From positions 8,847-72,846 of the forward strand of contig CAYRYB010000001.1 of assembly GCA_964428395.1 (NCBI GenBank): a stretch of DNA of 64,000 nt, written 5' to 3'. The stretch comes from an uncultured Methanosarcinales archaeon (lineage in GTDB: Archaea > Nanobdellota > Nanobdellia > Woesearchaeales > SKGA01). A program made the translations under genes and the position numbers. Each line of letters starts with the position of its first letter. The first letter of the stretch is position 1. A model generated the notes under the pieces. The model ran no database searches. It was not told where the DNA came from and saw nothing but the letters and a program-made list of their open reading frames with translations. Below, piece by piece: positions 1 to 64,000 of this stretch.

Positions 1-918
1 TTTTTTCTTCTCCGCAGTGTCTTTTTTAACAGTTGCTTTCTTATTACGTGGAGCTTTCTTAACTACAGCTTTTTTAGCTGGCACTGTTTTTTTGGAATGT
101 TTTGAAGCATTTGTTTTTTTACTTGTTGTTTTTTTACTTGTTGTTTTTTTAGTGGTTGTTTTCTTCTTTTTTACAACAGATTTTTTGTTTGTTGTTTTTT
201 TCTTCGTTGTTTTTTTAGCGGTTGCTTTTCTTGCACTTTTTCTTGCTGCTTTTGTTAATGCATCTTTTTCTGCAACGGATTTTGTTGATTGTTTTATTGC
301 TCGCGCAGTAGATTTTTTATCCATTTTCTTTTCTACTGCTTCTTGTGCTTCTTTTATTTCCTGCTCTGCTTTTTTTGTTGCAATTTTAAGAAAAGCGGTT
401 TTTTCTTTTTCAAACACTGCTTGTTCTTTTTCTAATTTTGCAATTCGTTCTTGAAGAAATGAGATTGTCCGTTCATTATTTTGTTGATTCATTAATTCTC
501 CACACTCAGGACATTTGAAATCATTTTCTACTGCTTCTTCAAATCCTAATCGTGCGTGTGCGTGTCGACACATATAAAAAAATCCTTGTTGTTCTTTTGC
601 TAAACGTTCCTTTAGCTTTGCAATTGTTTCAAGACGTAATTTTTCTTCTAAATAAAAAATAGCTTGTTCGTTAAAATCCCAATAACAAATGTACCATCCT
701 TTTATCTTGTCTTTCTTTCGTTTAAAAGAAACAACATTTGAATCCAATAATCTATAGAGAAGATTTCTGGTTCTATGTATTTCCAGGTCAAGCTCTTCTG
801 CTATAATAAACTCTGAGATGTTTTCTTTATCTTGCAAGTAGAAAATAATTTCTTCTGCATCCTTATCGGGAACTATTTGTTTGAGGACGTCTATAATCCG
901 TTCTTTTGTTAGAGTCAT
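1..918 (-). CDS. tfe: Transcription factor E alpha (TFE) with long Lys/Ala/Thr-rich C-terminal tail; 3' end runs off the window
   Basis: Not in ORF track (no stop in window). Manual translation from ATG 918: MTLTKERIIDVLKQ...ISEFIIAEELDLEIHRTRNLLYRL...KDKIKGWYICYW (winged helix), then MCRHAH...FKCPECG (Zn ribbon), then a K-rich tail. Confidence 0.92.
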   Translation of the reverse strand, partial: MTLTKERIIDVLKQIVPDKDAEEIIFYLQDKENISEFIIAEELDLEIHRTRNLLYRLLDSNVVSFKRKKDKIKGWYICYWDFNEQAIFYLEEKLRLETIAKLKERLAKEQQGFFYMCRHAHARLGFEEAVENDFKCPECGELMNQQNNERTISFLQERIAKLEKEQAVFEKEKTAFLKIATKKAEQEIKEAQEAVEKKMDKKSTARAIKQSTKSVAEKDALTKAARKSARKATAKKTTKKKTTNKKSVVKKKKTTTKKTTSKKTTSKKTNASKHSKKTVPAKKAVVKKAPRNKKATVKKDTAEKKK

Positions 919-1336
919 TGTATCAGAGCAATACGCCTATGTATAGGCTTTCATACTAGTATTTCACGAAAAGGTACTGCTGTGTTCGATTTGCCTATAA
1001 AGCAGTTCTAAATCTCCTACTATATAAATGTTTCGAATTTGTAATCACTTATCAGTAACGACTTTTCAATTTCTTTCTTTTCGTAAAGACAGAAAGAGTT
1101 CAATTAATTCAAGAGTATTTATACTTTGTGGATAAAAGAACAGAAAAAATAGCTAATTAGAGAAGATACATCAAAAAAAAGGAGTAAAAAAAAGCAAATA
1201 TCCTAAAAAAAGAGAAGAAAAGGAAATGAGAAGTAAAAATAAGACGTTTTTAGGGGTTTTTATAATTAGGAGATAATCAAGGCTCAAACTTCAAGGTATG
1301 TTTTTCTTGCTAAACAAAAAATCTACAATAAACAAT

Positions 1337-2284
1337 CTAAAAACTGCTAAATCCATGACTGTGTAAAAATTGTAACATAACCTCTGGCAAAGGCGCTGAA
1401 AGAAGAATCTGTTTGCCTGTTAAAGGATGTTTAAAAGATAACTGAGCACAATGCAAAAGTTGTCGTAATGCAAGAAGTTTTTCCTTTACCTCATCTTCTA
1501 TAGCTACGGAATTTTCTTGCCAACGAAGAAAAAGCTCTGGATGAAGGCCGTATTGTTTGTCGCCAACAATAGGATACCCAAGGTAAAACAAATGAGCGCG
1601 AATTTGATGACGTCTTCCAGATAAAGGTGTTACTTGTAAAAGTGCAAAGTTTTGCTGCGATTCAATGACTTTATAGCGCGTTAGTGATTTTTTACCATCA
1701 CGTTGCACCACCGTTTTGTCACGTATAGAATCAACCAATGATTGAGCTAAGGGTGCATCAATAAGACCCTGAGCAGGTGAAGGAATGCCAAACGTTACAG
1801 CAAAATACGTTTTAACACAAGAATCATCGCGCATTGCCAATTGCAATGCTCGCGTATGAAAAGGCGATGTCGCAAAAAGAACAATCCCTGAGGTTTCTTT
1901 ATCCAAGCGATTAATTGGATATACCCGTTTACCTGCCCGCTTCAAAAGCGATACGAGTGTATTAAAATAATATTTCCCTGCAGGATGAATAGGTAAAGGA
2001 GATGGTTTATTCACTGCAAGCAAAAAATCATCTTCATAAAGTACGGTATAATGTGTATCTACAATTGGTTCTGCAGATTGTGGTGTAAGAAGAAGGAGAG
2101 AATCAGACGGCGTAACAAGCACATCTTTTGTTACAACTGTTTCATTGACAAGAACTCTTTTTTCTTTAAAAAGCAATAAAATTTCTTCTTTTGTGTGAAG
2201 AAAACTACACGTTAAGAGAAGAACATCAGTCAACATGCCTTTCTTCTGTACAGATATTATGTCTTTTCGTACTTGCTCACTCAT
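1337..2284 (-). CDS. RluA-family pseudouridine synthase
   Basis: VNKPSPLPIHP, INRLDKETSGIVLF (catalytic Asp), LSGRRHQIRAH, PIVGDKQYG and QLLHC motifs; start moved to the ATG overlapping the upstream stop. Confidence 0.92.
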   Translation of the reverse strand: MSEQVRKDIISVQKKGMLTDVLLLTCSFLHTKEEILLLFKEKRVLVNETVVTKDVLVTPSDSLLLLTPQSAEPIVDTHYTVLYEDDFLLAVNKPSPLPIHPAGKYYFNTLVSLLKRAGKRVYPINRLDKETSGIVLFATSPFHTRALQLAMRDDSCVKTYFAVTFGIPSPAQGLIDAPLAQSLVDSIRDKTVVQRDGKKSLTRYKVIESQQNFALLQVTPLSGRRHQIRAHLFYLGYPIVGDKQYGLHPELFLRWQENSVAIEDEVKEKLLALRQLLHCAQLSFKHPLTGKQILLSAPLPEVMLQFLHSHGFSSF

Positions 2285-2573
2285 ATTCTTCTTTTTCCTG
2301 ATCAATTAAATTTTGCATTCGTTGATAACAAGAACTACAAATAAAAATGTCACCAAAAAATTGAGAGTTAGGAAAACCAGTTATTTTTTTTACAGATTTC
2401 TCTTGCTCACAAAATGAACAAACATTAACTTCTTGAGGATAGGTAAGTACTAATTCTGCAAGTTCATCATAACAAGGTCTACAAAGAGCAAAGAGCATTG
2501 AAAATTCTGGAAAAACAAAGCACGTTGTGGTCTTGCTACATAATTTGCAAAGGTGATTATGTTTGACGTACAT
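2277..2573 (-). CDS. Small protein with four CxxC pairs (tandem C4 zinc fingers, second one ClpX-ZBD-like)
   Basis: CKLC, CRPC, CSFC, CSSC; coupled to the RluA gene by overlap. Confidence 0.7.
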   Translation of the reverse strand: MYVKHNHLCKLCSKTTTCFVFPEFSMLFALCRPCYDELAELVLTYPQEVNVCSFCEQEKSVKKITGFPNSQFFGDIFICSSCYQRMQNLIDQEKEEYE

Positions 2574-2656
2574 GCTTAGAAGTAAAGATGAAGAGATTAT
2601 TTAAACATTTGTAAGCTTAACCACCAAAAAATAAGAGAAAAACTGTAGAAAAAGAC

Positions 2657-2869
2657 TTATTTTCGTTCTAATTCTTCTTTTTTACTTCGAAGAGCACTCT
2701 TTATCAAGATTTCATTCTGTTCTTGAAGATAAGCAAGCAATTTATCTCTCTTTGCTATTTCAGAGGCATAAATATCTTTAAGTTCTTCTATATTGGTTAT
2801 TCCTGCAATTTCCCGCTTAAATTGTTCTTTGAGCGTTGCAAAGATATCTTTTGCTGTTTCTTTCTTCAT
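2657..2869 (-). CDS. Small coiled-coil hypothetical protein
   Basis: 70-aa charged helical ORF co-directional with the uS7 operon. Confidence 0.6.
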   Translation of the reverse strand: MKKETAKDIFATLKEQFKREIAGITNIEELKDIYASEIAKRDKLLAYLQEQNEILIKSALRSKKEELERK

Positions 2870-2966
2870 TGTACAAAAAAGAGGTCATCAAAGTTTTAAA
2901 ACTTACGGAAAAATTTAAGGTACAGAAAAGAAAAAAGCTAATCTGAAACCAGAAAAAAGCAAGTAT

Positions 2967-3569
2967 TTATCGACTGCTATCAGCTTGTCGTTCTGTTTCC
3001 AACTTCTTGCTTATGGCAAGACTATTGGTACTAAGAGCGTATGCATCCATGATTTCTTGAGCTAATGCTTGCGACATGCTTTTTTTCTTGTTAAAGCTTG
3101 CTTTGTAAGCTCCTTGTGTCATAAATTTTAATACTCTGTCTATTCTTCGTTGTGGTGCGCACTCAACTGGTTTTGGATAACGAGCACCACCATATTCAAT
3201 AGTGATGATTTCTTCTCGTGATGCAGCATTCTCAAGTGCTTTAACAAAGACAAGAATTGGATTTTGTTTTGTTTTCTTTTCGATTATTTCTAGAGATTTA
3301 AAAACAATAGTATATGCAGTTGCTGCTTTTCCTGTTATATGACCACTGGATATTTTATGCTTTTTAGTTCCAACACGACCAGTCACCATTACTTTGTTAA
3401 TAAGTCGCTCTATAATAAATACCTTTGATTTATGAAATCTGTTTCCTGCATATCGTGCTCCTGTTCGAGGAACAATAGTAGGTGTTGTTGTGACGTAATC
3501 TTTGAGTCCAGGATCCTCTACTTTGATTGTTGAGCAATCCCATCGGTTAAATGCAAGTATGTCTGTCAT
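2967..3569 (-). CDS. rps7: 30S ribosomal protein uS7
   Basis: KSKVFIIERLINK, NPILVFVKALENAASREE, VECAPQRRID, SNSLAISKKLETERQADSSR. Confidence 0.97.
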   Translation of the reverse strand: MTDILAFNRWDCSTIKVEDPGLKDYVTTTPTIVPRTGARYAGNRFHKSKVFIIERLINKVMVTGRVGTKKHKISSGHITGKAATAYTIVFKSLEIIEKKTKQNPILVFVKALENAASREEIITIEYGGARYPKPVECAPQRRIDRVLKFMTQGAYKASFNKKKSMSQALAQEIMDAYALSTNSLAISKKLETERQADSSR

Positions 3570-3580
3570 TGTTATTACCT

Positions 3581-4018
3581 TTATTTACGTGCTTTTTCAA
3601 TTTTTCCTGAAAGTAAAGCTGCTAATGCTTGATCGTTAACTTTAATAACTTGCCATCGAACGCCTGGCAAATCTCCTTTTGCACGACCCATAACACCACC
3701 TATTCGCTCTACAACTACTTCATCGTGTTCATCGACAAGTTTTGTTGCACCATCGCCTGGCAAAAATGCTGTAATTTGTTTACTGTTTTTAATGAGCTGT
3801 ACTCGAACACATTTTCTCATTGCTGAGTTTGGCTGCTTTGCTTCTACTTGTACTTTCTGCAAAACTATTGCTGATGCTTGTGATGCACCTTCTAAAGGAT
3901 CTGATTTTGCTGCAAAACCCAAATGTTTTTTAATAAACCATTTGTTTTTCCATAGACTATCTTTTCGTCTCTTAATGAGTTTTTTGCCTGCGCCAAGTCC
4001 TCGTGCTTTTTTTGCCAT
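3581..4018 (-). CDS. rps12: 30S ribosomal protein uS12
   Basis: [37 protein letters not shown]; start at MAKKARG (ATG 4018). Confidence 0.97.
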
Positions 4019-4089
4019 AGTTATTACCTTTGAATCGTTTTTTAAATTTGTTTTATAAATTGTTTTGTTATTTTTATAATGACCATCAC

Positions 4090-4506
4090 TCATATTACTT
4101 TAAGTTCTTTAAGCTCGGGAAAGTATTTTTGAACAATACTTTCGTACTTACGAAGGTTTGCGGCCCTCGCGCCGATCATCAATCCTTTTGTTTTTTGGTC
4201 TGGTCCAGTGATGGTAACAATGCCATCATCAATGGTCATTTTCACTATTTTTAATGGTGCCATGACGTTTGCTATGAAACGCTCCATGGACGGATTGTAC
4301 TCAATGATTTTAATTCGTCTTTTGAGGAGTTCCTCAAGTCTCGTGACGTTTTTTTTATTTTCTCCGAGTGCTTTTCGAAGAAAGCCCTTCTCAACAACAA
4401 AAAGTATTTTGTCATTGTGCTCAAAATAGTCTTTCAAGCGTGACCGAGTTACTTTTTCAAATAATGACATTCGGTGTAATGATTCCATGTCATATTTTAC
4501 TTTCAT
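4090..4506 (-). CDS. nusA: Archaeal NusA (KH-domain transcription factor)
   Basis: [33 protein letters not shown]; conserved eL30-NusA-uS12-uS7 order. Confidence 0.93.
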
Positions 4507-4757
4507 TTTGCAATACCCACAACTGAAACGAGGAATGGCTTTTTACATTGCGCACCCAATTCATCACAGTTTATGGAAAGTTTTTCTACAGGAACAGTAG
4601 CAAGTTTTGCATAATAATTGATATCATCTTCTAGCACTTCAGGACAGTTTTGCGCTAAAAAGATTTTGTTTACTGTTTCTTTTCGTAGCGACTTTATAGT
4701 CTGCTTCGTACCTATTATAAGCTTGTTATTTTTTAATCCTATTGTAATATCATTCAT
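4503..4757 (-). CDS. rpl30e: 50S ribosomal protein eL30
   Basis: LIIGTKQTIKSL, IFLAQNCP, ELGAQCKKPFLVSVVGI; ATG 4757 follows a GGTGA SD. Confidence 0.93.
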   Translation of the reverse strand: MNDITIGLKNNKLIIGTKQTIKSLRKETVNKIFLAQNCPEVLEDDINYYAKLATVPVEKLSINCDELGAQCKKPFLVSVVGIAK

Positions 4758-4884
4758 TGTGCCAGTCACCGCTCCAAACCCGAGCAGAATTGCGCTCGTG
4801 TTCTTCTCCAACAAACGAAAACCGTGTGTTGCAGATGATGGTTGTACTGTTAGCGAATCAAAGTCTCTTTATAAAGCTTTGTGT

Positions 4885-4990
4885 AGAATGACTCTATCCC
4901 AAATGGTGTAGCACTTGCTTGAAGATGCACTACAGCAAGAAAGGTGACGCATTTTTTATCGCTAAAAGTTCTTTTTGGGATAAGCATTCT
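4885..4990 (-). repeat. R2 repeat copy (core ~4902-4958) enclosed by nested inverted repeats
   Basis: Core is the reverse complement of 9082-9140. IR arms are TATCCCAAA 4895-4903 / TTTGGGATA 4974-4982 and AGAATG 4885-4890 / CATTCT 4985-4990. Confidence 0.85.
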
Positions 4991-5086
4991 CGTGGTAAGT
5001 ATTTCTTTGCAAAGCAAAGAATAAACCTTCCTAGTGCGGATTTTTATTCCTTAAGGCAATGCCCGTAGAATGAGAAAAAGCTCTCT

Positions 5087-5476
5087 TTACCGTTTCTTCT
5101 TTATCGTTTTTTGAGACGTTCTTGTCTTTTTTTGCTTTATTTTTTCTTTAGCTTCCTTGCGACTAATAAGAATGAGTTCACTATTTAAAATAAGATTATA
5201 CTGAAAGACGAACGTAAAAAGAATGATTGCCAAAAACATTGAATCAAAATAAGACCGATATACATCCAATGAAAAAAATCCTGCAAGACTAAGAATACCT
5301 ACAAACTGCATGAGGAAAAAGATGACCACAGCAATGAGTAAGAACACCCAAGGCTTCCTATCCCTTGCGTTTTTTGTTTTTTTAAGAAAGGAAAGAGCAA
5401 AAATGAGAACAAAGCTGGCTATGAGAAAATTTGCGAATGTAAGCACGCCAGACATATATTCAACCATGAATAACAT
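5087..5476 (-). CDS. Small multi-pass membrane protein with basic C-tail
   Basis: Three to four hydrophobic segments; K-rich end. Confidence 0.7.
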   Translation of the reverse strand: MLFMVEYMSGVLTFANFLIASFVLIFALSFLKKTKNARDRKPWVFLLIAVVIFFLMQFVGILSLAGFFSLDVYRSYFDSMFLAIILFTFVFQYNLILNSELILISRKEAKEKIKQKKTRTSQKTIKKKR

Positions 5477-5640
5477 AAGAACAATTATTGTTTAAAAATG
5501 TAACGTTACTCCTCATCATTAGTTATTTCTCAGACATCAAAAGAAACACGTGCGTTATAAAAAATTACATCATCCCAGAATGTATAGTATCTTTCTCGGA
5601 CTTCGCTCAGAGAAGAAAGAAACAAAGCAAAAACGTTCTT

Positions 5641-6288
5641 CTACAAAAAAGTATTCAGCGTTCCTTGTCCTCCTGCTTCCTGAACCGGTTGTAAGTGAAG
5701 CAGTTTTGCAAGAACTAAGAAGTCCTTTTCAACGGTTTCTCGAAGTTTGGGATTATAGAGCATTGCTGCAGGATGATACATTGGAACTATTACAAAATCC
5801 ACACCATCAACAACAAGATGATTCTTTTTTCCGTGTAATTGCGTAATGCCTGCAATTTTTTTCATTCCTTCTGAATCAAACCCTGCTAAAACAAATTTTG
5901 TTGCATAGTTTCCCAAGGTTACAATAATTTTTGGCGATATTATTTTGAGTTGTTGTATAAGATAGGGCGTATGATTTCGTATTTCATCCATGCTTGGATC
6001 TCGATTCTGTGGAGGACGATATTTAAGAATGTTACAAATATAAACATCATTAAGGGTTAGACTTATTCGACGCAAAAGTTTGTCAAGTTCTCTTCCTGCT
6101 CGACCAACAAAAGGAACTCCTTGTAAGTCCTCCTGCGCGCCCGGTGCTTCGCCTATAAACACAATATCTGCATCAGGGTTTCCTTTTCCAAAAACAAGGT
6201 TTGTTGCTGCATCTTTAAGTGGGCAAACAAGCTCGTCAATAATTCGTTGTCGCAGAGCGTCAAGTGCTTCTTGCTTTTCCATGTGCAT
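5641..6288 (-). CDS. udg: Uracil-DNA glycosylase, family 4-like
   Basis: [47 protein letters not shown]. Confidence 0.93.
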
Positions 6289-6451
6289 TTTTCAAATGGT
6301 CAACATTATTAAATGTCTCTATTTTATCACCATTTCAAGTAGAGTAGTATGAAAAATTCTAGGATGGCGAATATAAAAAAAAGAACAATAAAAAATAAAA
6401 AAGAAAAAAAGAAACACCTAAAGAAAAAATCCCTTTTATGATGTTTTCTTA

Positions 6452-7711
6452 CTAAATAAAAACAGGTGGTCTGTTCACGTTTTCAACAGTAATTGGTACA
6501 CTTATTGTTACTTCGTGTTCACCATCACTAACCGTTATTTTTTCAACATACTCTCCTGCATCCTCAAAGGTTGTTGTGTACGTTTTAGAGGTCATTAATC
6601 CAGAATAACTAATAGTTAGATTATCGCCATCAGAATCGGTTGCATTAACAGGAAGCACAATTGTTTCTCCTTCTTTTACCGTAATTGGAGCGATTGGTTG
6701 CACTATTGGTGCCAGATTTATTGCAGAAACATTCACCTGTACAGATGTATGTACATCATCTGTTCCGTCACTAACAACCACATCAAAATCATATACCCCT
6801 GCAACACCTCGTGTTGTTTTCCACACACCATTTTCATCAAATGGTGTTGGGTACGTTACCGTAAGATTGTCTCCATCAGGATCACTTGCTATAACATGAA
6901 GCGTAACAGTATCAAGTTCTGTTACGTGTATTGGTGGTATTGCTTCAACTACTGGCTTCCTATTTTTTTTATTGATTATTAAATCAATTTTATGTATTGC
7001 CGATTTCTTACCATCAGTTGCAGTGATAACTACGCTGTATTCTCCTGCATCACCATAATTTGTTTGATGGGTGAGCTCGTTCATAAAACCTGAAACAGCA
7101 AACGTAACCTCATCGCCTTCCTCATCATAAATAGTACAAGGCAAATCTATTAAATCTCCTTCTGAGACAATAAAATAGTCTGGACAATCAATAACAGGAG
7201 CCTTGTTAGAAGGCTTAATAACAACTTGTATCTGTTCTGTGGTAGAAAGAACTCCGTCAGTTGCAGTTATTGATGAAAGATATTTTCCTGCATCTCCATC
7301 GTTTGTTTGCCAAAGACCAACATCATTAAATGGTTTTGAATAAATGTAGGATATTTTATCACCATCAGGATCTTTTGCAACAAGTGACGCTAATGAAACA
7401 AGGTCTCCTTCCGTTGCAGTAACGGTAGTTAGAACTACACCTTCGCCCGCGGTGACATTTTTCTGTATAGTTTCTTGAGAAGATTCATTCGCCAATAAAG
7501 ATTCATTTTCTATCTCATTTGCATTTTGCGTTTCGTTAGTAACAACGAGTGTGCTGTTTTCTCCTTGTCCGTTCGTGAAATTAAACTCATTAAGAATGAG
7601 CGTGTTGTTTCCTGTTTCGTTGGTTAATGCCGGCGTGTATTGTTCCAGTAAAGAACAAGACGTAAACACTAATGAAACAATTAAAAGTATACTTATCAAT
7701 ATGTACTTCAT
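6452..7711 (-). CDS. Surface lipoprotein with four tandem Ig/cadherin-like repeats
   Basis: Signal peptide ending in FTSC (lipobox-like); repeats with DPDGD/DEEGD/DPDGD/DSDGD, (D)AG.Y...(S/T)DG and N.(A/K/P)P linkers. Confidence 0.8.
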   Translation of the reverse strand: MKYILISILLIVSLVFTSCSLLEQYTPALTNETGNNTLILNEFNFTNGQGENSTLVVTNETQNANEIENESLLANESSQETIQKNVTAGEGVVLTTVTATEGDLVSLASLVAKDPDGDKISYIYSKPFNDVGLWQTNDGDAGKYLSSITATDGVLSTTEQIQVVIKPSNKAPVIDCPDYFIVSEGDLIDLPCTIYDEEGDEVTFAVSGFMNELTHQTNYGDAGEYSVVITATDGKKSAIHKIDLIINKKNRKPVVEAIPPIHVTELDTVTLHVIASDPDGDNLTVTYPTPFDENGVWKTTRGVAGVYDFDVVVSDGTDDVHTSVQVNVSAINLAPIVQPIAPITVKEGETIVLPVNATDSDGDNLTISYSGLMTSKTYTTTFEDAGEYVEKITVSDGEHEVTISVPITVENVNRPPVFI

Positions 7712-7933
7712 TATCCTACCACCCTTTTGTCTTTGATTGAAAAACTACTTTGAAAGAGCGTTTAAAATAGTACGCGCTCTTTGTAAAGACTATCTCGTAA
7801 CATTATTTACCAAGTGCGAGTATATAATAATTTCTATTCCTCAGTGAATACTCTTTCGTTCTAAAATTAAAAACCAAAGATATATAAATGAGTACCAGTA
7901 TAGGAATTTGTATCCTAGTTGAGGCAAGAATAA

Positions 7934-8218
7934 ATGTGTGATTATTACCTAAAAGGAATATGCTTTCACCCAGAACGAGTAGAAAAGGGACTCGTTGGAA
8001 AACCATGCGAAGTACATACCTGTGAGCAATGTACAAACAAACAATGGCAACAACAAAAAATAAATGAAGATTTTGCATATTACACAAGTATTCTTGAGGC
8101 AATTACTTCCCCCAAAGAAAATTCTCCTCAAGGTACAACCATCCAAGAAAACAACAGCAGAAGCAGGAAATTTCCTGCCTTCTTGCTGAAAAATCCTTTA
8201 CAAGGTATGTTCAAATAA
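7934..8218 (+). CDS. Small Cys/His-rich hypothetical protein
   Basis: C..C.H..C..C..C pattern in the N-terminal 35 aa; best-looking of several overlapping ORFs. Confidence 0.5.
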   Translation: MCDYYLKGICFHPERVEKGLVGKPCEVHTCEQCTNKQWQQQKINEDFAYYTSILEAITSPKENSPQGTTIQENNSRSRKFPAFLLKNPLQGMFK

Positions 8219-8369
8219 AATACTTCAAATAAAGTGCAAGTGCTTAAAAAAATAGAGCACAAAAAATTCTTCCAAGAAAGTTAGTTCATTAAAAAAGACA
8301 TTTCGTTCTAGTAAAAGAAAGAAAAGGAGAGCAAGAAAAAGAACAAAAAAGAGTAAAAAAAGAAAGAAT

Positions 8370-8642
8370 TTACAAGGTTGTTACTACCTTATCAATAAGC
8401 GTTGCAACTTCAATTCCTTTTTTTGTGAGTATCAAAACTTTCAATCTTCCTCGTTTTTCAAACGTAACTAAACCTGCACGTTGCATATCTTGCAAAACCT
8501 TTACAACATGACTATACGTACAATCAACATTTTTAGCAAGAGAAGATGCATAAATTTCTCCACTTTTTTGTAAGAGGTTGATCAGCATCAATGCCGGTTT
8601 TTGACGAAAAAAGACATTAAATATTTTTTTTGGTTTTACCAT
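8370..8642 (-). CDS. Winged-helix DNA-binding protein (MarR-like)
   Basis: IYASSLAKNVDCTYSHVVKVLQDMQRAGLV..EKRGR.K...LT.KG wHTH pattern. Confidence 0.8.
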   Translation of the reverse strand: MVKPKKIFNVFFRQKPALMLINLLQKSGEIYASSLAKNVDCTYSHVVKVLQDMQRAGLVTFEKRGRLKVLILTKKGIEVATLIDKVVTTL

Positions 8643-8978
8643 GATACTTCCCCATCATATAGTATTAAAAAAACACAAACAAACCTATATATTAGAATCA
8701 TTAGTTCCTATTTAAATGTTTTGGTTTGTGTTTTGATTCCCGCTTGTCAAAAAAAACGAACAGCAATAACAATAAAAAAAGAGTAGTTCTCTTTAAATAT
8801 CTTTTGCAATCACGCTAAAAGAAAGACAAAAAAAACCCGTGCAAGGGCGACCATAAGAAACAAAAAAATGAACAATAAAAAAGAAACATATGGCAAAGAG
8901 ACGTAAAAAAAAGCAACAAAAATAAAACTAAAAAACAAAAGTATATATTAGTTTAAGATTCCTTCTCCTGTATATTCT

Positions 8979-9052
8979 ACTCCTGTGGTGTAGTCTGGAT
9001 AGCATTGGAGCTTGCGGAGCTTCAGACTCGGGTTCGAATCCCGGCAGGGGTA
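8979..9052 (+). tRNA. tRNA-Arg (GCG)
   Basis: Acceptor ACTCCTG/CAGGGGT, anticodon arm GGAGC-TTGCGGA-GCTTC, T arm TCGGG-TTCGAAT-CCCGG; CCA not encoded. Confidence 0.93.
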
Positions 9053-9081
9053 TATTTTGCCAAGAACAGCTAATCTTTAAT

Positions 9082-9140
9082 GCTAAAAAATGCGTCACTT
9101 TTCTCGCTTTAGTGCATCTTCAAGCAAGTGTTAAAACCAT
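9082..9140 (+). repeat. R2 repeat copy, directly upstream of R1 copy
   Basis: TAAAAAATGCGTCAC...AGTGCATCTTCAAGCAAGTG matches the reverse complement of 4902-4958. Confidence 0.85.
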
Positions 9141-9163
9141 TCTTAAGCAATACCCACGTGTAG

Positions 9164-9320
9164 GTTCTGTCCCAAAAGAAGATTTTTTAGCAGTATACTA
9201 CAAGCGGTGATATATTAAGATTCTCAAATCTCTTGTTAAGCATTACCTGAATCGTGCTTATGAGAACTTCACGCCAAGGCAGCAGCATACCTTGCTGTCT
9301 TTCTGGACAAGCCCTATATT
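9164..9320 (+). repeat. R1 structured repeat, copy upstream of argS (candidate ncRNA or MITE)
   Basis: Aligns with the reverse complements of 37462-37633 and 43625-43775; four stem-loops. Confidence 0.9.
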
Positions 9321-9393
9321 TAGAAATCATTATAAACAATAATCATCAATAAAAAAACTACAAGAAAAGCAAAACAAAAAGCAAAGAGGAAAA

Positions 9394-11124
9394 ATGGTAT
9401 TTACGAAGGAAATAGCAAAAAAAATTGCAAAAATCATATCTCAACCAGAAAATGTTATAGAAGAAATGCTTCAAGTTCCCAAAGAAAACAGTTTTGGAGA
9501 TCTTACATTCCCTTGTTTTTTATTTGCAAAGGAAATGAAAAAAAAACCTTCTGTGATTGCACAAAAGATTGCAAAAGAATTACAAATAGATTTTGCAACT
9601 GCAAAGGCAACAGGACCATATGTTAATATCACTATTTCTAACAATGCATTTATTTCACCAATTCTTCAAGATATTCTCACAAAAGAAAAACTACTGCAAA
9701 CAAACAATGCTTCTTTAGCAGGTGCTGTTACATTAATAGAATCACCAAGTCCAAATACCAATAAACCACTGCATCTTGGTCATTTGCGTAATATGTTTTT
9801 AGGAAGCACATTAAAAAACTTAAAAGAAGTACTTGGTCAAAAGTCTTTCATCGTTAATCTTGTCAATGATAGAGGAGTACACATTTGCAAGTCAATGTTA
9901 GCATATCAAAAATGGGGAAATAATCAAACACCCGAGCAGGCAGGAAAAAAAGGGGATCATTTTGTTGGTGATTGGTATGTAAGATTTAATCAAGAAGCAA
10001 AACAAAACGAGGAACTTGAACAGGAAGCACAAGACATGCTAGTACAATGGGAACAAGGAAACAAAGAAGTTATTGCGCTTTGGAAAAAAATGAATGAGTG
10101 GACGTATCAGGGATTTCAACAAACGTATAATCTTGTCAATTTTCATATTGATAAGAACTATTACGAAAGCGAGATTTACAAGAAGGGAAAAGAAATTATT
10201 TTAGAAGGCGTTAAAAAAAATATTTTCTACGAAGATAAAACAGGCGCAGTTGTTGTTGATTTAACAAATAAAAAACTTGATAAGAAAATTCTTCTCAGAA
10301 AAGATAAAACCGCAGTGTATATTACTCAAGATATCTTCCTTGCCAAACAACGCTTTGATGATTATCAGTTTAAAGAGCTTATCTATGTAGTTGGTAATGA
10401 ACAAGAATATCATTTCAAAGTACTTTTTGAAATTTTCAAAAAATTAGAATATCCTTTCGCGCAGAATTGTCATCATTTTTCCTATGGTATGATTGAGCTT
10501 CCTGATGGAAAAATGAAGAGTCGCGAAGGAAACGTGGTAGATATTGATGAGTTACTAGAGCAAACAACAAACCTAGCCAGAAGTGAGGTAAAAGAACGCT
10601 TTACAAACATAGATGAAAATGAAGTAAACAATCGTGCAAAAATTATTGCGCAAGGAGCTATTCGCTTCTTTTTTCTCAAATTTGACCCTGCAAGAAATTT
10701 TGTTTTTCATCCAAAAGAAAGTCTTTCATTTGAAGGCGAAACAGGACCGTACGTACAATATACTCATGCACGCATCGCATCCATTCTAAGAAAGAGCGAG
10801 AAAAATCAGAGTGCATCGACACCAAACACGCAAGGTAAAACGTCCTTTGATTTGTTAGACAATGCAGAAGAAAAAAAGATAGCTAGCATTCTCTATTCTT
10901 TTTCGGGTGTTGTAAAAGAAGCCGCTGAAAAACTCAAACCCAATCTTGTATGTAATTATTTGCTCACTCTTTGTCAATCATTTAACAAGTATTACGGAAA
11001 GTATAAAATAATTCAGGAGAATAAAAGTTTGCAAGCAGACAGAATTGCTCTTATTACTGCAGTTAATAAGGTTATCAAAGAAGGTCTTTTGCTATTGGGA
11101 ATCACCGCTCCTGAAAGAATGTAA
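9394..11124 (+). CDS. argS: Arginine--tRNA ligase
   Basis: FGDLTFPCF, SPNTNKPLHLGHLRN (HIGH-like), KMKSREG, FEGETGPYVQYTHARIASI, APERM C-terminus. Confidence 0.97.
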   Translation: MVFTKEIAKKIAKIISQPENVIEEMLQVPKENSFGDLTFPCFLFAKEMKKKPSVIAQKIAKELQIDFATAKATGPYVNITISNNAFISPILQDILTKEKLLQTNNASLAGAVTLIESPSPNTNKPLHLGHLRNMFLGSTLKNLKEVLGQKSFIVNLVNDRGVHICKSMLAYQKWGNNQTPEQAGKKGDHFVGDWYVRFNQEAKQNEELEQEAQDMLVQWEQGNKEVIALWKKMNEWTYQGFQQTYNLVNFHIDKNYYESEIYKKGKEIILEGVKKNIFYEDKTGAVVVDLTNKKLDKKILLRKDKTAVYITQDIFLAKQRFDDYQFKELIYVVGNEQEYHFKVLFEIFKKLEYPFAQNCHHFSYGMIELPDGKMKSREGNVVDIDELLEQTTNLARSEVKERFTNIDENEVNNRAKIIAQGAIRFFFLKFDPARNFVFHPKESLSFEGETGPYVQYTHARIASILRKSEKNQSASTPNTQGKTSFDLLDNAEEKKIASILYSFSGVVKEAAEKLKPNLVCNYLLTLCQSFNKYYGKYKIIQENKSLQADRIALITAVNKVIKEGLLLLGITAPERM

Positions 11125-11238
11125 TTTTTCTTCAAAAAATTTCATTAAAGAAAATGTAAAGGTAATAGAAGATAATACATAAACAAAGACAAAGAAGAAA
11201 CAAGAAAAGACAACAAAAAAATAAAAAGACAAAAAAGT

Positions 11239-11631
11239 TTATTCTAAATTCTCGTTAGTAACTTTTCCGCCACCACGATAAATTTGTGCAAAGCTTGGCG
11301 TTACAACAATATAGTCATCTCCAAAGCCAGCGATGTCTCCATCAATTGCTTCGCATGTCTTTTTTAATTTATTAATAGAACGTTTTAGTTCTAGTAAGTC
11401 TTTTTCTTTTAATGGCTTAATGTTAATAAGAGCTATAGTGTAGCTTTCTCGAAGCGCATCTAGTATCTCTCGCACGTCAGAGAAATCCGTTATCTCAAAT
11501 GGTCGCACAATAACTTTTTGATCAGGTTCGTGCGTACCAGAGTTTGCATCAAGTTCCACAAAGTCCTCTGTTTCCATATGATCGTCCTTATCAAATTGCT
11601 TTTCCTTTTTTCTAAAGAATCGTTTTATCAT
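11239..11631 (-). CDS. sepF: Cell division protein SepF
   Basis: DVREILDALRE...IALINIKPL...KLKKTCEAIDGDIAG....IVVTP; GGAGGT SD. Confidence 0.88.
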   Translation of the reverse strand: MIKRFFRKKEKQFDKDDHMETEDFVELDANSGTHEPDQKVIVRPFEITDFSDVREILDALRESYTIALINIKPLKEKDLLELKRSINKLKKTCEAIDGDIAGFGDDYIVVTPSFAQIYRGGGKVTNENLE

Positions 11632-11770
11632 CCTAATTAACCTCCATCAACAACAGCGTCATCCATAAAGGCAACGCTCTCACCCTTTTCGTTACGGAAA
11701 ATGAATAACAAGATATACTCTTTCTCAATTTATAAATGTTTTGATATTGTGACGTTATAGCATAAGAAAA

Positions 11771-11854
11771 CATGCTACGCTTAAAACAGAGTTCTACTAA
11801 GCATAAGTCTTACAGAAAGGAAGTATCAAAAAACTTGAAAATTTCAATAAGCCA
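11771..11854 (-). repeat. Degenerate partial R1 copy between sepF and radC
   Basis: CTACGCTT-N8-GTTCTACTAAGCA and TATCAAAAAACTTGAAAATTTCAATAAGCCA match, in order, CTACGCTT-N8-GTTCTATTAAGCA and TATCAAGAATTTGAGAATCTCAATATGTCA of the 43625-43775 copy. Confidence 0.65.
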
Positions 11855-11974
11855 TTTCAACACATACTATTCAACCTATAAATGTTAAGTCAAAAACGTT
11901 CAAATAGATTGTTCTGTACTTTTTTCGGAAAATACTAAGAAATTCTTTTAAATAAGTCAGATTTTAGTTTAAAA

Positions 11975-12634
11975 ATGCGCATTAAAGATATCTCTTTGGA
12001 TGATAGACCCAGAGAAAGAATGAAAAAGCAAGGAGCATCAGTACTTTCAGATGCAGAACTATTAGCAGTTATTCTGCAAAAGGGAACTAGAGAAGAAAAC
12101 GTCATTGATATGTCACATAGACTTATTTCTAAGTATGGCATTGATAAATTATCATCTTGTTCCTTAAAAGAATTAGAAGAGATTAAAGGTATTGGCAAAG
12201 CTAAAGCATCTCAAATACTTGCATTATTTGAATTCAATACAAGACATAATTTGGCTAAGCAAAACGGAAAACCAATAAGATCAGCAAAGGATGTTTTTGA
12301 TTTTTGTTCTCTTAAATTCTCAGGAGTAGATAGAGAACAATTTATGATATTGCATTTAGATACTCGTAATAGGGTGATTAAAGATGAAGTTGTTTCAGTC
12401 GGCACTTTAAACAGTTCTCTAATTCATCCTAGAGAGGTTTTCAAGTCAGCAATAAAAGAAAGTGCAAACGCAGTCATTTTAGTTCATAACCATCCTTCTG
12501 GCGATCCAGAGCCTTCGCAGGAAGATAAAAAAATAACAAACACATTACGTAAAGCAGGAGAATTGTTAGGGATAAACGTACTCGATCATATTATTATTGG
12601 GAATGAAAGATACTATAGTTTTATTGATAATTAA
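11975..12634 (+). CDS. radC: RadC family JAB-domain protein
   Basis: RPRERM, LSDAELLAVIL, GIGKAKA (HhH), HPREVFK, HNHPSGDPEPSQED, VLDHIIIG. Confidence 0.95.
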   Translation: MRIKDISLDDRPRERMKKQGASVLSDAELLAVILQKGTREENVIDMSHRLISKYGIDKLSSCSLKELEEIKGIGKAKASQILALFEFNTRHNLAKQNGKPIRSAKDVFDFCSLKFSGVDREQFMILHLDTRNRVIKDEVVSVGTLNSSLIHPREVFKSAIKESANAVILVHNHPSGDPEPSQEDKKITNTLRKAGELLGINVLDHIIIGNERYYSFIDN

Positions 12635-15600
12635 GGCTTTTTCTTTTTTTCATAGTTTCTTCTTTTTTCTGCAACAGCCATAATTGGAGGGTTATCAATT
12701 ATGTACTGATTTTTATTGTCTTCTTTATTTGTCTCGGACCATTTATCTGATAATACTTCTGCTTGTTCTAGTACGAGGTCTGTAGCCATTAAGGTTTTAT
12801 CTGGTGGATAACCATATTTTTTGAGAAGTCTTTTTACAATAACCCTAAGTTTTGCCCTGACTGTTTCTCTTAGTTTCCAGTCAATAGAGGTATTCTTTTT
12901 CACTATTTCTGTCATTTCTCGAGCTATTTTTTTTAATACTTCATCCCCGAGAATTTCTTTTGCACTTTCATTGTCTGCTAAGGCGTCATAAAATGCTATT
13001 TCTTCATCAGATAAACCAAGTTCTTCTCCTCTCGTATGTGCTTCACGAATATTCTTTGCTAAGTCTATGAGTTCTGCAATAACTTGTGCTGAGTCTATAC
13101 TTCTATTTTGATATTTGAGTATTGCTTCTTCAAGCATTTTTGAGAACTTCTTATTTTCAATTTTATTAGTTTTGAACCTTGTTCTTATTTCATCGTTGAG
13201 GATTTTCTTTAAGGTCTCAAATGCAAGGTTCTTGTATTCCATATTTTCAAATGTTTCTAAGAATTTATCTGAAAGTATTGATAGTTCTGGTCTTTGAATG
13301 TTTAATTCTTTAAAAACATCTATTTCTCCTTCTGCTTCAACAGCTTTTGAAACTAATTGTTTGATGACACTATCTGAAAGTCCTTTTGAAAGTCCTCCTT
13401 CTTTTGTTTCTGTTTTCATCAATGACCTTGAGATTGATTGGAATAAAGCTGCGTCTTCTCTGATTCCTTTTGCTTCTTCTGAGGTAATTGCAAGGTCTAA
13501 AGCTAACATTAATGCTTTTACATTTTTAACGAATCTTTTCTTTCCATCTTCTAAGCCTAAAATATGATTTTCTATTTGAAAGAAAATATCTACTCGTTTC
13601 TTTGTGCTTTTTGTTTTGAAATAATCTTTGTAATTATATCCAAAGAGCATATCTTTAACTATCTCATATTTTTCTTTTAGTATTGCGATTGCTTGGTCTC
13701 CATAACTTAAAGGATCATCTTTTCCTGCGGTTTTTGTGTATATAGTGACTGCTTTTCTTAATTCATCTGCTATTCCTATAAAATCAATGACTAATCCTGC
13801 TTCTTTATCTTTGTAGACTCTGTTTACTCTTGCTATGGTTTGCATGAGATTATGATGCTTTATTATTTTATCAATGTAAATGGTGTTAAGACAAGGAACA
13901 TCAAATCCTGTGAGCCACATATCTCTTACTATTGCTAATTTAAAGTCTGAATTCGGGTCTTTGAATATTTCTGCTAGTTTTTTTCTCTTTTCTTTGTTTC
14001 TTGTGTGCTCAACGTATTCTTTTCCGTCAGATGCTGCACCAGTCATGATTACTTTCATTATTCCTTTATCATCGTCTTTATGATAATATTCAGGTCTTAA
14101 CTTTTTAATTTCGTTATGTAAAGCGATTGCTATTCGTCTACTCATTACTACAACCATTGCTTTGCCGTTATTGAGTAATTGTCGCATTTCGAAGTGATTA
14201 ATAATTGATTTTGCAAGTTGTCTGATTCTTGGTTCGCTTCCTGCTAATGCTTCTATGGTTGACCATTTTCTTTTTTCTTCTTCAACTAAGTTGTTTTCTT
14301 CTTGTTCTGTATATTCATATATGAGGTCATCAATTTGCTTGAAGATTTCCTCGTTTTTCCCTAGTTTTATAAGTTTAGCATCATAAATTATTTTTACGAC
14401 TCGGTGGTCTTCTAACGCTTGGTGCATATCATAAATATCTATATAATCACCAAATACTTCCCTTGTACTTTTATCAGAGAATTCTATAGGTGTTCCTGTA
14501 AAGCCAATGAATGATGCGTTAGGAAGTGCATCCCGTAAGTATTTTGCAAGTCCATATTTTATAATATTTTTTTGTAATTTTGCTTTGAAACCATATTGTG
14601 TTCTGTGAGCTTCATCTGTTATTACAAGGATGTTATCTCTTCTTGATAATTCTTCAAACGTTGAACCATCCCTTGCTAAGAATTTTTGAATGGTGGTGAA
14701 GATTATTCCTCCTGAAGAAACTTTTAATGCAGTTTTTAGTTCTGTTTGCGATTTTATTTGTTTAGGTGATTCTTGAAATAATGTTAAGGAGGAGAAAGTG
14801 TCATATAATTGATTATCAAGGTCATTTCTATCTGTAAGAACGACTATTGTTGGATTCTTGAGTTTTGGATCCTTATTCATCAAAGCAGTGTAAAAACCCA
14901 TTGTAAAGCTTTTTCCAGAACCTTGCGTGTGCCAGACAACACCAATTTTTTTATTCTTGCCTATTGCTTTGTAGGTCCTTTGAATTGCTTTTTTTGTAGC
15001 ATTGTATTGATGATAACCTGCTAAGATTTTTGCATCTTTTGTGAAAGTCGTAAAGTTCTTTGCAATGTCTAAAATGGTTTCTCTATCACACATACCTCTT
15101 AACGTAGTTTCCAGAGAAGTTGTTTTTTGAAATGCTCCATTAACAGTTCTCCAAGGAAGAAACCATTCATAAGGAGAAGTTATTGTTCCTGCTTTTGTGT
15201 CTTTTCCATCAGAGATTATCTCAAACGTATTGTAATTGAACAATGTGGGAATATCATTATGATATGTTTGCAATTGTTTAAATGCGGTATCAATAGTTGC
15301 TTTGGGATTAGTTGGACTTTTCAGTTCGATGGTAACGATAGGAAGTCCATTGATGAATAGTATGATATCAGGTCTTCGATTCTTCTTATTCTCAATGATG
15401 GTGAATTGATTGATTGCCAAGAACTCATTTTGTTTAGGTTTTTCAAAGTTGAATAGTTGAACAAGATCTCCTTTGATTCTTCCTTTGAAACGATATTCTA
15501 CTTCAACGCCAGTTGTAAGAAACTTTTGGAAAACCTTATTGTTTTTAAAGAGTTTATGACTTGTTGAACGAAGAACTTTCTTTAAAGCTTCTTCTTTAGC

Positions 15601-15795
15601 CTCGGCAGGAATGTCAGGATTAAACTTGTCTATTGCATTTCTTAGTCGTTCAACTAAGACAACATCATCCCACCTTGCTCGTTCAGGCTTAGAACCGTCA
15701 GGAGCAATCTCAGGACCATAAACTACTTTGTAGCCTAACTCTTGAAGTATTTCAAGACCTGCATCCTCTATATCTTGTTCAACAATAAATTTCAT
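12631..15795 (-). CDS. hsdR: Type I restriction endonuclease subunit R
   Basis: RPDIILFINGLPIVTIELK (PD-ExK), HTQGSGKS, DEAHR, FTGTP, MWLTGFDVP, LMQTIARVNR; start at MKFIVEQ. Confidence 0.96.
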   Translation of the reverse strand: MKFIVEQDIEDAGLEILQELGYKVVYGPEIAPDGSKPERARWDDVVLVERLRNAIDKFNPDIPAEAKEEALKKVLRSTSHKLFKNNKVFQKFLTTGVEVEYRFKGRIKGDLVQLFNFEKPKQNEFLAINQFTIIENKKNRRPDIILFINGLPIVTIELKSPTNPKATIDTAFKQLQTYHNDIPTLFNYNTFEIISDGKDTKAGTITSPYEWFLPWRTVNGAFQKTTSLETTLRGMCDRETILDIAKNFTTFTKDAKILAGYHQYNATKKAIQRTYKAIGKNKKIGVVWHTQGSGKSFTMGFYTALMNKDPKLKNPTIVVLTDRNDLDNQLYDTFSSLTLFQESPKQIKSQTELKTALKVSSGGIIFTTIQKFLARDGSTFEELSRRDNILVITDEAHRTQYGFKAKLQKNIIKYGLAKYLRDALPNASFIGFTGTPIEFSDKSTREVFGDYIDIYDMHQALEDHRVVKIIYDAKLIKLGKNEEIFKQIDDLIYEYTEQEENNLVEEEKRKWSTIEALAGSEPRIRQLAKSIINHFEMRQLLNNGKAMVVVMSRRIAIALHNEIKKLRPEYYHKDDDKGIMKVIMTGAASDGKEYVEHTRNKEKRKKLAEIFKDPNSDFKLAIVRDMWLTGFDVPCLNTIYIDKIIKHHNLMQTIARVNRVYKDKEAGLVIDFIGIADELRKAVTIYTKTAGKDDPLSYGDQAIAILKEKYEIVKDMLFGYNYKDYFKTKSTKKRVDIFFQIENHILGLEDGKKRFVKNVKALMLALDLAITSEEAKGIREDAALFQSISRSLMKTETKEGGLSKGLSDSVIKQLVSKAVEAEGEIDVFKELNIQRPELSILSDKFLETFENMEYKNLAFETLKKILNDEIRTRFKTNKIENKKFSKMLEEAILKYQNRSIDSAQVIAELIDLAKNIREAHTRGEELGLSDEEIAFYDALADNESAKEILGDEVLKKIAREMTEIVKKNTSIDWKLRETVRAKLRVIVKRLLKKYGYPPDKTLMATDLVLEQAEVLSDKWSETNKEDNKNQYIIDNPPIMAVAEKRRNYEKKKKP

Positions 15796-15876
15796 ACTAC
15801 TCAAAATACGATTATTCTTTATAAACAAATGGTTTTTCCGGGTTTTTTTCAATAAAGTTTATAAACATATTTCTCA

Positions 15877-16560
15877 TTGTATCATGTTATGGAAGCTGTC
15901 ACTAAGAACGGGTTGTTTAACGAATCGTGGTTTTCTGGTTTTCGAACCGTCATTGAGAAGTCATTTATAAAGGTTAATTACAAAGTAAACGCAGTAGTTA
16001 TTCTTCAAAAAATAAAAACTCTAGATATTGATAAAGATAAAATCGTTCTTAAAATCAAAAATCTTTCTGAAGATGAATGGTCTTACAAGTATTTAGTATC
16101 AACTCTGAAAGAATTAGATGAGATAATGAAAATTTCTGATGATTTTCTGAGAAAACACGCAGTTCAAGAATTGCAAGGTCGCGATTTAACAGAAGTTAAA
16201 TGGGAAATTATGAAAGGTATGCTGACTGATTACGCTAAATTCACTAAAGAATTTTATGATTCACTCAAATATTCTCAGAACTCTAAATTAGGAAGAAAAA
16301 GATATTTACTTATGATAGAACTAATGAATGCACTAAAAAAAATTTATGATGCTTCAAAACAACTCATCGATAAATTTTCACAAAAGAAATATAATAAAAC
16401 TTCTTTTAAGAAGTTTATGAGTACGCGAATAGCTTTAGAACACTTATTACTAAGAGTTTTTTATATTCTGCTAAATATTGACAAAGAAGAGAATTTTATT
16501 AAGTATAGAGACGTTCTTTCTAGAGAAATAATAGAATATACTGTCCGTCAAGCAAAATGA
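15877..16560 (+). CDS. Helical hypothetical protein, coupled to PIN gene
   Basis: 227-aa ORF; ATGA overlap with the next gene. Confidence 0.75.
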   Translation: MYHVMEAVTKNGLFNESWFSGFRTVIEKSFIKVNYKVNAVVILQKIKTLDIDKDKIVLKIKNLSEDEWSYKYLVSTLKELDEIMKISDDFLRKHAVQELQGRDLTEVKWEIMKGMLTDYAKFTKEFYDSLKYSQNSKLGRKRYLLMIELMNALKKIYDASKQLIDKFSQKKYNKTSFKKFMSTRIALEHLLLRVFYILLNIDKEENFIKYRDVLSREIIEYTVRQAK

Positions 16561-17255
16561 TTTCTAACGATGTTAATGTGATATTTGCTTTTCTAGATAT
16601 AAAACATAAATTCCATATTCAGTCAAGTCTGTTCGTAGTGAAAAACCAAAGAAGAAAACTCGTTGTGTTGGCAAACGTTATGAAGAGTTTTCTTAAGACA
16701 TATAAAAATTATATTGTGCAAGTAGGAGCCATAATAGAACACCAAGTTGTATTCTGTAAAGAAGAAAGAAAAAAATCACCTATAAAAAACCCTTCAACCA
16801 CACATATAGCAATATTGGTAAATGCAGGGATAAATAACGAATTAAAAACTCTTAGTTCAATGCCAAATTATTCTTTCGATGCGTTATTAAGATTTAAAGA
16901 CTTGTTATTAACCGATTTCTCAATTCCACAACTTTATTTTGAGGAAAACGCAATAGGAGAGTTTAGAGAAAAATTCATAGACCGATCGGAAAAATTCTCT
17001 CTCGACTCTATAAACGAATTCGTAACAAAGTTCAACCAAAAAAGAATAATGAAACAAAATGATTATAAAAACTATGAAAACTTTCTCTCCGATTTAAAAT
17101 CAATGAAAGATTATGAAGACAGGAGAATTTGTGCAGAATTATTCTGCTTCGGCGAAGAGAAGAAAGCAATTCAGTTTCTGACTTTTGATAACACTTTTAA
17201 ACAATATTTAAGGAAATTCGGCTCCAAACATAATGTTAAAGTATTATCTGTTTAA
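16557..17255 (+). CDS. Divergent PIN-domain (RNase-like) protein
   Basis: N-terminal DVNVIF and C-terminal EDRRICAE...FLTFD match the PIN acidic-residue layout. Confidence 0.65.
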   Translation: MISNDVNVIFAFLDIKHKFHIQSSLFVVKNQRRKLVVLANVMKSFLKTYKNYIVQVGAIIEHQVVFCKEERKKSPIKNPSTTHIAILVNAGINNELKTLSSMPNYSFDALLRFKDLLLTDFSIPQLYFEENAIGEFREKFIDRSEKFSLDSINEFVTKFNQKRIMKQNDYKNYENFLSDLKSMKDYEDRRICAELFCFGEEKKAIQFLTFDNTFKQYLRKFGSKHNVKVLSV

Positions 17256-17291
17256 GAAAAATACTTTCAATTTCTTGTTCAACAATGAATT

Positions 17292-17555
17292 TCATAAATT
17301 CTTCACCTTAAATATTTTTTTAACATCATTCCTATTAAGAATCAAAAAGAAATAAGAACCAACGATTAAATAAATACAAATCTTTAATGCTTGTTCTGAA
17401 AAGAAACCATAAGTTCCTATTGTAAATTTATAGAATAATAATAAATGAAATGCTCCAAAAAGAAGAATGATCCATAAAACTGTTGATAATACACCATACA
17501 AAATAGATAAAATTATTTCTCCAAAGGTTGCTTTAAGAGGGGTTTTTTTAGTCAT
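17292..17555 (-). CDS. Small two-TM membrane protein
   Basis: Start reassigned to ATG 17555 (MTKKTP, ATGA overlap, GGAGGA SD); two hydrophobic helices. Confidence 0.7.
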   Translation of the reverse strand: MTKKTPLKATFGEIILSILYGVLSTVLWIILLFGAFHLLLFYKFTIGTYGFFSEQALKICIYLIVGSYFFLILNRNDVKKIFKVKNL

Positions 17556-17725
17556 TGGAAACTCCTCCAATCTAATTCTTGACCACAATTCGGACAAGTT
17601 TTATTTGCACTGGTAACAGGATAATTACATCTAGGACACTTTCCTTTCTTCTTTCTACTCAAAAGCCACCATAGTAGCGCAAGACCACCAATAGTCAATA
17701 ATGTATTTTTATCTTCTTGTTTCAT
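17552..17725 (-). CDS. 57-aa membrane-anchored zinc-ribbon microprotein (missed by ORF track)
   Basis: MKQEDKNTLLTIGGLALLWWLLSRKKKGKCPRCNYPVTSANKTCPNCGQELDWRSFQ*; fits exactly between its neighbours. Confidence 0.85.
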   Translation of the reverse strand: MKQEDKNTLLTIGGLALLWWLLSRKKKGKCPRCNYPVTSANKTCPNCGQELDWRSFQ

Positions 17726-17728
17726 TTT

Positions 17729-18097
17729 TCAAAGTAATTTTAGTTTTTTAGCTTGTTTTACAAATTTCTTTTGTTTCTCAATATATAAAACAGGATTTTG
17801 TTGTATTGGTTCATAAATCCTTTCAATCTCGTGTTGAGAAGAAACTTCTAAGCCGCATTGACTACAATAATAATTTACTGTTCCAACAGGTGTATGAAAA
17901 AATGATTCCATAGTGAATGCTTTTGTTGTTTCATTAAGAGTGACTTTGCAATGAGGACAAATGTTCTTTAATTGATTTATTTTTATTTGTCTTCTATTTT
18001 CTAGAAACTTATTTAGATCAAAGTTTAAGCTTATTTTAATAGCTATAAATCCTATTACGCCCGCAATTATTAGTTTAATAATTTCTTCAGTTGTCAT
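17729..18097 (-). CDS. Membrane-anchored zinc-ribbon protein
   Basis: N-terminal TM helix, then CPHC...CSQC; ATGA overlap with hsdS. Confidence 0.8.
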   Translation of the reverse strand: MTTEEIIKLIIAGVIGFIAIKISLNFDLNKFLENRRQIKINQLKNICPHCKVTLNETTKAFTMESFFHTPVGTVNYYCSQCGLEVSSQHEIERIYEPIQQNPVLYIEKQKKFVKQAKKLKLL

Positions 18098-19359
18098 AGC
18101 ATATCCTCTTTAACTCTAATCTTTCCAGTCATGAGTTTTGGAAGAAGTAAGTCTCTTTGTTTTTTCAATGACTCAATTTCAACACCATTTAAGACGTATT
18201 TATCAACAAGAGGTTCAAATAATTTATTCAATGATTCCAATTCTGAAGGAATTAAAACCATTGATTCAGATAAGTGTTTTCTCTGAATGTGTCCCATAGT
18301 TGTTGCTTTGTCAGATGCAATCCTAATAAATTTTTCAAGATGAAATTTTGTCCAATAATAATAAAACCATTTAGGATAAATATCAGAAGTGACTTTAAAT
18401 AAATGTTGATTCAAAGCACCTTTTCCAAAAGTCCACAAATCAACCACTAAACTTCCAGACCAAGAAAATATAACGTCACCATTTTGCAAAATATATTTTT
18501 CTGGAACATCACTATTTGCCATATCTGTTGAAGAAGTAATTCCTTGTTTTAATTCTCTAATTTTAATAACAGGTAAATCATCGTTTCCTCGTGGAGGATA
18601 TTTTTGTAGTGCCAAACCATTCAAATAATCAGCGACATTATCAAGAGAATTTATTTTCCAGCCTTTAGGAATCTCCCCCAACTCACTTTCAACCATTTCT
18701 CCTCCTGATGATTTGTAAGGTTTTCCTTCTTCATTTGGAAACTCAAAATTAACAAACCAATGCTTAAAAATTGTTTTTCCAATATTTTCAAGAGTTTTGT
18801 TTTGTTGTTGAAGAAGTTCTATTTTAAAGTCAAGGTCTGAGAGGATTTTTGCAATGGCTTTTTGCTCAGGTAAAGGAGGAATTGGAATTTTTAATTCTGC
18901 GATAGTATTTGCATTAAATTGCGGTTGTGCTCCCCCTGTTGCTAAATTATTTGCTTGATTCCAATAACAATTCCCTCTTGTAAATTGAAAAAAATAATTA
19001 GAATCTATTTTTTTGTCATCTAATAAAAATTTTATTAAGAATCCACCATATGATGCTTTAAATTCTTCTTTAAATAAATATGTTTTACCGAAACTTGCCC
19101 CAGTTCTGGCAACTAAAATATCTCCTTTATTCAAAATTGTTTCAGGCTTGACTTTTTCTTTTTGAATAAATACAAGATTATCTTTTTTGAGAAATCCATC
19201 TGACGTAATATCTGTTATTCTAATATAAATATATTCTCCTTTTTTTTGAGCACTCTCTCCAAGACCATATTGAAATTTAGAGATGTTACTAAGTCTGATT
19301 AAATTCCAATCTTCAGGAATCAATCCTATTTCAGTTTGTTTGAATTTTGTTTCAGCCAT
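18094..19359 (-). CDS. hsdS: Type I R-M specificity subunit S
   Basis: IGLIPEDW, IPPLPEQKAIAKIL, ELGEIPKGW, RDLLLPKLMTG; two TRDs. Confidence 0.96.
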   Translation of the reverse strand: MAETKFKQTEIGLIPEDWNLIRLSNISKFQYGLGESAQKKGEYIYIRITDITSDGFLKKDNLVFIQKEKVKPETILNKGDILVARTGASFGKTYLFKEEFKASYGGFLIKFLLDDKKIDSNYFFQFTRGNCYWNQANNLATGGAQPQFNANTIAELKIPIPPLPEQKAIAKILSDLDFKIELLQQQNKTLENIGKTIFKHWFVNFEFPNEEGKPYKSSGGEMVESELGEIPKGWKINSLDNVADYLNGLALQKYPPRGNDDLPVIKIRELKQGITSSTDMANSDVPEKYILQNGDVIFSWSGSLVVDLWTFGKGALNQHLFKVTSDIYPKWFYYYWTKFHLEKFIRIASDKATTMGHIQRKHLSESMVLIPSELESLNKLFEPLVDKYVLNGVEIESLKKQRDLLLPKLMTGKIRVKEDML

Positions 19360-19360
19360 G

Positions 19361-20140
19361 TTAAAATCTCATTCTCGATTCTATGATGTCCTTTTTTTTC
19401 GTTATTGCGTTGATTATGAATTGTTCAAAATCTTCTTTAGGATAATTGGAATTTTCCACTTGAGTGCCATGCATTACTGCTAAGCTTCGTGCCACACCTG
19501 AAACCCAGAGAGGGGTTTGAGTATAATATCTTGATAAGAATGAATATAATAGCTTTAGTTGTGTTAGATGTTCTTTAAATGAATCTTCTGATGTTGTGCT
19601 CAAGTTCGTATCTAATCTAATATTAATTATTTTTTTTAGTTCTTCATTTGTAGCTTCTTCAGTATTTGTTTTTCCTCTATAATACACTCTGTTTTTGTGT
19701 AATGTTTCTCCTGATGATTTCAAGGATAAAAAAGGAAGATGTTCTGGAATACTTTCAACCATCAAAACTTGAAATTTTTTGTTTGTGATTGATTTCCACT
19801 CAACAGATGAATCATAGTCAAAATCGTGTATTGAATAAGTTAACTCTGAAGGTATGTAATTTGTTTGTTGACTCTGGATAACTGTTTTATCCGTAAATTC
19901 TGTTAATCCTATTGGAATTAATGAACCATCTTGTTCTTCTTTAACACCTATTACTAAAACTCCTCCTCCTGCGTTGGCAAATCCTAGTATGTGTTTAGCA
20001 AGTTTATCTTTGTCCATCCACTTTTCCTTAAAATCAATGTGATTATACTCGCCAGTATTGTTTTTTAATAGTTCTCTGAATTTTGCACGATCAGGAGATT
20101 CGCAAAATTTTGCGAAATCCTCTTTTATTGTATTTACCAT
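19361..20140 (-). CDS. Schlafen/AlbA_2-domain protein
   Basis: EYNHIDFKE...LAKHILGFANAGGGVLVIGVKE and YYRG.TNTEEA. Confidence 0.85.
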   Translation of the reverse strand: MVNTIKEDFAKFCESPDRAKFRELLKNNTGEYNHIDFKEKWMDKDKLAKHILGFANAGGGVLVIGVKEEQDGSLIPIGLTEFTDKTVIQSQQTNYIPSELTYSIHDFDYDSSVEWKSITNKKFQVLMVESIPEHLPFLSLKSSGETLHKNRVYYRGKTNTEEATNEELKKIINIRLDTNLSTTSEDSFKEHLTQLKLLYSFLSRYYTQTPLWVSGVARSLAVMHGTQVENSNYPKEDFEQFIINAITKKKDIIESRMRF

Positions 20141-20151
20141 GTGTTTACCAT

Positions 20152-21267
20152 TTATTCATCTTCAGACATGCCTAACATATTTATTTGTAGGTCTTTAATT
20201 AGTCTTATTAGTTGATTCAATCCTACTTCGTTTTCTATTGCAGGTATTAATTTGATTAGTATTTGTTGCATTCTTTCTGCAAAGTCTTTTTTATTTAGCA
20301 TGTCAATAAAGTAATTTCCTTTTGTGATGTTATATTGTTCTTTTAGTTTGTCTTCTATTTCTTTTTCTTTTTTTTTGAGTTCTTGCTTTGTTGTCTCTGA
20401 GATTGTTATTGAATCCCACATAAATGATATCTTTATGTTATATACTCTGATTTGTTTTTTGCTCATCGAGACTAGCAGTTTACTTATTTTCTCTTTTTGT
20501 TCTTTTGATATTCTATCTTCAATCATATCAAGAACGAGCAATAGTGATAATAAATATGGTTGCGCAACTATTATTATTGGATGCTTGTTCTTTATTGTTT
20601 TTCTAAACCATCTTACTTCTGTGTCAGATATTGTTGGCAGGATTTTTTGTTTTGTTTCTTCCAGGTATTGGTAGTATTTTTCTACAAATGAGTTATAGTC
20701 TAGCGCTCCGTCTTTAAATATGATAAATGCACTCAAACCTGGAACTTTTACCCTAAATGCGTTTTCTTCTTTTAAGGATAATACGTAATCTGCAAAAATT
20801 GATGTATTTTTGATTTCTTTTTTTACTTTCGCAGGAGTTTTCTCTCCTGATTCTAATACATAATATGCGTTACCTTTGCTAATTAGTTTTTTTTCTATGT
20901 CTTCTATTAGGTGTATTCCTTTTTCATCTAATATTTCTAAAAATTTTGAAATAAGTGGGTTGTGTTTATCAATTAGTTTTTTTGTTATTTCTTTTGATTC
21001 TGTTTTGGTCATTTCTTGCTGAAGTTCCTTTTGTCCTTGTAGTTTATCTAATGTAATTGCCTGATTTTTTTTTGAGATTTTAGTTATTACTATCGATAAT
21101 AATATGGATATTAATGCATAAAATAAAATAAGTTTTCTTACTTTAATAAAATCTGTTGTTATTATCAAAGATAATATCATCACAACTACTAAACCTGCTA
21201 TTACTATATTCACTAAGTTTTTCCCAGCTAAGTTGTTTATTCCGTTTATTATTCTGTCGTGGTTCAT
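20152..21267 (-). CDS. Two-TM protein with large soluble domain of unknown function
   Basis: Two N-terminal hydrophobic helices, then ~300 aa soluble region. Confidence 0.75.
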   Translation of the reverse strand: MNHDRIINGINNLAGKNLVNIVIAGLVVVMILSLIITTDFIKVRKLILFYALISILLSIVITKISKKNQAITLDKLQGQKELQQEMTKTESKEITKKLIDKHNPLISKFLEILDEKGIHLIEDIEKKLISKGNAYYVLESGEKTPAKVKKEIKNTSIFADYVLSLKEENAFRVKVPGLSAFIIFKDGALDYNSFVEKYYQYLEETKQKILPTISDTEVRWFRKTIKNKHPIIIVAQPYLLSLLLVLDMIEDRISKEQKEKISKLLVSMSKKQIRVYNIKISFMWDSITISETTKQELKKKEKEIEDKLKEQYNITKGNYFIDMLNKKDFAERMQQILIKLIPAIENEVGLNQLIRLIKDLQINMLGMSEDE

Positions 21268-21665
21268 TTGTGAATTATTGATGTTGGTATATTTAGACGG
21301 TCTATTGTTTTATTAACGAATAATCCTGTTATAAACCCAGCAAAACCTTTTTTTGAATCTCTGTAGTTTGATTGTGCAATTCTAAATGCAAAATTAACTT
21401 CTGTTATTATGTGAGAAAACTCTTGAGAATGGTCTCTAAAAAAGTATGCGAATGAATATAATTCATGAACTAAATCTGAATGCATACTAACTATTTGGGA
21501 TGCTGTAAAGTTTTGTTTTTTTATTTCTTCTGCCCGTTTAAGCCATTGTTCTATGAATTTATTTCTATTGAAGTTTTTGACTCCTTGATTTGAGTTTGTA
21601 TTGTATGTTAATCCTTGAAATGTTATTATTCCGTTAGAACTTATTCTGATAGGTTCATTTTTCAT
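21264..21665 (-). CDS. Hypothetical protein
   Basis: GGTGA SD; ATGA overlap with the downstream membrane gene. Confidence 0.7.
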   Translation of the reverse strand: MKNEPIRISSNGIITFQGLTYNTNSNQGVKNFNRNKFIEQWLKRAEEIKKQNFTASQIVSMHSDLVHELYSFAYFFRDHSQEFSHIITEVNFAFRIAQSNYRDSKKGFAGFITGLFVNKTIDRLNIPTSIIHK

Positions 21666-21716
21666 TTATTTCACCAATTGATTATTTAAGTGTGCAAATG
21701 TGTGTTGTATGTTAAT

Positions 21717-22211
21717 TCATTGGGAACTATTTTCTTCACCTGATCCTTCTTGGTGGATTATTCTATTTCGCCAATTCCTTACTGATTCTAATGTGTCAAA
21801 TGTTTTATCTTCTGAATCAATACCAAAATCATCTAAATGGTTTTTTATATATTCTAAAGAGATCATCTTACCAAAATGCACTTTATCTGCATTAGTTAAA
21901 TCCGATATTTGTTTTATGCTTTCAAAGCTATCCACTTTGTGCACCACAAACCCTTTTTCTAAAACAAGAGCTTTTAGTAAGAATTCAAAACCTATTCCTA
22001 AATATACTTTATCAATATCATCGTCGAATTGCATTTCAAATATTGGTTTACTGACTGATTCAATTATCTTATTGAATTTCTTATTTATGCTATTGTGTCC
22101 TGATTTCACTACGAATCTAAATTCCCATTCATAAAGGTTATTTCTTATTCTAGCAACATCTGCTGGCGTATCGTAGTCAAAATATTTATCTCCTTGTTCT
22201 TGATATGTCAT
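21717..22211 (-). CDS. HEPN-like protein
   Basis: Helical protein with E.LLKA mid-region and C-terminal RNRIIH (R-X4-H). Confidence 0.65.
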   Translation of the reverse strand: MTYQEQGDKYFDYDTPADVARIRNNLYEWEFRFVVKSGHNSINKKFNKIIESVSKPIFEMQFDDDIDKVYLGIGFEFLLKALVLEKGFVVHKVDSFESIKQISDLTNADKVHFGKMISLEYIKNHLDDFGIDSEDKTFDTLESVRNWRNRIIHQEGSGEENSSQ

Positions 22212-22212
22212 C

Positions 22213-22294
22213 TTATTCTACCTTAAACCCAATCCCTTCAAGGTTCTTCTTGATTTCTTCGTCAAGTCTTGCTCCTTCTTTCATTTGTTTTGCA
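22213..22294 (-). pseudogene. Duplicated hsdM 3' end (82 bp; encodes [26 protein letters not shown])
   Basis: 78/82 identical to 23180-23261; the four differences are all synonymous. Confidence 0.92.
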
Positions 22295-22311
22295 CTTCCA
22301 TCATCATTTTT

Positions 22312-23178
22312 TTATTGAAGTTTCTCTAAGATTTTCACTGATTCTTTATTCATCTTTGAGAATGCAAACCATTTCTTACCTAAGTCTTTTAAAGATGCTC
22401 CAAGATGATAAACTTCTTTTTCATCAATTATCAAAAATCTATCATGACTTTTATTAAATTCTTTTAAAACAATTGGTTCATATTGCGAATTAAACTTTTT
22501 AACATCTAATTGTAATTGTTTAGAAATATTCTTAGTATATATTCTAACGGAAACGTTTTTATTTCTTTTAGAAAATAAAGTAAGAACCGACTCATCAATA
22601 TAATTATCAACTAATATTAATGAAGTTTTTACTTTTTTTACTAAATCTGAAACAAATTTATAAGCATCAAAAACTTGCCCATCATAAAAAATTCCTTGTT
22701 TTGGTTCATTATGTTCCAATGCTTTAAACAATTTATCAAATTTTTTGTCATGTTCCAACAGTTTCATTTCAGTTCTGTCTAACCTTTGAAAGATCTGAGC
22801 ATTATTCACTAAGAAGCGTCGCATTTTTACAAAAGCATCAATTATTTGAATACTTATCTCAATGGCTTTATCACTTCTCAAAACAGCAGAAAGCATCGAA
22901 ACTCCTTGTTCTGTAAAAACATGAGGCAAACTTGAAGAATGTTTAAGAGATTTCAACCGGTCACAATTTGTGACCAGTTCATTTTTCTCATTTTCAGTCA
23001 GTTTAAACATAAAATGCTCTGGAAATCTTTCAATATTTCTTTTTACAGCTTGATTCAATACTTTTGTAGAAACCCCATATAAAATAGCAATATCATAATC
23101 AACAATAACTTGAATATTTCTAATAGTAAAAATTCTATCTTTAATATTGTCCGTGGAAATAGTTATTGATTTATTCAT
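22312..23178 (-). CDS. ORF6N (KilA-N-like) DNA-binding domain fused to PLD-like nuclease domain
   Basis: LYGVSTKVLNQAVKRNIERFPEHFMF...FTEQGVSMLSAVLRS; C-terminal SHDRFLIID..VYHLGASLKD. Confidence 0.85.
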   Translation of the reverse strand: MNKSITISTDNIKDRIFTIRNIQVIVDYDIAILYGVSTKVLNQAVKRNIERFPEHFMFKLTENEKNELVTNCDRLKSLKHSSSLPHVFTEQGVSMLSAVLRSDKAIEISIQIIDAFVKMRRFLVNNAQIFQRLDRTEMKLLEHDKKFDKLFKALEHNEPKQGIFYDGQVFDAYKFVSDLVKKVKTSLILVDNYIDESVLTLFSKRNKNVSVRIYTKNISKQLQLDVKKFNSQYEPIVLKEFNKSHDRFLIIDEKEVYHLGASLKDLGKKWFAFSKMNKESVKILEKLQ

Positions 23179-23179
23179 A

Positions 23180-24685
23180 TTACTCTACCTTGAACCCAAT
23201 CCCCTCAAGGTTCTTCTTGATTTCTTCATCAAGTCTTGCTCCTTCTTTCATTTGTTTTGCAAGTTCTGTTGTGAGTTTTTTCATCTTGTCTTCGAATGGT
23301 ATCCCGTCATCTTCCTCTTCTTTTGTCCCTACATATCTTCCGGGTGTTAGGATTCCTTGATGTTTTGTTAGTATTTCTTCTTTAGTTACTGATTTTGCAA
23401 ATCCTAATTCATCAACATTCTCTCCTTTCTGCCATTTGTGATAGGCGTCTGCAATCTTTGCTATATCTTCATCATTTAATGCTCTATTTCTTCGTGAGAT
23501 CATTTCTCCCATTTTTCGGGCATCAATGAAAAGGACTTCGTTTTCTCGTTTTCCTTTCTCGCGTCTAAAAAACCATAGACAAGCAGGAATCATAGTGTTA
23601 TAAAACAATTGAGATGGTAATGCAATCATACAGTCCACAAGGCCATTTTCTACTAAATTCTTCCGTATATCTCCTTCTCCTGAGGTATTTGATGACATTG
23701 AACCATTCGCTAAGACTGTTCCCATTATGCCATTTGGTGCTAAGTGGTAGAGCATGTGTTGTATCCATGCAAAGTTTGCGTTTCCTGTTGGTGGCACTCC
23801 ATATCGCCAACGAGGATCTTCTCGAAGTCTTTCTCCTCCCCAGTCAGATATGTTGAAGGGTGGATTTGCAAGAATAAAGTTTGCCTTCAAATCTTTGTGT
23901 TGGTCGTTGTGAAAGCTATCTCCAAGTTTTATATCAGCATCAATACTTCTTATTGCCATATTCATTTTAGCTAGTTTCCATGTAGTAGGATTTGATTCTT
24001 GACCGAAAATAGAAACATCATTTATTCTTCCTTGATGTTCTTCTATGAACTTTTCAGATTGAACAAACATTCCACCGCTTCCACAACAAGGGTCGTAAAC
24101 TCTTCCTTTGAATGGTTGGATCATTTCAACTAATAATCTTACAATTGAACGTGGCGTGTAGAATTGTCCTCCTTTTTTTCCTTCTGCATCTGCAAATTCC
24201 CCAAGGAAATATTCATATACTCTGCCTAAAATATCTTTTTTCTTTGACTCTTTATCTCCAAGACCTATTGTTCCAATTAAATCAATAAGTTCTCCTAATC
24301 TTCTTTTGTCAAGTGCAGGTCTTGCGTAATTTTTTGGAAGAACCCCTTTCAAAGAATGATTTTCTTTTTCTATCGCTTCCATAGCGTCATCAATGATTTT
24401 TCCAATTTCAGGTTGTTTAGCGTGGTCTTGTAAGTATAACCATCTCGCTTTTTTAGGAACCCAGAATATTCTTTCAGCAAGGTATTCATCCTTGTCCTCT
24501 GGATCAGCAAACCCCTCAGGGTCCTCCCGAAGCTTCTTATGAAGCGCTTCAAAACTATCAGAGATATACTTTAGGAATATTAAACCAAGAACAACATGCT
24601 TGTATTCTGCTGCATCCATATTGTTACGCATTTTATCTGCGGCAGCCCACAATTTCTGCTCAAAGCCTAAATTAGTCATCTTCAT
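23180..24685 (-). CDS. hsdM: Type I R-M methyltransferase subunit M
   Basis: [30 protein letters not shown] (N6-adenine MTase). Confidence 0.97.
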
Positions 24686-24857
24686 TCCTCCTTAAAAACA
24701 TAGTATGCTCCTTCGTATTATCTAACTTTTTTATAAAACCAAACGTATAAGTTCATTCAGGTTATTAACTGCTGTTGAACCAGTATGGTCTCAGTGTATG
24801 TTTTTGTTTTTATTAAATCAAACCTCATATCACTCAAAAACCCTAAGTTCCTCAACG

Positions 24858-26627
24858 TTATCGTAAAGTAATTGCATTTCCAGAATTAACTATTTTTGCA
24901 TCTTCTGCATTAAGTAGTCTGATAAGTCGTTTAATTTCTACGTTAAGTTGCTCTGCTGCCGTTACTGCATTTGGAGCTCCCCCAAATTTTTGAAGCATTT
25001 CTATGATGGAATCAGCAATTACTCTAAGGCGAGATAAATACTCTTTAAAATGCACTAGTTCTTTTTTTAAGTTTAAATCTGTTTGTCCTTCTTTTCTTGC
25101 AATTTCCATTAAGTGAGCGTGTTCTCCTTCTAAAAGTCCAATTGCACTAGTTATTTCATCTCGTTGATGAGCAGCTTCTCCTCCTTGAGGTCCAGGTATT
25201 GTTACTCGTTCAGTTGCAATATAATGTAGAGACTGCTTCAGTTTATCAACACTTCTTGCAAGACGATGTGCATTACCAAAGATATCATCTGCCATCGTTT
25301 CATATTCTTTTTCCTTTTGTTTTGTCTCTATTTTCTCATCTTTAACAAGTTTTTGAATACGCGACAACTCGCCAACAAGCAATACATCTAATTGTTGTTG
25401 TAATGCTGTAAGCTGAGAAAGTAAAATAGTCATTTGTGATTCAAAGGATTGTACCTTAGCAATCACGGTTGGTTCATGTTCTACAAGGCTTCGTAATTGA
25501 TCTAAATGATTATGAGCTTCTGTTAATTGCATGCTAAATATTGCTGTTCGAACCGCCTGAGCTTCCAGATGTTTTGCTCGATATCCTGAAGAACGTAACT
25601 CTTCAGCTGATTTCATAACCATATCTTTTAATTGCGCAAGTTGTAATACCTTTGAGCGCACTTCCCGAAGTAAGTGCAGAAGATTTTTTGTATCATCTTG
25701 TAATAATTCTTTAACCATTCGTTGTGCAACATCAGCACCCGCGCTTGCTACGCGATTACTTACCTTGCTAAAAATTACATTAAGATGTTTTTCTTCATTT
25801 TTTTCTAAATCGTCATCATGACCCCATCTATCCAGTGAATGATCAATTTCCATCAAGATTTTGTCTAAAGCACTTTCATCAGTATCCTCATGTTTCATAG
25901 TAGTAATAAGCGTTCCAATTTCTCTAGCGAGCATTTGTGCATATCCGTGCGCAGAACTTTGATCATTTTGGTTCATTGCAGATGTTGCTCTTCGAAGAAG
26001 GTCAGCAAGTTTGTCAATCATTTGTAATTCTGACCCTGGAAGTTTTTTCATAGAATCTAATTTATCAGCAAGAGTTCCTAAATCTCTTTTTACTCTATCT
26101 CGCTGTTTCTCATCAAGTTCAAATTCATGTTTCATTTGTTTAATGTCTTTTTTTGCGCTCAAACTCTGTTTTTGTGCTGTTCGCATTTCAGTTAGCACTT
26201 CTGAATTGTTTTTTCGTAGATTGTTAAGAAACATGATAAACATGAAAATAATGGCTAAAATGAAAGATATGTTAAGAAAAGCCCCGCTCCAACTAAGTAT
26301 GGAATTGTAAAGAGACGGTGTTGCAAGTCCTAAAAGAGCAATTCCTACTGCAACCATTCGAGCATATTTTGTGTGCGCATCGTCTTTAAAAATAGTAAGT
26401 TTTCCTAAAAAGAACGATAAACCAAAAACGATGAGAACAACGGCTAAAAGGGGTAAAGAACCTACAATTCCACTGGCAAAGCCAGCACTGCTACCTTTAA
26501 ACAAGTATTTAAAGGCGTCAACAAAGCTTATCATGTCTGATTGTACAGAATGTTGCGCTGCTAAAGCTACTGGCAAAAGGAGAAAAAAAGATGTTACACC
26601 TGCAATAGAGAGTTTCTTCACGTACAC
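24858..26627 (-). CDS. Membrane-anchored long coiled-coil protein (paralog of 57339-58784)
   Basis: Signal peptide plus ~3 TM helices, then ~450 aa helical region; shared motif IF....H.KYA..(V/M)AVGIAL.G. Confidence 0.85.
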   Translation of the reverse strand: MYVKKLSIAGVTSFFLLLPVALAAQHSVQSDMISFVDAFKYLFKGSSAGFASGIVGSLPLLAVVLIVFGLSFFLGKLTIFKDDAHTKYARMVAVGIALLGLATPSLYNSILSWSGAFLNISFILAIIFMFIMFLNNLRKNNSEVLTEMRTAQKQSLSAKKDIKQMKHEFELDEKQRDRVKRDLGTLADKLDSMKKLPGSELQMIDKLADLLRRATSAMNQNDQSSAHGYAQMLAREIGTLITTMKHEDTDESALDKILMEIDHSLDRWGHDDDLEKNEEKHLNVIFSKVSNRVASAGADVAQRMVKELLQDDTKNLLHLLREVRSKVLQLAQLKDMVMKSAEELRSSGYRAKHLEAQAVRTAIFSMQLTEAHNHLDQLRSLVEHEPTVIAKVQSFESQMTILLSQLTALQQQLDVLLVGELSRIQKLVKDEKIETKQKEKEYETMADDIFGNAHRLARSVDKLKQSLHYIATERVTIPGPQGGEAAHQRDEITSAIGLLEGEHAHLMEIARKEGQTDLNLKKELVHFKEYLSRLRVIADSIIEMLQKFGGAPNAVTAAEQLNVEIKRLIRLLNAEDAKIVNSGNAITLR

Positions 26628-26677
26628 ACCTAGTTCTCATTTGGAAGAATTCCTTTAAAAAGGTTTGGTTTCAAAGC

Positions 26678-28783
26678 TTATAATCCTAAATTTTCAAGAA
26701 CTTTTTCTTTGTCAAAAGGTTCTAAATCATCATACGTTTGACCAGTACCTAAAAAGAGAATTGGTTTACCCGTAACATAACTTACGCTTATTGCAGCTCC
26801 ACCTTTATCATCTATATCTGCTTTAGAAAGTATAATGCCATCAATACCTACTGCTTCATTAAAAGCTACTGCTTGCTCAACGCAATCGTTACCTGTTATT
26901 GCTTCTCCCACAAAAATATTAAGATCTGGTTTGCTTATGCGCACAACTTTTTTTAGTTCATCCATTAAATTGCTGTTTGATTGTAGTCTCCCTGCAGTAT
27001 CAATTAAAACAACGTCAAGTCCTTTTGCATTCGCATGCTTTACAGCATCAAACGCAACTGCTGCAGGGTCTGCATTATAATCATGTTTAATGAGTTTCAC
27101 ACCTAATTTTGTTGTATGCTCTTCAAGTTGCTGTATGGCTGCTGCGCGAAAAGTATCTGCAGCTGCAACAACCATTGATAAATTGTTCTTTTGAAAATAA
27201 TGAATAAGTTTTGCTAATGTTGTTGTTTTTCCACTTCCATTCACACCAATCATGCAGATAATAAATGGTTTTTTTGTTCGTATTTTTTCAAGAATATCAA
27301 ATGTTGGAATAGTAAGTATTTCTTCTAAGGATTTTTTTAATGTGTCCATAATAACTTCTTGAACACTTTTTCGAGTAATATTTTCTTGTGTAAGCTGTGC
27401 TCGCAAGTCTTGTTTTATTTTTTCTATAACTTGAACAGCAACATTGTTCTCTAAAAGAGCCAATTCAAAGTCCCAAAAAAGTTCTTCAAACTTTTCATCA
27501 GTAAGTTGAAATTTTACAATGCTTTCTTTGATTTTTTTAAGAAGTCCTTTTTTCTGTTTCGTTGCATCTTTTGTGTCTTCTACAAGAAGGTCTGCATGAA
27601 CTGCTTCTTTCTTCTCCTCTAAAGATATTGATTGTTCTGGTTTTTGTTCGGCTTCCTGTTCGGATTCGCCTTCTGATTCTCCTTCTGATTCTCCTTCTGA
27701 TTCTCCTTCTGATTCTCCTTCTGATTTTGTTGCATCTTGCTTTGACAATGCAACAATAGGTTCTGTATCTTTTTTTTGTAAGGATTCATCTTCTTGTTGT
27801 GTTGCTGTTTTTTGCGTCGGTATTGTTTGTGTTGGCGTTTCTGGTGTTGGAATTATTTGAGTTTGTTCTGAAGATTTTTTCCCAAAAATCTTTCCAAAAA
27901 ATCCTTTTTTCTTTTCCTCAACAACATCATTTTCTTCTTGAACTGTTTGTTCTTGTGTTGATTGTTCTTGTGTTAATTGTTCTTTAGTTTTTTCTTGTTC
28001 TGACTTTTCAGGTTCTTCTTTCTGTTCTTCAGATTCTTTTTGCTCTGACCCTTCAGACTCTTCATCTTCTGTGTTTTCTTTTTCTTCTTGCTCTTCTTTC
28101 TGTTCTTCAGGCTCTTCTTGCTCTTCAGGCTCTTCGTCTTTTGTCTTTTCTTTTTTTTCTGAGTCTTCTTTCGGTTTTTCAGGTTTTTCTTGCTTTTCTT
28201 CAGGTTCTTTTTCTTCTAATTCTTCTTTTGCCTCTTGCACTACTTGTTCTTTAGTTTCTTCTTGCTCTGGTTCTTCTTTCTGTTCTTCAGATTCTTCTTG
28301 TTCTTCAGATTCTTCTTGCTCTGGTTCTTCTTTTTGTTCTTCAGGTTCTTTTTCCTCAGGTTCTTCTTGCTCTGGTTCTTCTTTTTGTTCTTCAGGTTCT
28401 TTTTGCTCCAATTCTTCTTTTTTCGTTTCTGTTTCAAGCGTTTCTGACTCTTCTGTTTGTTTTATTTCATCTACTGCTTGCTTATCAACATCTACTGTCA
28501 AAGAAGCATTTTTTTCTGAAGAATCTTCTAAAGGTTCCTTTAAAGATTCCTTTGAAGGTTCTTCTAAAGATTTCTCTGGAAGTTGTTCTAAAGATTCTTC
28601 TTGCTTTTCTTTTGTTGTTGAAACAGAAACTTTTTTCTTTGGTTCGTTCTTTGTTTCAGGAGAAGGTATTTGCTCTGCTTGCAGTGTTGTCTCATCTTCA
28701 ACAATTTCTTCTGCTTCTTCTTCTGCTGACTTTGAAAACTTCGAAACAACGTCCTTTATTTTATTTTTAAGAAATTTAAACAA
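26678..28783 (-). CDS. ftsY: SRP receptor FtsY with long acidic repetitive N-terminus
   Basis: GVNGSGKTTT, DTFRAAA, DTAGR, SKADIDDKGG, FLGTGQTYDDL. Confidence 0.96.
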   Translation of the reverse strand: MFKFLKNKIKDVVSKFSKSAEEEAEEIVEDETTLQAEQIPSPETKNEPKKKVSVSTTKEKQEESLEQLPEKSLEEPSKESLKEPLEDSSEKNASLTVDVDKQAVDEIKQTEESETLETETKKEELEQKEPEEQKEEPEQEEPEEKEPEEQKEEPEQEESEEQEESEEQKEEPEQEETKEQVVQEAKEELEEKEPEEKQEKPEKPKEDSEKKEKTKDEEPEEQEEPEEQKEEQEEKENTEDEESEGSEQKESEEQKEEPEKSEQEKTKEQLTQEQSTQEQTVQEENDVVEEKKKGFFGKIFGKKSSEQTQIIPTPETPTQTIPTQKTATQQEDESLQKKDTEPIVALSKQDATKSEGESEGESEGESEGESEGESEQEAEQKPEQSISLEEKKEAVHADLLVEDTKDATKQKKGLLKKIKESIVKFQLTDEKFEELFWDFELALLENNVAVQVIEKIKQDLRAQLTQENITRKSVQEVIMDTLKKSLEEILTIPTFDILEKIRTKKPFIICMIGVNGSGKTTTLAKLIHYFQKNNLSMVVAAADTFRAAAIQQLEEHTTKLGVKLIKHDYNADPAAVAFDAVKHANAKGLDVVLIDTAGRLQSNSNLMDELKKVVRISKPDLNIFVGEAITGNDCVEQAVAFNEAVGIDGIILSKADIDDKGGAAISVSYVTGKPILFLGTGQTYDDLEPFDKEKVLENLGL
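27669..27727. repeat. 12-bp tandem repeat (~5 copies, EGES) inside ftsY
   Basis: CCTTCTGATTCT repeated. Confidence 0.9.
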
Positions 28784-28793
28784 GTAATCTCAC

Positions 28794-29198
28794 CTATTGT
28801 GTTGATTCGATTTGGGATTGCAATTGCATGGCTTTACTTACCGTCTCTTCATAAAGTGAAGAGAATTGTTGTTGCTGTGTTAGTAATTGTTTTTGCTGTT
28901 TATCTACTGTGCTCAATGATTCTTCTATTGTTTTACTTACAACAACGCCTGCACCAATCGCCTGCTTTACTTCTTGAACATTATCCGCTTTTGTAGTTAT
29001 AAAAACTCCGCTACCAATGGGAATAAGAAGTTCATCCCCGCTTTTTGCTTTTTGTAATGCAGAAAGCATGTTTTTTGCTAAAATAGATTGCTCCAATTTA
29101 AGTTCAATTTGCTCAAGTTGCGCATCTAACTCTTTAAGTTTTTGATTGGTTAGTTCTAAATCAACATATGCTTGTGTATTTTTTTCCATGTGTATCAC
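28794..29198 (-). CDS. pfdA: Prefoldin alpha subunit
   Basis: ELLIPIGSGVFI...VKQAIGAGVVV; aIF6-pfdA-ftsY synteny. Confidence 0.92.
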   Translation of the reverse strand: MIHMEKNTQAYVDLELTNQKLKELDAQLEQIELKLEQSILAKNMLSALQKAKSGDELLIPIGSGVFITTKADNVQEVKQAIGAGVVVSKTIEESLSTVDKQQKQLLTQQQQFSSLYEETVSKAMQLQSQIESTQ

Positions 29199-29863
29199 TC
29201 TATAAATCCTAAAGCTTGATCCGCATTCATAATTTCCGGTCCACCAGATGATTGACCGATAACGAATCCTTTATTGTTTACTGCAAGACCGCTTCGTATT
29301 TGTGTGCTTCCCATATTCACTGTTCCCGTTGCAATTTGCAGTCCTAAAAATTTCTCCATATCTTTAATTGTTTCTTCTGCAACATCATAGCTGATAAGTC
29401 CATGCGTATCATTATTTGCGATAAGCGAACCAATGGTAAGTATTTCTCCAATTTCTAGTTCTTTTACTTCTCGCTCAAAAAAACGCTCAATGATATCTAC
29501 CGATGCTTTGTCATACTGAGGATTGACTAGAATTCCTTTTTTTGTTGCAATAATGTTGTTTCCTAAACAAGTCATATCGCTTGGCACAATTATATAGGGT
29601 ATGTTGTTTTTTTTAAGAATTTCTTCTTCATGAGGAAAAATTATATGTGGTACAAGAAGTTTTTCTCCGTCTGTTGCCAGAAAAACGCCTAAAAGAGATG
29701 TTCCTGCAATAGTCAAACGAATTATTTTTGTGCCAAAAATTTCTTCAAGATTTTTATCAGCCAAGACAGGTACTTCAACACCTACTAAAACTATATTATC
29801 TAGAGGCACCATGTAAAGACCTACAAGACTGTTTCCCTGTACTTGCAATGTTGTAACGTGCAT
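29195..29863 (-). CDS. eif6: Translation initiation factor aIF6
   Basis: LTIAGTSLLG, LGNNIIA...GILVNP, GTVNMGSTQIRSGLAVNNKG. Confidence 0.93.
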   Translation of the reverse strand: MHVTTLQVQGNSLVGLYMVPLDNIVLVGVEVPVLADKNLEEIFGTKIIRLTIAGTSLLGVFLATDGEKLLVPHIIFPHEEEILKKNNIPYIIVPSDMTCLGNNIIATKKGILVNPQYDKASVDIIERFFEREVKELEIGEILTIGSLIANNDTHGLISYDVAEETIKDMEKFLGLQIATGTVNMGSTQIRSGLAVNNKGFVIGQSSGGPEIMNADQALGFIE

Positions 29864-29906
29864 GAATATTGGTTACAAAGAGGAGTTTAAAAAGGTATGC
29901 GTGAAT

Positions 29907-30722
29907 TTAAAGAAATTTTCTATTGTGAACGAGAATCTGAATAGCACTAAAAGGTTCTTTTTGCAGTAAATCAAGTTTTCGTTGTGTATCAAGATGTAGT
30001 AAAGGTAAAAAAGTGTAGACTTTATCTTGTTTTGATTCTCCACGAAGTAAATCTTGGAAATAAACTTTTGTTTTCGCTTTTGTAAAAAGTTTTCGCAGTT
30101 GTCCTTGTAAAATATTCATCGTTTCTGTCAAATCGAATGATTTAGCAGGAATTGTTGTTTCTTTTGTTGTTTCTACTTTGCTTAAAATTCGCTGGCGCTT
30201 CATATCGGAATCTAGTGCTTGTTCAAGTGCTTCTACTAAATCAAAGACGGAGACTTTTCGCTCTCGTGGCTGTGGCGTTCGAGGAACAAGTGTTTGTTCT
30301 TCTCCAAAGAATTGGTTAATTGCTGTTTGTTCAAATTCAAAGCCATCATCTAAAATTTCTTCTTCTTCTTCCTTAATACCATTAAGAAGATCATCAAAAC
30401 TTTGCAAATCATCCAAAAGCAATTTATCACTTTTCAATTTAAGTAAAAGACTACTGGTAAGAACCATTTTTCCTCCTATACGAAAATCCATTTCTCGAAG
30501 TTTGCCCAACAAAACCAAGAATTTTTCAGCTAGAAGCGAAATATCTATGTTCCAAGGATTCATTCCTTCACGACGTACTAAATCATAAATGAGTTCTTTC
30601 CAATTAAGGTCATCTTCATGCAAGACAATGTCTATTACTCTATCTTGTGAAGATTTTGCAGTGGGTTTTGCGTCGGAAAGTGGTATCGCCATAGTTGCAT
30701 TCATACTGTTCAACTCTAACAT
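29907..30722 (-). CDS. scpA: Segregation and condensation protein A (kleisin)
   Basis: MNPWNIDISLLAEKFL, LLLKLKSDKL, FLPLLHL...LLQKEPF. Confidence 0.88.
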   Translation of the reverse strand: MLELNSMNATMAIPLSDAKPTAKSSQDRVIDIVLHEDDLNWKELIYDLVRREGMNPWNIDISLLAEKFLVLLGKLREMDFRIGGKMVLTSSLLLKLKSDKLLLDDLQSFDDLLNGIKEEEEEILDDGFEFEQTAINQFFGEEQTLVPRTPQPRERKVSVFDLVEALEQALDSDMKRQRILSKVETTKETTIPAKSFDLTETMNILQGQLRKLFTKAKTKVYFQDLLRGESKQDKVYTFLPLLHLDTQRKLDLLQKEPFSAIQILVHNRKFL

Positions 30723-30792
30723 CTACTTAAATAGTATATAAATATACTGATTTGGCTACTGATTAAATTGTACTGGTTTCTTAACAAGAATA

Positions 30793-30916
30793 TGGGCCCA
30801 GCCGGACTCGAACCGGCGATTAATGCCTCACTTAACAGAAAACCTTTTTTCGCCAGAAGCGCTAACAAGATTTACCATTTGTAAGGGCACTGTCATAGCC
30901 ACTAGACCATAGGCCC
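30793..30916 (-). tRNA. tRNA-Val (TAC) with 51-nt intron at 37/38 (intron 30829-30879)
   Basis: Acceptor GGGCCTA/TGGGCCC, anticodon stem GTGCC/GGCAT, T arm GCCGG-TTCGAGT-CCGGC; BHB with helix CTTA/TAAG and bulges CAA and TGA. Confidence 0.92.
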
Positions 30917-31037
30917 CTTTTTATGTAAGCAAAAAGAACGAATAACGCATTTATAAGCGTTTCTCTAAACAATTCATCAAAACAAACTTCGCTTTCAAGA
31001 TCTATAAAGTAAACTATTTAGAAAGTAGAGTAAAAAA

Positions 31038-32285
31038 TTAAAATCTCGCGTATCTTGCTCGTCTTCCTAATTCTTCTTCAATTCGCAAAAGCTGATTGTA
31101 TTTTGCAGTGCGTTCTCCTCGTGCTGGAGCGCCAAGTTTTATCTGTCCCATACCAAGACCAACCGTTAAATCTGCAATAAAAGTATCTTCGGTTTCTCCA
31201 CTCCGATGACTAACCATTAGGTTCCATCGAGCTTTTTGTGCAAGATAAGCACTTGCTAATGTTTCAAAAATAGTTCCTATTTGATTCATCTTTAACAATA
31301 ATGCATTACACATATTTTGCTGAATAGCAAGTTTCACCCGCGCAGGATTTGAAACGGTTAAATCATCTCCTACAATCTGTAAGTTCTGGTTGTTTTTCGT
31401 AAAACTTTTCCAAGAAGCAAAATCGTCTTGATCAAAAGGATCTTCTAAACTGATAATAGGAAATCTATCTACTAAACGTTCATAGTACCGTGCCAAACGA
31501 GAAGCACGTAATTGTTTTGTTGTATAGGTTTTATTTTTATGATAAAATTCACTCGCTGCAGGATCCATTGCAATTGCTATCTGTCGGTCATAACCTGTAT
31601 TTTCTAATGCTTTTGTAATGAGATGCAACGCTTGTTCTGCACTGTGAATAGGCGGTGCAAATCCTCCTTCGTCACCAACATTTACTGCTTCTTTACCATA
31701 ACGTTTCTGAACAATTGTTTTTAATTCATGATACGTTTCTGCAACCATTTCTGTTGCTTGACTAAAACTTCTTGCTTTTACTGGCGCAATCATGAATTCT
31801 TGAAATTCTAACAAGTTTCCTGCATGAACGCCTCCATTAATTACATTAGCAAAAGGAATAGGTAATTGGAGTTTTCTTGTGTGAAAATCGTTTGCAAGTT
31901 GCGCATACAAAGGAATTTGCTTTTCATGAGCAAGCGCTCGACTAAATGCCATACTCAATGAAAGAAGAGTGTTTGCTCCTAATTTTGTCTTGTTTTTTGT
32001 TCCATCTAACAAAAGTAAAGCTTCATCAAATGATTGTTGCGTGGAAAAATCTTTTCCTTTTAGTGAGCGAGCAATTGTATTAACGACAGAAACTGCTTTA
32101 GTAACTCCTTTTCCACCATAAGCTTTTTTCTTATCGCGAAGCTCTACTGCTTCATGAATGCCTGTTGACGCGCCACTTGGAACTATTGCTCGTCCCGTTG
32201 CATGTTTTGTAATAAGATCTGTTTCTAACGTTGGATTCCCTCGAGAATCTAAAAGTTGTCGTGCTTTAATTTGTTTTATTCGCAT
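31038..32285 (-). CDS. eno: Enolase
   Basis: LDSRGNPT, VPSGASTG, GDEGGFAP, VSHRSGETED, ERTAKYNQLLRIEE. Confidence 0.98.
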   Translation of the reverse strand: MRIKQIKARQLLDSRGNPTLETDLITKHATGRAIVPSGASTGIHEAVELRDKKKAYGGKGVTKAVSVVNTIARSLKGKDFSTQQSFDEALLLLDGTKNKTKLGANTLLSLSMAFSRALAHEKQIPLYAQLANDFHTRKLQLPIPFANVINGGVHAGNLLEFQEFMIAPVKARSFSQATEMVAETYHELKTIVQKRYGKEAVNVGDEGGFAPPIHSAEQALHLITKALENTGYDRQIAIAMDPAASEFYHKNKTYTTKQLRASRLARYYERLVDRFPIISLEDPFDQDDFASWKSFTKNNQNLQIVGDDLTVSNPARVKLAIQQNMCNALLLKMNQIGTIFETLASAYLAQKARWNLMVSHRSGETEDTFIADLTVGLGMGQIKLGAPARGERTAKYNQLLRIEEELGRRARYARF

Positions 32286-32403
32286 TGTAAAATCGCCTTC
32301 TTGTAGATATGTATGTTCAGTACTTTAACATGGTTTTTCAATTCAACAACTGTTCATTGTTTTTAATCTTGATTATTTTTAGTTTTTAATTATTCTTACT
32401 GAT

Positions 32404-34137
32404 TTAATTATTTCTTGTGTACGCTCGCACAAGATATTGCTCAACCATTCTCTGCGTATTAAAATAGCTCGCGTTGATTGCAATTGCTCGCCGCATGACA
32501 GCAAGGTATTTATCTGTTTGTTGGTAAAACCAAGGAAGAATGATATGTTCTAGTTTTTCATAAATTTGTTGTGCATCGTTCCAGTTTATTTTTTCATAAT
32601 CTGTTTCATACACTACTTCCTCACCAATTCCCCATCCAGTAACATTCTCAATAAGTCCTTCTACCCACCAGCCATCCGGAACAGAAAGACTAGGCACACC
32701 ATTATGTGCTGCTTTCATTCCACTTGTTCCTGATGCCTCTAAAGGTCGCTGGGGAGTATTTAACCAAAGGTCAACTCCTGATACAAGTAATTGTGCAAGC
32801 TGTATAGTATAATCTTGTAGAAAAACAAGTTGTATTGCTGGTGCAAGTTGTGGTGCAAGATTAACAATACGTTGTATGATAAGTTTTCCTTCTTCATCGC
32901 GAGGGTGTGCTTTTCCTGCAAAAATAAGCTGTATTCTACCAACTCGTCGGCTAATATCTTTGAGACGATTGATATCTTTAAAGAGAAGGTCTGCTCGTTT
33001 ATACCCCGTTGCTCGTCGTGCAAAGCCAATGGTAAATACGTTCTTGTCCAGTTCAACTCCGGTTGTTTTTTTAACATAAGAAAAAAGATCTCCTTTTGCT
33101 TTTTGATGTGCTTGATGAAGTTCTTCTAAAGGAATTTTTCTTGCGTTGCGAAGCTCAAGTGAATTAACTCGCCAATCAATAATATATTTATCAAAAAGTG
33201 CTGAGAAATGTGGACCAACCCACGTTGTTGAATGTACCCCATTGGTAATATAATCAATAGTGTATTCAGGAAACATCTGTTTTGATACTTCTTGATGTTT
33301 TCTTGCAACTGCGTTAACGTAGGAAGAAAACTTTAATGCAAGTCGAGTCATGGAAAACTTTCCATCTTGACGGATAAGGTCAAAAATATAGTTAGGAAGC
33401 ACTCCTGCAAGATGCGTTTGTACAATCTTTTCATCAAACTCATCATGACCCGCTGCAACGGGAGTGTGCGTCGTAAATGAACAAAGCGAACGTATAATTT
33501 GTAATTTTTCTTCCTCACAAATAGCATTTTCACAATTCATATCTTCAAGTTCTCTGTAAAGTTCTAAAATAAGAAATGCTGCGTGACCTTCATTCATGTG
33601 ATATTTTCTTGGATTATATCCTAATTCTCGAAGAACTTTTACGCCACCAATACCAAGAATAATTTCTTGTTTTAATCGATAAAGTGCATCCCCGCCATAC
33701 AGTTTTGCCGTTAATTGTTTATCTTCATCATCATTCTTTTCATCATTCGTATCTAAGAAATATATCTTAATACTTTTTCCGCGAACACCGACAAGTTCAT
33801 ACTCCCAAACATTTACTTTAACAATCCGTTCATGAATATAGACATTAACACTAATATCTAATTTAGTAAGCATATCTTTTACAGGCCAATTTGTTGGCGT
33901 TTCTTGTTGATAACCATGTTCATCTAAATGTTGTGTAAAATAACCATGTTCACTAAGTAATGTTATGCCCACCATATCAATTCCAATATCTGCCATTGAT
34001 TTGAGTGTATCGCCTGCCAAGATACCAAGACCACCACTATATGTTGGTATGTCACTTCGAAATCCTATTTCCATACTAAAATAAGCAATTCTATTTCTTT
34101 GCATTTGTACAAGCTGTGAAGTGTTCTTTAAGGCCAT
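32404..34137 (-). CDS. glgP: Alpha-glucan phosphorylase
   Basis: AYFSMEIG, YSGGLGILAGD, HMNEGH, EASGTSGMKAAHNG (PLP Lys). Confidence 0.95.
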   Translation of the reverse strand: MALKNTSQLVQMQRNRIAYFSMEIGFRSDIPTYSGGLGILAGDTLKSMADIGIDMVGITLLSEHGYFTQHLDEHGYQQETPTNWPVKDMLTKLDISVNVYIHERIVKVNVWEYELVGVRGKSIKIYFLDTNDEKNDDEDKQLTAKLYGGDALYRLKQEIILGIGGVKVLRELGYNPRKYHMNEGHAAFLILELYRELEDMNCENAICEEEKLQIIRSLCSFTTHTPVAAGHDEFDEKIVQTHLAGVLPNYIFDLIRQDGKFSMTRLALKFSSYVNAVARKHQEVSKQMFPEYTIDYITNGVHSTTWVGPHFSALFDKYIIDWRVNSLELRNARKIPLEELHQAHQKAKGDLFSYVKKTTGVELDKNVFTIGFARRATGYKRADLLFKDINRLKDISRRVGRIQLIFAGKAHPRDEEGKLIIQRIVNLAPQLAPAIQLVFLQDYTIQLAQLLVSGVDLWLNTPQRPLEASGTSGMKAAHNGVPSLSVPDGWWVEGLIENVTGWGIGEEVVYETDYEKINWNDAQQIYEKLEHIILPWFYQQTDKYLAVMRRAIAINASYFNTQRMVEQYLVRAYTRNN

Positions 34138-34200
34138 ACAATAATTAAAAGAAATTTAATTTATAAGGGTTTTGGGAGTCAAAAAGAGTAGTGACGCAAT

Positions 34201-34602
34201 CTAGAGTCGTAATGATTCATCAATTTTTTCTGCAACTAAAGAAATATCATCTAACAAGGAGTTCATGCCTTCTCGCAAAGAAGCAACTAAAATACGAAGA
34301 TTTTCGTGATCAATATAATACTTGTTTCTGTAATTAACAACAATTCCGGCTGCCATAAGTCGATTCAAATGATGAATAACGGTCCCTCGAGAGAGACCTG
34401 TCTGCAGAGCAAGTTCATCACTAGTAAGCTCTACTTTCATTTTTAATGCTTTAATGAGTATAATAAATATTCTATAACAGCTTTTATCCTTGTCGCGTCT
34501 GCTAAAAAGACCCAAGCTTTCTCCAAACAAAAGAAGAAGGTCATTAAGGTTTTCTTTGGGACGCACCCTTTCTTTCACAATAGTAACGCGGGTAATTCTC
34601 AT
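34201..34602 (-). CDS. ArsR-like HTH transcriptional regulator
   Basis: LTSDELALQTGLSRGTVIHHLNRLMAAGIV. Confidence 0.82.
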   Translation of the reverse strand: MRITRVTIVKERVRPKENLNDLLLLFGESLGLFSRRDKDKSCYRIFIILIKALKMKVELTSDELALQTGLSRGTVIHHLNRLMAAGIVVNYRNKYYIDHENLRILVASLREGMNSLLDDISLVAEKIDESLRL

Positions 34603-34653
34603 AGAGATGAAAAAGAAGTGCTGTTATTTAAAACTTTAGAATGACTTTTTGCT

Positions 34654-35328
34654 TTAACCATAGTACGTGATATTCCAACAGGTTGTGTTACAAATAGAGC
34701 AGTTTCCTCCAGGCGGTGCAACGCAAGGAGCGTTCGTATTTGATGGTCCTAAATCACAGTCTTCAGGAAATTCTTTTATTGTATTATTACACGTACTATT
34801 GCATAACGAAAAAAAATTTTTACAATCGGTGTGATAAGATAATCCTGCACAGGTTTGTGTTCTTGTAGCAAGGTAACATTGTTCTGGATTTACATTCATA
34901 AATACTCCTGCATAACTTGCGTTGGTAAAATAAGTAGCGTTAGGAAGAAACATTGTTCCGTCAAGCTTGAAAATAATATTATGCATACTTGAATCTAACT
35001 GTCCTTTAACAGGTGATGAAAGAAAGTTTACATATTCTTTTGAACCAAAGGTTGCAGTAAGTTCATAAGGATCAGTAAATGCAATAGTATATGATTTATC
35101 TCCCAAACTAGTAAGTGTAAATGATCGCTTGTAATCAGCATGGACTTGCTGTGCAAGCGAAACTTCTGTAAGAACTACATTGTTTGCTTCTTTTAAATAA
35201 AGGTAATCTTGCGCGTCAGTTGCGTCAGTAATTCTATGTTGAATAATAGCGAAGAACACAAAAAAGATGACAAGCATAAAAGAAACTAAAATGACAAATT
35301 CTGCTGCTGTTTGTCCCTTGTTATTCAT
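34654..35328 (-). CDS. Pilin-like protein (class III signal peptide) with Cys-rich C-terminus
   Basis: MNNKGQ|TAAEFVILV, hydrophobic N-terminal helix; many Cys in the last 65 aa. Confidence 0.8.
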   Translation of the reverse strand: MNNKGQTAAEFVILVSFMLVIFFVFFAIIQHRITDATDAQDYLYLKEANNVVLTEVSLAQQVHADYKRSFTLTSLGDKSYTIAFTDPYELTATFGSKEYVNFLSSPVKGQLDSSMHNIIFKLDGTMFLPNATYFTNASYAGVFMNVNPEQCYLATRTQTCAGLSYHTDCKNFFSLCNSTCNNTIKEFPEDCDLGPSNTNAPCVAPPGGNCSICNTTCWNITYYG

Positions 35329-35777
35329 TCTAATACCCTATATCTAATGATACCATTGTCATACGATTCAACGCGTATTTGATTAAGTCCATCATGAATA
35401 GGCACAGAGCAACCAGCAGTGCAATCATTGTTTGTTGTATTAAGAAGACTTGTTTTTGTAAAAAATACTGCCTGAGAATTATCAAAACCATAACTAATAA
35501 CTAATTCACTCATTGATCCGTCTCGATATACTTCAAGACTGTTCACATCAGAAGGAAAAGTTAATTCTATGGTTTGCCAAGAATCAGCACCAATAGAATA
35601 CATCAAATCAGCCGTTGTAATAAGATCACTTCCTGATTTATAAACTTGAGAACTAACAATGGATTTTTGAGAGTCTGCGGAGTAACGATAAAAAATAATG
35701 CTTCCTGGAACTAACAGTAAAAGCGCTATAGCCACAACAAAAAGATATTCTACTGATGATTGGCCTTTAGTCAACAC
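35325..35777 (-). CDS. Pilin-like protein (class III signal peptide)
   Basis: MLTKGQ|SSVEYLFVV; ATGA overlap with its partner. Confidence 0.82.
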   Translation of the reverse strand: MLTKGQSSVEYLFVVAIALLLLVPGSIIFYRYSADSQKSIVSSQVYKSGSDLITTADLMYSIGADSWQTIELTFPSDVNSLEVYRDGSMSELVISYGFDNSQAVFFTKTSLLNTTNNDCTAGCSVPIHDGLNQIRVESYDNGIIRYRVLE

Positions 35778-35863
35778 TACTCACCTCGATAAAGAAAAAC
35801 GGGGAAGCAGTCTTTATAAATATTTGTGTGAAAGTTTCTTAAAAACAGCAGTACTCAACAAGG

Positions 35864-37336
35864 TTATATTTTCCTTACTTCTTGTCCATTTGGTGTGTCT
35901 CGGACTTCATAGCCCTTCTTTTTAAGCTCCTCTCGAAGCGCATCGCTCACGGACCAATTTTTTGCTTCTCGAGCAGATTCTCGTTGTGAAAGTAGTTCTG
36001 CAATTTCTGCAGGTATTGTATCTTCATTTAAGAGTTCAGAAGGCAAAAATCCAAAGAGTGAATCTAAATCTAAAATAGTTTTTAAAATTTCTTTTGCTTG
36101 AGTTTCACCTAAAACATGTTCATCAAGTGCTTTGTTAATATGTTTTATTCCTTCAAAAAGTGCGCCAAAAGCACCGCTCGTGTTTAAATCATCATCAATT
36201 TCTCGTTCTATTGCAAGTTTCATTTCGCGTATGAGTTGGGCAAGAGGTTCATTATACTCATGTTCTAATCGAAGCGTGTTGAGTTTTTTAAGCGTGTCAT
36301 CAATACGAGTCAAAGCTTGTGTTGCTGCGCGAAGACCATTCTTTGTGAAGTTAAGTGTTTGTCGATAATGTGATGATAAAAGCAAATACCGTATCGCTCG
36401 CCAACTAAAACCTTCTTTAAGTAAGTCAAAAACATAATAGACGTTACCTTTTGACTTGCTCATCTTTCCGCCTTCTACTTGCAAATGTTTTGGATGAAGC
36501 CAATATTTCACGTACTGCTTGCCAAAAGCGCCTTCGCTTTGAGCAATTTCACATTCATGATGAGGGAAGCGATTATCTTCTCCTCCCGTATGCACATCAA
36601 TTGTTTGAAATCCTTGTGCTGAAAGTTTTCCCGTTGCAAAAGCATCCGTAAGAAACTTAGCACTCATAACACTACACTCTGCATGCCATCCAGGATATCC
36701 TTTTCCCCAAGGACTATCCCATTGCAAAATGTGATTTTCAAATTTTGAGTTTTGAAACCAAAGAACAAAATCATAAGGATTCTTCTTGTTAGGATCCTGT
36801 TCTACACGATGTTTAGTAAGTTTTTCAAGCGTGTTACCCGAAAGTTTTCCATAATCAGGAAAGGATGTGACATCATAATAAACATTTCCTCCTGAAATAT
36901 ATGCATGACCTTTTTTGAGAAGTTCTTCTACGAGCATAATAATTTCTGGGATAACTTCAGTTGCTTTGGGTCGATATTCTATTTCTTCAAGGTGAAGACT
37001 TTTCCAGTCTTTAAGGAATGCGTCCGTGTAGAACTTTGCAATTTCTAAAGGGTGTTTCTTTTCTTTTCTGGCAGTCATCTCCATTTTATCTTCGCCAGTA
37101 TCACTATCATTCGTTAAATGACCAACGTCAGTGATATTCATAACTTGCGTTACGTGATAGCCTTTATAGATAAAGACTCGTCTAAGAAGATCAGCAAACA
37201 TAAAGCTTCTAAAATTTCCTATATGTTGAAAGCCATAGACGGTTGGACCACAATTATACATGCGTACTTTTCCAGGAATAACCGGCACAAATTCTTCAAG
37301 CGTATTAGATAATGAATTATAAAGTCTTAGAGTCAT
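35864..37336 (-). CDS. cysS: Cysteine--tRNA ligase
   Basis: YNCGPTVY, HIGN, GYPGWHAECS, HHECE, KMSKSKGN; start at MTLRLYNS. Confidence 0.97.
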   Translation of the reverse strand: MTLRLYNSLSNTLEEFVPVIPGKVRMYNCGPTVYGFQHIGNFRSFMFADLLRRVFIYKGYHVTQVMNITDVGHLTNDSDTGEDKMEMTARKEKKHPLEIAKFYTDAFLKDWKSLHLEEIEYRPKATEVIPEIIMLVEELLKKGHAYISGGNVYYDVTSFPDYGKLSGNTLEKLTKHRVEQDPNKKNPYDFVLWFQNSKFENHILQWDSPWGKGYPGWHAECSVMSAKFLTDAFATGKLSAQGFQTIDVHTGGEDNRFPHHECEIAQSEGAFGKQYVKYWLHPKHLQVEGGKMSKSKGNVYYVFDLLKEGFSWRAIRYLLLSSHYRQTLNFTKNGLRAATQALTRIDDTLKKLNTLRLEHEYNEPLAQLIREMKLAIEREIDDDLNTSGAFGALFEGIKHINKALDEHVLGETQAKEILKTILDLDSLFGFLPSELLNEDTIPAEIAELLSQRESAREAKNWSVSDALREELKKKGYEVRDTPNGQEVRKI

Positions 37337-37461
37337 AAAAAAGAAAGAACAAAGGATATTTAAAAAACTATGCTTCAAAACAGGTTATTTTGTAATAATT
37401 TCACCCAAAAAAGAAGTTTAAGAAAGAATCAGGAAGATTCCCAAGAGAGTAATAATAACGG

Positions 37462-37633
37462 CACTGCCCAAAAAGGCAGAACAAACTGTATGCTACTGTC
37501 TTGGCGCGTGGTTCTAGTAAGCACGATTCATGCAGTGTTTATCAAGAGATTTGAGAATCTTTACTGCTTCACTGCTTGTAGTATACTACAAAAAATCTTT
37601 TTTACTACAAAAAATCTTCTTTTTAGGCAGAGC
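37462..37633 (-). repeat. R1 structured repeat, copy upstream of cysS (with internal duplication)
   Basis: Aligns with 43625-43775 and with the reverse complement of 9164-9320; CTACAAAAAATCTT is duplicated. Confidence 0.9.
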
Positions 37634-37698
37634 CATAGTAACGAAACTTTTAAATAACGAACTCAGATAACGAGTAAAGCAAGCGAAAGGTTCTTTTT

Positions 37699-37769
37699 GC
37701 GCACATGGCCAAGTGGTAAGGCACCGGATTGCAGCTCCGGGATCCCCAGTTCGAATCTGGGTGTGCGCT
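37699..37769 (+). tRNA. tRNA-Cys (GCA)
   Basis: Acceptor GCGCACA/TGTGCGC, U73 discriminator, anticodon arm CCGGA-TTGCAGC-TCCGG, T arm CCCAG-TTCGAAT-CTGGG. Confidence 0.95.
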
Positions 37770-37860
37770 TGCTTTCTAATTAACAAAACAGCTCTCTTAC
37801 TTCTTCATAAGCAAGACATACATAAATGATTTATGACATTCAAAAAAATAGGGTGGTATC

Positions 37861-38178
37861 TTAATGTACCTTGCTCATTTTATAATTCATTGCCATCACA
37901 TAAAAGGGCACTACATCTACAAGTCCTGAAACTTTATTCACATTCGCAACGGCTTCTTTTGCCGCCATAAAAAATGATGTTTTCACATCTTTTGTTTGAA
38001 CTAAGTAGTTCACAATAAAGGGTAATTTTAAAAAAGCAATTTCAGCAACACTAACAACAACACCGGCTGTATAGAACACATCACTTCCTGAGTTATATAG
38101 GGCAACAGATAATGGTCCAGTGATGGCATCGATAATATCTATTTTCTTTGCTGATTTGCAAAGCTTTTCTAAACTCAT
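37861..38178 (-). CDS. Hypothetical hydrophobic protein
   Basis: 105-aa ORF without a recognisable motif. Confidence 0.6.
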   Translation of the reverse strand: MSLEKLCKSAKKIDIIDAITGPLSVALYNSGSDVFYTAGVVVSVAEIAFLKLPFIVNYLVQTKDVKTSFFMAAKEAVANVNKVSGLVDVVPFYVMAMNYKMSKVH

Positions 38179-38347
38179 GTTTGCTAAACTCCATTGATTA
38201 TTTCACGTTCTCATGTTCTTAAAAAAGAGTAGTAGTAAAGAAAACAACATAAGTTTTACTAGAGAAAAGTCGTAATACTTTCGGTATGAGCAGTAACAAA
38301 GTGTAATGTATTGTTATTGTAAATAAATGTATTGATAAAAAAACGAA

Positions 38348-38806
38348 GTGATTAACACAATACCTCATAATAAAATAAATAACTTTCAAGGGGAAATTTC
38401 TCGTGTAGTCGTTGTTATGATTAAAAACAAAAAAGGAGATTTCTTTTTGCAGAAAAGGTCTAAACATGAATCTCACTATCCTTTACATTGGGATTGTAGT
38501 GTTAGAAGAAAAGTTAATAAAAACAAAAATTATTTGCAAACGGCAATGAGTAAAGCTAAAGAAGAATTGGGAATATCCTTAAAGCCCAATACTATGCAGT
38601 TAGTAAAAAAAATGCTTATCTTAACAGAATGCAAAGAACAAATTGCCATTTTTACTGTGGTGCATGACGGTCCGTTTGCTTTAACGCGTCAAAAAGATAG
38701 TTATGGCAAATTTTTTTCTTTGCAAAGAATTAGAGAGATGCTCAAAAATGAAGAAAAGTTTAGTCCTGTTTTAATTCAAGTTTTATTGCAATTACAATTT
38801 CATTAG
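38348..38806 (+). pseudogene. Degenerate NUDIX/IDI-like hydrolase, probable pseudogene
   Basis: FFLQKRS, YPLHWD.S and EELGI remain, but the Nudix box is eroded; the N-terminus (IDKK/NEVI) is out of frame across an A7 run. Confidence 0.55.
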
Positions 38807-38841
38807 CAAAGTATAAAAAACATTCAAATAAAAAACTTCGC

Positions 38842-38974
38842 ACTAAAAAAATCATAAAAATCTGCAATGAGTGTCACACCCGCGCCCTAAAGAGACAGGG
38901 TATGACATGACACGCATAGTATCTGCAGATTTTTAGGATACCAAAAATTTCGATCTAAATCGAAATTTTTTAGT
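38842..38974. repeat. Nested inverted repeats (REP/MITE-like) between convergent genes
   Basis: 16-bp arms 38851-38866 / 38924-38939 with one mismatch, inner GTGTCA/TGACAC and CCCT/AGGG, and a perfect 12-bp hairpin 38943-38970. Confidence 0.85.
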
Positions 38975-39021
38975 ATAAAACTCTTTTTATGAATCATAAA
39001 AAAATCGTAAAAAGAAAAAAA

Positions 39022-39846
39022 TTACGTTTCACCATGTCCTTGTAATCGCTTTACTTCAATACTTATCGCGTCATCTAAAATTCTGATTTCTCGAGGACAT
39101 TGTGTATATTCTAAATGATTGGTTTTACAATAAGCAATAATCTCATTTTTTTCTTTAGGACTATCAAATCTTACTATCACGTTAAATCCGTTATGTTTTG
39201 GATGAACAATTTTATGAGCAATCAAATCTTTTTTAATTTTTCTAGCACGTGCTATAAGAAATGCTCTTCGTTTTTCCAAATTTTTTAATTTGTAAGAAAG
39301 CGTTTCATAATCCATATCTGGTTCTTCCCCAAGAAGTTCTTTTGCTTGCTTAAAAAGATGTAGCTCGTTTGTTGCAATAAAACCTCCTCTTCCCAGATCA
39401 ATGGGTTTTGCTTTATTAAAGCTTCCAACAATAATATCTCCTATCTTCGCATTTTTTGAACCAATGCTTCCTGAAACATCATTAACCAAAAATGCATCAT
39501 TTTTTATGCAATAAGAATAAACAGTATTCATGTCATGATTAGCTGCATAGCCAGGCATGGAATTAAGAAGCAGAGCGATATCATAATCGTATTGTTCTAA
39601 TTCTCGTTCATAAATGAGCCCATCGTTAGTTACCATCTTAATAGGTTCAAGACCTGCTTGTTTAATATATTTCTCGTATGTGAGCCAGCCACCTTCTTCT
39701 TGATAAAGTACAATATGTCGTCCAATGTTTGCCACAATTTTCATGGCTGCTTTTATGGATTCATTGCATCTTGAAGTAAACCAAACATGTTTTTTATCCG
39801 TTAAAATTTTTAACATTGTTCGGCACTCTTCTCGTCGTTTCGTCAT
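39022..39846 (-). CDS. Short DegT/DnrJ-like PLP-dependent transferase-fold protein
   Basis: NDVSGSIG and SFNKAKPIDLGRGGFIATN resemble the DegT D.A.S.G and SF...K....GEGG...TN motifs. Confidence 0.65.
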   Translation of the reverse strand: MTKRREECRTMLKILTDKKHVWFTSRCNESIKAAMKIVANIGRHIVLYQEEGGWLTYEKYIKQAGLEPIKMVTNDGLIYERELEQYDYDIALLLNSMPGYAANHDMNTVYSYCIKNDAFLVNDVSGSIGSKNAKIGDIIVGSFNKAKPIDLGRGGFIATNELHLFKQAKELLGEEPDMDYETLSYKLKNLEKRRAFLIARARKIKKDLIAHKIVHPKHNGFNVIVRFDSPKEKNEIIAYCKTNHLEYTQCPREIRILDDAISIEVKRLQGHGET

Positions 39847-39926
39847 AGAAGGGTTATAAGCATCTATTGCTTAATAAAGGTTGTGTAGAACAAAGCTTAT
39901 TAACTAAAGAATCTTCTAAAAGTCGT

Positions 39927-40637
39927 ATGGCAGAGCAAGCACCAACAAAAACCAGTTCTCAAGTAAGAATGGGCTTGTATGAAGAAGCTGAGCGAGAACT
40001 TCTCTTAAAGCTAAAGCAAAAAGAAAAAGAATTAAAAACACTCCTTGCAGAGCTACATACTACAAGAAATTTGCTTGAAGAAGCCGCTCACGATTTAGAA
40101 TTGGATGAACTCAAAGAAACAACACAAAAAAAAGAAGTCCTCAAAAAAGAGATTCAAAATTTAGAAGAAGTAGCTAAAAGTGTTACTCAAGAACTTGTCA
40201 ATCGCAATCAACAACCATATCAAACAATTACGCAACAAGAATTAAATTTAGCAACAGGGTATGATGCCCGAAAAGATTTATACAATTTACTTTATAAAAC
40301 TCGATGGGACGTTGATGATGCAAAAAGATTTTTTACCATCACGCAAGCACATCACATGGCAAACGATTATGATTTTAACCCGCTCGTTCGCGAAAACCTT
40401 GACCAAACCTACAAGGTAATTCGTCAAGTTGTAGAACACCAGCAAGAACAAATTAAAGCAACCTATCAACCAACATTGCCAAGTCCTTCCACAATGAATT
40501 TAGAAACCACCCTTGCAGATGTTAAATTTTCTGCAAAAACAACAAGTAATACCTTAGATAAACTTTACAAACCAGCAACAAAAATAAAGTATGTTCCTGC
40601 AACACCAAAGGTTCTAAGAATTCTTAAGAAAAAATAA
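39927..40637 (+). CDS. Coiled-coil hypothetical protein
   Basis: Heptad-rich N-terminal half; start reassigned to MAEQAP. Confidence 0.7.
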   Translation: MAEQAPTKTSSQVRMGLYEEAERELLLKLKQKEKELKTLLAELHTTRNLLEEAAHDLELDELKETTQKKEVLKKEIQNLEEVAKSVTQELVNRNQQPYQTITQQELNLATGYDARKDLYNLLYKTRWDVDDAKRFFTITQAHHMANDYDFNPLVRENLDQTYKVIRQVVEHQQEQIKATYQPTLPSPSTMNLETTLADVKFSAKTTSNTLDKLYKPATKIKYVPATPKVLRILKKK

Positions 40638-40649
40638 AATTTGTAATAC

Positions 40650-40683
40650 TTATTTCTATGACATTTTTATTTCTATGACATTT
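40650..40683. repeat. 17-bp exact tandem duplication
   Basis: TTATTTCTATGACATTT x2. Confidence 0.85.
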
Positions 40684-40887
40684 CAAGCAAAGCTAACAAG
40701 AAGGTACTTTTATAAAGGTGTGCTTGGTTCTTTTCTTTGCTATACAAGCACGGGGTAGCTTTTTATGAAGGCATCCTCTATCCAAAACGTTTTGTTTTGA
40801 GAAACAACAGGTGATGTATGTGGCAAGAACAAGCAATGTTTTCATTGTGGATAATCTTTCTTCACATCATTCACAGAGGTTAAAAAA

Positions 40888-41370
40888 ATGGCTAAAGAAG
40901 CAGTAGATGCATTAATTGTTGGTGGTAAAGCAAGTGCAGCACCACCTCTTGGTCCAGCTCTTGGTCCAAAGGGAGTAAATATTGGTCAGGTCGTCGCTGA
41001 AATTAACAAAAAAACAGCTGATTTTGCAGGAATGCAAGTTCCTATCAAAGTAATTATTGATACGGACACCAAAGCATTTGAGATTGAAATTGGAACACCT
41101 CCAGCAACAGCACTTATTAAGCAAGAACTTGGTATTAAGAAAGCAAGTGGCACTCCTCAATCCAACTTTGTTGGCAATTTATCTCTTGAGCAAGTAAGAA
41201 AAATTACTCGCATGAAAGAAGGCGCAGTCACCGGTAAGGATGAAAAAATGCGTGTTAAAGAAATTCTTGGGACCTGTCGTAGTATGGGTATCACTATTGA
41301 AGGGAAAAAATCTTCTGAGATTATCTCAGCAATAAATGCTGGCGAATACGACAATACTTTTAAGAAATAA
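40888..41370 (+). CDS. rpl11: 50S ribosomal protein uL11
   Basis: GGKASAAPPLGPALGP, GTPPATALIK, ILGTCRSMG. Confidence 0.97.
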   Translation: MAKEAVDALIVGGKASAAPPLGPALGPKGVNIGQVVAEINKKTADFAGMQVPIKVIIDTDTKAFEIEIGTPPATALIKQELGIKKASGTPQSNFVGNLSLEQVRKITRMKEGAVTGKDEKMRVKEILGTCRSMGITIEGKKSSEIISAINAGEYDNTFKK

Positions 41371-41491
41371 ATACTTGCGTATAAACAATATTTTTATTTT
41401 TTATTTTTATGTTGTTTTTTATGTTGTTTTCTCTTTTATCATGCTACAATCAACATAAAAGTAATTTATTTGAAGAAGTATATACCATTGC

Positions 41492-42049
41492 TTATTTCAC
41501 AAAAATCATGTGCTTTTCATTGCCATCTAATTCTTTCATAATTCTTTTTATGATTAACTTTTCCGGATTAGGAATCAAGCTTACTCGTTTTTTTAAATCT
41601 TCATAACTCTTGAATGGATCGCCTCGTCGCTCTTCTATTATCATCCACATATGTTTCTTTCCAAGACCGGGAAGAAGCTCTAACGAGTGCATTCTCGTGG
41701 AGAGTGGTTGGCTCTTGTTGAAGAATTCGATAAATTCTGTTTCTCGTTCCTTTACTATTTCTCTAAGAACATGTTCAAGTTCTCCTCGAGCGGTTCCTGT
41801 GAGTTTGGAAAGAGGAATTTTACCAACAACATGGTGTATTTTCTCTCTTTTCTGATCACCAACATAAACTTCTTCGTAGGGTTGCAAGGAAATTCCTTTT
41901 CGAGGTATAAGCTCAAGAAGTGCAAGATTGTTTTTTCCTATAGCTTGCGCTATTGATGTTTTTAGATGACTTGGTCTTGTATCCGAAGCGTAGCCGTTTA
42001 ATAAAAAATCCAGCACTACAGCTTCTTCTTCTCGTTTTTTCTCTTGCAT
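41492..42049 (-). CDS. DUF655 putative RNA-binding protein
   Basis: AQAIGKNNLALLEL, STRMHSLELLPGLGKKHMW; eL21-Rpo4-DUF655 synteny. Confidence 0.9.
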   Translation of the reverse strand: MQEKKREEEAVVLDFLLNGYASDTRPSHLKTSIAQAIGKNNLALLELIPRKGISLQPYEEVYVGDQKREKIHHVVGKIPLSKLTGTARGELEHVLREIVKERETEFIEFFNKSQPLSTRMHSLELLPGLGKKHMWMIIEERRGDPFKSYEDLKKRVSLIPNPEKLIIKRIMKELDGNEKHMIFVK

Positions 42050-42161
42050 AATCCCCAACTCCTCTTGTATTCCCAAAGTCTCTTTTGTAAGTCATCCTTA
42101 TATATCTTTCTTTTTTAATGAGAAAAGAAGAATGAGAAAAAGAATTTTCGGGTTAACGTAC

Positions 42162-42515
42162 TTATTTTTTCGGTTGAAACTCATTCACAACGTCAAAAAT
42201 ACGTTTTAGGTTTTCTTTTGTTATGGTTACAGTGTATCCAGAAAGGATCACTTTTAGATGTTCTGGGCTTTCTGGAAGTAAATCAGCTATTTTTATCATT
42301 TGTTGTTCTTTAAGTCGAGGAATTTGAAGTTCTTCGAGTTTTTTGATAAGATCTTTTACTTTTTTAGTGCTCAAACGCGATGTGTCGTTAACATATTCTT
42401 CAGTCTTACCACCTCTAAAGGTGAGTTCTTCGTCCCGTTTGTGAATTACTTTAACAATGTCTTTTACTTCACTAATGCTTATTGGTTTTTGTTCTAGGAT
42501 TTCTGGTTTGACCAT
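42162..42515 (-). CDS. rpoF: RNA polymerase subunit Rpo4 (F)
   Basis: KIADLLPESPEHLKVIL HRDC-like region; synteny. Confidence 0.88.
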   Translation of the reverse strand: MVKPEILEQKPISISEVKDIVKVIHKRDEELTFRGGKTEEYVNDTSRLSTKKVKDLIKKLEELQIPRLKEQQMIKIADLLPESPEHLKVILSGYTVTITKENLKRIFDVVNEFQPKK

Positions 42516-42526
42516 TTTTCTGTACC

Positions 42527-42817
42527 TCAGACGCTTCGAAGATGAACTGGATGTACGACAACCGTTTTTGCTTTTCCTAAATCATTAATTTTAATTTCGT
42601 AGCATGCACCTACCTTTTTTGAAATGGTTCCAACTTTACCATAAAACCGTGGAAAATACATTCCTTGCTGATATGCTGGTTCCGCGCCAAGCTTTACTTT
42701 TTCACCAACTTCAAATGTCTGCAAAAAGTTGCGAAGACTTACTTTTCCTCGTTGTGAAACGTTTTTACGCATCTTTTGACGTGTTTTTCGTCTAAAACCA
42801 CCTACTCTATCTACCAT
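42527..42817 (-). CDS. rpl21e: 50S ribosomal protein eL21
   Basis: GFRRKTR, GMYFPRFYGKVG, VVHPVHL. Confidence 0.95.
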   Translation of the reverse strand: MVDRVGGFRRKTRQKMRKNVSQRGKVSLRNFLQTFEVGEKVKLGAEPAYQQGMYFPRFYGKVGTISKKVGACYEIKINDLGKAKTVVVHPVHLRSV

Positions 42818-42879
42818 TGTTCTGTCCTCAGGAAATCATAATTTCTTTATAAAGCTTTGTCAAACTCTTTGTTAAACCT

Positions 42880-43446
42880 TTAATGCAAGCGGTTACTATT
42901 CGCCTTTTGTGTTGGCCGTACTTTTTCAGCGCCAATTCCTCTCTTGTGAAGACCACGACTTTTTCTTCCCGAGCTTGTCATACCTCGAAAGACTCGTCCT
43001 TTTTGCAAAGATATCCAATTCAGATTTTCATCTTTTAATACTGCTTTGCTCGTTCTATCTACCATGATGACTTCAAACCACTTATTTTGACCATCTTGCA
43101 AAACGAAATAGGAGTTTAGTACTTCACAATTCGTATATTTTCTTGCAACTCGTTCTTCTGCAACTTGTTGATACGATTTGTTCACTACTTTTTTTTGAGT
43201 GTTTGCTTTTGGTCGTCGACCACCCTTAATATCAGGTCGTACATGACCACCACGAGTTACTCGCTGTCGTACAACAAAAACACCTTGTTTTGCTTTATAA
43301 CCTAGCGATCGTGCTCTGTCAAGTCGTGTTGGTTTTAGAACGCGTAGGGTTACTGGTTCTCGTCGAAATTGCAATAAGTATTCTCTAATCGCAGTATGTT
43401 CTTTTGGCTTTTTCCAAGCCTCTCGAATATATTTATAAGCTCCCAT
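42880..43446 (-). CDS. rpl15e: 50S ribosomal protein eL15
   Basis: MGAYKYI, PTRLDRARSLGYKAKQG, EVLNSY, RVFRGMTSSGRKSRGL. Confidence 0.97.
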   Translation of the reverse strand: MGAYKYIREAWKKPKEHTAIREYLLQFRREPVTLRVLKPTRLDRARSLGYKAKQGVFVVRQRVTRGGHVRPDIKGGRRPKANTQKKVVNKSYQQVAEERVARKYTNCEVLNSYFVLQDGQNKWFEVIMVDRTSKAVLKDENLNWISLQKGRVFRGMTSSGRKSRGLHKRGIGAEKVRPTQKANSNRLH

Positions 43447-43624
43447 GCTTACATCAGCCTCCATTGTTTAATGTACTTCGTTTTCAGAGTTCAGGCAAGC
43501 TACGCCCACATTCAACTAAAAACGTTTGTAACGCTGGAAACCAATATTCGTTTATAAATGTATCTTCTCTACAAATTCGTGTAAAATAATGATAAAAAAG
43601 ACACTATTCAATAGCAATAGCATA

Positions 43625-43775
43625 ATTTAGGCTCCGTCCAGAAAAACAGCAAGGTACACTACGCTTGGTGCGTGGTTCTATTAAGCACGATTCATGCAGT
43701 GTTTATCAAGAATTTGAGAATCTCAATATGTCACCGCTTTAGTATTCTACAAAAAATCTTCTTTTTAGGCAGAGC
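43625..43775 (-). repeat. R1 structured repeat, copy upstream of rpl15e
   Basis: Aligns with 37462-37633 and with the reverse complement of 9164-9320. Confidence 0.9.
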
Positions 43776-43838
43776 AATAATTTAACAACATTTAAAAACT
43801 AAAGAATGCATAATGGTATTGTTTGGGGTGATGCAGTC

Positions 43839-44144
43839 ATGATTGAATTGGGCGGTAATATTACACTAGTTGGATTTAAAGAGCTTGGCTACGCAGAATT
43901 TGTTGTGGTAAAGAAGGTTGTTGGCAATTATGCTAGACGAATTTCTGATAAGCAAGAGTTTTCTCATCTTACAATGACTTTAAAACCTATTCACAAAATC
44001 AATGACGAAATATCCAAGTATGAGCTTAAGGCAAAATTGGAAATTGATGGCAAATTGTATAATGCAGAAATTGTAGAACATAATTTATTTGTGGGTATTG
44101 ATGGTCTTCTTAAAAAAATCATTGCACAGCTTAAACTTAATTAG
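43839..44144 (+). CDS. Small protein resembling the HPF/RaiA ribosome-hibernation fold
   Basis: Beta-alpha-beta-beta-beta-alpha pattern, YELKAKL.IDGK.Y.AE..EHNLF.GID.LL.K; GGTGA SD. Confidence 0.6.
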   Translation: MIELGGNITLVGFKELGYAEFVVVKKVVGNYARRISDKQEFSHLTMTLKPIHKINDEISKYELKAKLEIDGKLYNAEIVEHNLFVGIDGLLKKIIAQLKLN

Positions 44145-44326
44145 AAAACAACAGCAAAATCAAGAAGATATTTTCCAAAGGTTTTTCAATACTTCTTGTT
44201 TCTCAAACGTTTCATGAAAAAAACAAACAAAAAATAGTTATTAAAGGGAAAAACATACAAGTAGATTCTATTGATAGTCTCACTAGACTTAAAGGAGTAG
44301 AGCAATACGCTGTTAATGAAAGGACC

Positions 44327-44581
44327 TTGTTTCGTTACATACCTAGATTTAACGTTGTTGGACTTGCAACCACCAGCGAAGAAATAAAGAAGTATCGTGC
44401 TAACAATCCAAACAACATCCTTCGTGTAAAAACAAATGATGGTTATTTGCTTGAAGTGAAAGATTTCAAAGTAGTTGCGGGAATGAAAAAAACACAATAC
44501 TTAAAATTAGATGAAAATAATAATTTCATCGTAAGAAAACATCCACAATTACAAAAATTAGCAGCGACATTTTCTAAATAA
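44327..44581 (+). CDS. Small hypothetical protein
   Basis: 84-aa ORF converging on cca. Confidence 0.45.
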   Translation: MFRYIPRFNVVGLATTSEEIKKYRANNPNNILRVKTNDGYLLEVKDFKVVAGMKKTQYLKLDENNNFIVRKHPQLQKLAATFSK

Positions 44582-45815
44582 ACTTGTAGTCAGTAATTCG
44601 TTCTGCCACGAACTCATTTTGTAAAAGGTGACGAAGACAAGTTTCTGCGTTAACAAAGTCTCTTCGTACAGGAACATAAAGTTTTCCATTTTTTTCATAC
44701 ACGTCGTTGCCGTGCACTTCTTTAAAACGTTCTACCCCTTGAAAATTATCTAGTGGTGGTCCTTCTCTCACCATCATTTCTGATAAATCTTGGTTATCAA
44801 TAAAAAAGTAAAGATAACTTTTGTTATCATCAGCAAACCAGTCTGCTAGATGAATTTTAAAATCATATAATTGTAAATGTCTTTTCAGGAATTCAAATAC
44901 TTTCAGAACTTTTGTTATAACTACATCTTTTTTTCCTTTTTGGGGTGTTATTTCTATAATAAATAAATATTCTTCGGTTTGTTTTTTCTTTTCTAGTAAT
45001 GATTTATCAAAGTGTGGAAGCAGAAAATATTTCTCTTCTGGTTGCTGTAAAAATTCTTTTGCAAGTTTTTTAAAAAGAGCATATTTTTCTTTAGAAAGTG
45101 CTGCAGCTGCGTTTCTTTCAGGGTCGATAGGATCAATAACAACCAATGGTGAAATGAGTTTTGCTTTATTAAGTTCTGCGAGCACATCGGTATGTTTGTT
45201 TTCAGGGTCAATGATTGTTCGTTCTTTCCACGCGCTTGCATTGCGCAAAAGATTTTCAAATCCAGCATAATAAATGACTAAAATATCTAGAACGTGCCCA
45301 CTAAAACCATTGATGTAACTTTCTGCGCCGTAAACTTGTATTGCCTTGCAAAATTGTTTTGCAAGACGAACATCATTACAAAGTTTGGGCGTGAGATGTT
45401 TTTGTACCCATTGTACATGCAAAGGAGACATATCAGTGATATTTGTTGCATCCTGAGAAGAAGTTACATATTTTACAGGAACTATTTCAAAAAAATAACC
45501 ATCACGCATAAAATTAAAATAATCTCTTGAGCCGTGGACTCGCTCAAAAATAATTCCTAGGTCAGTAAGCATGAATTCTAAAAGGTCAGAGAGATTTTCC
45601 TGATCTGTTTTAAAACGCACAAATAAATCTATATCAAAGTTTCCTGCAAGATGTGTTCCTTTTGCCGTACTTCCTCCTAAAAGAACTTCTACACTAAGTC
45701 CTGCACGTTCTGCAGCTTTTTCAAGTTGAAGGATTGTTTCTTGAATGACTGCTCGTAAGTTTTTTTCATCTTGCGGTGACGGTGTTATTTTTTGTAAAAT
45801 AGGAGAATAGTCCAT
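44574..45815 (-). CDS. cca: CCA-adding enzyme (archaeal class I)
   Basis: GGSTAKGTHL..NFDIDLF, VYGAESYINGFSG, DPIDPERNAAAAL; the tRNAs here lack encoded CCA. Confidence 0.95.
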   Translation of the reverse strand: MDYSPILQKITPSPQDEKNLRAVIQETILQLEKAAERAGLSVEVLLGGSTAKGTHLAGNFDIDLFVRFKTDQENLSDLLEFMLTDLGIIFERVHGSRDYFNFMRDGYFFEIVPVKYVTSSQDATNITDMSPLHVQWVQKHLTPKLCNDVRLAKQFCKAIQVYGAESYINGFSGHVLDILVIYYAGFENLLRNASAWKERTIIDPENKHTDVLAELNKAKLISPLVVIDPIDPERNAAAALSKEKYALFKKLAKEFLQQPEEKYFLLPHFDKSLLEKKKQTEEYLFIIEITPQKGKKDVVITKVLKVFEFLKRHLQLYDFKIHLADWFADDNKSYLYFFIDNQDLSEMMVREGPPLDNFQGVERFKEVHGNDVYEKNGKLYVPVRRDFVNAETCLRHLLQNEFVAERITDYKFI

Positions 45816-45896
45816 GGTATACTAACAAAAGAACGTTGTTCTTTTTAAACTTGACGCCAAAGCAATATTTAAATAGTACGTTCTCAGAAAAATAGT

Positions 45897-46241
45897 ATGA
45901 ATATAATTGCGTTGTTCGCTTTTCTTTTTGGATTGTTTATTCTTACGGCAATACCACTTCATATTGCAGTAAAGCTTCTCAAAGGGAGAACAAGAATTTT
46001 AAAAACGGCGGGTGTGAACGTGTTTATTGCTCTTATTACAGGCATCACTGAACTAGTTCTGATTCCTTTTGGTGCAATTATCACTTTCGTCTTAACCATA
46101 TTTTTATTTAAGATTGCATTTCATCTCACATGGGTAAAAGCAATCATTGTTTGGTTACTAGAAGGTGTTCTTATAGTGGCGTTTCTTCTCTTAGCCATTA
46201 GTTTGGGTATTGCAATTCCTCTTAGTTTAACACTAATGTAA
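45897..46241 (+). CDS. Small multi-TM membrane protein
   Basis: Almost entirely hydrophobic, ~4 helices. Confidence 0.75.
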   Translation: MNIIALFAFLFGLFILTAIPLHIAVKLLKGRTRILKTAGVNVFIALITGITELVLIPFGAIITFVLTIFLFKIAFHLTWVKAIIVWLLEGVLIVAFLLLAISLGIAIPLSLTLM

Positions 46242-46296
46242 AAAAAGAAAAAAAATAAAGAGATTTCAAACATTTAAAAATGCATCAAAAAAAGTT

Positions 46297-46596
46297 TTAT
46301 TCTTGATGGTGCTCCATTGATGCTATGTCGCTTGTTTCAGCAAACAAATATTTTTTTGTTTCTTTTGCAAAGTGTTCATCATGTTGACGAATCCATTCAA
46401 TAAGCATTGCTGCATGTTCTTTTTCTTCATTTGCATTGTGCTGTAATATTTTCTTTAATTCGGAATCAGCACAAGCGTCTGCTCGTTGATTGTACACATC
46501 AATTGCACCCATCTCTTCATTAAGAGAATCCATTGCTCGTGTCATATCTAAAGTTAACGCAGATAATTTTTGTTCATTTTCTATATTTGCCATCAT
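46297..46596 (-). CDS. Encapsulated-ferritin-like (EncFtn/Flp) protein
   Basis: RAMDSLNEE..AIDVYNQRADAC.D.ELK.IL.HN..EEKEHAAMLIEWIR. Confidence 0.88.
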   Translation of the reverse strand: MMANIENEQKLSALTLDMTRAMDSLNEEMGAIDVYNQRADACADSELKKILQHNANEEKEHAAMLIEWIRQHDEHFAKETKKYLFAETSDIASMEHHQE

Positions 46597-46657
46597 ATCA
46601 CCTTTTGGTTTTTATCATTTTTTCCTAGCAGTTCACCTGCAAAAAAATAATCTTTAT

Positions 46658-47338
46658 CTAACCAAGATAACTCATTTGTTTTTTATCAACTTCATCAGTT
46701 GTCTTGTTTGCTTTTTGCATGAGATCTTTTACTTTTGCTTCGAAAAGTTCTGCTTGCATCAAAAGTGGTTTCGTATCAAGATGAAACCCTAAGTACTTAT
46801 CAAGTGTTTCAATTATTTTCGCTGCTGCTCGACTGTCAGGCATATCAGAATGTGTTGGAGCAAAAAGACAACTCATTTTTTTCTGCCGCAAAAGAAGCGC
46901 TGCAGTCACGCCAACAATAACAGATTCAACAACAGGTTTAACACCAAGCTTTTCAAGTTTTTTGTTGTGAAAACAATAGAGTTCATCATTACCGTCTCCA
47001 GTCACTCCTTCAACAGAAAGTATTTCTTTAATTTCTAAATCCTTAACCAGCTTTTCAACAGCATTAGCTACTTTCCATTCATGTCCTCTAATATCTAAAA
47101 TAGTATGTAAAATAACAATGTTATATTTCTTATTGTAAAAGACTGCCATAGGATGAACAAGTTCAGACTTATGAATGGCTATTGTTGCAGGAAGTTCATC
47201 ATAGGTTAATTCTCCTATTTGTTCGCATGCCAAATGTTCTATTAAATATTCCGTAACAATAGTTCCTACAAGACCAAAACCAGGAAATCCTTCAATAAGC
47301 ATTGCGCCTTTCGGCTTTTTTCGCAGTACAATATCCAT
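46658..47338 (-). CDS. PAC2-family proteasome assembly chaperone
   Basis: IEGFPGFGLVGTI, PDSRAAAKII, KKQMSYLG C-terminus. Confidence 0.88.
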   Translation of the reverse strand: MDIVLRKKPKGAMLIEGFPGFGLVGTIVTEYLIEHLACEQIGELTYDELPATIAIHKSELVHPMAVFYNKKYNIVILHTILDIRGHEWKVANAVEKLVKDLEIKEILSVEGVTGDGNDELYCFHNKKLEKLGVKPVVESVIVGVTAALLLRQKKMSCLFAPTHSDMPDSRAAAKIIETLDKYLGFHLDTKPLLMQAELFEAKVKDLMQKANKTTDEVDKKQMSYLG

Positions 47339-47478
47339 TTAATTCCCACCTCAACTACACGTGCTCACATTCTTTCATTTAAAAAGTCTTTGCTATAGGT
47401 TTATAAAAGGAAATTAATTTCCTCAAGCTACTGAGACATAAAAAAACTGCTTTGGCGGTATGCATCTCGGAGGGTAAA

Positions 47479-47904
47479 ATGACTGAAATTAAAATAAATA
47501 TTGGGGATAAAAAATCCAAAAAAACGTTTAATAGAACGCTTTCTGAAGAAGAATTAACATCATTTATTGGCAAAAAGGTTGGCAATACGATTAGCGGTGA
47601 AGCGCTTAATCTTGCTGGTTATGAATTTGAAATTCGTGGTGGCAGTGATAGTGCAGGTTTTCCAATGAGAAAAGACGTTCAGGGTTTTGCTCGCAAGAAA
47701 ATCCTTATTGTTAATGGTGTTGGTATTAAAAATCAAAAGAGAAAAGGTCTTAAGCTTCGTAAAATGGTTGCAGGAAATACTATTTATGAAAAAACTGCGC
47801 AAATCAATCTTGCCGTTACCAAATGGGGAAAAGCACCTATTGAAAAAACTCCCGAGCAACCTGCTAACACTAAAGATGCTGACACTAAAGAAAAAGCTAA
47901 ATAA
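47479..47904 (+). CDS. rps6e: 30S ribosomal protein eS6
   Basis: YEFEIRGGSDSAGFPMRKDV, RKMVAGN, QINL; GGAGG SD before ATG 47479. Confidence 0.95.
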   Translation: MTEIKINIGDKKSKKTFNRTLSEEELTSFIGKKVGNTISGEALNLAGYEFEIRGGSDSAGFPMRKDVQGFARKKILIVNGVGIKNQKRKGLKLRKMVAGNTIYEKTAQINLAVTKWGKAPIEKTPEQPANTKDADTKEKAK

Positions 47905-48021
47905 TAAAAGAAAGAAAGCATAAAGCAAATCGGGTAATTTGTTTTTGACTAACTTAAAATTCATAAGAAAAAAATTAATCAAAAAATAAATTACAAGTAA
48001 AAAACAAGGTTATCTTGAAAA

Positions 48022-48474
48022 ATGATTCAAAAAACAAAAGAGCTTCCAATATGTGATACGCTTCACAAGCGAAAAATGGACGCATATATTTTAGGAAATA
48101 ATCATCCTTCTGAATTTCTTGAGAAAATTTATTTGCATATCATTAATAACTCTAATAGCTTTCCTAAAAAAAATAGTGATGAAGAGGTATTTTTTGGCGT
48201 AACAGGAACAATCAAATATTCTTCTCGCGCAATGCAATTTGGCGCGTTATGTGATTCTGGTGGCTTAGAAACTATTGCTAATAGGGTAAAGACTGCTTTT
48301 AAAAAAGAGAATTTTTCTGAGAATATAGCGTATGCTCAAAATAGAGCTCAAAAAGTTCGTTTTGGTATGCAAAACGAAAAAGACACGTATGTTAACATAA
48401 TCAGTTTTTCTGCATTTAACCCAACGCTTCCTTTTTTTAATCATACTGTTGATATTAGAAAAATAAACAAATAG
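48022..48474 (+). CDS. Hypothetical protein
   Basis: 150-aa ORF, no motif recognised. Confidence 0.55.
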   Translation: MIQKTKELPICDTLHKRKMDAYILGNNHPSEFLEKIYLHIINNSNSFPKKNSDEEVFFGVTGTIKYSSRAMQFGALCDSGGLETIANRVKTAFKKENFSENIAYAQNRAQKVRFGMQNEKDTYVNIISFSAFNPTLPFFNHTVDIRKINK

Positions 48475-48655
48475 AATGTATTGTTGATATTTGTATACTG
48501 CAGTGGAAATAAGGGGGTCTAAAAAGAGGTATCTTCTTTAGTAAAAAAATAAGTAGAGCTCATCTAAGCACATTATTTGGCCTTTACAGCACGTTTCTTC
48601 TGGAAACAAAGCAACAGAAGAGTTTATAAAGAAGTTTCTCGTTAAATGAGTTAGA

Positions 48656-50227
48656 ATGTTTAGTGCAAAGGTGTTTGAAAATAAGACTGACTACGTAAAA
48701 CATTTTGGAAAAGATTTAGGCTGGAAAGTTGAAGAAACAGAGTTCGCAAACATCGGCGCAATTCCTCAAAGTACGGGAGGGTATCAAACAGCAGATGATA
48801 CTAACGAGGATGCTTATCCACAATCAATTTCTCGCTACAGACTTATTATAGAAAAATATAATGCTAACTTAGAAGAAAGTTATCATTGGTTGTTGCAGTT
48901 TCTTCGACATGATTTGGGCTATCCTCACGTTGAGAAAATTTATGATATTTTTAGCTCTTCAGAAGGAAGTAGTATGTTTGGAAACATGGGTCAGCGTCTT
49001 GCCATCCAACAAGATAGAGCAAGAGAGTACCTCATTCAAATTGGCGCATTAGTTAAACAATTATTTCAGATTGTTCGTGAACTTCGTATTATCGATGAAC
49101 GCTTAGAACCGTACAGCTTATGGGAAACAAGTAAGAGTGCAGATATTACACTTAAAAATGTATATATTAATCTTGTTGAGAATCCCAATGGCCAAAACCC
49201 TGATTCTATTTACGCGCTAGCAAGACAGCATAATTTTGTTGTGCTTCCCGACTTATTCTTAAACACACATGTCTATAAACTCGAAGACATTGATAAAGAA
49301 GTTGATGATGGTAGTGTTAAAGAATTTAACAACATAGTAAAAACAGTGCTCAAAAGAAAATTATTCCAATACGTCAACTGGAAGTTAAAAAGTGAAAAAG
49401 AACTCATTTCTCGACGGGCATTTCAATTAAAATATCTTCGTCAACATTGGACGGTAATTCGTTTATACATGTCTTGGATTAAACCATACCTTAAATCTGC
49501 AAGTAGGTTAACACCTAATCAAAATCAGCTTGATAGCGCAGATTTGGTTACTGCTTTTGATAATACTATTTTAGAAGTTGAAGTTCTCGCTAAAAAATCA
49601 TTAAATATTAGAAAAAAAGATGGTCACTTCAAATGTATTCTTTTAACATTTAAATATAACTCCAAACCAATTCTTACCTACAAGCCAGAGTATCAGCAAC
49701 AGGCCGTTGCGCACACTGGAAAAGTGACCATTACGTTTCGTTCTTATGGTTGGCACACAGACGATATTGAAGCATATAAAAAAATGCGTCAGGAAGAAGA
49801 TTTAGGCATGCTTAACAGTATTAGTGGACATGTTGCAGGTTCGTTTGAAGCTCTCGGTGAAGAATTCGAGAAATATTTAGAGGAAGCAGGCGAAGAAGAA
49901 GCGCTCAAGAAAAAAGAAGAACGAGAGAAAGATGAAAAAGAAGCAAAAGATTCTGCTCTTAACGCATACAAGAAACATAATAAATTTTCAAAATGGGGTA
50001 TCACAGGACCATTTCTAGAAGCAGGCGAAGGAATTGGTGAACTAGTTGGATCTTTATTTGGTTCGCAAGCAAGAAAATTAGAGAAAAAAGAAAAAAAAGA
50101 GGAACAAAGTAAACCAACATCTACACGAGATAAAGAAAAGTTAAAAAAAGTAGCAAAAGACGTTGGTCTTGATATGCAAATTCTTTTTAACGTTTACAAA
50201 AAAGGTCACCAACACTTAAATTGGTAA
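48656..50227 (+). CDS. Large hypothetical protein (523 aa)
   Basis: Long clean ORF with a TATA-proximal start; no motif recognised. Confidence 0.8.
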   Translation: MFSAKVFENKTDYVKHFGKDLGWKVEETEFANIGAIPQSTGGYQTADDTNEDAYPQSISRYRLIIEKYNANLEESYHWLLQFLRHDLGYPHVEKIYDIFSSSEGSSMFGNMGQRLAIQQDRAREYLIQIGALVKQLFQIVRELRIIDERLEPYSLWETSKSADITLKNVYINLVENPNGQNPDSIYALARQHNFVVLPDLFLNTHVYKLEDIDKEVDDGSVKEFNNIVKTVLKRKLFQYVNWKLKSEKELISRRAFQLKYLRQHWTVIRLYMSWIKPYLKSASRLTPNQNQLDSADLVTAFDNTILEVEVLAKKSLNIRKKDGHFKCILLTFKYNSKPILTYKPEYQQQAVAHTGKVTITFRSYGWHTDDIEAYKKMRQEEDLGMLNSISGHVAGSFEALGEEFEKYLEEAGEEEALKKKEEREKDEKEAKDSALNAYKKHNKFSKWGITGPFLEAGEGIGELVGSLFGSQARKLEKKEKKEEQSKPTSTRDKEKLKKVAKDVGLDMQILFNVYKKGHQHLNW

Positions 50228-50333
50228 TTCTTTTTCTTTAAAAAAAAGTTTTAAAATGTTTAAAATATAAAGAGTAAATAAGTTCTGGCAAAAGAAAAAA
50301 ATAAAAAAAAGAAAAAGTAATAAAAAACAAACC

Positions 50334-50675
50334 TTAAATGGCTAATTTTTCAGCTAACTTATCAACTAGTAGTGCGCCTTCCATTTTTCCTGTTGCTGCT
50401 TTGATAAGACCAATTATCCAAAGTATAAAGAGCGCAATGTAAAGTATCCACCAAATAATCGACAAAAAAGAAAGTATGACCGAAAGGATACCTAATGCAA
50501 CATATAAAATAACAAATGCTAATCCTTGTTGTGCGTGAAATCGTGCGAATGCATTCTTCTTCATTTTCTCATCTACAAAATACCAGATAATTCCTATAAG
50601 AAAATAAGAAAGAATAGCAACAATTTTTCCTTCTTCCACCGTCTTATTTGACGTCGTAGTTTTTTGTATTGCCAT
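50334..50675 (-). CDS. DUF4870-like membrane protein
   Basis: AILSYFLIGIIWY....FARFHAQQG...WIIGLIKAATG. Confidence 0.75.
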   Translation of the reverse strand: MAIQKTTTSNKTVEEGKIVAILSYFLIGIIWYFVDEKMKKNAFARFHAQQGLAFVILYVALGILSVILSFLSIIWWILYIALFILWIIGLIKAATGKMEGALLVDKLAEKLAI

Positions 50676-50721
50676 GTTATAAATCCCCTAAAGTATTATT
50701 TTAGTAACCCTATTATTTAAT

Positions 50722-51816
50722 CTATCGCAGATGAATCTCCAAAATGTCTTTATCTAAAAGAACATGCTTCATCATCACTTTTTGTCCGTCAAACTTCGCA
50801 CTCGGACCCCATACTCGCGCAAACTTGAATTTAGAAACAAAATCTTTATGAAGTTTTTTACAAACATCACCAACGGTAAAATTACGAAAAACAATAAGAG
50901 GAACGTTAAGGTCTGCTTCTTTTGTTGGTTCTTTTAAATAGATTCTTATCAAATCTAATTTCTTAAAAATGAGTTCCTTAAGCTCACCTATATGCTCGCC
51001 CAACTGAGCACTAATCGCAATATCTGCTTTATACTTTTTTACAATCCGTTTTAATTCACTTTTTTTTACAAGATCAGATTTATTAACAACGGTCAGCGAA
51101 GGCATGTACTTTTTGTTTGCTTCAATACAATCAATGAACTGATCAATAGTCACGTTATCTCGCAAAACAACATCTGCGTTGTTAATTCTAAATTCTTTTA
51201 ATACTGCTTTTATAGTATCACGAGTAATATGTGTTAGTCGGACCGTTGCACCAATTTTAATACCGTCTTTGCCTGTTCTTACAATCTTTACATCAGGTTT
51301 TGTTTGGTTTGTTCTGATGTGAGTATCATAAATTTCTTTAACAATGACATCGTATTCTTCTGGTTTTGTTGCATCAACAAGTATAAGACAAAGGTCTGCA
51401 CTTCGCATACTTGCAAGTACTTCTTTTCCTCTTCCACGTCCAGATGCTGCGCCTTTTACAATTCCCGGGACATCTAAAATCTGTATTTTAGCATGTTTAT
51501 ATTGCATCACGCCAGGAATACAAGTTAACGTTGTAAACGCATATGAAGCAACTTCTGATTTTGCTCCAGTAAACGCATTAAGTAATGTTGATTTACCTGC
51601 GCTAGGAAATCCTATAAGAATTACTGTTCCATCACCTGTCTTTCTTACTTCCCAACCTTTCCCTCCTTGCTTAGCACTTCCTCTTGTTTGCTCTCGTTCT
51701 TTTAATCGCGCAAGTTGTGCCTTGTAAAGTCCTATCGCTGCTTGTGTTCTTTTGTTATATTTCGTACTTGCTATTCTATCTTCTAATTCTTTAATTTTCT
51801 CAGTGTAGCTTGGCAT
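50722..51816 (-). CDS. DRG/OBG-family GTPase with TGS domain
   Basis: GFPSAGKST, YAFTTLT, DVPGIVKGA..GRGRG, NKSD, FARVWG.SAKF. Confidence 0.95.
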   Translation of the reverse strand: MPSYTEKIKELEDRIASTKYNKRTQAAIGLYKAQLARLKEREQTRGSAKQGGKGWEVRKTGDGTVILIGFPSAGKSTLLNAFTGAKSEVASYAFTTLTCIPGVMQYKHAKIQILDVPGIVKGAASGRGRGKEVLASMRSADLCLILVDATKPEEYDVIVKEIYDTHIRTNQTKPDVKIVRTGKDGIKIGATVRLTHITRDTIKAVLKEFRINNADVVLRDNVTIDQFIDCIEANKKYMPSLTVVNKSDLVKKSELKRIVKKYKADIAISAQLGEHIGELKELIFKKLDLIRIYLKEPTKEADLNVPLIVFRNFTVGDVCKKLHKDFVSKFKFARVWGPSAKFDGQKVMMKHVLLDKDILEIHLR

Positions 51817-51849
51817 AGTGAAAGAAAGAAAGAAACTGTTTATAAAGTT

Positions 51850-52740
51850 TTACTCATCAGTTTTTGTGCTTACAACAGGTGTATCTCGCACAATAAAAGA
51901 ATGTTCATGTTGACTTACTAGTCCATTACCTATTTCTTTAAGTGGTGGATGACCTTGAATAATACCAACTCGTTCTAATTCGCGAAGTGCTAATTTTGTT
52001 TTGCCAATACCAAACTCTCGACTTAACCATCGTGTTGCAAAAGGTAATCCATTGTACGTTTCTATTTTTTTAAGAACTTCTCGAGCAAAAGCGCTTCTAA
52101 CAGGTCGTTTTCCTAAAAAACTAAACACGGTTGGCATACCACTTTCCGCAACGGCTCCCTTTCCATTTGTTGCAAATGGTTCGCAAGCGACAGTCATGTT
52201 TTCAGTGAGTTTTATAGAATCTCTAAGATATATATTTGGTATTTGAGGATTTGTATGAATTTGATATAATCCAAGTCCATGACCAGATAAATTTCTCACG
52301 GGGCTAAACCCTTTTTCCATAATAACATCTTGTATAACGCGACCAATCTCTCCAACAGCAGTTCCCGGAGTAAAAAGCTTGCTTGCTTGCACAAGAGCTT
52401 CTTTACTTGCGTTGGATAATTCTTTGTATTTGTCTGATAAATTAACGGTTACTGCCGTGTCACCAATAAATCCATTGATGTGTGCGCCAACATCAAGTTT
52501 GATAACATCATCTGAAGCAACGATAGTTTCATCTTGTTCATCACTACAAGAATGTGCTGCAAAGGTATTAATGGATATTTGTGCAGGGAACGCTATGCCT
52601 GCACCTTGTTTTAAAATAAAATTTTCTACTTTATCAAGTACGTCGCGAACAACAGCCCCTTCTGTAAGCAATGATTTTCCATAATCTCTTGCTTTGCCTG
52701 CAATTTGGCCTGCCCGTTTGAAACTTGCTTCATCAAACAT
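51850..52740 (-). CDS. map: Methionine aminopeptidase type II
   Basis: KLDVGAHINGFIGDTA, NLSGHG, ACEPFAT, SQHEHS. Confidence 0.96.
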   Translation of the reverse strand: MFDEASFKRAGQIAGKARDYGKSLLTEGAVVRDVLDKVENFILKQGAGIAFPAQISINTFAAHSCSDEQDETIVASDDVIKLDVGAHINGFIGDTAVTVNLSDKYKELSNASKEALVQASKLFTPGTAVGEIGRVIQDVIMEKGFSPVRNLSGHGLGLYQIHTNPQIPNIYLRDSIKLTENMTVACEPFATNGKGAVAESGMPTVFSFLGKRPVRSAFAREVLKKIETYNGLPFATRWLSREFGIGKTKLALRELERVGIIQGHPPLKEIGNGLVSQHEHSFIVRDTPVVSTKTDE

Positions 52741-52832
52741 AGAGAATAATACCTTTACGCTACTTAATAAATGTATTGCCAATAAATTTATAAACCAAAA
52801 GTTCCTAAAAGACAGTAAAAGAGGTTTTATGC

Positions 52833-53339
52833 ATGGGATTATTTGGTTCCAAAAAGAGAGTTCGATTGTATCACATAGAAATTGATGATGAGGGTATCGA
52901 CGAGGAAATCTCCGAAATTATTCTTAAAACACAGCAAAATATTTCTAAATTTAAACAACACATTGACCACTCAACCTTTATGCTTAGTGATGAGGCCCTC
53001 TCTAATTTAAAGAGACTCATGATTAAAACGAAAGATAAAGTAATTCATCTTAGAAATGATATTAATACTATTACTAATCTAAAGCTAGAAAATCAACAAT
53101 ACTTCATCATCAAGGATAATTCGTTTTTCTCAGATAAAAAAGATGAGTTAGAAAAAATAAGTGAGCTTGTATATAAGTTCATAGAAATCATTGAGCAACA
53201 CCCGTCCACTACAGAACTTCGTGATGACTTAATCAACAATCTCATCAATGATTTATTACAAATGCAACAAAGTATCGAACAAATTCTTACTGATGATAAA
53301 CAGCTTCGAGAGATTTACAAAAGAATTTCTGAAATTTAA
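52833..53339 (+). CDS. Helical hypothetical protein
   Basis: MGLFGSKK start; amphipathic helices. Confidence 0.7.
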   Translation: MGLFGSKKRVRLYHIEIDDEGIDEEISEIILKTQQNISKFKQHIDHSTFMLSDEALSNLKRLMIKTKDKVIHLRNDINTITNLKLENQQYFIIKDNSFFSDKKDELEKISELVYKFIEIIEQHPSTTELRDDLINNLINDLLQMQQSIEQILTDDKQLREIYKRISEI

Positions 53340-53407
53340 TTTTTCTTTTTCTTGCAAAAATCAACTTTTACGAAAGCATATAAATCTTATTTCATTTCTT
53401 CAGGTAC

Positions 53408-54076
53408 ATGATACCAGTGCACATTAAGAAACATTTAGATTCCCTTGGTTTTGAAAATCTTCGTCCCGCTCAAGAAAAAGCAATTCAAGCAGGACTTTTT
53501 CAAGAAAAAAATCTTCTTGTTTGCACACCTACTGCATCAGGGAAAACATTAGTTGGTGAATTAGCAATCTTGCATACAATCATAGATAAGCATAAAAAGG
53601 GAATTTATGTAGTTCCTCTTCGTGCACTTGCCAGAGAAAAATATAAAGAGTTCACAAAAAAACATTCTGCATTAAAAATTGCTCTTTCTAGCGGTGATTT
53701 GGATAGTGATGATAGGTATCTTGAGAATTATGATGTCGTTATTGTTACCAGCGAAAAATTGGATTCTTTGCTTCGTCATCATACTCCATGGCTTGGTCGC
53801 GTTGGCGTGGTAGTTATTGATGAAGTCCATTTGCTTAATGATACATCCCGTGGACCAACATTAGAAGTTGTTATTACTCTTCTTCGTCAGGAGTTAAAAA
53901 ACTTACAGCTCATAGCGCTTTCTGCAACGGTTGGCAATGCTCAAGAACTTGCTTCATGGCTTGATGCAACCTTAGTTGAGGACTCGTGGCGTCCTGTCCG
54001 ATTAGATAAGGCGGTGTTCTATCAAGATACTATTTACTTTGATGATGCACAAGAAGAAGAAAAAGAAGAGGAATAA
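53408..54076 (+). CDS. Ski2/Hel308-like helicase, N-terminal RecA1 domain only
   Basis: LRPAQ (Q motif), PTASGKT, VPLRALA, DEVH, LSAT, WRPV, then an acidic tail and stop. Confidence 0.85.
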   Translation: MIPVHIKKHLDSLGFENLRPAQEKAIQAGLFQEKNLLVCTPTASGKTLVGELAILHTIIDKHKKGIYVVPLRALAREKYKEFTKKHSALKIALSSGDLDSDDRYLENYDVVIVTSEKLDSLLRHHTPWLGRVGVVVIDEVHLLNDTSRGPTLEVVITLLRQELKNLQLIALSATVGNAQELASWLDATLVEDSWRPVRLDKAVFYQDTIYFDDAQEEEKEEE

Positions 54077-54163
54077 AGAATAAAAAAATAAAAACAATGA
54101 GCTTTGTTTTATTAATTATCAAACCAAAAAATACTTAAACTCTACAAAATTTGTAGAGGTTGT

Positions 54164-54967
54164 ATGAATACTGAAAAATACTTAGATATAGCTATTTTTG
54201 CCGCTAAGGAAGCAGGAAAGTTGCTTATGAAACAAATTAATTCTGTTTCAAGAAAAGACGATTTGTCCAATCCATCAATAAAACAGGATAAAGATTCTGA
54301 ACTGTTGGTTCTTAGCATCTTAAGAGAAAACTTTCCTCAACACGGTTTTTTAGGAGAAGAATTTGGAGAAGAAAACCCTAATGCAAATTTAAAATGGATT
54401 ATTGATCCCATTGATGGAACCAATAATTATATGGGTGATAGAGATAGTTTTTCTGTTTCTATTGGTTTAGAAAATAATAACAAAATGATTCTTGGAGTTG
54501 TATATCTTCCAAAAAGAGATGAATTATTTTATGCAATCAAAGGAAAAGGAGCATATCTTAACAAAAAACCAATAAAAATAAGCAATATAAAAAACACTTT
54601 AGAAGCAGTAATCACCTATTCAACATATCCAGGAGAAGAGAAAAAAACTGAAGTTCTCAATAAGAAGATTCTTGATGCATTTCCTAAAATAAAATATTTC
54701 GGTTTTTTTGATAAAAAGAACATTGACCCAACGTTTGGAAGAGGTTCTATGGCTGCAGAATTTTGTTACCTTGCATGTGGGAGAATTGATGGATTAATAA
54801 GACTAAAACAGAAACCATGGGATGTTGCAGCAGGAAGTATCATCGCGCAAGAAGCAGGAGCAAAAATGAATAATCTTCAAGGCAAACAATGTAGTGTTTA
54901 TGAAGGAAATTATATAGCATCAAATGCTTATCTTCTAAAAGTCATAAATAAAATTATTAATAGTTAA
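54164..54967 (+). CDS. suhB: Inositol monophosphatase family protein
   Basis: GEE, WIIDPIDGTNNY, GSMAAEFCYLACG, KPWDVAAG. Confidence 0.92.
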   Translation: MNTEKYLDIAIFAAKEAGKLLMKQINSVSRKDDLSNPSIKQDKDSELLVLSILRENFPQHGFLGEEFGEENPNANLKWIIDPIDGTNNYMGDRDSFSVSIGLENNNKMILGVVYLPKRDELFYAIKGKGAYLNKKPIKISNIKNTLEAVITYSTYPGEEKKTEVLNKKILDAFPKIKYFGFFDKKNIDPTFGRGSMAAEFCYLACGRIDGLIRLKQKPWDVAAGSIIAQEAGAKMNNLQGKQCSVYEGNYIASNAYLLKVINKIINS

Positions 54968-55056
54968 AAAATAACAAAATCTATTTTGATTTTATTTACT
55001 CTGCTATAAAAAGGTTCATACTTATTTATTTTACAAAAGAACAATATTATTATATC

Positions 55057-55449
55057 TTATGAAATCTTAAACGGGCCAAAAAGTTCTGGCTTTTCTAACG
55101 TTTTATTCTGACGAAAAACAACATATTGTTTTTTTTCTACAAAAACTCCTATCGTATAATTTAAAGAAGACTCTTTTTGTATGTTTCCTTCGTAGAAATA
55201 ACGAGTATCATATTTTTTTGCTGCAATAATCGGAATGGTTTTATCTGGTTCATCCATCCAAATGATTCTTTGCTGTAAGGGATAAGAAGTATAGTTACGT
55301 TCTAAAAAAGGAAATTCTTCTGCGAGACTTTTTGTTTTTGCAAATCGTTCTTTAAATTGGGGTATAAGAAAAAGCCCAATAATTACGATAATACCAAGAA
55401 GATAAATGCTGAAAATTATAAATATTCTATGTGCTTTTTGCCGATTCAT
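55057..55449 (-). CDS. Single-TM hypothetical protein
   Basis: N-terminal hydrophobic helix; ATGA overlap with the ROK gene. Confidence 0.7.
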   Translation of the reverse strand: MNRQKAHRIFIIFSIYLLGIIVIIGLFLIPQFKERFAKTKSLAEEFPFLERNYTSYPLQQRIIWMDEPDKTIPIIAAKKYDTRYFYEGNIQKESSLNYTIGVFVEKKQYVVFRQNKTLEKPELFGPFKIS

Positions 55450-56354
55450 TTTCTAAAAAATTTTTTCTGTGCTAAAAGAGCAGCACCTAGTAATCCTGCA
55501 TCATCACTAATACTATATCGCTGTAGCCGTGTTTTTTTTGAGCAAATAGTAAGAGAATTCTTCTTCATTACTTTCTCCAATCTTACATACACAGGTTTAG
55601 GAAGTTGAGCAACACCACCACCTAAAATAATCATGTCAGGCTTGCATAACGTTGTTAATGTTCCCAACATTTTTCCTAATTGTTCTATTGCTATAGAAAT
55701 CAGTTGGCGTGCTTCCTTGTTTTTAGCATGATAAATGTCTGCTACCGTTATTGCTTTCTTGCTTATTTTTGAAAGTTTACTTATTTCGGTATTGTATGTT
55801 TTTAGCAAATAGGTTCCTCCAACAAGCGTTTCCAGTTTCACATTTTTTTGTGTTTTTGGATGCACAACAAGTACTTGACCTATTTCTAAAGGATTAGATG
55901 ACACAATTTGTTTGTTTCCTTTTTTTTCTACAAGACTTGCTCCAAGTCCACTTCCCCAAATAACACCAATTATTTTTTCTGTTGTAGAGTATGAACCAAA
56001 TATGCTTTCTGCTAGTGTAAAGCAAGTTGCATCATTTGCTAACGTTACAGGTACGCGAAACTTTTTTTCTAAACGTTTCTTAAGATTGACACCAACTAGA
56101 AAATGTAATGTTTCTCCTGCAAAAAGTTGTTTGCCGTTTGGAGCTATAATCCCAGGTAAAGCTATCCCTATTCCTGTTATCTTTGGGTTTCCCAAAAGAA
56201 AATTACTTATGAGAAATTCTATTGTTGAAAGTACATACGTTTTTCCTTTTTGTTTTCTAGTGGGTACTTTAATACTTTTACGTATTTGTAATTGATTGTC
56301 CAACAAAGCTGCTTTTATCTTAGTTCCTCCAACATCAAGTGCTATAACTGCCAT
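55446..56354 (-). CDS. ROK-family sugar kinase (divergent)
   Basis: IALDVGGTKI, GIGIALPG, LANDATCFTLAE, GSGLGA, ILGGGV, DDAGLLGAA. Confidence 0.88.
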   Translation of the reverse strand: MAVIALDVGGTKIKAALLDNQLQIRKSIKVPTRKQKGKTYVLSTIEFLISNFLLGNPKITGIGIALPGIIAPNGKQLFAGETLHFLVGVNLKKRLEKKFRVPVTLANDATCFTLAESIFGSYSTTEKIIGVIWGSGLGASLVEKKGNKQIVSSNPLEIGQVLVVHPKTQKNVKLETLVGGTYLLKTYNTEISKLSKISKKAITVADIYHAKNKEARQLISIAIEQLGKMLGTLTTLCKPDMIILGGGVAQLPKPVYVRLEKVMKKNSLTICSKKTRLQRYSISDDAGLLGAALLAQKKFFRK

Positions 56355-56448
56355 AAGAAGTATATCACATAAAGGGGTATTTAAAGTTTTGCTACTCCTC
56401 AATAAAACAAAATCTTTTATAAGAATAAAATCTTAAAAGAAAAGGAAT

Positions 56449-56616
56449 ATGAAAAAAGATCAACATCACACCATTCCTATGACTATTTTACTTATTCCAG
56501 GCGCAATTATGGTTATTAGTTTTTTCTTATTCATTTCAGAATTAAAAGATTGGGCTTACCTTGTTATGGGCATGGCAATTACTGTTACAATACTTATTCA
56601 TCGCGAAGAAGAATAA
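56449..56616 (+). CDS. 55-aa two-TM microprotein (missed by ORF track)
   Basis: MKKDQHHTIPMTILLIPGAIMVISFFLFISELKDWAYLVMGMAITVTILIHREEE*. Confidence 0.6.
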   Translation: MKKDQHHTIPMTILLIPGAIMVISFFLFISELKDWAYLVMGMAITVTILIHREEE

Positions 56617-56618
56617 AG

Positions 56619-57206
56619 TTACATTCTTGGTTTTTGACCTTCCCGTTCTATTTTTGTAATAAGGTCTTTAATTCTACGTATATCGTTCTTATCTGTTTTT
56701 CCTTTCTTGTGTTTTATGGATAAATCTCGTAGTTCATGTTGCATATTGTTAATACCATGCTCTGTTAAACCCCATATCATAATAATAAGCGCGCTAAAAA
56801 CCAAAGCACCAATAGCAAATGCATTTAGGCTAAGGAGGGCATTATAAATTCGTTGGTCATAAAATCCGTATAACGCCATGACTAATGCTAGTATTGTTGC
56901 CACGTTCTTTTTGGGGAAAATCGATTTTAAAACGTACGCAAATAAATAATGCATGATAGCAAACATTACTATGAACAATGCAATAATGGGAAGTCCCTCA
57001 ACAAAACCATCAAAAAATCCGCCTATGTTTCCCTGCAGTAAGGCTGAAAAACCAAAGAGCAGACTATCTAAATCGTTCATAACATTATGTTCGGGAAATG
57101 CTCCACCAACAGGTTTTACATAAATAAGGGCTCCAATAACAAAGAGTATGATTACCACGAAGAAAATGCTTGTTGCGTGTTTTTTGTCTGGATTTGCAAC
57201 GGTCAA
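56619..57206 (-). CDS. Membrane protein sharing the TM module of the coiled-coil paralogs
   Basis: LPIIALFIVMF...SIF..KNVATILALVMALYG resembles 24858-26627 and 57339-58784. Confidence 0.75.
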   Translation of the reverse strand: MTVANPDKKHATSIFFVVIILFVIGALIYVKPVGGAFPEHNVMNDLDSLLFGFSALLQGNIGGFFDGFVEGLPIIALFIVMFAIMHYLFAYVLKSIFPKKNVATILALVMALYGFYDQRIYNALLSLNAFAIGALVFSALIIMIWGLTEHGINNMQHELRDLSIKHKKGKTDKNDIRRIKDLITKIEREGQKPRM

Positions 57207-57338
57207 TGTTTTGTACTCACCTCAACGTAAAACAAAAAAATAATAATATAATAAAATAAGCAATCATATAATCAACAAACAACAATAAGGACTATAAGCC
57301 TCTCATACATAAAGTTAAAAGGAAGCAACGTAAGTATC

Positions 57339-58784
57339 TCATGGCCAACGCACTTTTGATGCAACATCATTTTTCCTTAGATATACTGTTATTTCTTGTC
57401 TATATCCTTCATCTGGATCCTTTTTAATAACATCAAGAACATCTTGCAATCTGGCAATCGCTGCCGAATGATTAGCAGAGATAGTATCTCCTGATTCCTC
57501 AATGTCTTTTAAGTTACGCACTCGTTCTTCGACGATTCTAAAATTATGTTTTTCTTTGTATTCGTCTTCATCAACTTCTTTTCTTTCATGTTTTTCAACG
57601 CCTACCAATTGATGAACATATTGCTCCATGGTAGCATCCAATTGTTTTTTTTGTTGTGCTATTCCTTGTTCCTGAGCAAATAGTTCTCGTAACTTTCTTG
57701 ATTCTGCTGATTCTGTTCCAATAAGTTGTTCAAGAGTTGCAAGTTCTGTTAGAGCCTGATTAACATTTCCCTCATTTAGCGTGTTGATAAGTTGTGCAAC
57801 CGCATTTTGCAATTGTTTTGTCTGACCTAATTCGTTTCTATCAATGGTATCAAGTTCGCTCGCTAATTTTTTTCGTTGTTGATCAAGTTGTTGTATTTGC
57901 AAAAGAAATTGTTGTAATTTTGCTTCTCCTTCGTTACTCATTACTTTTTCCTTTGAAGCTTCAATATTTAAGTGTGATTCATCTGATAATTGTTGCGCTA
58001 GATGTTCATGCAAGTGATGAATTTCCAGATTTTCGTTTCCATCAGTTCGTAGTTCTGCATACAAATCGGTCTGTAATTTTTGCAACGATTTATCTAATTT
58101 TTCTTCGTCAGTATAATCCTGAGCAACAAGGTTTGGAAGTGCTTGTGCTCCTCGCAAAAGTGTTGCACGAAGTTGTTGTGCTTGCGCTTGATTGGTTACC
58201 TGCGCGAGTTGTCCAAGTAACGCTCGAAGTTTTTCAATCATTTCATGCAAGTTTCTTACCTGGGCAAGTTCCTCGTCAACAATATGTTCTGCATTTTGAA
58301 TAGCGCCGAATTCTCGGTTCTCCATTTTTTCTTGCAAACGAAGGTCATGATCTTCTTTTGATAAGTCTTTTCGGGCACTTAGTGCTTCTGTATGTGCTTG
58401 ATGCATCTCGCTACTTGCACTGTAATGTTCTTTTCTCAGTCGGTTAATGAAAATTATTATTGCAAAAACAACGAGAAGTATGAGAAGAATTAAAGGCAGA
58501 CTACCCGCAAAAATTTTGTAAATAAAAGTGAAGAGGTGATCGTTCATAATACCAATAAGCGCTATGCCAACAGCCATCCACGTCGCATATTTTTTATGCT
58601 CTTGATTGCGAAAAATACTTATTTCAAGCACAAATTTCATCAAAAACATAATGATAAGAAATATTCCTACTACTGTTCCTGCATTGAGTAAATTTACAAG
58701 CATTGCATTAAATTTTCCTTGAAATAAATCGCCTATTGCTTGACCAAGATATTCTATTCCATTAACAAGTTCTGCTGCGACCAT
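57339..58784 (-). CDS. Membrane-anchored long coiled-coil protein (paralog of 24858-26627)
   Basis: IFRNQEHKKYATWMAVGIALIG...INRLRKE..SEM..A..EALSARKD. Confidence 0.85.
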   Translation of the reverse strand: MVAAELVNGIEYLGQAIGDLFQGKFNAMLVNLLNAGTVVGIFLIIMFLMKFVLEISIFRNQEHKKYATWMAVGIALIGIMNDHLFTFIYKIFAGSLPLILLILLVVFAIIIFINRLRKEHYSASSEMHQAHTEALSARKDLSKEDHDLRLQEKMENREFGAIQNAEHIVDEELAQVRNLHEMIEKLRALLGQLAQVTNQAQAQQLRATLLRGAQALPNLVAQDYTDEEKLDKSLQKLQTDLYAELRTDGNENLEIHHLHEHLAQQLSDESHLNIEASKEKVMSNEGEAKLQQFLLQIQQLDQQRKKLASELDTIDRNELGQTKQLQNAVAQLINTLNEGNVNQALTELATLEQLIGTESAESRKLRELFAQEQGIAQQKKQLDATMEQYVHQLVGVEKHERKEVDEDEYKEKHNFRIVEERVRNLKDIEESGDTISANHSAAIARLQDVLDVIKKDPDEGYRQEITVYLRKNDVASKVRWP

Positions 58785-58927
58785 GAATAATTCCTCCTAC
58801 AAAGAGTTTATATATCCTTCTCTAGGCTTTCTTAATATAAATGTTTCTGTAAATTCATTCATTTCAAAGTAAAGAATAAGGTAATGTTACCAAAAAGTAA
58901 TAAAAAGCAATATTTTAAGACATTTTT

Positions 58928-59548
58928 ATGGAAATCTTTAAGAAAAGAACTTCTTTTGCAGTTTTTATGGGCATTACATTATTTTCTAACGGCAAAGAAG
59001 TAGAATTGCTTCAAAATCAAATTAAAGATGCACAGCGAGATATAAAGCACATGTCTCGTCGTATTGGCGAAGAGCAAGATGAAATTGCCAAACTTCTAAA
59101 AGAAGTAAAACAAAACGGCAAATTGCAAACAGAATTGCTCGCCAAAATGCAAGAAGCAACAGAGTTTCTTGCCATTGCAAAAAATGATTTTGAAAAAGCC
59201 GCAACAGATATTGCTCTTATTCGTCCCACGCTTGAAAAAAAGATGCTTGAAAATTTTTCTAGCGAAATTAAGCAAGAACTTGCCAATACCACAAACAACA
59301 TTCAAGCACAAGTTGCAGGGTTTACAGCAACAAAGAACGTTTTTAAAGAATATGCTCGTTTATCAACAGAAACAAGCAGAGAAGTAGAAAAATTACTTAA
59401 CATTACAAAGAGTATTAACTCTGCAGATTTTGAGCTTGAGATGCATGCAAAACGTTTAGAAACAAATGATAAAGAGAAGCTTCGTTTAATGAAACGTGTA
59501 GATGAGCTTGAACGCTTACTTGCAAGAATGAAAAGAGAAAAAAGGTAG
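58928..59548 (+). CDS. Coiled-coil protein
   Basis: Continuous heptads; divergent from the paralog pair. Confidence 0.7.
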   Translation: MEIFKKRTSFAVFMGITLFSNGKEVELLQNQIKDAQRDIKHMSRRIGEEQDEIAKLLKEVKQNGKLQTELLAKMQEATEFLAIAKNDFEKAATDIALIRPTLEKKMLENFSSEIKQELANTTNNIQAQVAGFTATKNVFKEYARLSTETSREVEKLLNITKSINSADFELEMHAKRLETNDKEKLRLMKRVDELERLLARMKREKR

Positions 59549-59674
59549 AAAAAAGAAATACTAGGTAACAAGGTAAACCAAACAAAGAAATAAGGTAACT
59601 AAAATAGCGTAATCATACATAAAATAAAAAAATAAAGTAAAAAAACGTTCTCACAAAACAATGAATAAAAAAAA

Positions 59675-61828
59675 TTAGTTTCGTTCGTGTTTCTTTTCTT
59701 GTTGTATAATCTTTTTAATACCAGTAAGTACTGCTCTGTTACCGTTCCAATCTAGTATCTCTTCTAAAACATCAACAAGCGTGTCTACTGGAATGATTTT
59801 TATTCGTTTAAGTTTCTCTGGTTCTATAGCTATATCTTGTAAATTGCTTCGGGGTACAATAACATTTTTTATTCCTGCCTCAATGGCTGCGTCAACTTTT
59901 GCGCTCACCCCCCCAACAGGTAAAGATTTGCCACGAACCGTCACGCTTCCAGTAATTGCATAATTCTGTTTGATGGGTATTTTTTTAAACGCAGAGACAA
60001 TAGCTGTTGCGACAGCAAGACTTGCACTATCGCCCTCAACACCTTCGTATGTTTGTAGAAATTGTACGTAGACCGAATAATTTTCTTTTATATTTTTGCC
60101 AATTTTGCCAAAATAATATTCTATAATTGCAGAAACATTTGTTACTGCTTCTTTTGCTATCTCGCCTAACTTTCCTGTCGCAATAATTTTCGATGTTTTA
60201 CCACCTTTAATGACTACAGCTTCTATTGGCAATATTATCCCCGAAAGAGAGCTTGGATCACCCATAACCGCCAAGCCATTGACTCGTCCTATTTGTCTGC
60301 CTTTTGTTACGATTACATCATAATCTTTTTTGTTTTCAATATATCTATCTGCTACTTGTTGCTCAAGACCTCTAGAAAGTTTTTTTGCTGATTGTAAATG
60401 TCTTACTTCAACTAATGGCGATTTATCTTCCTTTGCAAGATCTCCTGCGCTTCGCACAAGACCGCCCAGTTCTCGAAGACGAAGAGTAAGATGTCCTTTT
60501 CTGCTTGCACGTCTTTTTGCTTCATTTATTATATAATCAACTGCTGGTTTTGAAAAATGAGGTATTTTTCCATCCTTTCGTACTTCTTGTGCTACAAATT
60601 GTGCGAGCTTATAGCGATTTTCAGGAGTGTCTTTCATAATATCTTTCATGTAAATTTCATAACCATAGCCTCGAATTCTACTTCGAAGGGCTGGATGTAA
60701 TTCTTTTAAACCATCAAAGTTGCCTGCCGCAATAAGAAGAAATTTACAGGGAACAGGTTCTGTTCGAACCATAGCACCAGCACTTCGTTCACTTTGACCA
60801 GTAATAGAAAATTTTCCTTCCTGGACCGCAGTCAAGAGTTCTTGTTGTGATGCGGAACTCAATGTGGCAATTTCATCAATAAATAAAACACCCATATGTG
60901 CTTTATGTATCATCCCTGCAACAACTCGTTCGTGCGCAGGCGTTCCTAATCCACCAGATTGAAATGGGTCATGTAATACATCTCCAAGTAGAGCTCCAGC
61001 GTGTGATCCTGTCGCGTCAATAAATGGTGCAGTCTTGTTATCATAATTATCTACAATAAGTCTTGGTGGTGATACTTTCGAACCCATTCGTTTTCCCATA
61101 TTCATCATAAAAACAAGAGCTACTAAAAAAGCGATTCCTCCAAGAAATGTAGCTGCAAAGAGTATGTTTGCTGCAAGAACACCGTCAGTCTTAGCATAAT
61201 AATTTCTTACTAACCATGGTGCAACAACCGCAATTATTGCAAAGAAAAGAAAAATAAAATTTTGTCCCTTAAAAGCACTTTCACTTTCTGTTTTTGCCTT
61301 AGCAACTACTGCGCGTCCTTGCTTTGCAGGTAACGTTCTAATAAGTGGTTTATTTTCATCGTTTGGATTCTTAAAAGAAAGTATATCAACAAGTTTTTCT
61401 TTTGGTAAGAGTTCTGCAAGCGCTAGGCCGAGAAGTGATTTTCCCGTTCCCGGTTCACCTATTAAGAGTACGTGTCTTCGTTGCAATGCAGCTTTTCTTA
61501 CAACGTTGACTGCGGAATCCTGACCTATAACTTGATCAATTATTTTATTGGAGACAGGAATATCTTTAGTGGAGTAAAATGTTAGAAAAGAGTTTTTTTC
61601 TTTTGTTGGTGTTTGTTCTGCAAGAGTGTTTCGCGTTGGTACCTGTTTTGTCACTTTTCTTGTTATATTTTTCTTTGTTGGTACTCGTTTTATTGTCTTT
61701 TTTACTATGGGTCGCTTTATAGGTTGCTTTGCTACTCGCTTCACCACTTTATTTTTTGTGGGTTTCGGATTTTTTTTCGTTACAACCTTTTTTGAAAATC
61801 GTTGTAATAAAGTCTTTTTTTTAGGCAT
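59675..61828 (-). CDS. lonB: Archaeal membrane-bound Lon protease (LonB) with Lys-rich N-terminal extension
   Basis: [14 protein letters not shown], two-TM insert, LFIDEI, VEGDSAS (catalytic Ser), [10 protein letters not shown] (Lys). Confidence 0.96.
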
Positions 61829-61899
61829 ACTCTTTACTGAGCCCTTCTGGTTTATAAGCTTTATTAAGAAATAACTTTGTTTGAGAATTCATGAATGTA

Positions 61900-63018
61900 T
61901 CAATATACTTTATACTCTTTTGCAAGTTTAAGATAAAGCGCCACCCATATCATTCCTTCATCAGCCGTGTATACCGGACTCTTGTATGGTTTTCCTTTTG
62001 CAGTATATACTTCTAAGAATGTCCCATAGGTTTCAATAAGCCGTTTGTATTGTCGCAAATGCATTCTTGCTTGAACCATATCAATATCTCCCAAAATATC
62101 AATATAAGGCAAACCACTCATAGGCCAAATACTATACGATTCCCAATTTCTCACAAACGCTTCTAGAAAAATCGTTTTTCCTTTTTGTTTTTTTTGTGCA
62201 ACATATTTTATAGGAAACGGCTTATCCATATCTGCGTGTTGTATTGCTGTAATGACACTTTTAAGTTGTTTAATATTTGTGTTAAGTCCATACCAGAAAG
62301 GATAGATATTTGCATCCGCAGTCAATGTTGTATTAGTTCGGTCATCATTAAAATAGGTTCCGTTCCAAAATTGATCTGTAATCATTTGGACATAATCAAA
62401 TCGTCGTAAAGGATTTTCTAATCCTAAATTATTGGCTTCTCGACTAATAATACCAGCCATAACCGTATCATAACAAGAGCCATCTCTTTTACTATAATCT
62501 CGCATTGCACCAAAGTGAATGAATCGTTTTATTTCTCCAGTTATTTGAAAGGTTGCTGTTTTGTAAAACTTGTTGAGTTCAAATTGTAAGAATTCTTTAT
62601 ATTTAGCAATAAGTTCTTTATCATTGAGTATTGCTAAACTTCGAAACATGTGCGCTACTGAATCCGGAGAATACACATTTGGAAAATTTACTGGTTTTCC
62701 AAATGTTGTAATATATGTTTTTATTCCACCATATGTTTTATAACAATCAAGAGCATAGTCAAGCGTTTTTTTTACTCGTTCTCGATGACCAAGATCCAAT
62801 AATGCTTGCACAACCATACCAAAATCTCGAGAATAAAAAAGAGGATAATTTCCTAGGCTTGTTTGATAATATTGACCATTCCACAATTGTTCTAGGATTG
62901 CTTCTCCGATTTGTTTTGCTGTTCCTTTAAATCGAAAAAAACGTTTTCCGCGAACACGCATATGACGAAAGAGCATTCGTCGTCCTTCCCGCAGGTGATC
63001 ATATGTTAATAGTCCCAT
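61900..63018 (-). CDS. Six-hairpin glycosidase-like protein (family uncertain; GH15/debranching-like)
   Basis: YSRDFG, PDS, YESYSIW and FLEVY motifs typical of (alpha/alpha)6 glycosidases. Confidence 0.65.
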   Translation of the reverse strand: MGLLTYDHLREGRRMLFRHMRVRGKRFFRFKGTAKQIGEAILEQLWNGQYYQTSLGNYPLFYSRDFGMVVQALLDLGHRERVKKTLDYALDCYKTYGGIKTYITTFGKPVNFPNVYSPDSVAHMFRSLAILNDKELIAKYKEFLQFELNKFYKTATFQITGEIKRFIHFGAMRDYSKRDGSCYDTVMAGIISREANNLGLENPLRRFDYVQMITDQFWNGTYFNDDRTNTTLTADANIYPFWYGLNTNIKQLKSVITAIQHADMDKPFPIKYVAQKKQKGKTIFLEAFVRNWESYSIWPMSGLPYIDILGDIDMVQARMHLRQYKRLIETYGTFLEVYTAKGKPYKSPVYTADEGMIWVALYLKLAKEYKVY

Positions 63019-63084
63019 TATTGTATTCTCGCTTTTATTTCTATTTTTCTGTTTTGTTTAAATAATCGTTTCAATTGTGCATAT

Positions 63085-63855
63085 TCAGCCTATATAATTA
63101 ATGTCTTGAACTTTCTTAAGTTTTCCCAAATGCGTTGATAGTAAAGGCTGATTTTCTTTTGTAGCTTCTTTATTAAGAAGAGTAATTTCTTCTTCTAAAT
63201 CAGTGTATTGAAGAGAAAAGGAGAATCTTTTTTCAAGAAGTTTTAGTAATTGTTTAGCCTCATCTATACCTATATGAAATGGGTCTGCTACCGTCTCACA
63301 AAGAAGTGCTACTGCAGGAATATTTTTTGCAAAACCTAAAAGAAGACCTGTTATGCCAAATATTGGACCTACCATGCCATATATTGCTCTGTTCACTCCA
63401 GAAAACGTTTCGATATATTTTTTATTATTTCCTGTAATATAAATCTGATTTTTCAAGGGCGATTCTTCTAAACCGATACCACCCAAGGTTATTATTTCTT
63501 TTGTTTGAAACGTGATAAGAAGTTTCATGATTTCCTGAGCAAGTGTAAAACTTGCTTGTTCGCTTGTTGGTTGCACATCACTAGCTAAGAATAAAAAATC
63601 TTGTTTTCCTTTTTTGTAATAATAAAGGTTAATTGTTGGTAAGGTCACCAAATTATCTTCTGTTACCAAGACGCTATTGGGCAAATCATAACTAAAAAAT
63701 GTTCCAACTTTTTTAGCTTTTAATTGCAAGATGAGATAATCTACAGTAATTTTCCCCACATTACCAATTCCTAAAAGACCTTCTATAAATATGGGTTTTG
63801 TGCAGGTAAAACCCTTCTTTATATCTGTTTGCCATTCACTCATATCAATGAACAA
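63085..63855 (-). CDS. PAC2-family proteasome assembly chaperone (nop10-linked)
   Basis: IEGLLGIGNVGK, ITLGGIG, GPIFGITGLL, DINYIG end. Confidence 0.88.
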   Translation of the reverse strand: MFIDMSEWQTDIKKGFTCTKPIFIEGLLGIGNVGKITVDYLILQLKAKKVGTFFSYDLPNSVLVTEDNLVTLPTINLYYYKKGKQDFLFLASDVQPTSEQASFTLAQEIMKLLITFQTKEIITLGGIGLEESPLKNQIYITGNNKKYIETFSGVNRAIYGMVGPIFGITGLLLGFAKNIPAVALLCETVADPFHIGIDEAKQLLKLLEKRFSFSLQYTDLEEEITLLNKEATKENQPLLSTHLGKLKKVQDINYIG

Positions 63856-63915
63856 AAGAAGGCTCTCCTTAAATATTTTTGGGGAGAAAAAGCGAAAAAA
63901 GTTGTTTTGTGAAGT

Positions 63916-64000
63916 TTAAGCGTGTGTTAGAGATAACTCGTCTTTAGCCATTCGTCTATATTTAGCATATTTGTCTTCTGGAGAATATTTGGGTGGATGA
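63916..64000 (-). CDS. nop10: Nop10, 3' part (5' end outside the window)
   Basis: HPPKYSPEDKYAKYRRMAKDELSLTHA*; nop10-PAC2 synteny. Confidence 0.9.
   Translation of the reverse strand, partial: HPPKYSPEDKYAKYRRMAKDELSLTHA

Follow-up and report, generated by a model that had tools for sequence, protein, structure and literature searches.

A probable MITE family positioned upstream of translation genes in an uncultivated Woesearchaeote

The dispersed repeats found in a 64,000-nt stretch of DNA (hereafter the window) from an uncultivated Woesearchaeote (DPANN) are, judging from their sequences, probably copies of one MITE, that is, a non-coding, non-autonomous DNA transposon of 147-175 bp, and they would make up a lineage-specific family within an already known class. 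Three homologous copies (c1, c2, and c3) had been listed in the initial annotation of this DNA; all three were recovered, with their limits adjusted as given below, and they were the clear nhmmer matches in the window, with no others. A 5'-truncated fourth copy (c4) lies in the rpl44e/rps27e interval of the same scaffold, just beyond the window, and a further region (c5) is probably a decayed fifth copy. The features are listed here in window coordinates.

8978-9053: tRNA-Arg gene adjoining c1
9076-9133: R2b, a fragment of a second repeat, forming the 5' flank of c1
9163..9313, + strand: c1, 151 bp, in the tRNA-Arg(GCG)/argS interval (CM 161 bits)
9163-9178: c1 5' inverted repeat, GGTTCTGTCCCAAAAG
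9299-9313: c1 3' inverted repeat, CTTTCTGGACAAGCC
11751..11897, - strand: c5, probable decayed fifth copy, in the divergent sepF/radC intergenic region (weak evidence)
37452..37459, - strand: c2 target-site duplication, downstream copy, GTTATTAT
37460..37634, - strand: c2, 175 bp, in the tRNA-Cys(GCA)/cysS interval, the two genes being divergent (CM 164 bits)
37460-37475: c2 inverted repeat, GGCACTGCCCAAAAAG (given as reverse complement)
about 37581-37618: internal 19-nt tandem duplication of c2, AAGATTTTTTGTAGTAAAA / AAGATTTTTTGTAGTATAC
37619-37634: c2 inverted repeat, GGCTCTGCCTAAAAAG
37635..37642, - strand: c2 target-site duplication, upstream copy, GTTACTAT (7/8 match)
37699-37769: tRNA-Cys gene adjoining c2
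43622..43629, - strand: c3 target-site duplication, downstream copy, TAAATTAT
43630..43776, - strand: c3, 147 bp, in the interval between a 112-aa ORF and rpl15e (-) (CM 160 bits)
43630-43645: c3 inverted repeat, GGCTCCGTCCAGAAAA (given as reverse complement)
43761-43776: c3 inverted repeat, TGCTCTGCCTAAAAAG
43777..43784, - strand: c3 target-site duplication, upstream copy, TAAATTAT (8/8 match)
43806-44144, + strand: 112-aa ORF beside c3

Each of c1, c2, and c3 is bounded by imperfect terminal inverted repeats of 15-16 bp, and when one of these ends (GGCTCTGCCTAAAAAG) was searched for with up to 3 mismatches, 3 matches were obtained, all of them element ends, against 0.52 expected. Because c4 is truncated, it is without the 5' inverted repeat. 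Immediately outside the inverted repeats of c2 and c3 (offset 0,0 from their ends) are 8-bp direct repeats consistent with target-site duplications, which gives two full copies out of three with such flanks. For c3, the null probability of such a match is 1.9e-4 without positional slack and 4e-3 with a slack of +-3 nt, and for c2, whose duplication has the consensus GTTAYTAT, it is 2.5e-3 without slack and 4e-2 with it. The duplications of c2 and c3 differ from each other in sequence, and the target DNA is AT-rich. No recognisable target-site duplication was found in the flanks of c1. Neither the terminal inverted repeats nor the flanking 8-bp direct repeats appear in the initial annotation.

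Identity among the copies is 75-88%, and the analysis covered four to five copies. The blocks AGATTCTCAAAT and TGAATCGTGCTTA, previously described as invariant, each occur exactly three times in the window and only within the copies. Internal blocks of 12-13 nt are identical across the four clear copies, and since the inverted repeats are not better conserved than some of these blocks, there is room for constraint on the interior. The region c5 retains ...TTGAAATTTTCAAGTTTTTTGATAC... and GCTTAGTAGAAC...TTAAGCGTAGCAT and gives a CM score of 21 bits, which over 190 kb corresponds to an E of about 0.01, and local alignment z scores of 9.2 against c3 and 5.7 against c4, with nhmmer returning only E = 0.41. 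In ~82 kb of scaffold, this single family therefore numbers four clear members and a weak one. At 147-175 bp the copies fall in the size range of MITEs (about 50-800 bp), and their inverted repeats of 15-16 bp reach the usual minimum of 10-15 bp. Coding capacity is absent, as stops interrupt all six frames across the copies, and a search for homologues of a 95-aa antisense ORF over c2 retrieved none. The ends of independent Logan contigs from the same run fall inside c2, c3, and c4.

The surroundings of the copies were then compared with those in relatives. Three of these (L084, L085, and L087, with CysRS identities of 73-80%) still have tRNA-Cys beside cysS, and in L085 and L087 the rpl15e-rpl21e-rpb4 cluster is retained as well; no match to the element was found in any of the three (nhmmer E<=1; CM), so the orthologous sites are empty. 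At 73-80% identity, this difference in presence and absence is not a strain-level polymorphism. Beside argS in its relatives both the tRNA and the element are missing, and the family had no match in three public DNA collections and none outside its own sample. In the alignments, c2 falls between the conserved tRNA-Cys TATA and cysS TATA, and c3 falls 5' of the conserved rpl15e TATA. The TATA-like boxes of cysS and rpl15e are thus kept in the relatives, and the earlier observation that the copies lie 5' of the neighbouring gene's box holds, as does the placement of two copies beside tRNA genes. A MITE targeting promoter regions had been among the candidates first offered, and it is this candidate that is borne out by the inverted repeats, the 8-bp duplications, the empty sites, the truncated and probably decayed copies, and the assembly breaks inside copies.

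If the repeats are a MITE, a DDE transposase, encoded elsewhere or since lost, would bind the inverted repeats in trans, cuts staggered by 8 bp would be made at AT-rich sites, and insertion followed by gap repair would yield the target-site duplication. The insertions surviving in a compact genome would be those in spacers 5' of promoters, and this survival, together with a preference for AT-rich (TATA-like) targets, would leave copies just 5' of the argS, cysS, rpl15e, and rps27e TATA boxes. The outer stem of the predicted fold would be the two inverted repeats pairing with each other, with short inner stems indistinguishable from chance.

An unlikely alternative is that a transposon-derived element has been co-opted, with some copies now acting in cis on neighbouring genes. 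Every clear copy does lie 76-184 nt before a start codon and 5' of a TATA box, translation genes adjoin four of the four, the 12-13-nt internal blocks are invariant, and the two copies in a tandem context (c1 and c4) are both oriented as their flanking genes. Nevertheless, orientation is informative in those two copies only (p = 0.25). The claim that each copy lies upstream of a gene and shares its orientation stands for position, but co-orientation says nothing for c2 and c3, where it is automatic because both sit in divergent intergenic regions. Further, the clustering of conserved blocks in the shared core is not significant (p 0.07-0.17), the probable fifth copy is decayed and lies in a sepF/radC context, and the same genes work in relatives that have no element. 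Co-option could possibly take the form of termination or insulation of upstream read-through, brought about by the T6 tract close to the 5' end (GATTTTTTGTAG) together with the T-rich hairpin on the 3' side, or of a protein-binding site just 5' of strong promoters. We think it a little less likely still that a MITE-born element, with its core AGATTCTCAAAT ... TGAATCGTGCTTA..AGAAC..CCAAG held under selection (unchanged across four copies despite drift at the termini), has become a domesticated module upstream of highly expressed translation genes, serving either as a regulator-binding platform or as the source of a small RNA from within.

That the repeats are instead a multicopy family of structured non-coding RNAs, guide-like or scaffold-like, with four conserved stems and transcribed in the same direction as the gene that follows, seems improbable. 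Short complementary segments are indeed present in every copy, the four proposed stems can pair in 93% of cells, and several invariant blocks resemble loops. Covariation had been put forward for these stems, but only one double-sided change was found among 19 pairs, in the 3' hairpin, and 258 of 500 column shuffles equalled it, a comparison of low power with four sequences; RNAalifold likewise reported one compensatory pair, whichever strand was folded. Whole copies are more stable than dinucleotide shuffles on either strand (z -1.5 to -3.6), via end pairing, whereas the interior with its termini removed is not (z -0.5 to +0.3), and sense and antisense strands fold alike. Selection on RNA structure, as originally proposed, thus finds no support in stability, strand asymmetry, or covariation above controls. 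Searches of Rfam up to E<=10 gave no matching family, and no homologue appears in the relatives or the three public collections; the element's absence upstream of these genes in the nearest relatives argues against both a multicopy RNA and a cis element for translation genes. Inverted termini and target-site duplications are foreign to RNA genes, and truncated and probably decayed copies exist.

Two readings remain, both weaker. The first, a non-autonomous IS200/IS605-type element (palindrome-associated, or an orphan right end resembling omega RNA or reRNA) that a TnpA-type transposase would mobilise in single-stranded form, had also been suggested earlier, and we regard it as very improbable. 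Subterminal hairpins are present, with CTGCC-TTTTTG-GGCAG lying 4 nt from the 3' end and an A5/T6 hairpin close to the 5' end, and the size is near that of omega-RNA scaffolds. However, elements of the IS200/IS605 group lack terminal inverted repeats and do not duplicate their target, whereas the element here shows both features; no tnpA, tnpB, or iscB occurs in ~82 kb, and Rfam gave no match even at E<=10. The second, a T-box-like or other leader-type cis-regulator of aminoacyl-tRNA synthetase genes, would suit the two copies that have a tRNA gene on one side and the cognate synthetase gene on the other (tRNA-Arg/argS and tRNA-Cys/cysS), and it can be practically dismissed, being contradicted by promoter position (the element is upstream of conserved TATA boxes and so outside the mRNA leader) and by its absence from relatives (three keep tRNA-Cys/cysS adjacency without it, and argS relatives lack tRNA and element alike), with the remaining copies flanking rpl15e, rps27e, and sepF, and no copy at hisS or ileS, which this scaffold also carries.

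Returning to the MITE, we compared its ends with those of known transposon groups. Seven element ends were scored over 14 positions against the IS6/IS26 consensus GGTTCTGTTGCAAA (PMC6807381). The 5' end of c1 matched at 12/14 positions (random P 2e-5), five other ends at 8-9/14, and the 3' end of c1 at 6/14, or 8 once a 1-nt gap is introduced. The family signature in the inverted repeats consists of GG tips, G7 (as TGT at 6-8), and a caaa-like inner part; here six of the seven ends carry GG tips, six carry G7, and G10 is absent. TGT at positions 6-8 occurs in the 5' end of c1 and the 3' end of c4, plus the 3' end of c1 if the 1-nt gap is allowed. Archaeal IS6-like ends similarly have GG and G7 with G10 missing (PMC6807381), and the IS6 family, which makes 8-bp duplications (PMC7986276; PMC6807381 Table 5) and is abundant in archaea, has two known MITEs (PMC7986276), listed in ISfinder at 227 and 336 bp (PMC7986276, PMC6807381). 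Against one ISL3 example, ISArsp7 (PMC6305408), the ends scored 6-8/14; this element has ends GGCTCTTCGCGG... and 8-bp direct repeats, and ISPst2, also of ISL3, has AT-rich 8-bp repeats (PMC6305408 Table 3). Taken together, the 8-bp duplication, GG tips, G7, and A-rich inner part point to an archaeal IS6/IS26-like signature as the best fit, with ISL3 as the alternative, and the end sequences alone do not separate the two. IS6-type elements transpose via cointegrates, which makes simple spread of a MITE less straightforward, and ISL3 inverted repeats are, as a rule, longer. Among the called genes at scaffold positions 183-81864 (~82 kb), neither a transposase gene nor any longer element with matching ends was found, and the Pfam matches there include no DDE transposase family; because of this, the autonomous partner is hypothetical. 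If found, the partner transposase would tell which IS group is active in the lineage.

Should the MITE reading be true, it would show that a transposon was recently active in a reduced Woesearchaeal genome and would account for the local assembly breaks and the unusually long promoter-proximal spacers. It also removes a false lead, as nothing here supports an archaeal RNA regulator, T-box-like or otherwise, of synthetase and ribosomal-protein genes. One lineage-specific family is thereby added to DPANN genomes in which MITEs are already reported to be dense, with 105 MITEs per Mb in a Woesearchaeal genome (PMC11602168).

Relative to known systems, the element shares a similar length and short hairpins with structured RNAs and cis-leaders (Rfam families, T-boxes, and IS605 omega-RNA/HEARO) but differs from them in showing no Rfam match, covariation, or strand asymmetry, and in lying outside transcription units with inverted termini and target duplications. 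It resembles ISL3 elements and their MITEs in its 8-bp duplication, which in that family is often AT-rich, and in the GGCTCT that starts the ends of c2 to c4, but the match past those first six bases is weak (6-8/14) and no transposase accompanies it. With archaeal IS6/IS26-like MITEs it has in common the 8-bp duplication, short inverted repeats that in most cases have GG tips and G7, an A-rich inner part, missing G10, lack of an ORF, and an archaeal host; it differs in being shorter (147-175 bp), in matching at only 8-9/14 positions at most ends, in an interior unrelated to any retrievable sequence, and in having no cognate transposase found. Its host is a DPANN archaeon, and to our knowledge no IS6-type MITE has been described from DPANN archaea. 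Although this family is without a match to public sequence outside its sample, it is like the MITEs catalogued in DPANN genomes (PMC11602168) in the kind of element, in intergenic placement, and in taxon-restricted spread.

The window belongs to a 214-kb scaffold (ENA ERZ23499380, SONG20-1_SAMN10739806_METAG-scaffold_1) whose host is a Woesearchaeote (DPANN); the nearest ArgRS and CysRS are 71% and 80% identical, respectively, and named matches are from Woesearchaeota or Nanobdellota. The initial annotation had reported three copies of a repeat of about 150 nt (R1) in the window, and reading of the sequence together with alignment confirmed that these copies, c1, c2 and c3, are homologous, with pairwise identities of 75-88% in a shared core. 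Zero-mismatch occurrences of the invariant blocks TGAATCGTGCTTA and AGATTCTCAAAT in the window are confined to c1, c2 and c3, and an nhmmer profile run over the window gave no further strong match. The scaffold sequence was extended by 10 kb on either side of the window, and a covariance model (CM) built on four copies was searched over 190 kb, relatives included. This search returned the known copies and a single extra weak match (21 bits, E about 0.01), listed last here:

9163-9313, + strand: c1, full copy, from sequence reading and alignment
37460-37634, - strand: c2, full copy, from sequence reading and alignment
43630-43776, - strand: c3, full copy, from sequence reading and alignment
about 7612-7751 of L023 (a stretch of the same scaffold outside the window): c4, obtained through the extension, between rpl44e and rps27e, 3' end complete, 5' terminus missing
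11751-11897, - strand: c5, between sepF and radC, weak CM match, probable decayed copy

The local alignment score of c5 against c3 lies at z = 9.2. An internal tandem duplication of 19 nt is present in c2. Separate Logan contigs of the same run (SRR8443420) begin or end within c2, c3 and c4, which is an assembler's usual behaviour at a dispersed repeat.

The 5' end of c2 (GGCTCTGCCTAAAAAG) and the reverse complement of its 3' end (GGCACTGCCCAAAAAG) constitute terminal inverted repeats of 15-16 bp, and the terminal motif, with at most 3 mismatches, was matched three times against 0.52 expected, at element ends only. In both c2 and c3, 8-bp repeats abut the inverted-repeat ends at offset zero; neither these nor the inverted termini had been described in the initial annotation. 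The sequence TAAATTAT is found on either flank of c3 (8/8 match), and the two flanks of c2 read GTTACTAT and GTTATTAT (7/8 match). For random 8-mer pairs 160 nt apart in the window (34% G+C), P is 1.9e-4 for 8/8 and 2.5e-3 for at least 7/8, or 4e-3 and 4e-2 when a slack of +-3 nt is allowed. The flanking pairs of c2 and c3 are unlike each other, as expected of target-site duplications. No duplication was found in the flanks of c1, whose 5' flank is a fragment of a second repeat, R2b. The argS upstream region of relatives carries an ORF of about 290 aa instead, so the region around c1 is rearranged. No remnants of that ORF were found, so we attribute the missing c1 duplication to local rearrangement only tentatively.

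Three relatives were compared, namely L084 (JGI 3300031601, 80% CysRS identity), L085 (GCA_021734105.1) and L087 (JGI 3300040801). The element has no match in any of them (nhmmer at E<=1; CM), and the cysS spacer, with c2 and one copy of the duplication taken out, aligns with the relatives' spacer. L085 and L087 have in common the CCA-enzyme / rpl15e / rpl21e / rpb4 / L11 / cysS synteny. Because the relatives do not have the element at matching sites, the copies must have been inserted in the lineage of this genome.

The inverted termini, 8-bp duplications, absence of ORFs, several diverged, truncated or decayed copies, and empty orthologous sites lead us to regard the repeats, with good confidence, as a lineage-specific miniature inverted-repeat transposable element (MITE), most likely from an IS6-like (alternatively ISL3-like) element. 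A DDE transposase acting in trans would mobilise it, cutting with an 8-bp stagger. No transposase was found in about 82 kb of scaffold.

Exact searches with a two-block pattern retrieved 11 loci among one genome per GTDB species, 4 in JGI metagenomes and 0 in IMG/VR, although exact 21-base matching misses copies below about 95% identity, making this weak evidence of absence that overlooks diverged relatives. By nhmmer, the 11 and 4 loci are chance matches in unrelated bacteria. Two more IMG/VR scans, with the inverted repeat and with the core block, gave single chance matches only, and a protein search with a spurious 95-aa antisense ORF over c2, which could reveal copies annotated as genes, returned nothing. 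As far as near-identity scans go, the element is therefore known solely from this sample.

The main remaining possibility, which we consider improbable, is co-option of some copies in cis. The placement of copies 5' of the neighbouring gene's TATA-like box (TATA) was borne out for c2, which lies between the conserved tRNA-Cys TATA (TATTTAAAAG) and the cysS TATA, and for c3, with some 65 nt separating it from the conserved rpl15e box downstream. Sites just 5' of promoters are expected for surviving insertions in a compact genome, especially with an AT-rich, TATA-like target. Co-orientation with the downstream gene holds for the informative copies c1 and c4 (p = 0.25) but is automatic for c2 and c3; in divergent intergenic regions, where c2, c3 and c5 lie, any orientation fits one neighbour. 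No copy accompanies hisS or ileS on the same scaffold. The tRNA neighbours were as described, with tRNA-Arg(GCG) (8978-9053) flanking c1 and tRNA-Cys(GCA) (37699-37769) flanking c2.

A T-box-like regulator, prompted by the cognate tRNA/synthetase pairs, was rejected, since the tRNA-Cys/cysS adjacency does not depend on the element, which itself lies outside the leader. The tRNA-Cys directly adjoins cysS in 3/3 relatives, and the adjacency is ancestral and unrelated to the element. In the window cysS occupies 35864-37336 (its start is 37336, not the TTG at 37378), and across the window and the three relatives the adjacency occurs in either orientation. The tRNA-Arg(GCG) lies beside argS in this genome only, in place of the relatives' ORF; two such pairings of a synthetase gene with its cognate tRNA within 64 kb are improbable as a coincidence.

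The initial annotation had also proposed four covarying stems. While 93% of cells in these stems are pairable, the covariation amounts to one double-sided pair, which 258 of 500 column shuffles matched, and the remaining stem changes are one-sided G-U wobbles. RNAalifold found one compensatory pair per strand. Once the termini are taken off, the folding of c1, c3 and c4 is no more stable than that of dinucleotide shuffles, whichever strand is folded (z -0.47 to +0.32). For full copies z lies between -1.5 and -3.6, at about the same level on the two strands, because their two ends pair with each other, which is the behaviour of a DNA inverted repeat. Clustering of invariant columns in the shared core, sought as a sign of constraint, was not significant (p 0.07-0.17). 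Rfam searches, at the gathering threshold over the whole window and at E<=10 around c1, c2 and c3, returned only tRNAs and chance-level matches, and thus no family matching the element. With interior folding and covariation at shuffle level and no Rfam family, a genuine structured-RNA family is very unlikely; the proposal lacks support here without being disproved, four sequences giving low power.

The rpl15e leader (43446-43560, - strand, the part with the conserved block being about 43446-43535; L085 3219-3334; L087 3740-3853) resembles a functional RNA element more closely than the R1 repeats do. It comprises, in order, a TATA (ATTTATAAA), a hairpin, a conserved AATGGAGGCT (Shine-Dalgarno) and the start ATGGGAGCTTAT at 43446. 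A 25-nt block, GGATGTGGGCGTAGCTTGCCTGAAC, is near-identical in the window (where it begins GAATG...), L085 and L087, three Woesearchaeal genomes with only ~73% CysRS identity, and the hairpin around it has an outer stem with two compensatory pairs. The leader has no Rfam match and is a candidate ribosomal-protein (L15e) autoregulatory leader. The mechanical rpl15e ORF (42880-43464) begins 18 nt too early, conservation in relatives placing the start at ATGGGAGCTTAT.

The second repeat, R2, is 58 nt long, with two copies only in about 82 kb, 88% identical: R2a at 4909-4966 (-) and R2b at 9076-9133 (+). The L7Ae gene has R2a in its upstream region, where an inverted repeat of 9 nt without mismatches, TATCCCAAA/TTTGGGATA (4895-4903 / 4974-4982), encloses it; R2b lies between tRNA-Arg and c1 and has no such bracket. 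Compared with the relative L018, the spacer upstream of L7Ae contains about 170 nt more, so an insertion may account for R2a too. A tRNA at 30793-30916 (-), in which an intron of 52 nt follows position 37 and the anticodon is UAC (Val) by eye, was detected by Rfam and missed by ARAGORN; the relative L021 has tRNA-Val(UAC) in the same syntenic place. Between sepF/radC and the SRP54-prefoldin block, contiguous in relatives, a restriction-modification cluster is inserted:

12631-21267: type I restriction-modification cluster
12631-15852: hsdR
18094-19359: hsdS
19361-20140: AlbA_2/Schlafen-like gene
about 23180-24685: hsdM, further along

The adjacent ORF6N-domain gene and hsdM share an 87-nt direct repeat at their 3' ends (22208-22294 and 23175-23261, 94% identical), which suggests recent partial duplication or gene conversion.

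As to the origin of the MITE, comparison with published elements points two ways. Members of the IS6/IS26 family leave 8-bp duplications, and their inverted repeats, 14-20 bp long, show GG tips, TGT at 6-8 and a caaa motif; the family is plentiful in archaea, and two MITEs are already assigned to it (PMC7986276). Its consensus end in bacteria is GGTTCTGTTGCAAA; in archaeal members GG and G7 are retained and G10 is missing (PMC6807381). The 5' end of c1 (GGTTCTGTCCCAAA) matches this bacterial consensus at 12/14 positions (random P = 2e-5), and the other element ends match at 6-9/14, the c1 3' end reaching 8 only if a gap of 1 nt is allowed. GG tips occur in 6/7 element ends, G7 in 6/7 and G10 in none. 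ISL3 elements also make 8-bp duplications, often AT-rich, and have ends GGCTCTTC... (PMC6305408), which the element ends match at 6-8/14. MITEs have already been reported as dense in DPANN genomes, a Woesearchaeal one included (PMC11602168), and the element described here adds a lineage-specific member to this known class.

Follow-up and report, generated by a model that had tools for sequence, protein, structure and literature searches.

A duplicated hsdM gene end around an ORF6N-PLD gene in an archaeal Type I restriction-modification operon: a probable insertion with long target duplication

Introduction

Insertion with long target duplication was reportedly described by Nobusato et al. (2000, Gene 259:99). 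The rearrangements of this class are recognised by direct repeats of more than 30 bp, which vary in length and often span start or stop sites, and by the lack of mobility genes; they are over-represented near restriction-related genes, with lone mcrA nuclease genes and orphan methylase genes among the inserts (PMC2853133). The published cases are whole restriction-modification (R-M) systems or R or M genes in bacteria, and no archaeal case passed the screen (PMC2853133). The mechanism of the class is unresolved, with DNA breakage suspected (Furuta, Abe and Kobayashi 2010, NAR 38:2428, PMC2853133).

Many new anti-phage genes have been found through their embedding in R-M and other defence operons, and the arrival of promoterless single genes in such operons has hardly been addressed. 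Under the terms duplication, recombination and hsdM, Payne et al. (10.1101/2024.01.29.577857) yielded nothing on the origin of embedding, and nothing on this point was found in the literature on ORF6N and on hsdM remnants. The tail scars described below bear on how genes become embedded in R-M operons.

The locus analysed here lies in a window of 64,000 nucleotides, by which is meant the whole stretch of DNA under study. Two further systems resemble it in part. Homology-facilitated illegitimate recombination in natural transformation is said to have been described by de Vries and Wackernagel (2002) and Prudhomme et al. (2002), and its usual outcome is reportedly a loss, not a duplication, of recipient DNA. 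The other is that of integron cassettes and integrase att duplications, with promoterless single-gene units stacked at one junction, expression signals supplied from upstream and flanking direct repeats, all of which have a likeness in the present locus; unlike integron cassettes, it has no integrase, attC-like structure or conserved core, and the repeats copy whatever gene end lies upstream.

The operon and its direct repeat

The window contains a complete Type I R-M operon, in which hsdM, hsdS and hsdR all have Pfam matches and in which, by the ORF list, five cargo genes separate hsdM from hsdS (Table 1). This placement between hsdM and hsdS is like that of the defence genes embedded in other Type I R-M operons, such as PrrC in EcoprrI and the PADLOC PDC candidates. 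The ORF6N gene has the lowest GC content in the locus (26.6%, against 37.8% for hsdM), a value that was considered as a mark of its insertion and dropped, since all of the cargo genes are low. The 164-aa gene has a weak PADLOC match to PDC-S49 (E = 2.6e-4). By eye, RNRIIH at the C-terminus of its product resembles the Rx4H HEPN motif.

Table 1. Features of the hsdM-hsdR region, in positions of the window
Feature	Position	Strand	Evidence
hsdM, methylase subunit, 501 aa	23180..24685	-	Pfam N6_Mtase 1.2e-111, HsdM_N 2.8e-28
Repeat copy 1: working last 26 hsdM codons, TAA, T, ATGA; start context of ORF6N gene	23175..23261	-	Repeat search, alignment
Inserted cargo gene ORF6N-PLD, 288 aa	22312..23178	-	Pfam ORF6N 1e-30; PADLOC PDC-S05 4.5e-120; AF2 model and Foldseek; invariant columns; tblastn to rhuM
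17-nt spacer from ORF6N stop to orphan tail; presumed illegitimate junction / 3' end of inserted DNA	22295..22311	-	Sequence
Repeat copy 2: orphan hsdM tail (26 codons, TAA, G, ATGA); keeps native stop/start junction with 164-aa gene	22208..22294	-	Repeat search, tblastn; same junction in L210; L207 unitig
Displaced downstream gene, 164 aa, no assigned function	21717..22211	-	ORF list
Other cargo: 133-aa ORF, 371-aa membrane/coiled-coil ORF, 259-aa Schlafen/AlbA_2 protein	19361..21665	-	ORFs; Pfam SLFN_AlbA_2 8.6e-14
hsdS, specificity subunit, 421 aa	18094..19359	-	Pfam Methylase_S 1.7e-30, two stretches
hsdR, restriction subunit, 1073 aa	12631..15852	-	Pfam HSDR_N, SWI2_SNF2, ResIII, T1RH-like_C

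The repeat search returned one family only, a direct repeat of 87 nt whose two copies lie 967 nt apart and are identical at 82 of the 87 positions (94%; blastn E = 7e-35). It is by far the longest repeat within 17-26 kb. The two copies are the only ones in the 64-kb window by repeat search and tblastn, and a tblastn search with HsdM over the whole window found no further hsdM fragment besides the one orphan. Each copy holds the last 26 codons of hsdM, the stop codon, one spacer base and ATGA. Because the repeat runs through TAA-N-ATGA, the start codon of the following gene lies inside each copy, at 23178 for the ORF6N gene and at 22211 for the 164-aa gene.

The initial annotation had described 82-bp direct repeats encoding the same minus-strand peptide (22213-22294 and 23180-23261). 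These are present inside the 87-nt repeat, which reaches 5 nt beyond them, and the four differences listed between them (GAT/GAC, GAG/GAA, TTC/TTT and GAG/GAA) are exactly as described and all synonymous. A fifth mismatch, T/G, falls in the 1-nt spacer of TAA-N-ATGA. Over the repeat the mismatches are C/T, A/G, T/C, A/G and G/T; they are scattered and leave no identical core, the longest identical block between the copies being 33 nt. An arrangement of the DGR type, with template and variable repeats, was considered and rejected, as the searches revealed no reverse transcriptase and the mismatches are not confined to adenines. Excision between the two repeat copies is possible in principle.

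The orphan tail begins 17 nt past the ORF6N stop codon and, as had been noted, is in frame with it: translation reads from stop to stop as KNDDGSAKQ...KVE, the frame being open for 32 codons. A further suggestion, that the DDG of this peptide echoes an EDDG upstream in hsdM, does not stand. The DDG is there, but when the 17-nt spacer was shuffled 5000 times, 4359 of the shuffled versions resembled hsdM just as closely. The similarity of the spacer to hsdM is at chance level, and the idea that the orphan was once longer and suffered an internal deletion, as that echo would imply, was rejected.

The inserted gene and its product

The insert is a 967-nt unit with one ORF, in which the ORF list, Pfam, PADLOC and Foldseek find ORF6N and PLD-fold domains only. 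The protein is laid out as an ORF6N DNA-binding domain (PF10543, residues 15-99; 106.3 bits against a Pfam gathering cut-off of 27.8), a linker helix and a PLD-fold domain, and its PADLOC match to PDC-S05, by PDLC04869, covers residues 4-287. A sequence search of the PDB gave no match with E < 0.8. The C-terminal domain of the AF2 model (pLDDT about 76-91) matches F13, Zucchini, NucT, PLD3 and FAM83 in Foldseek with a probability of 1.00, with E values of 2e-5 to 2e-3 for the first four and target-normalised TM-scores of 0.49-0.55 against small nucleases. The name 'ORF6N-PLD' given from the sequence is therefore right at the level of the fold. As in PLD nucleases there is one PLD-fold domain per chain, and the top Foldseek match, TrmBL2 (E = 8e-6), shares the succession of DNA-binding domain, long helix and PLD fold.

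Among 26 sequences, H245-D-R247-F-L-I-I-D252 and G260-A-S262-L-K264 are invariant. Whereas the PLD-superfamily nucleases (Nuc/NucT, Zucchini, BfiI) have the canonical HxK(x)4D(x)6GSxN, the cargo protein has H-x-R-x4-D-x7-G-A-S-x-K, in which His and Asp are retained, an Arg stands in place of the Lys and the spacing is wider by one residue. The tblastn match to rhuM genes extends over residues 119-287, that is the linker and PLD-fold domain, which share about 50% identity with proteins annotated as RhuM family on Bacteroidales plasmids; no Pfam RhuM match was returned for the 288-aa protein. A PDC-S05 member that is a RhuM-domain protein reportedly reduces T7 and T5 plating about 1000-fold (10.1101/2024.09.26.614923), in contrast to which the protein studied here has ORF6N (PF10543) and belongs to another subfamily. 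On sequence grounds, the cargo is a candidate defence gene related to RhuM. A kinship of its C-terminal part with the HsdR C-terminal domain was considered and discarded (tblastn E = 0.009-0.03 only; hhalign probability 0.4%).

The ORF6N-PLD family has more than 8000 homologues, with 53-73% identity held across bacteria and archaea of many phyla, and the gene sits in many unrelated contexts. Its upstream neighbour is an N6_Mtase/HsdM gene in 16 of 72 loci and its downstream neighbour HsdS in 13 of 66. In L011, L021, L044 and L068 divergent paralogues are stacked in tandem, and the gene is rare in viral contigs (38 loci).

The older junction and the proposed insertion

Two relatives of the locus place the orphan in context. 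In L210 the C-terminal half of hsdM is 73% identical, its tail is near-identical, and the ATG of a homologue of the 164-aa gene follows 2 nt on, with the ORF6N gene absent between them. That homologue, P0122, is 46% identical and is the only one found for the 164-aa protein. In L081, whose hsdM is 86% identical, the same end precedes a gene that differs from both the ORF6N gene and the 164-aa gene. Since L210 joins the same hsdM tail directly to the 164-aa homologue, the older junction is the one between the orphan tail and the 164-aa gene. The insertion itself is read from synteny among relatives with 73-86% identity in HsdM, and not from a strict comparison of occupied and empty sites. Look-ups of the exact HsdM, ORF6N and 164-aa proteins gave same-sample assemblies and one Logan unitig only, with no close empty-site genome among them. 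This unitig, L207, comes from an independent assembly (run SRR8443420). Its first base is exactly that of the orphan copy, and it carries all of the orphan-specific variants and runs on into the 164-aa gene; a true repeat would be expected to make the de Bruijn graph branch at this very base.

The repeat is probably the scar of a gene insertion of the class known as insertion with long target duplication. In the starting state, hsdM, its stop codon, 1-2 nt and the ATG of the 164-aa gene would have followed one another in the archaeal Type I R-M operon. A promoterless single ORF6N-PLD gene would have been placed exactly at this stop/start junction, as a result of which the final 82-87 nt of hsdM would be present twice. 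The copy upstream would complete a working hsdM and lend the newcomer the ribosome-binding context and ATG that had formerly served the next gene, and the downstream orphan copy would keep the original junction, so that the displaced 164-aa gene may retain its translational coupling. No site-specific recombinase would be involved. The likeliest route would be homologous pairing on the hsdM side together with a join at the cargo's 3' end that was illegitimate or guided by microhomology, set in break repair or in the uptake of foreign DNA. Such a route resembles homology-facilitated illegitimate recombination, in which a one-sided anchor (here hsdM) is likewise combined with an illegitimate far-end join and no dedicated recombinase. 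An illegitimate far-end join would account for a cargo 3' boundary that is both tight and variable.

Set beside the screening criteria of Furuta et al., the repeat of 87 nt exceeds 30 bp, and the unit of 967 nt is below 20 kb and has no mobility gene. With two copies in the 64-kb window, it is not a high-copy element within that scope. As to an empty site, L210 joins the homologous hsdM tail directly to the 164-aa homologue, but it is distant (HsdM 73%, 164-aa protein 46%). The screen further asks for inserted R and/or M homologues, and here the cargo is a PDC-S05 candidate defence gene. The locus fits the mechanism class but not this strict R/M criterion. It differs from the published cases in its archaeal host, in its candidate cargo from outside R-M inserted in a Type I operon, and in having the hsdM 3' end as target. 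The duplication scar as a phenomenon is not new, and the locus is an archaeal case of a known class.

Recurrence of duplicated gene ends

Duplicated gene ends of this kind recur in unrelated loci and around unrelated cargo. Of 76 ORF6N-PLD genes, 7 have flanking repeats, of 37-121 nt, while the figure for neighbouring genes is 7 of 467, a 6.7-fold enrichment (Fisher p = 0.0012). At the protein level, orphan tails of the upstream gene lie behind ORF6N-PLD in 5 of 59 cases, with 0.3 expected. Orphan hsdM tails are present in 8 of 87 hsdM loci, seven of which are distinct, L135 and L136 being the same locus. A lack of comparable tail remnants in related loci had been named at the outset as grounds for giving up the reading, and these counts dispose of that objection. 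The cargo ahead of the orphan hsdM tails, identified by eye, comprises ORF6N-PLD, a HEPN/nucleotidyltransferase-like pair of 140 and 99 aa, truncated RhuM-like N-termini, a vapBC-like pair and a 376-aa PD-(D/E)xK-type nuclease. In L010 an hsdS tail of 78 nt including ATGA is duplicated around a 1178-aa gene, and in L061 the duplications are nested: an outer, second one encloses an ORF6N-PLD gene together with hsdM-tail remnants of the site that it formerly occupied.

In every case the orphan adjoins the next gene in the native configuration. The length of the repeat (29-162 nt) and its sequence differ from locus to locus, and no motif common to the duplication boundaries was seen across the loci. 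All of the repeat-bearing loci are metagenome assemblies; flanking repeats were absent from about 10 isolate genomes and 4 finished plasmids in which the gene was checked. The orphan at our locus is a genuine hsdM 3' end that marks the acquisition of ORF6N at the hsdM end, as the initial annotation had it, and the insert has no dedicated recombinase. The broader claim of homology-driven, recombinase-free accretion of cassettes is broadly borne out by the recurrent orphan tails and the recombinase-free insert as regards accretion, whereas the homology-driven pathway is something that we infer.

Alternative explanations

A variant of the insertion explanation, which is not exclusive of it, is that a related hsdM allele together with ORF6N recombined into the resident locus, the right join falling 82 nt before the resident hsdM stop, so that each tail would have been the working end of a gene in its own lineage while the two diverged. 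This was the origin put forward from the silent differences, and it has a real if tentative claim. Under duplication followed by decay, four synonymous differences out of four have a probability of 0.01-0.055, depending on the transition bias assumed, which fits simple in-situ duplication with neutral decay poorly. The number of substitutions is however only four, and in the other loci, leaving out this window and L022, the copies differ by 4 synonymous against 11 non-synonymous changes. In L022 the ratio is 15 synonymous to 3 non-synonymous, with both copies in open frames, and in L135/L136 the orphan is an hsdM 3' fragment of about 100 codons, about 93% identical over its first 63 nt, whose last 35 codons are about 55% identical in protein and still HsdM-tail-like, so that a different allele is required there. 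For the present locus, the outgroups L081 and L210 disagree at two of the four synonymous sites, each copy having at least one derived change, and they polarise the four sites inconsistently. Identity between hsdM and L081 is flat (72-89% per 90 nt) and gives no mosaic signal, a test that is uninformative on allele origin. An hsdM-ORF6N donor with this tail was not found, and the closest ORF6N-PLD homologues (69-73%) are in unrelated contexts and not next to hsdM. Moreover, the same pattern would be expected if the working hsdM had undergone allelic conversion at a later time. The inference of sister alleles from silent changes is only suggestive, and the two tails may instead stem from a target duplication in situ, with a few substitutions or an allelic conversion afterwards.

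It is unlikely, though worth weighing, that ORF6N-PLD is a DNA-binding PLD nuclease that makes the break for its own insertion, a role also proposed for restriction genes, or acts like a free-standing homing endonuclease. Such self-spread would agree with the suspicion of Furuta et al. that DNA breakage is the common factor of the class (PMC2853133), and with the enrichment of long flanking duplications around the family. The breadth of the family implies heavy horizontal transfer of the lone gene, and the stacks of divergent paralogues, the nested duplication of L061 and the strictly conserved H-x-R...D...G-A-S-x-K motif in a PLD fold are further points in its favour. However, the same scars surround cargo not read as nucleases (the HEPN/nucleotidyltransferase-like pair, the vapBC-like pair and the 1178-aa gene), and orphans follow ORF6N-PLD in 3 of about 12 hsdM loci against about 4-5 of about 45 for other cargo, which are not clearly different. 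The boundaries share no motif, the best whole-protein structural match (TrmBL2) is a non-catalytic DNA-binding protein, the canonical HKD Lys is replaced, and the family is rare in viral contigs. To our knowledge, the PLD fold is not a homing-nuclease family. That the contig joins two strain variants, hsdM-ORF6N and hsdM-164aa, is very improbable. The source is a metagenome, the full arrangement is confined to assemblies from one and the same sample, and the repeat is where the Logan unitig breaks; but a de Bruijn path leading from the ORF6N 3' flank into the tail needs k-mers across the unique junction between ...GGAAG and TGCAAAAC, the 5 positions at which the copies differ are consistently kept apart, the same architecture is found in many independent assemblies with other cargo too, and the class is documented in finished bacterial genomes (PMC2853133). 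There is even less to be said for site-specific integration, in which the repeats would be attL and attR, the integrase would act in trans and the element would bring a replacement 3' end for the target gene. Integrative elements with targets at gene or tRNA 3' ends are known to leave behind direct repeats some tens of nt long (PMC2853133), but no integrase is present in the 967-nt unit or in the 12-30 kb region, or among the 25 Pfam families, out of 56, that were listed for the remainder of the window, no tRNA or Rfam/structured RNA that could serve as target lies within 17-26 kb, and the repeats vary by locus in length and sequence with no identical core. Readthrough of the ORF6N TAA, which would add an HsdM-like C-terminal tail to the protein, is hardly credible. 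The orphan is open in the ORF6N frame and its peptide is conserved, but with 5 changes it is too young for conservation to inform, and no readthrough signal is known or visible at the locus. The frame is not general either: the orphan is out of frame in L019 and L075 and in frame in 2 of 4 ORF6N loci checked, about as by chance, and that of L075 has gained a stop codon.

Implications

Insertion with long target duplication remains the preferred reading, and it reveals no new kind of element. The orphan gene tails are physical traces of embedding, present in about 9% of hsdM loci and about 9% of ORF6N-PLD genes, with one nested case. They indicate that insertion takes place precisely at stop/start junctions without an element-encoded recombinase and, if the expression logic proposed above holds, that newcomer and displaced gene alike stay translationally coupled. 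The long-target-duplication class is extended from bacterial R-M genes to an archaeon and to candidate defence cargo from outside R-M, and the orphan copy of the upstream gene's 3' end offers a simple signature for finding and dating recent acquisitions.

A more speculative proposal, to which we give a rather low chance, is that the duplicated gene ends are working parts of an integrase-free cassette system. Units would loop out with one tail and re-insert behind similar tails, and cargo would be stacked or swapped by homologous recombination, with the PLD-fold protein perhaps supplying the initiating break. If this were true, L061, with its old hsdM-tail remnants within the new outer duplication, would show such a unit caught in transit, and the system would explain how lone defence genes such as ORF6N-PLD and RhuM came to be embedded in Type I R-M operons across many phyla of bacteria and archaea.

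The duplicated end of hsdM

The 3' end of hsdM occurs twice in the window, on either side of a gene for a protein with an ORF6N DNA-binding domain and a PLD-fold domain (ORF6N-PLD). A repeat search returned a single outstanding direct repeat, 87 nt long and 94% identical, with its copies 967 nt apart (blastn E = 7e-35), and all of the genes concerned lie on the minus strand. The two 82-nt segments recognised in the initial annotation are real and lie inside this repeat; both encode the same 26-residue peptide, the four coding differences (GAT/GAC, GAG/GAA, TTC/TTT and GAG/GAA) are every one synonymous, and the observation as a whole is confirmed. The repeat runs 5 nt beyond the stop, through TAA-N-ATGA and with an extra mismatch at the spacer base, so that the start codon of the following gene closes each copy. 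ORF6N-PLD starts one base past the hsdM TAA, and the second, orphan copy starts 17 nt past the ORF6N stop, in the same frame as ORF6N. A DDG ahead of the orphan, previously taken as an echo of hsdM, is at chance level, with 4359 of 5000 shuffles equally good, and tblastn gave no further hsdM fragments in the 64-kb window. Logan unitig L207 (run SRR8443420) begins at the orphan's first base and runs, with orphan-specific variants, into the gene for a 164-aa protein; such a break is what a de Bruijn graph should give at a genuine repeat that opens with an identical block of 33 nt.

Positions of features in the window and in comparison loci (L-numbers)
Feature	Sequence	Position	Strand	Remarks
hsdM	window	23180-24685	minus	Pfam N6_Mtase 1.2e-111, HsdM_N
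Repeat, hsdM copy	window	23175-23261		
ORF6N-PLD gene	window	22312-23178	minus	288 aa; Pfam ORF6N 1e-30
Repeat, orphan copy	window	22208-22294		
164-aa gene	window	21717-22211	minus	start at 22211
hsdS	window	18094-19359	minus	
Two small ORFs	window	17292-18097	minus	122-aa Cys-rich protein, 101-aa membrane protein
Two opposite-strand ORFs	window	15877-17255	plus	227 and 232 aa; second with faint VapC/PIN match, E = 0.007
hsdR	window	12631-15852	minus	
RadC-like JAB-domain gene	window	11975-12634	plus	convergent with hsdR 3' end; 4-nt overlap of hsdR stop
701-aa ORF	window	26678-28783	minus	
Ser-rich ORF	window	28071-28787		long, spurious; opposite the 701-aa ORF
ORF6N-PLD gene	L061	1442-2338		
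hsdM-tail remnants	L061	1392-1433, 2390-2434		
Whole unit in outer duplication	L061	860-2620		
Outer copy, upstream	L061	868-926 + 1248-1357		
Outer copy, downstream	L061	2452-2509 + 2502-2611		
GC-rich segment	L061	927-1247		
1178-aa gene	L010	10494-14030		
Region with two scars	L010	7975-14116		hsdM tail; hsdS end
Truncated RhuM-like ORFs	L135	3284-4544		same in L136
Truncated RhuM-like ORFs	L145	3116-3532		
PIN/vapC-like gene with orphan tail	L145	3786-4169		
102-aa ORF	L139	9380-9688		
hsdM end repeat	L129	5188-5336		
Region of methyltransferase-like gene	L074	9161-9874		

The Type I locus and its host

The window codes for eIF-6, prefoldin, ribosomal proteins L15e, S6e and L21e, and PAC2, and this archaeal gene set together with a GC content of 33.8% points to the AT-rich chromosome of an archaeon. 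The parts of the Type I system are separated, in the order hsdM, five cargo genes, hsdS, two small ORFs, two opposite-strand ORFs and hsdR. The cargo consists of ORF6N-PLD, the 164-aa ORF, a 133-aa ORF, a 371-aa membrane/coiled-coil ORF and a 259-aa Schlafen/AlbA_2 protein. The four ORFs between hsdS and hsdR have no Pfam matches and separate hsdR from the hsdM-hsdS operon. Neither an integrase nor a transposase was seen in the Type I region, and no Rfam family matched within 17-26 kb. The 164-aa gene, whose end ...RNWRNRIIHQEG resembles the Rx4H HEPN motif, has a weak PADLOC match to PDC-S49 (E = 2.6e-4). Elsewhere, the 701-aa ORF is a putative FtsY/SRP-receptor homologue with an extremely acidic, repetitive N-terminal extension of about 400 residues containing EEQKEEPEQEE and GESEGESE runs.

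Which of the two junctions is older can be approached through the 164-aa protein, which has a single homologue, P0122 (46% identical), in a collection of 5.8 billion proteins. On the P0122 contig, L210, the C-terminal half of hsdM is 73% identical to that of the window and has a similar end, followed by two bases and the P0122 ATG, without an intervening ORF6N gene. In the metagenome collection, the nearest hsdM is that of L081 (86% identical); its ending is the same, and a third, different gene, for a small membrane protein, comes next. Together, the two contigs identify the conserved end ...ATTGGGTTTAAGGTAGAR-stop-N1-2-ATG as a junction with a changing neighbour. From these alignments, the orphan tail with the 164-aa gene is probably the resident arrangement, and the functional tail with ORF6N-PLD the newcomer's side.

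The ORF6N-PLD protein

Homologues of the protein number more than 8000, and loci with relatives that are 53-65% identical come from Bacteroidota, Campylobacterota, Desulfobacterota, Lentisphaerota, Woesearchaeota, Methanosarcinales and other groups. With an AlphaFold2 model (mean pLDDT 74.6; about 76-91 in the C-terminal domain), Foldseek against the PDB gave PLD-superfamily matches at E 2e-5 to 2e-3 (vaccinia F13, Zucchini, NucT, PLD3, FAM83 and MITD1), and the best whole-chain match was TrmBL2, a chromatin protein with a winged helix and a PLD-like domain. The name 'ORF6N-PLD' is thus right as to the predicted fold. The residues H245-x-R247-x4-D252 and G260-A-S262-x-K264 are invariant in 26 aligned sequences and read as an HKD-like motif, possibly catalytic, with Arg replacing Lys.

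PADLOC places the protein in the candidate defence family PDC-S05 (E = 4.5e-120), and over residues 119-287 it shares about 50% identity with annotated RhuM family proteins of Bacteroidales plasmids. One PDC-S05 member with a RhuM domain is reported to bring T7 and T5 plating down about 1000-fold (preprint 10.1101/2024.09.26.614923). The ORF6N-PLD family is rare in viral contigs (38 loci). Its upstream neighbours in 72 loci include N6_Mtase/HsdM (16), topoisomerase (8), Eco57I-type methylase (8) and Cas3 (3), whilst the downstream neighbour is HsdS in 13 of 66. The gene is usually tightly coupled to, and runs in the same direction as, the upstream gene; many loci have between -3 and about 25 nt separating the two. 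Two divergent paralogues lie in tandem or near each other in L011, L021, L044, L068 (with a 70-nt repeat around the pair) and the 517-kb JGI contig of protein P0006, an arrangement more like stacked insertions made one after another than like a recent tandem duplication.

Recurrence of gene-end duplications

Eighty genome loci with ORF6N-PLD relatives were scanned with one script for a repeat, no more than 400 nt past the stop, of the sequence just before the gene start. Such repeats, of 37-121 nt and 84-96% identity, flank 7 of the 76 testable ORF6N-PLD genes (L013, L019, L044, L047, L061, L069 and L075) against 7 of 467 other genes from those loci (Fisher p = 0.0012, odds ratio 6.7); L022, L040, L059 and L068 join them when the downstream window is widened. 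At the protein level, 5 of 59 cases (0.3 expected) have the upstream gene's C-terminal tail again past the ORF6N-PLD stop, among them L010 with a weak orphan hsdM tail, KRKLEILGYGE, about 19 nt past the stop. The L061 locus is nested. Here hsdM itself is absent, the ORF6N-PLD gene lies between 45-nt hsdM-tail remnants, and around the whole unit a block of about 165 nt, comprising a vapC-like gene end and intergenic DNA, is duplicated, with its upstream copy broken by a 320-nt GC-rich segment. This nesting implies at least two successive events with the same gene, the first repeat pair having moved along with it.

The scar is not specific to ORF6N-PLD and recurs with unrelated cargo. One 'control' positive, in L010, is a 78-nt hsdS end including ATGA, duplicated with 97% identity around a 1178-aa gene, the second copy lying 9 nt past its stop; the L010 Type I locus holds two scars. 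An orphan hsdM tail is present 850-1350 nt past the real stop in 8 (7 distinct) of 87 hsdM loci, each with at least 600 nt of downstream sequence, and in every case the stop/start arrangement with the gene that directly follows, often hsdS, is the native one. Judged by eye from translations, the cargo is ORF6N-PLD in this window, L019 and L010, a HEPN/nucleotidyltransferase-like pair of 140-aa and 99-aa genes in L120, truncated RhuM-like N-termini with other genes in L135/L136 and L145, and a 376-aa PD-(D/E)xK-type nuclease-like gene in L138. The truncated RhuM-like ORFs directly follow hsdM and are succeeded by other cargo and the orphan fragment, which suggests repeated cargo turnover and erosion at the hsdM junction.

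Gene-end scars are also recruited to new reading frames, as in L145, where a PIN-domain/vapC toxin-like gene carries the orphan tail as an in-frame fusion and ends ...LDQRLKANLAKVGFGG before the stop, and in L139, where it forms the C-terminus of a 102-aa Cys-rich ORF ending ...ERIKKINENLEKVGFDL before the stop. A DNA-level scan gave two shorter matches absent from the protein screen list, namely a 23-nt match behind a KilA-N-like gene in L139 and, in L129, a perfect copy of the last 35 nt of hsdM, stop included, 81 nt downstream with no cargo between, which may be what remained when cargo was lost, or else a very short insertion. The L074 locus has a 190-aa MT-A70-type methyltransferase-like gene (DPPW motif) with a 35-nt direct repeat on both sides (91%), like the 'orphan M' insertions of Furuta et al. 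2010.

One hsdM allele or two

The initial annotation held that both tails diverged while coding, as ends of different hsdM alleles. Under a model of in-situ duplication, with the orphan drifting neutrally and the working copy restricted to silent changes, the probability that four of four differences are synonymous is 0.010-0.040 at transition/transversion ratios of 1 to 10, and 0.055 with transitions alone allowed; these low values favour the claim, on a sample of four substitutions. The same pattern would also result if the working hsdM had been replaced later by another allele. The outgroups L081 and L210 give inconsistent polarity at the four sites, with at least one derived change per copy, and there is no mosaic signal along hsdM relative to L081. 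Other loci do not have the all-synonymous pattern, with synonymous and non-synonymous differences numbering 1 and 2 in L019, 0 and 2 in L010, 3 and 4 in L120, 0 and 2 in L069, 0 and 1 (a new stop) in L075, and 15 and 3 in L022, where both copies have open frames. The L135/L136 orphan is an hsdM fragment of about 100 codons, the last 35 of which are still HsdM-tail-like and about 55% identical to the working copy, a divergence that requires two different alleles there. For this window, an origin of the tails from two alleles is a serious possibility that falls somewhat short of probable.

Mechanism and relation to known insertions

The insert sits exactly at a stop/start junction, between two copies of the upstream gene's 3' end, and contains no recombinase. 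The repeats vary in length (29-162 nt) and sequence from locus to locus, no common motif was seen at their boundaries across loci, and the 3' boundary of the cargo is tight, at a median of about 20 nt past the stop. Integrase att duplication, DGR repeats, readthrough fusion and assembly artefact were each rejected as the main explanation. Most probably, a homologous interaction anchored the event on the side of the conserved upstream gene and an illegitimate join closed the 3' end of the cargo, with break repair or the uptake of foreign DNA as the presumed occasion. The duplicated tail would supply a promoterless newcomer with a ribosome-binding context and an ATG, and the displaced gene would keep its own; a AAGGTAGA stretch lies 7-12 nt ahead of both ATGs. 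Recombination between the copies could excise the cargo cleanly, at a low rate given the short identical blocks (33, 23, 11, 8, 3 and 4 nt). The interpretation first proposed is thus partly supported, in its recombinase-free acquisition at the hsdM end and in the comparable scars of related loci. That tail-cargo-tail units form an integrase-free cassette system, possibly with help from the PLD-fold protein, seems unlikely.

'Insertion with long target duplication', named by Kobayashi's group, has direct repeats of more than 30 bp and variable length, often across translation start or stop sites, and its inserts lack mobility genes (PMC2853133). Across several bacterial phyla, the class covers Type I-IV R-M genes, a solitary mcrA and orphan methylases, no archaeal case having passed the authors' screen; DNA breakage is suspected in the mechanism, and a cycle of insertion, amplification via the repeats and release has been proposed (PMC2853133). 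Defence genes embedded in Type I operons are already known, as with PrrC and in preprint 10.1101/2024.01.29.577857, a term search of which returned nothing on the route of embedding. The window shares the structure of a long target duplication but differs in that its cargo is not an R-M gene and that its empty site is known only from a distant relative. The element kind itself is not new, and the scar in the window is a new archaeal case of a known class, with a non-R-M cargo.
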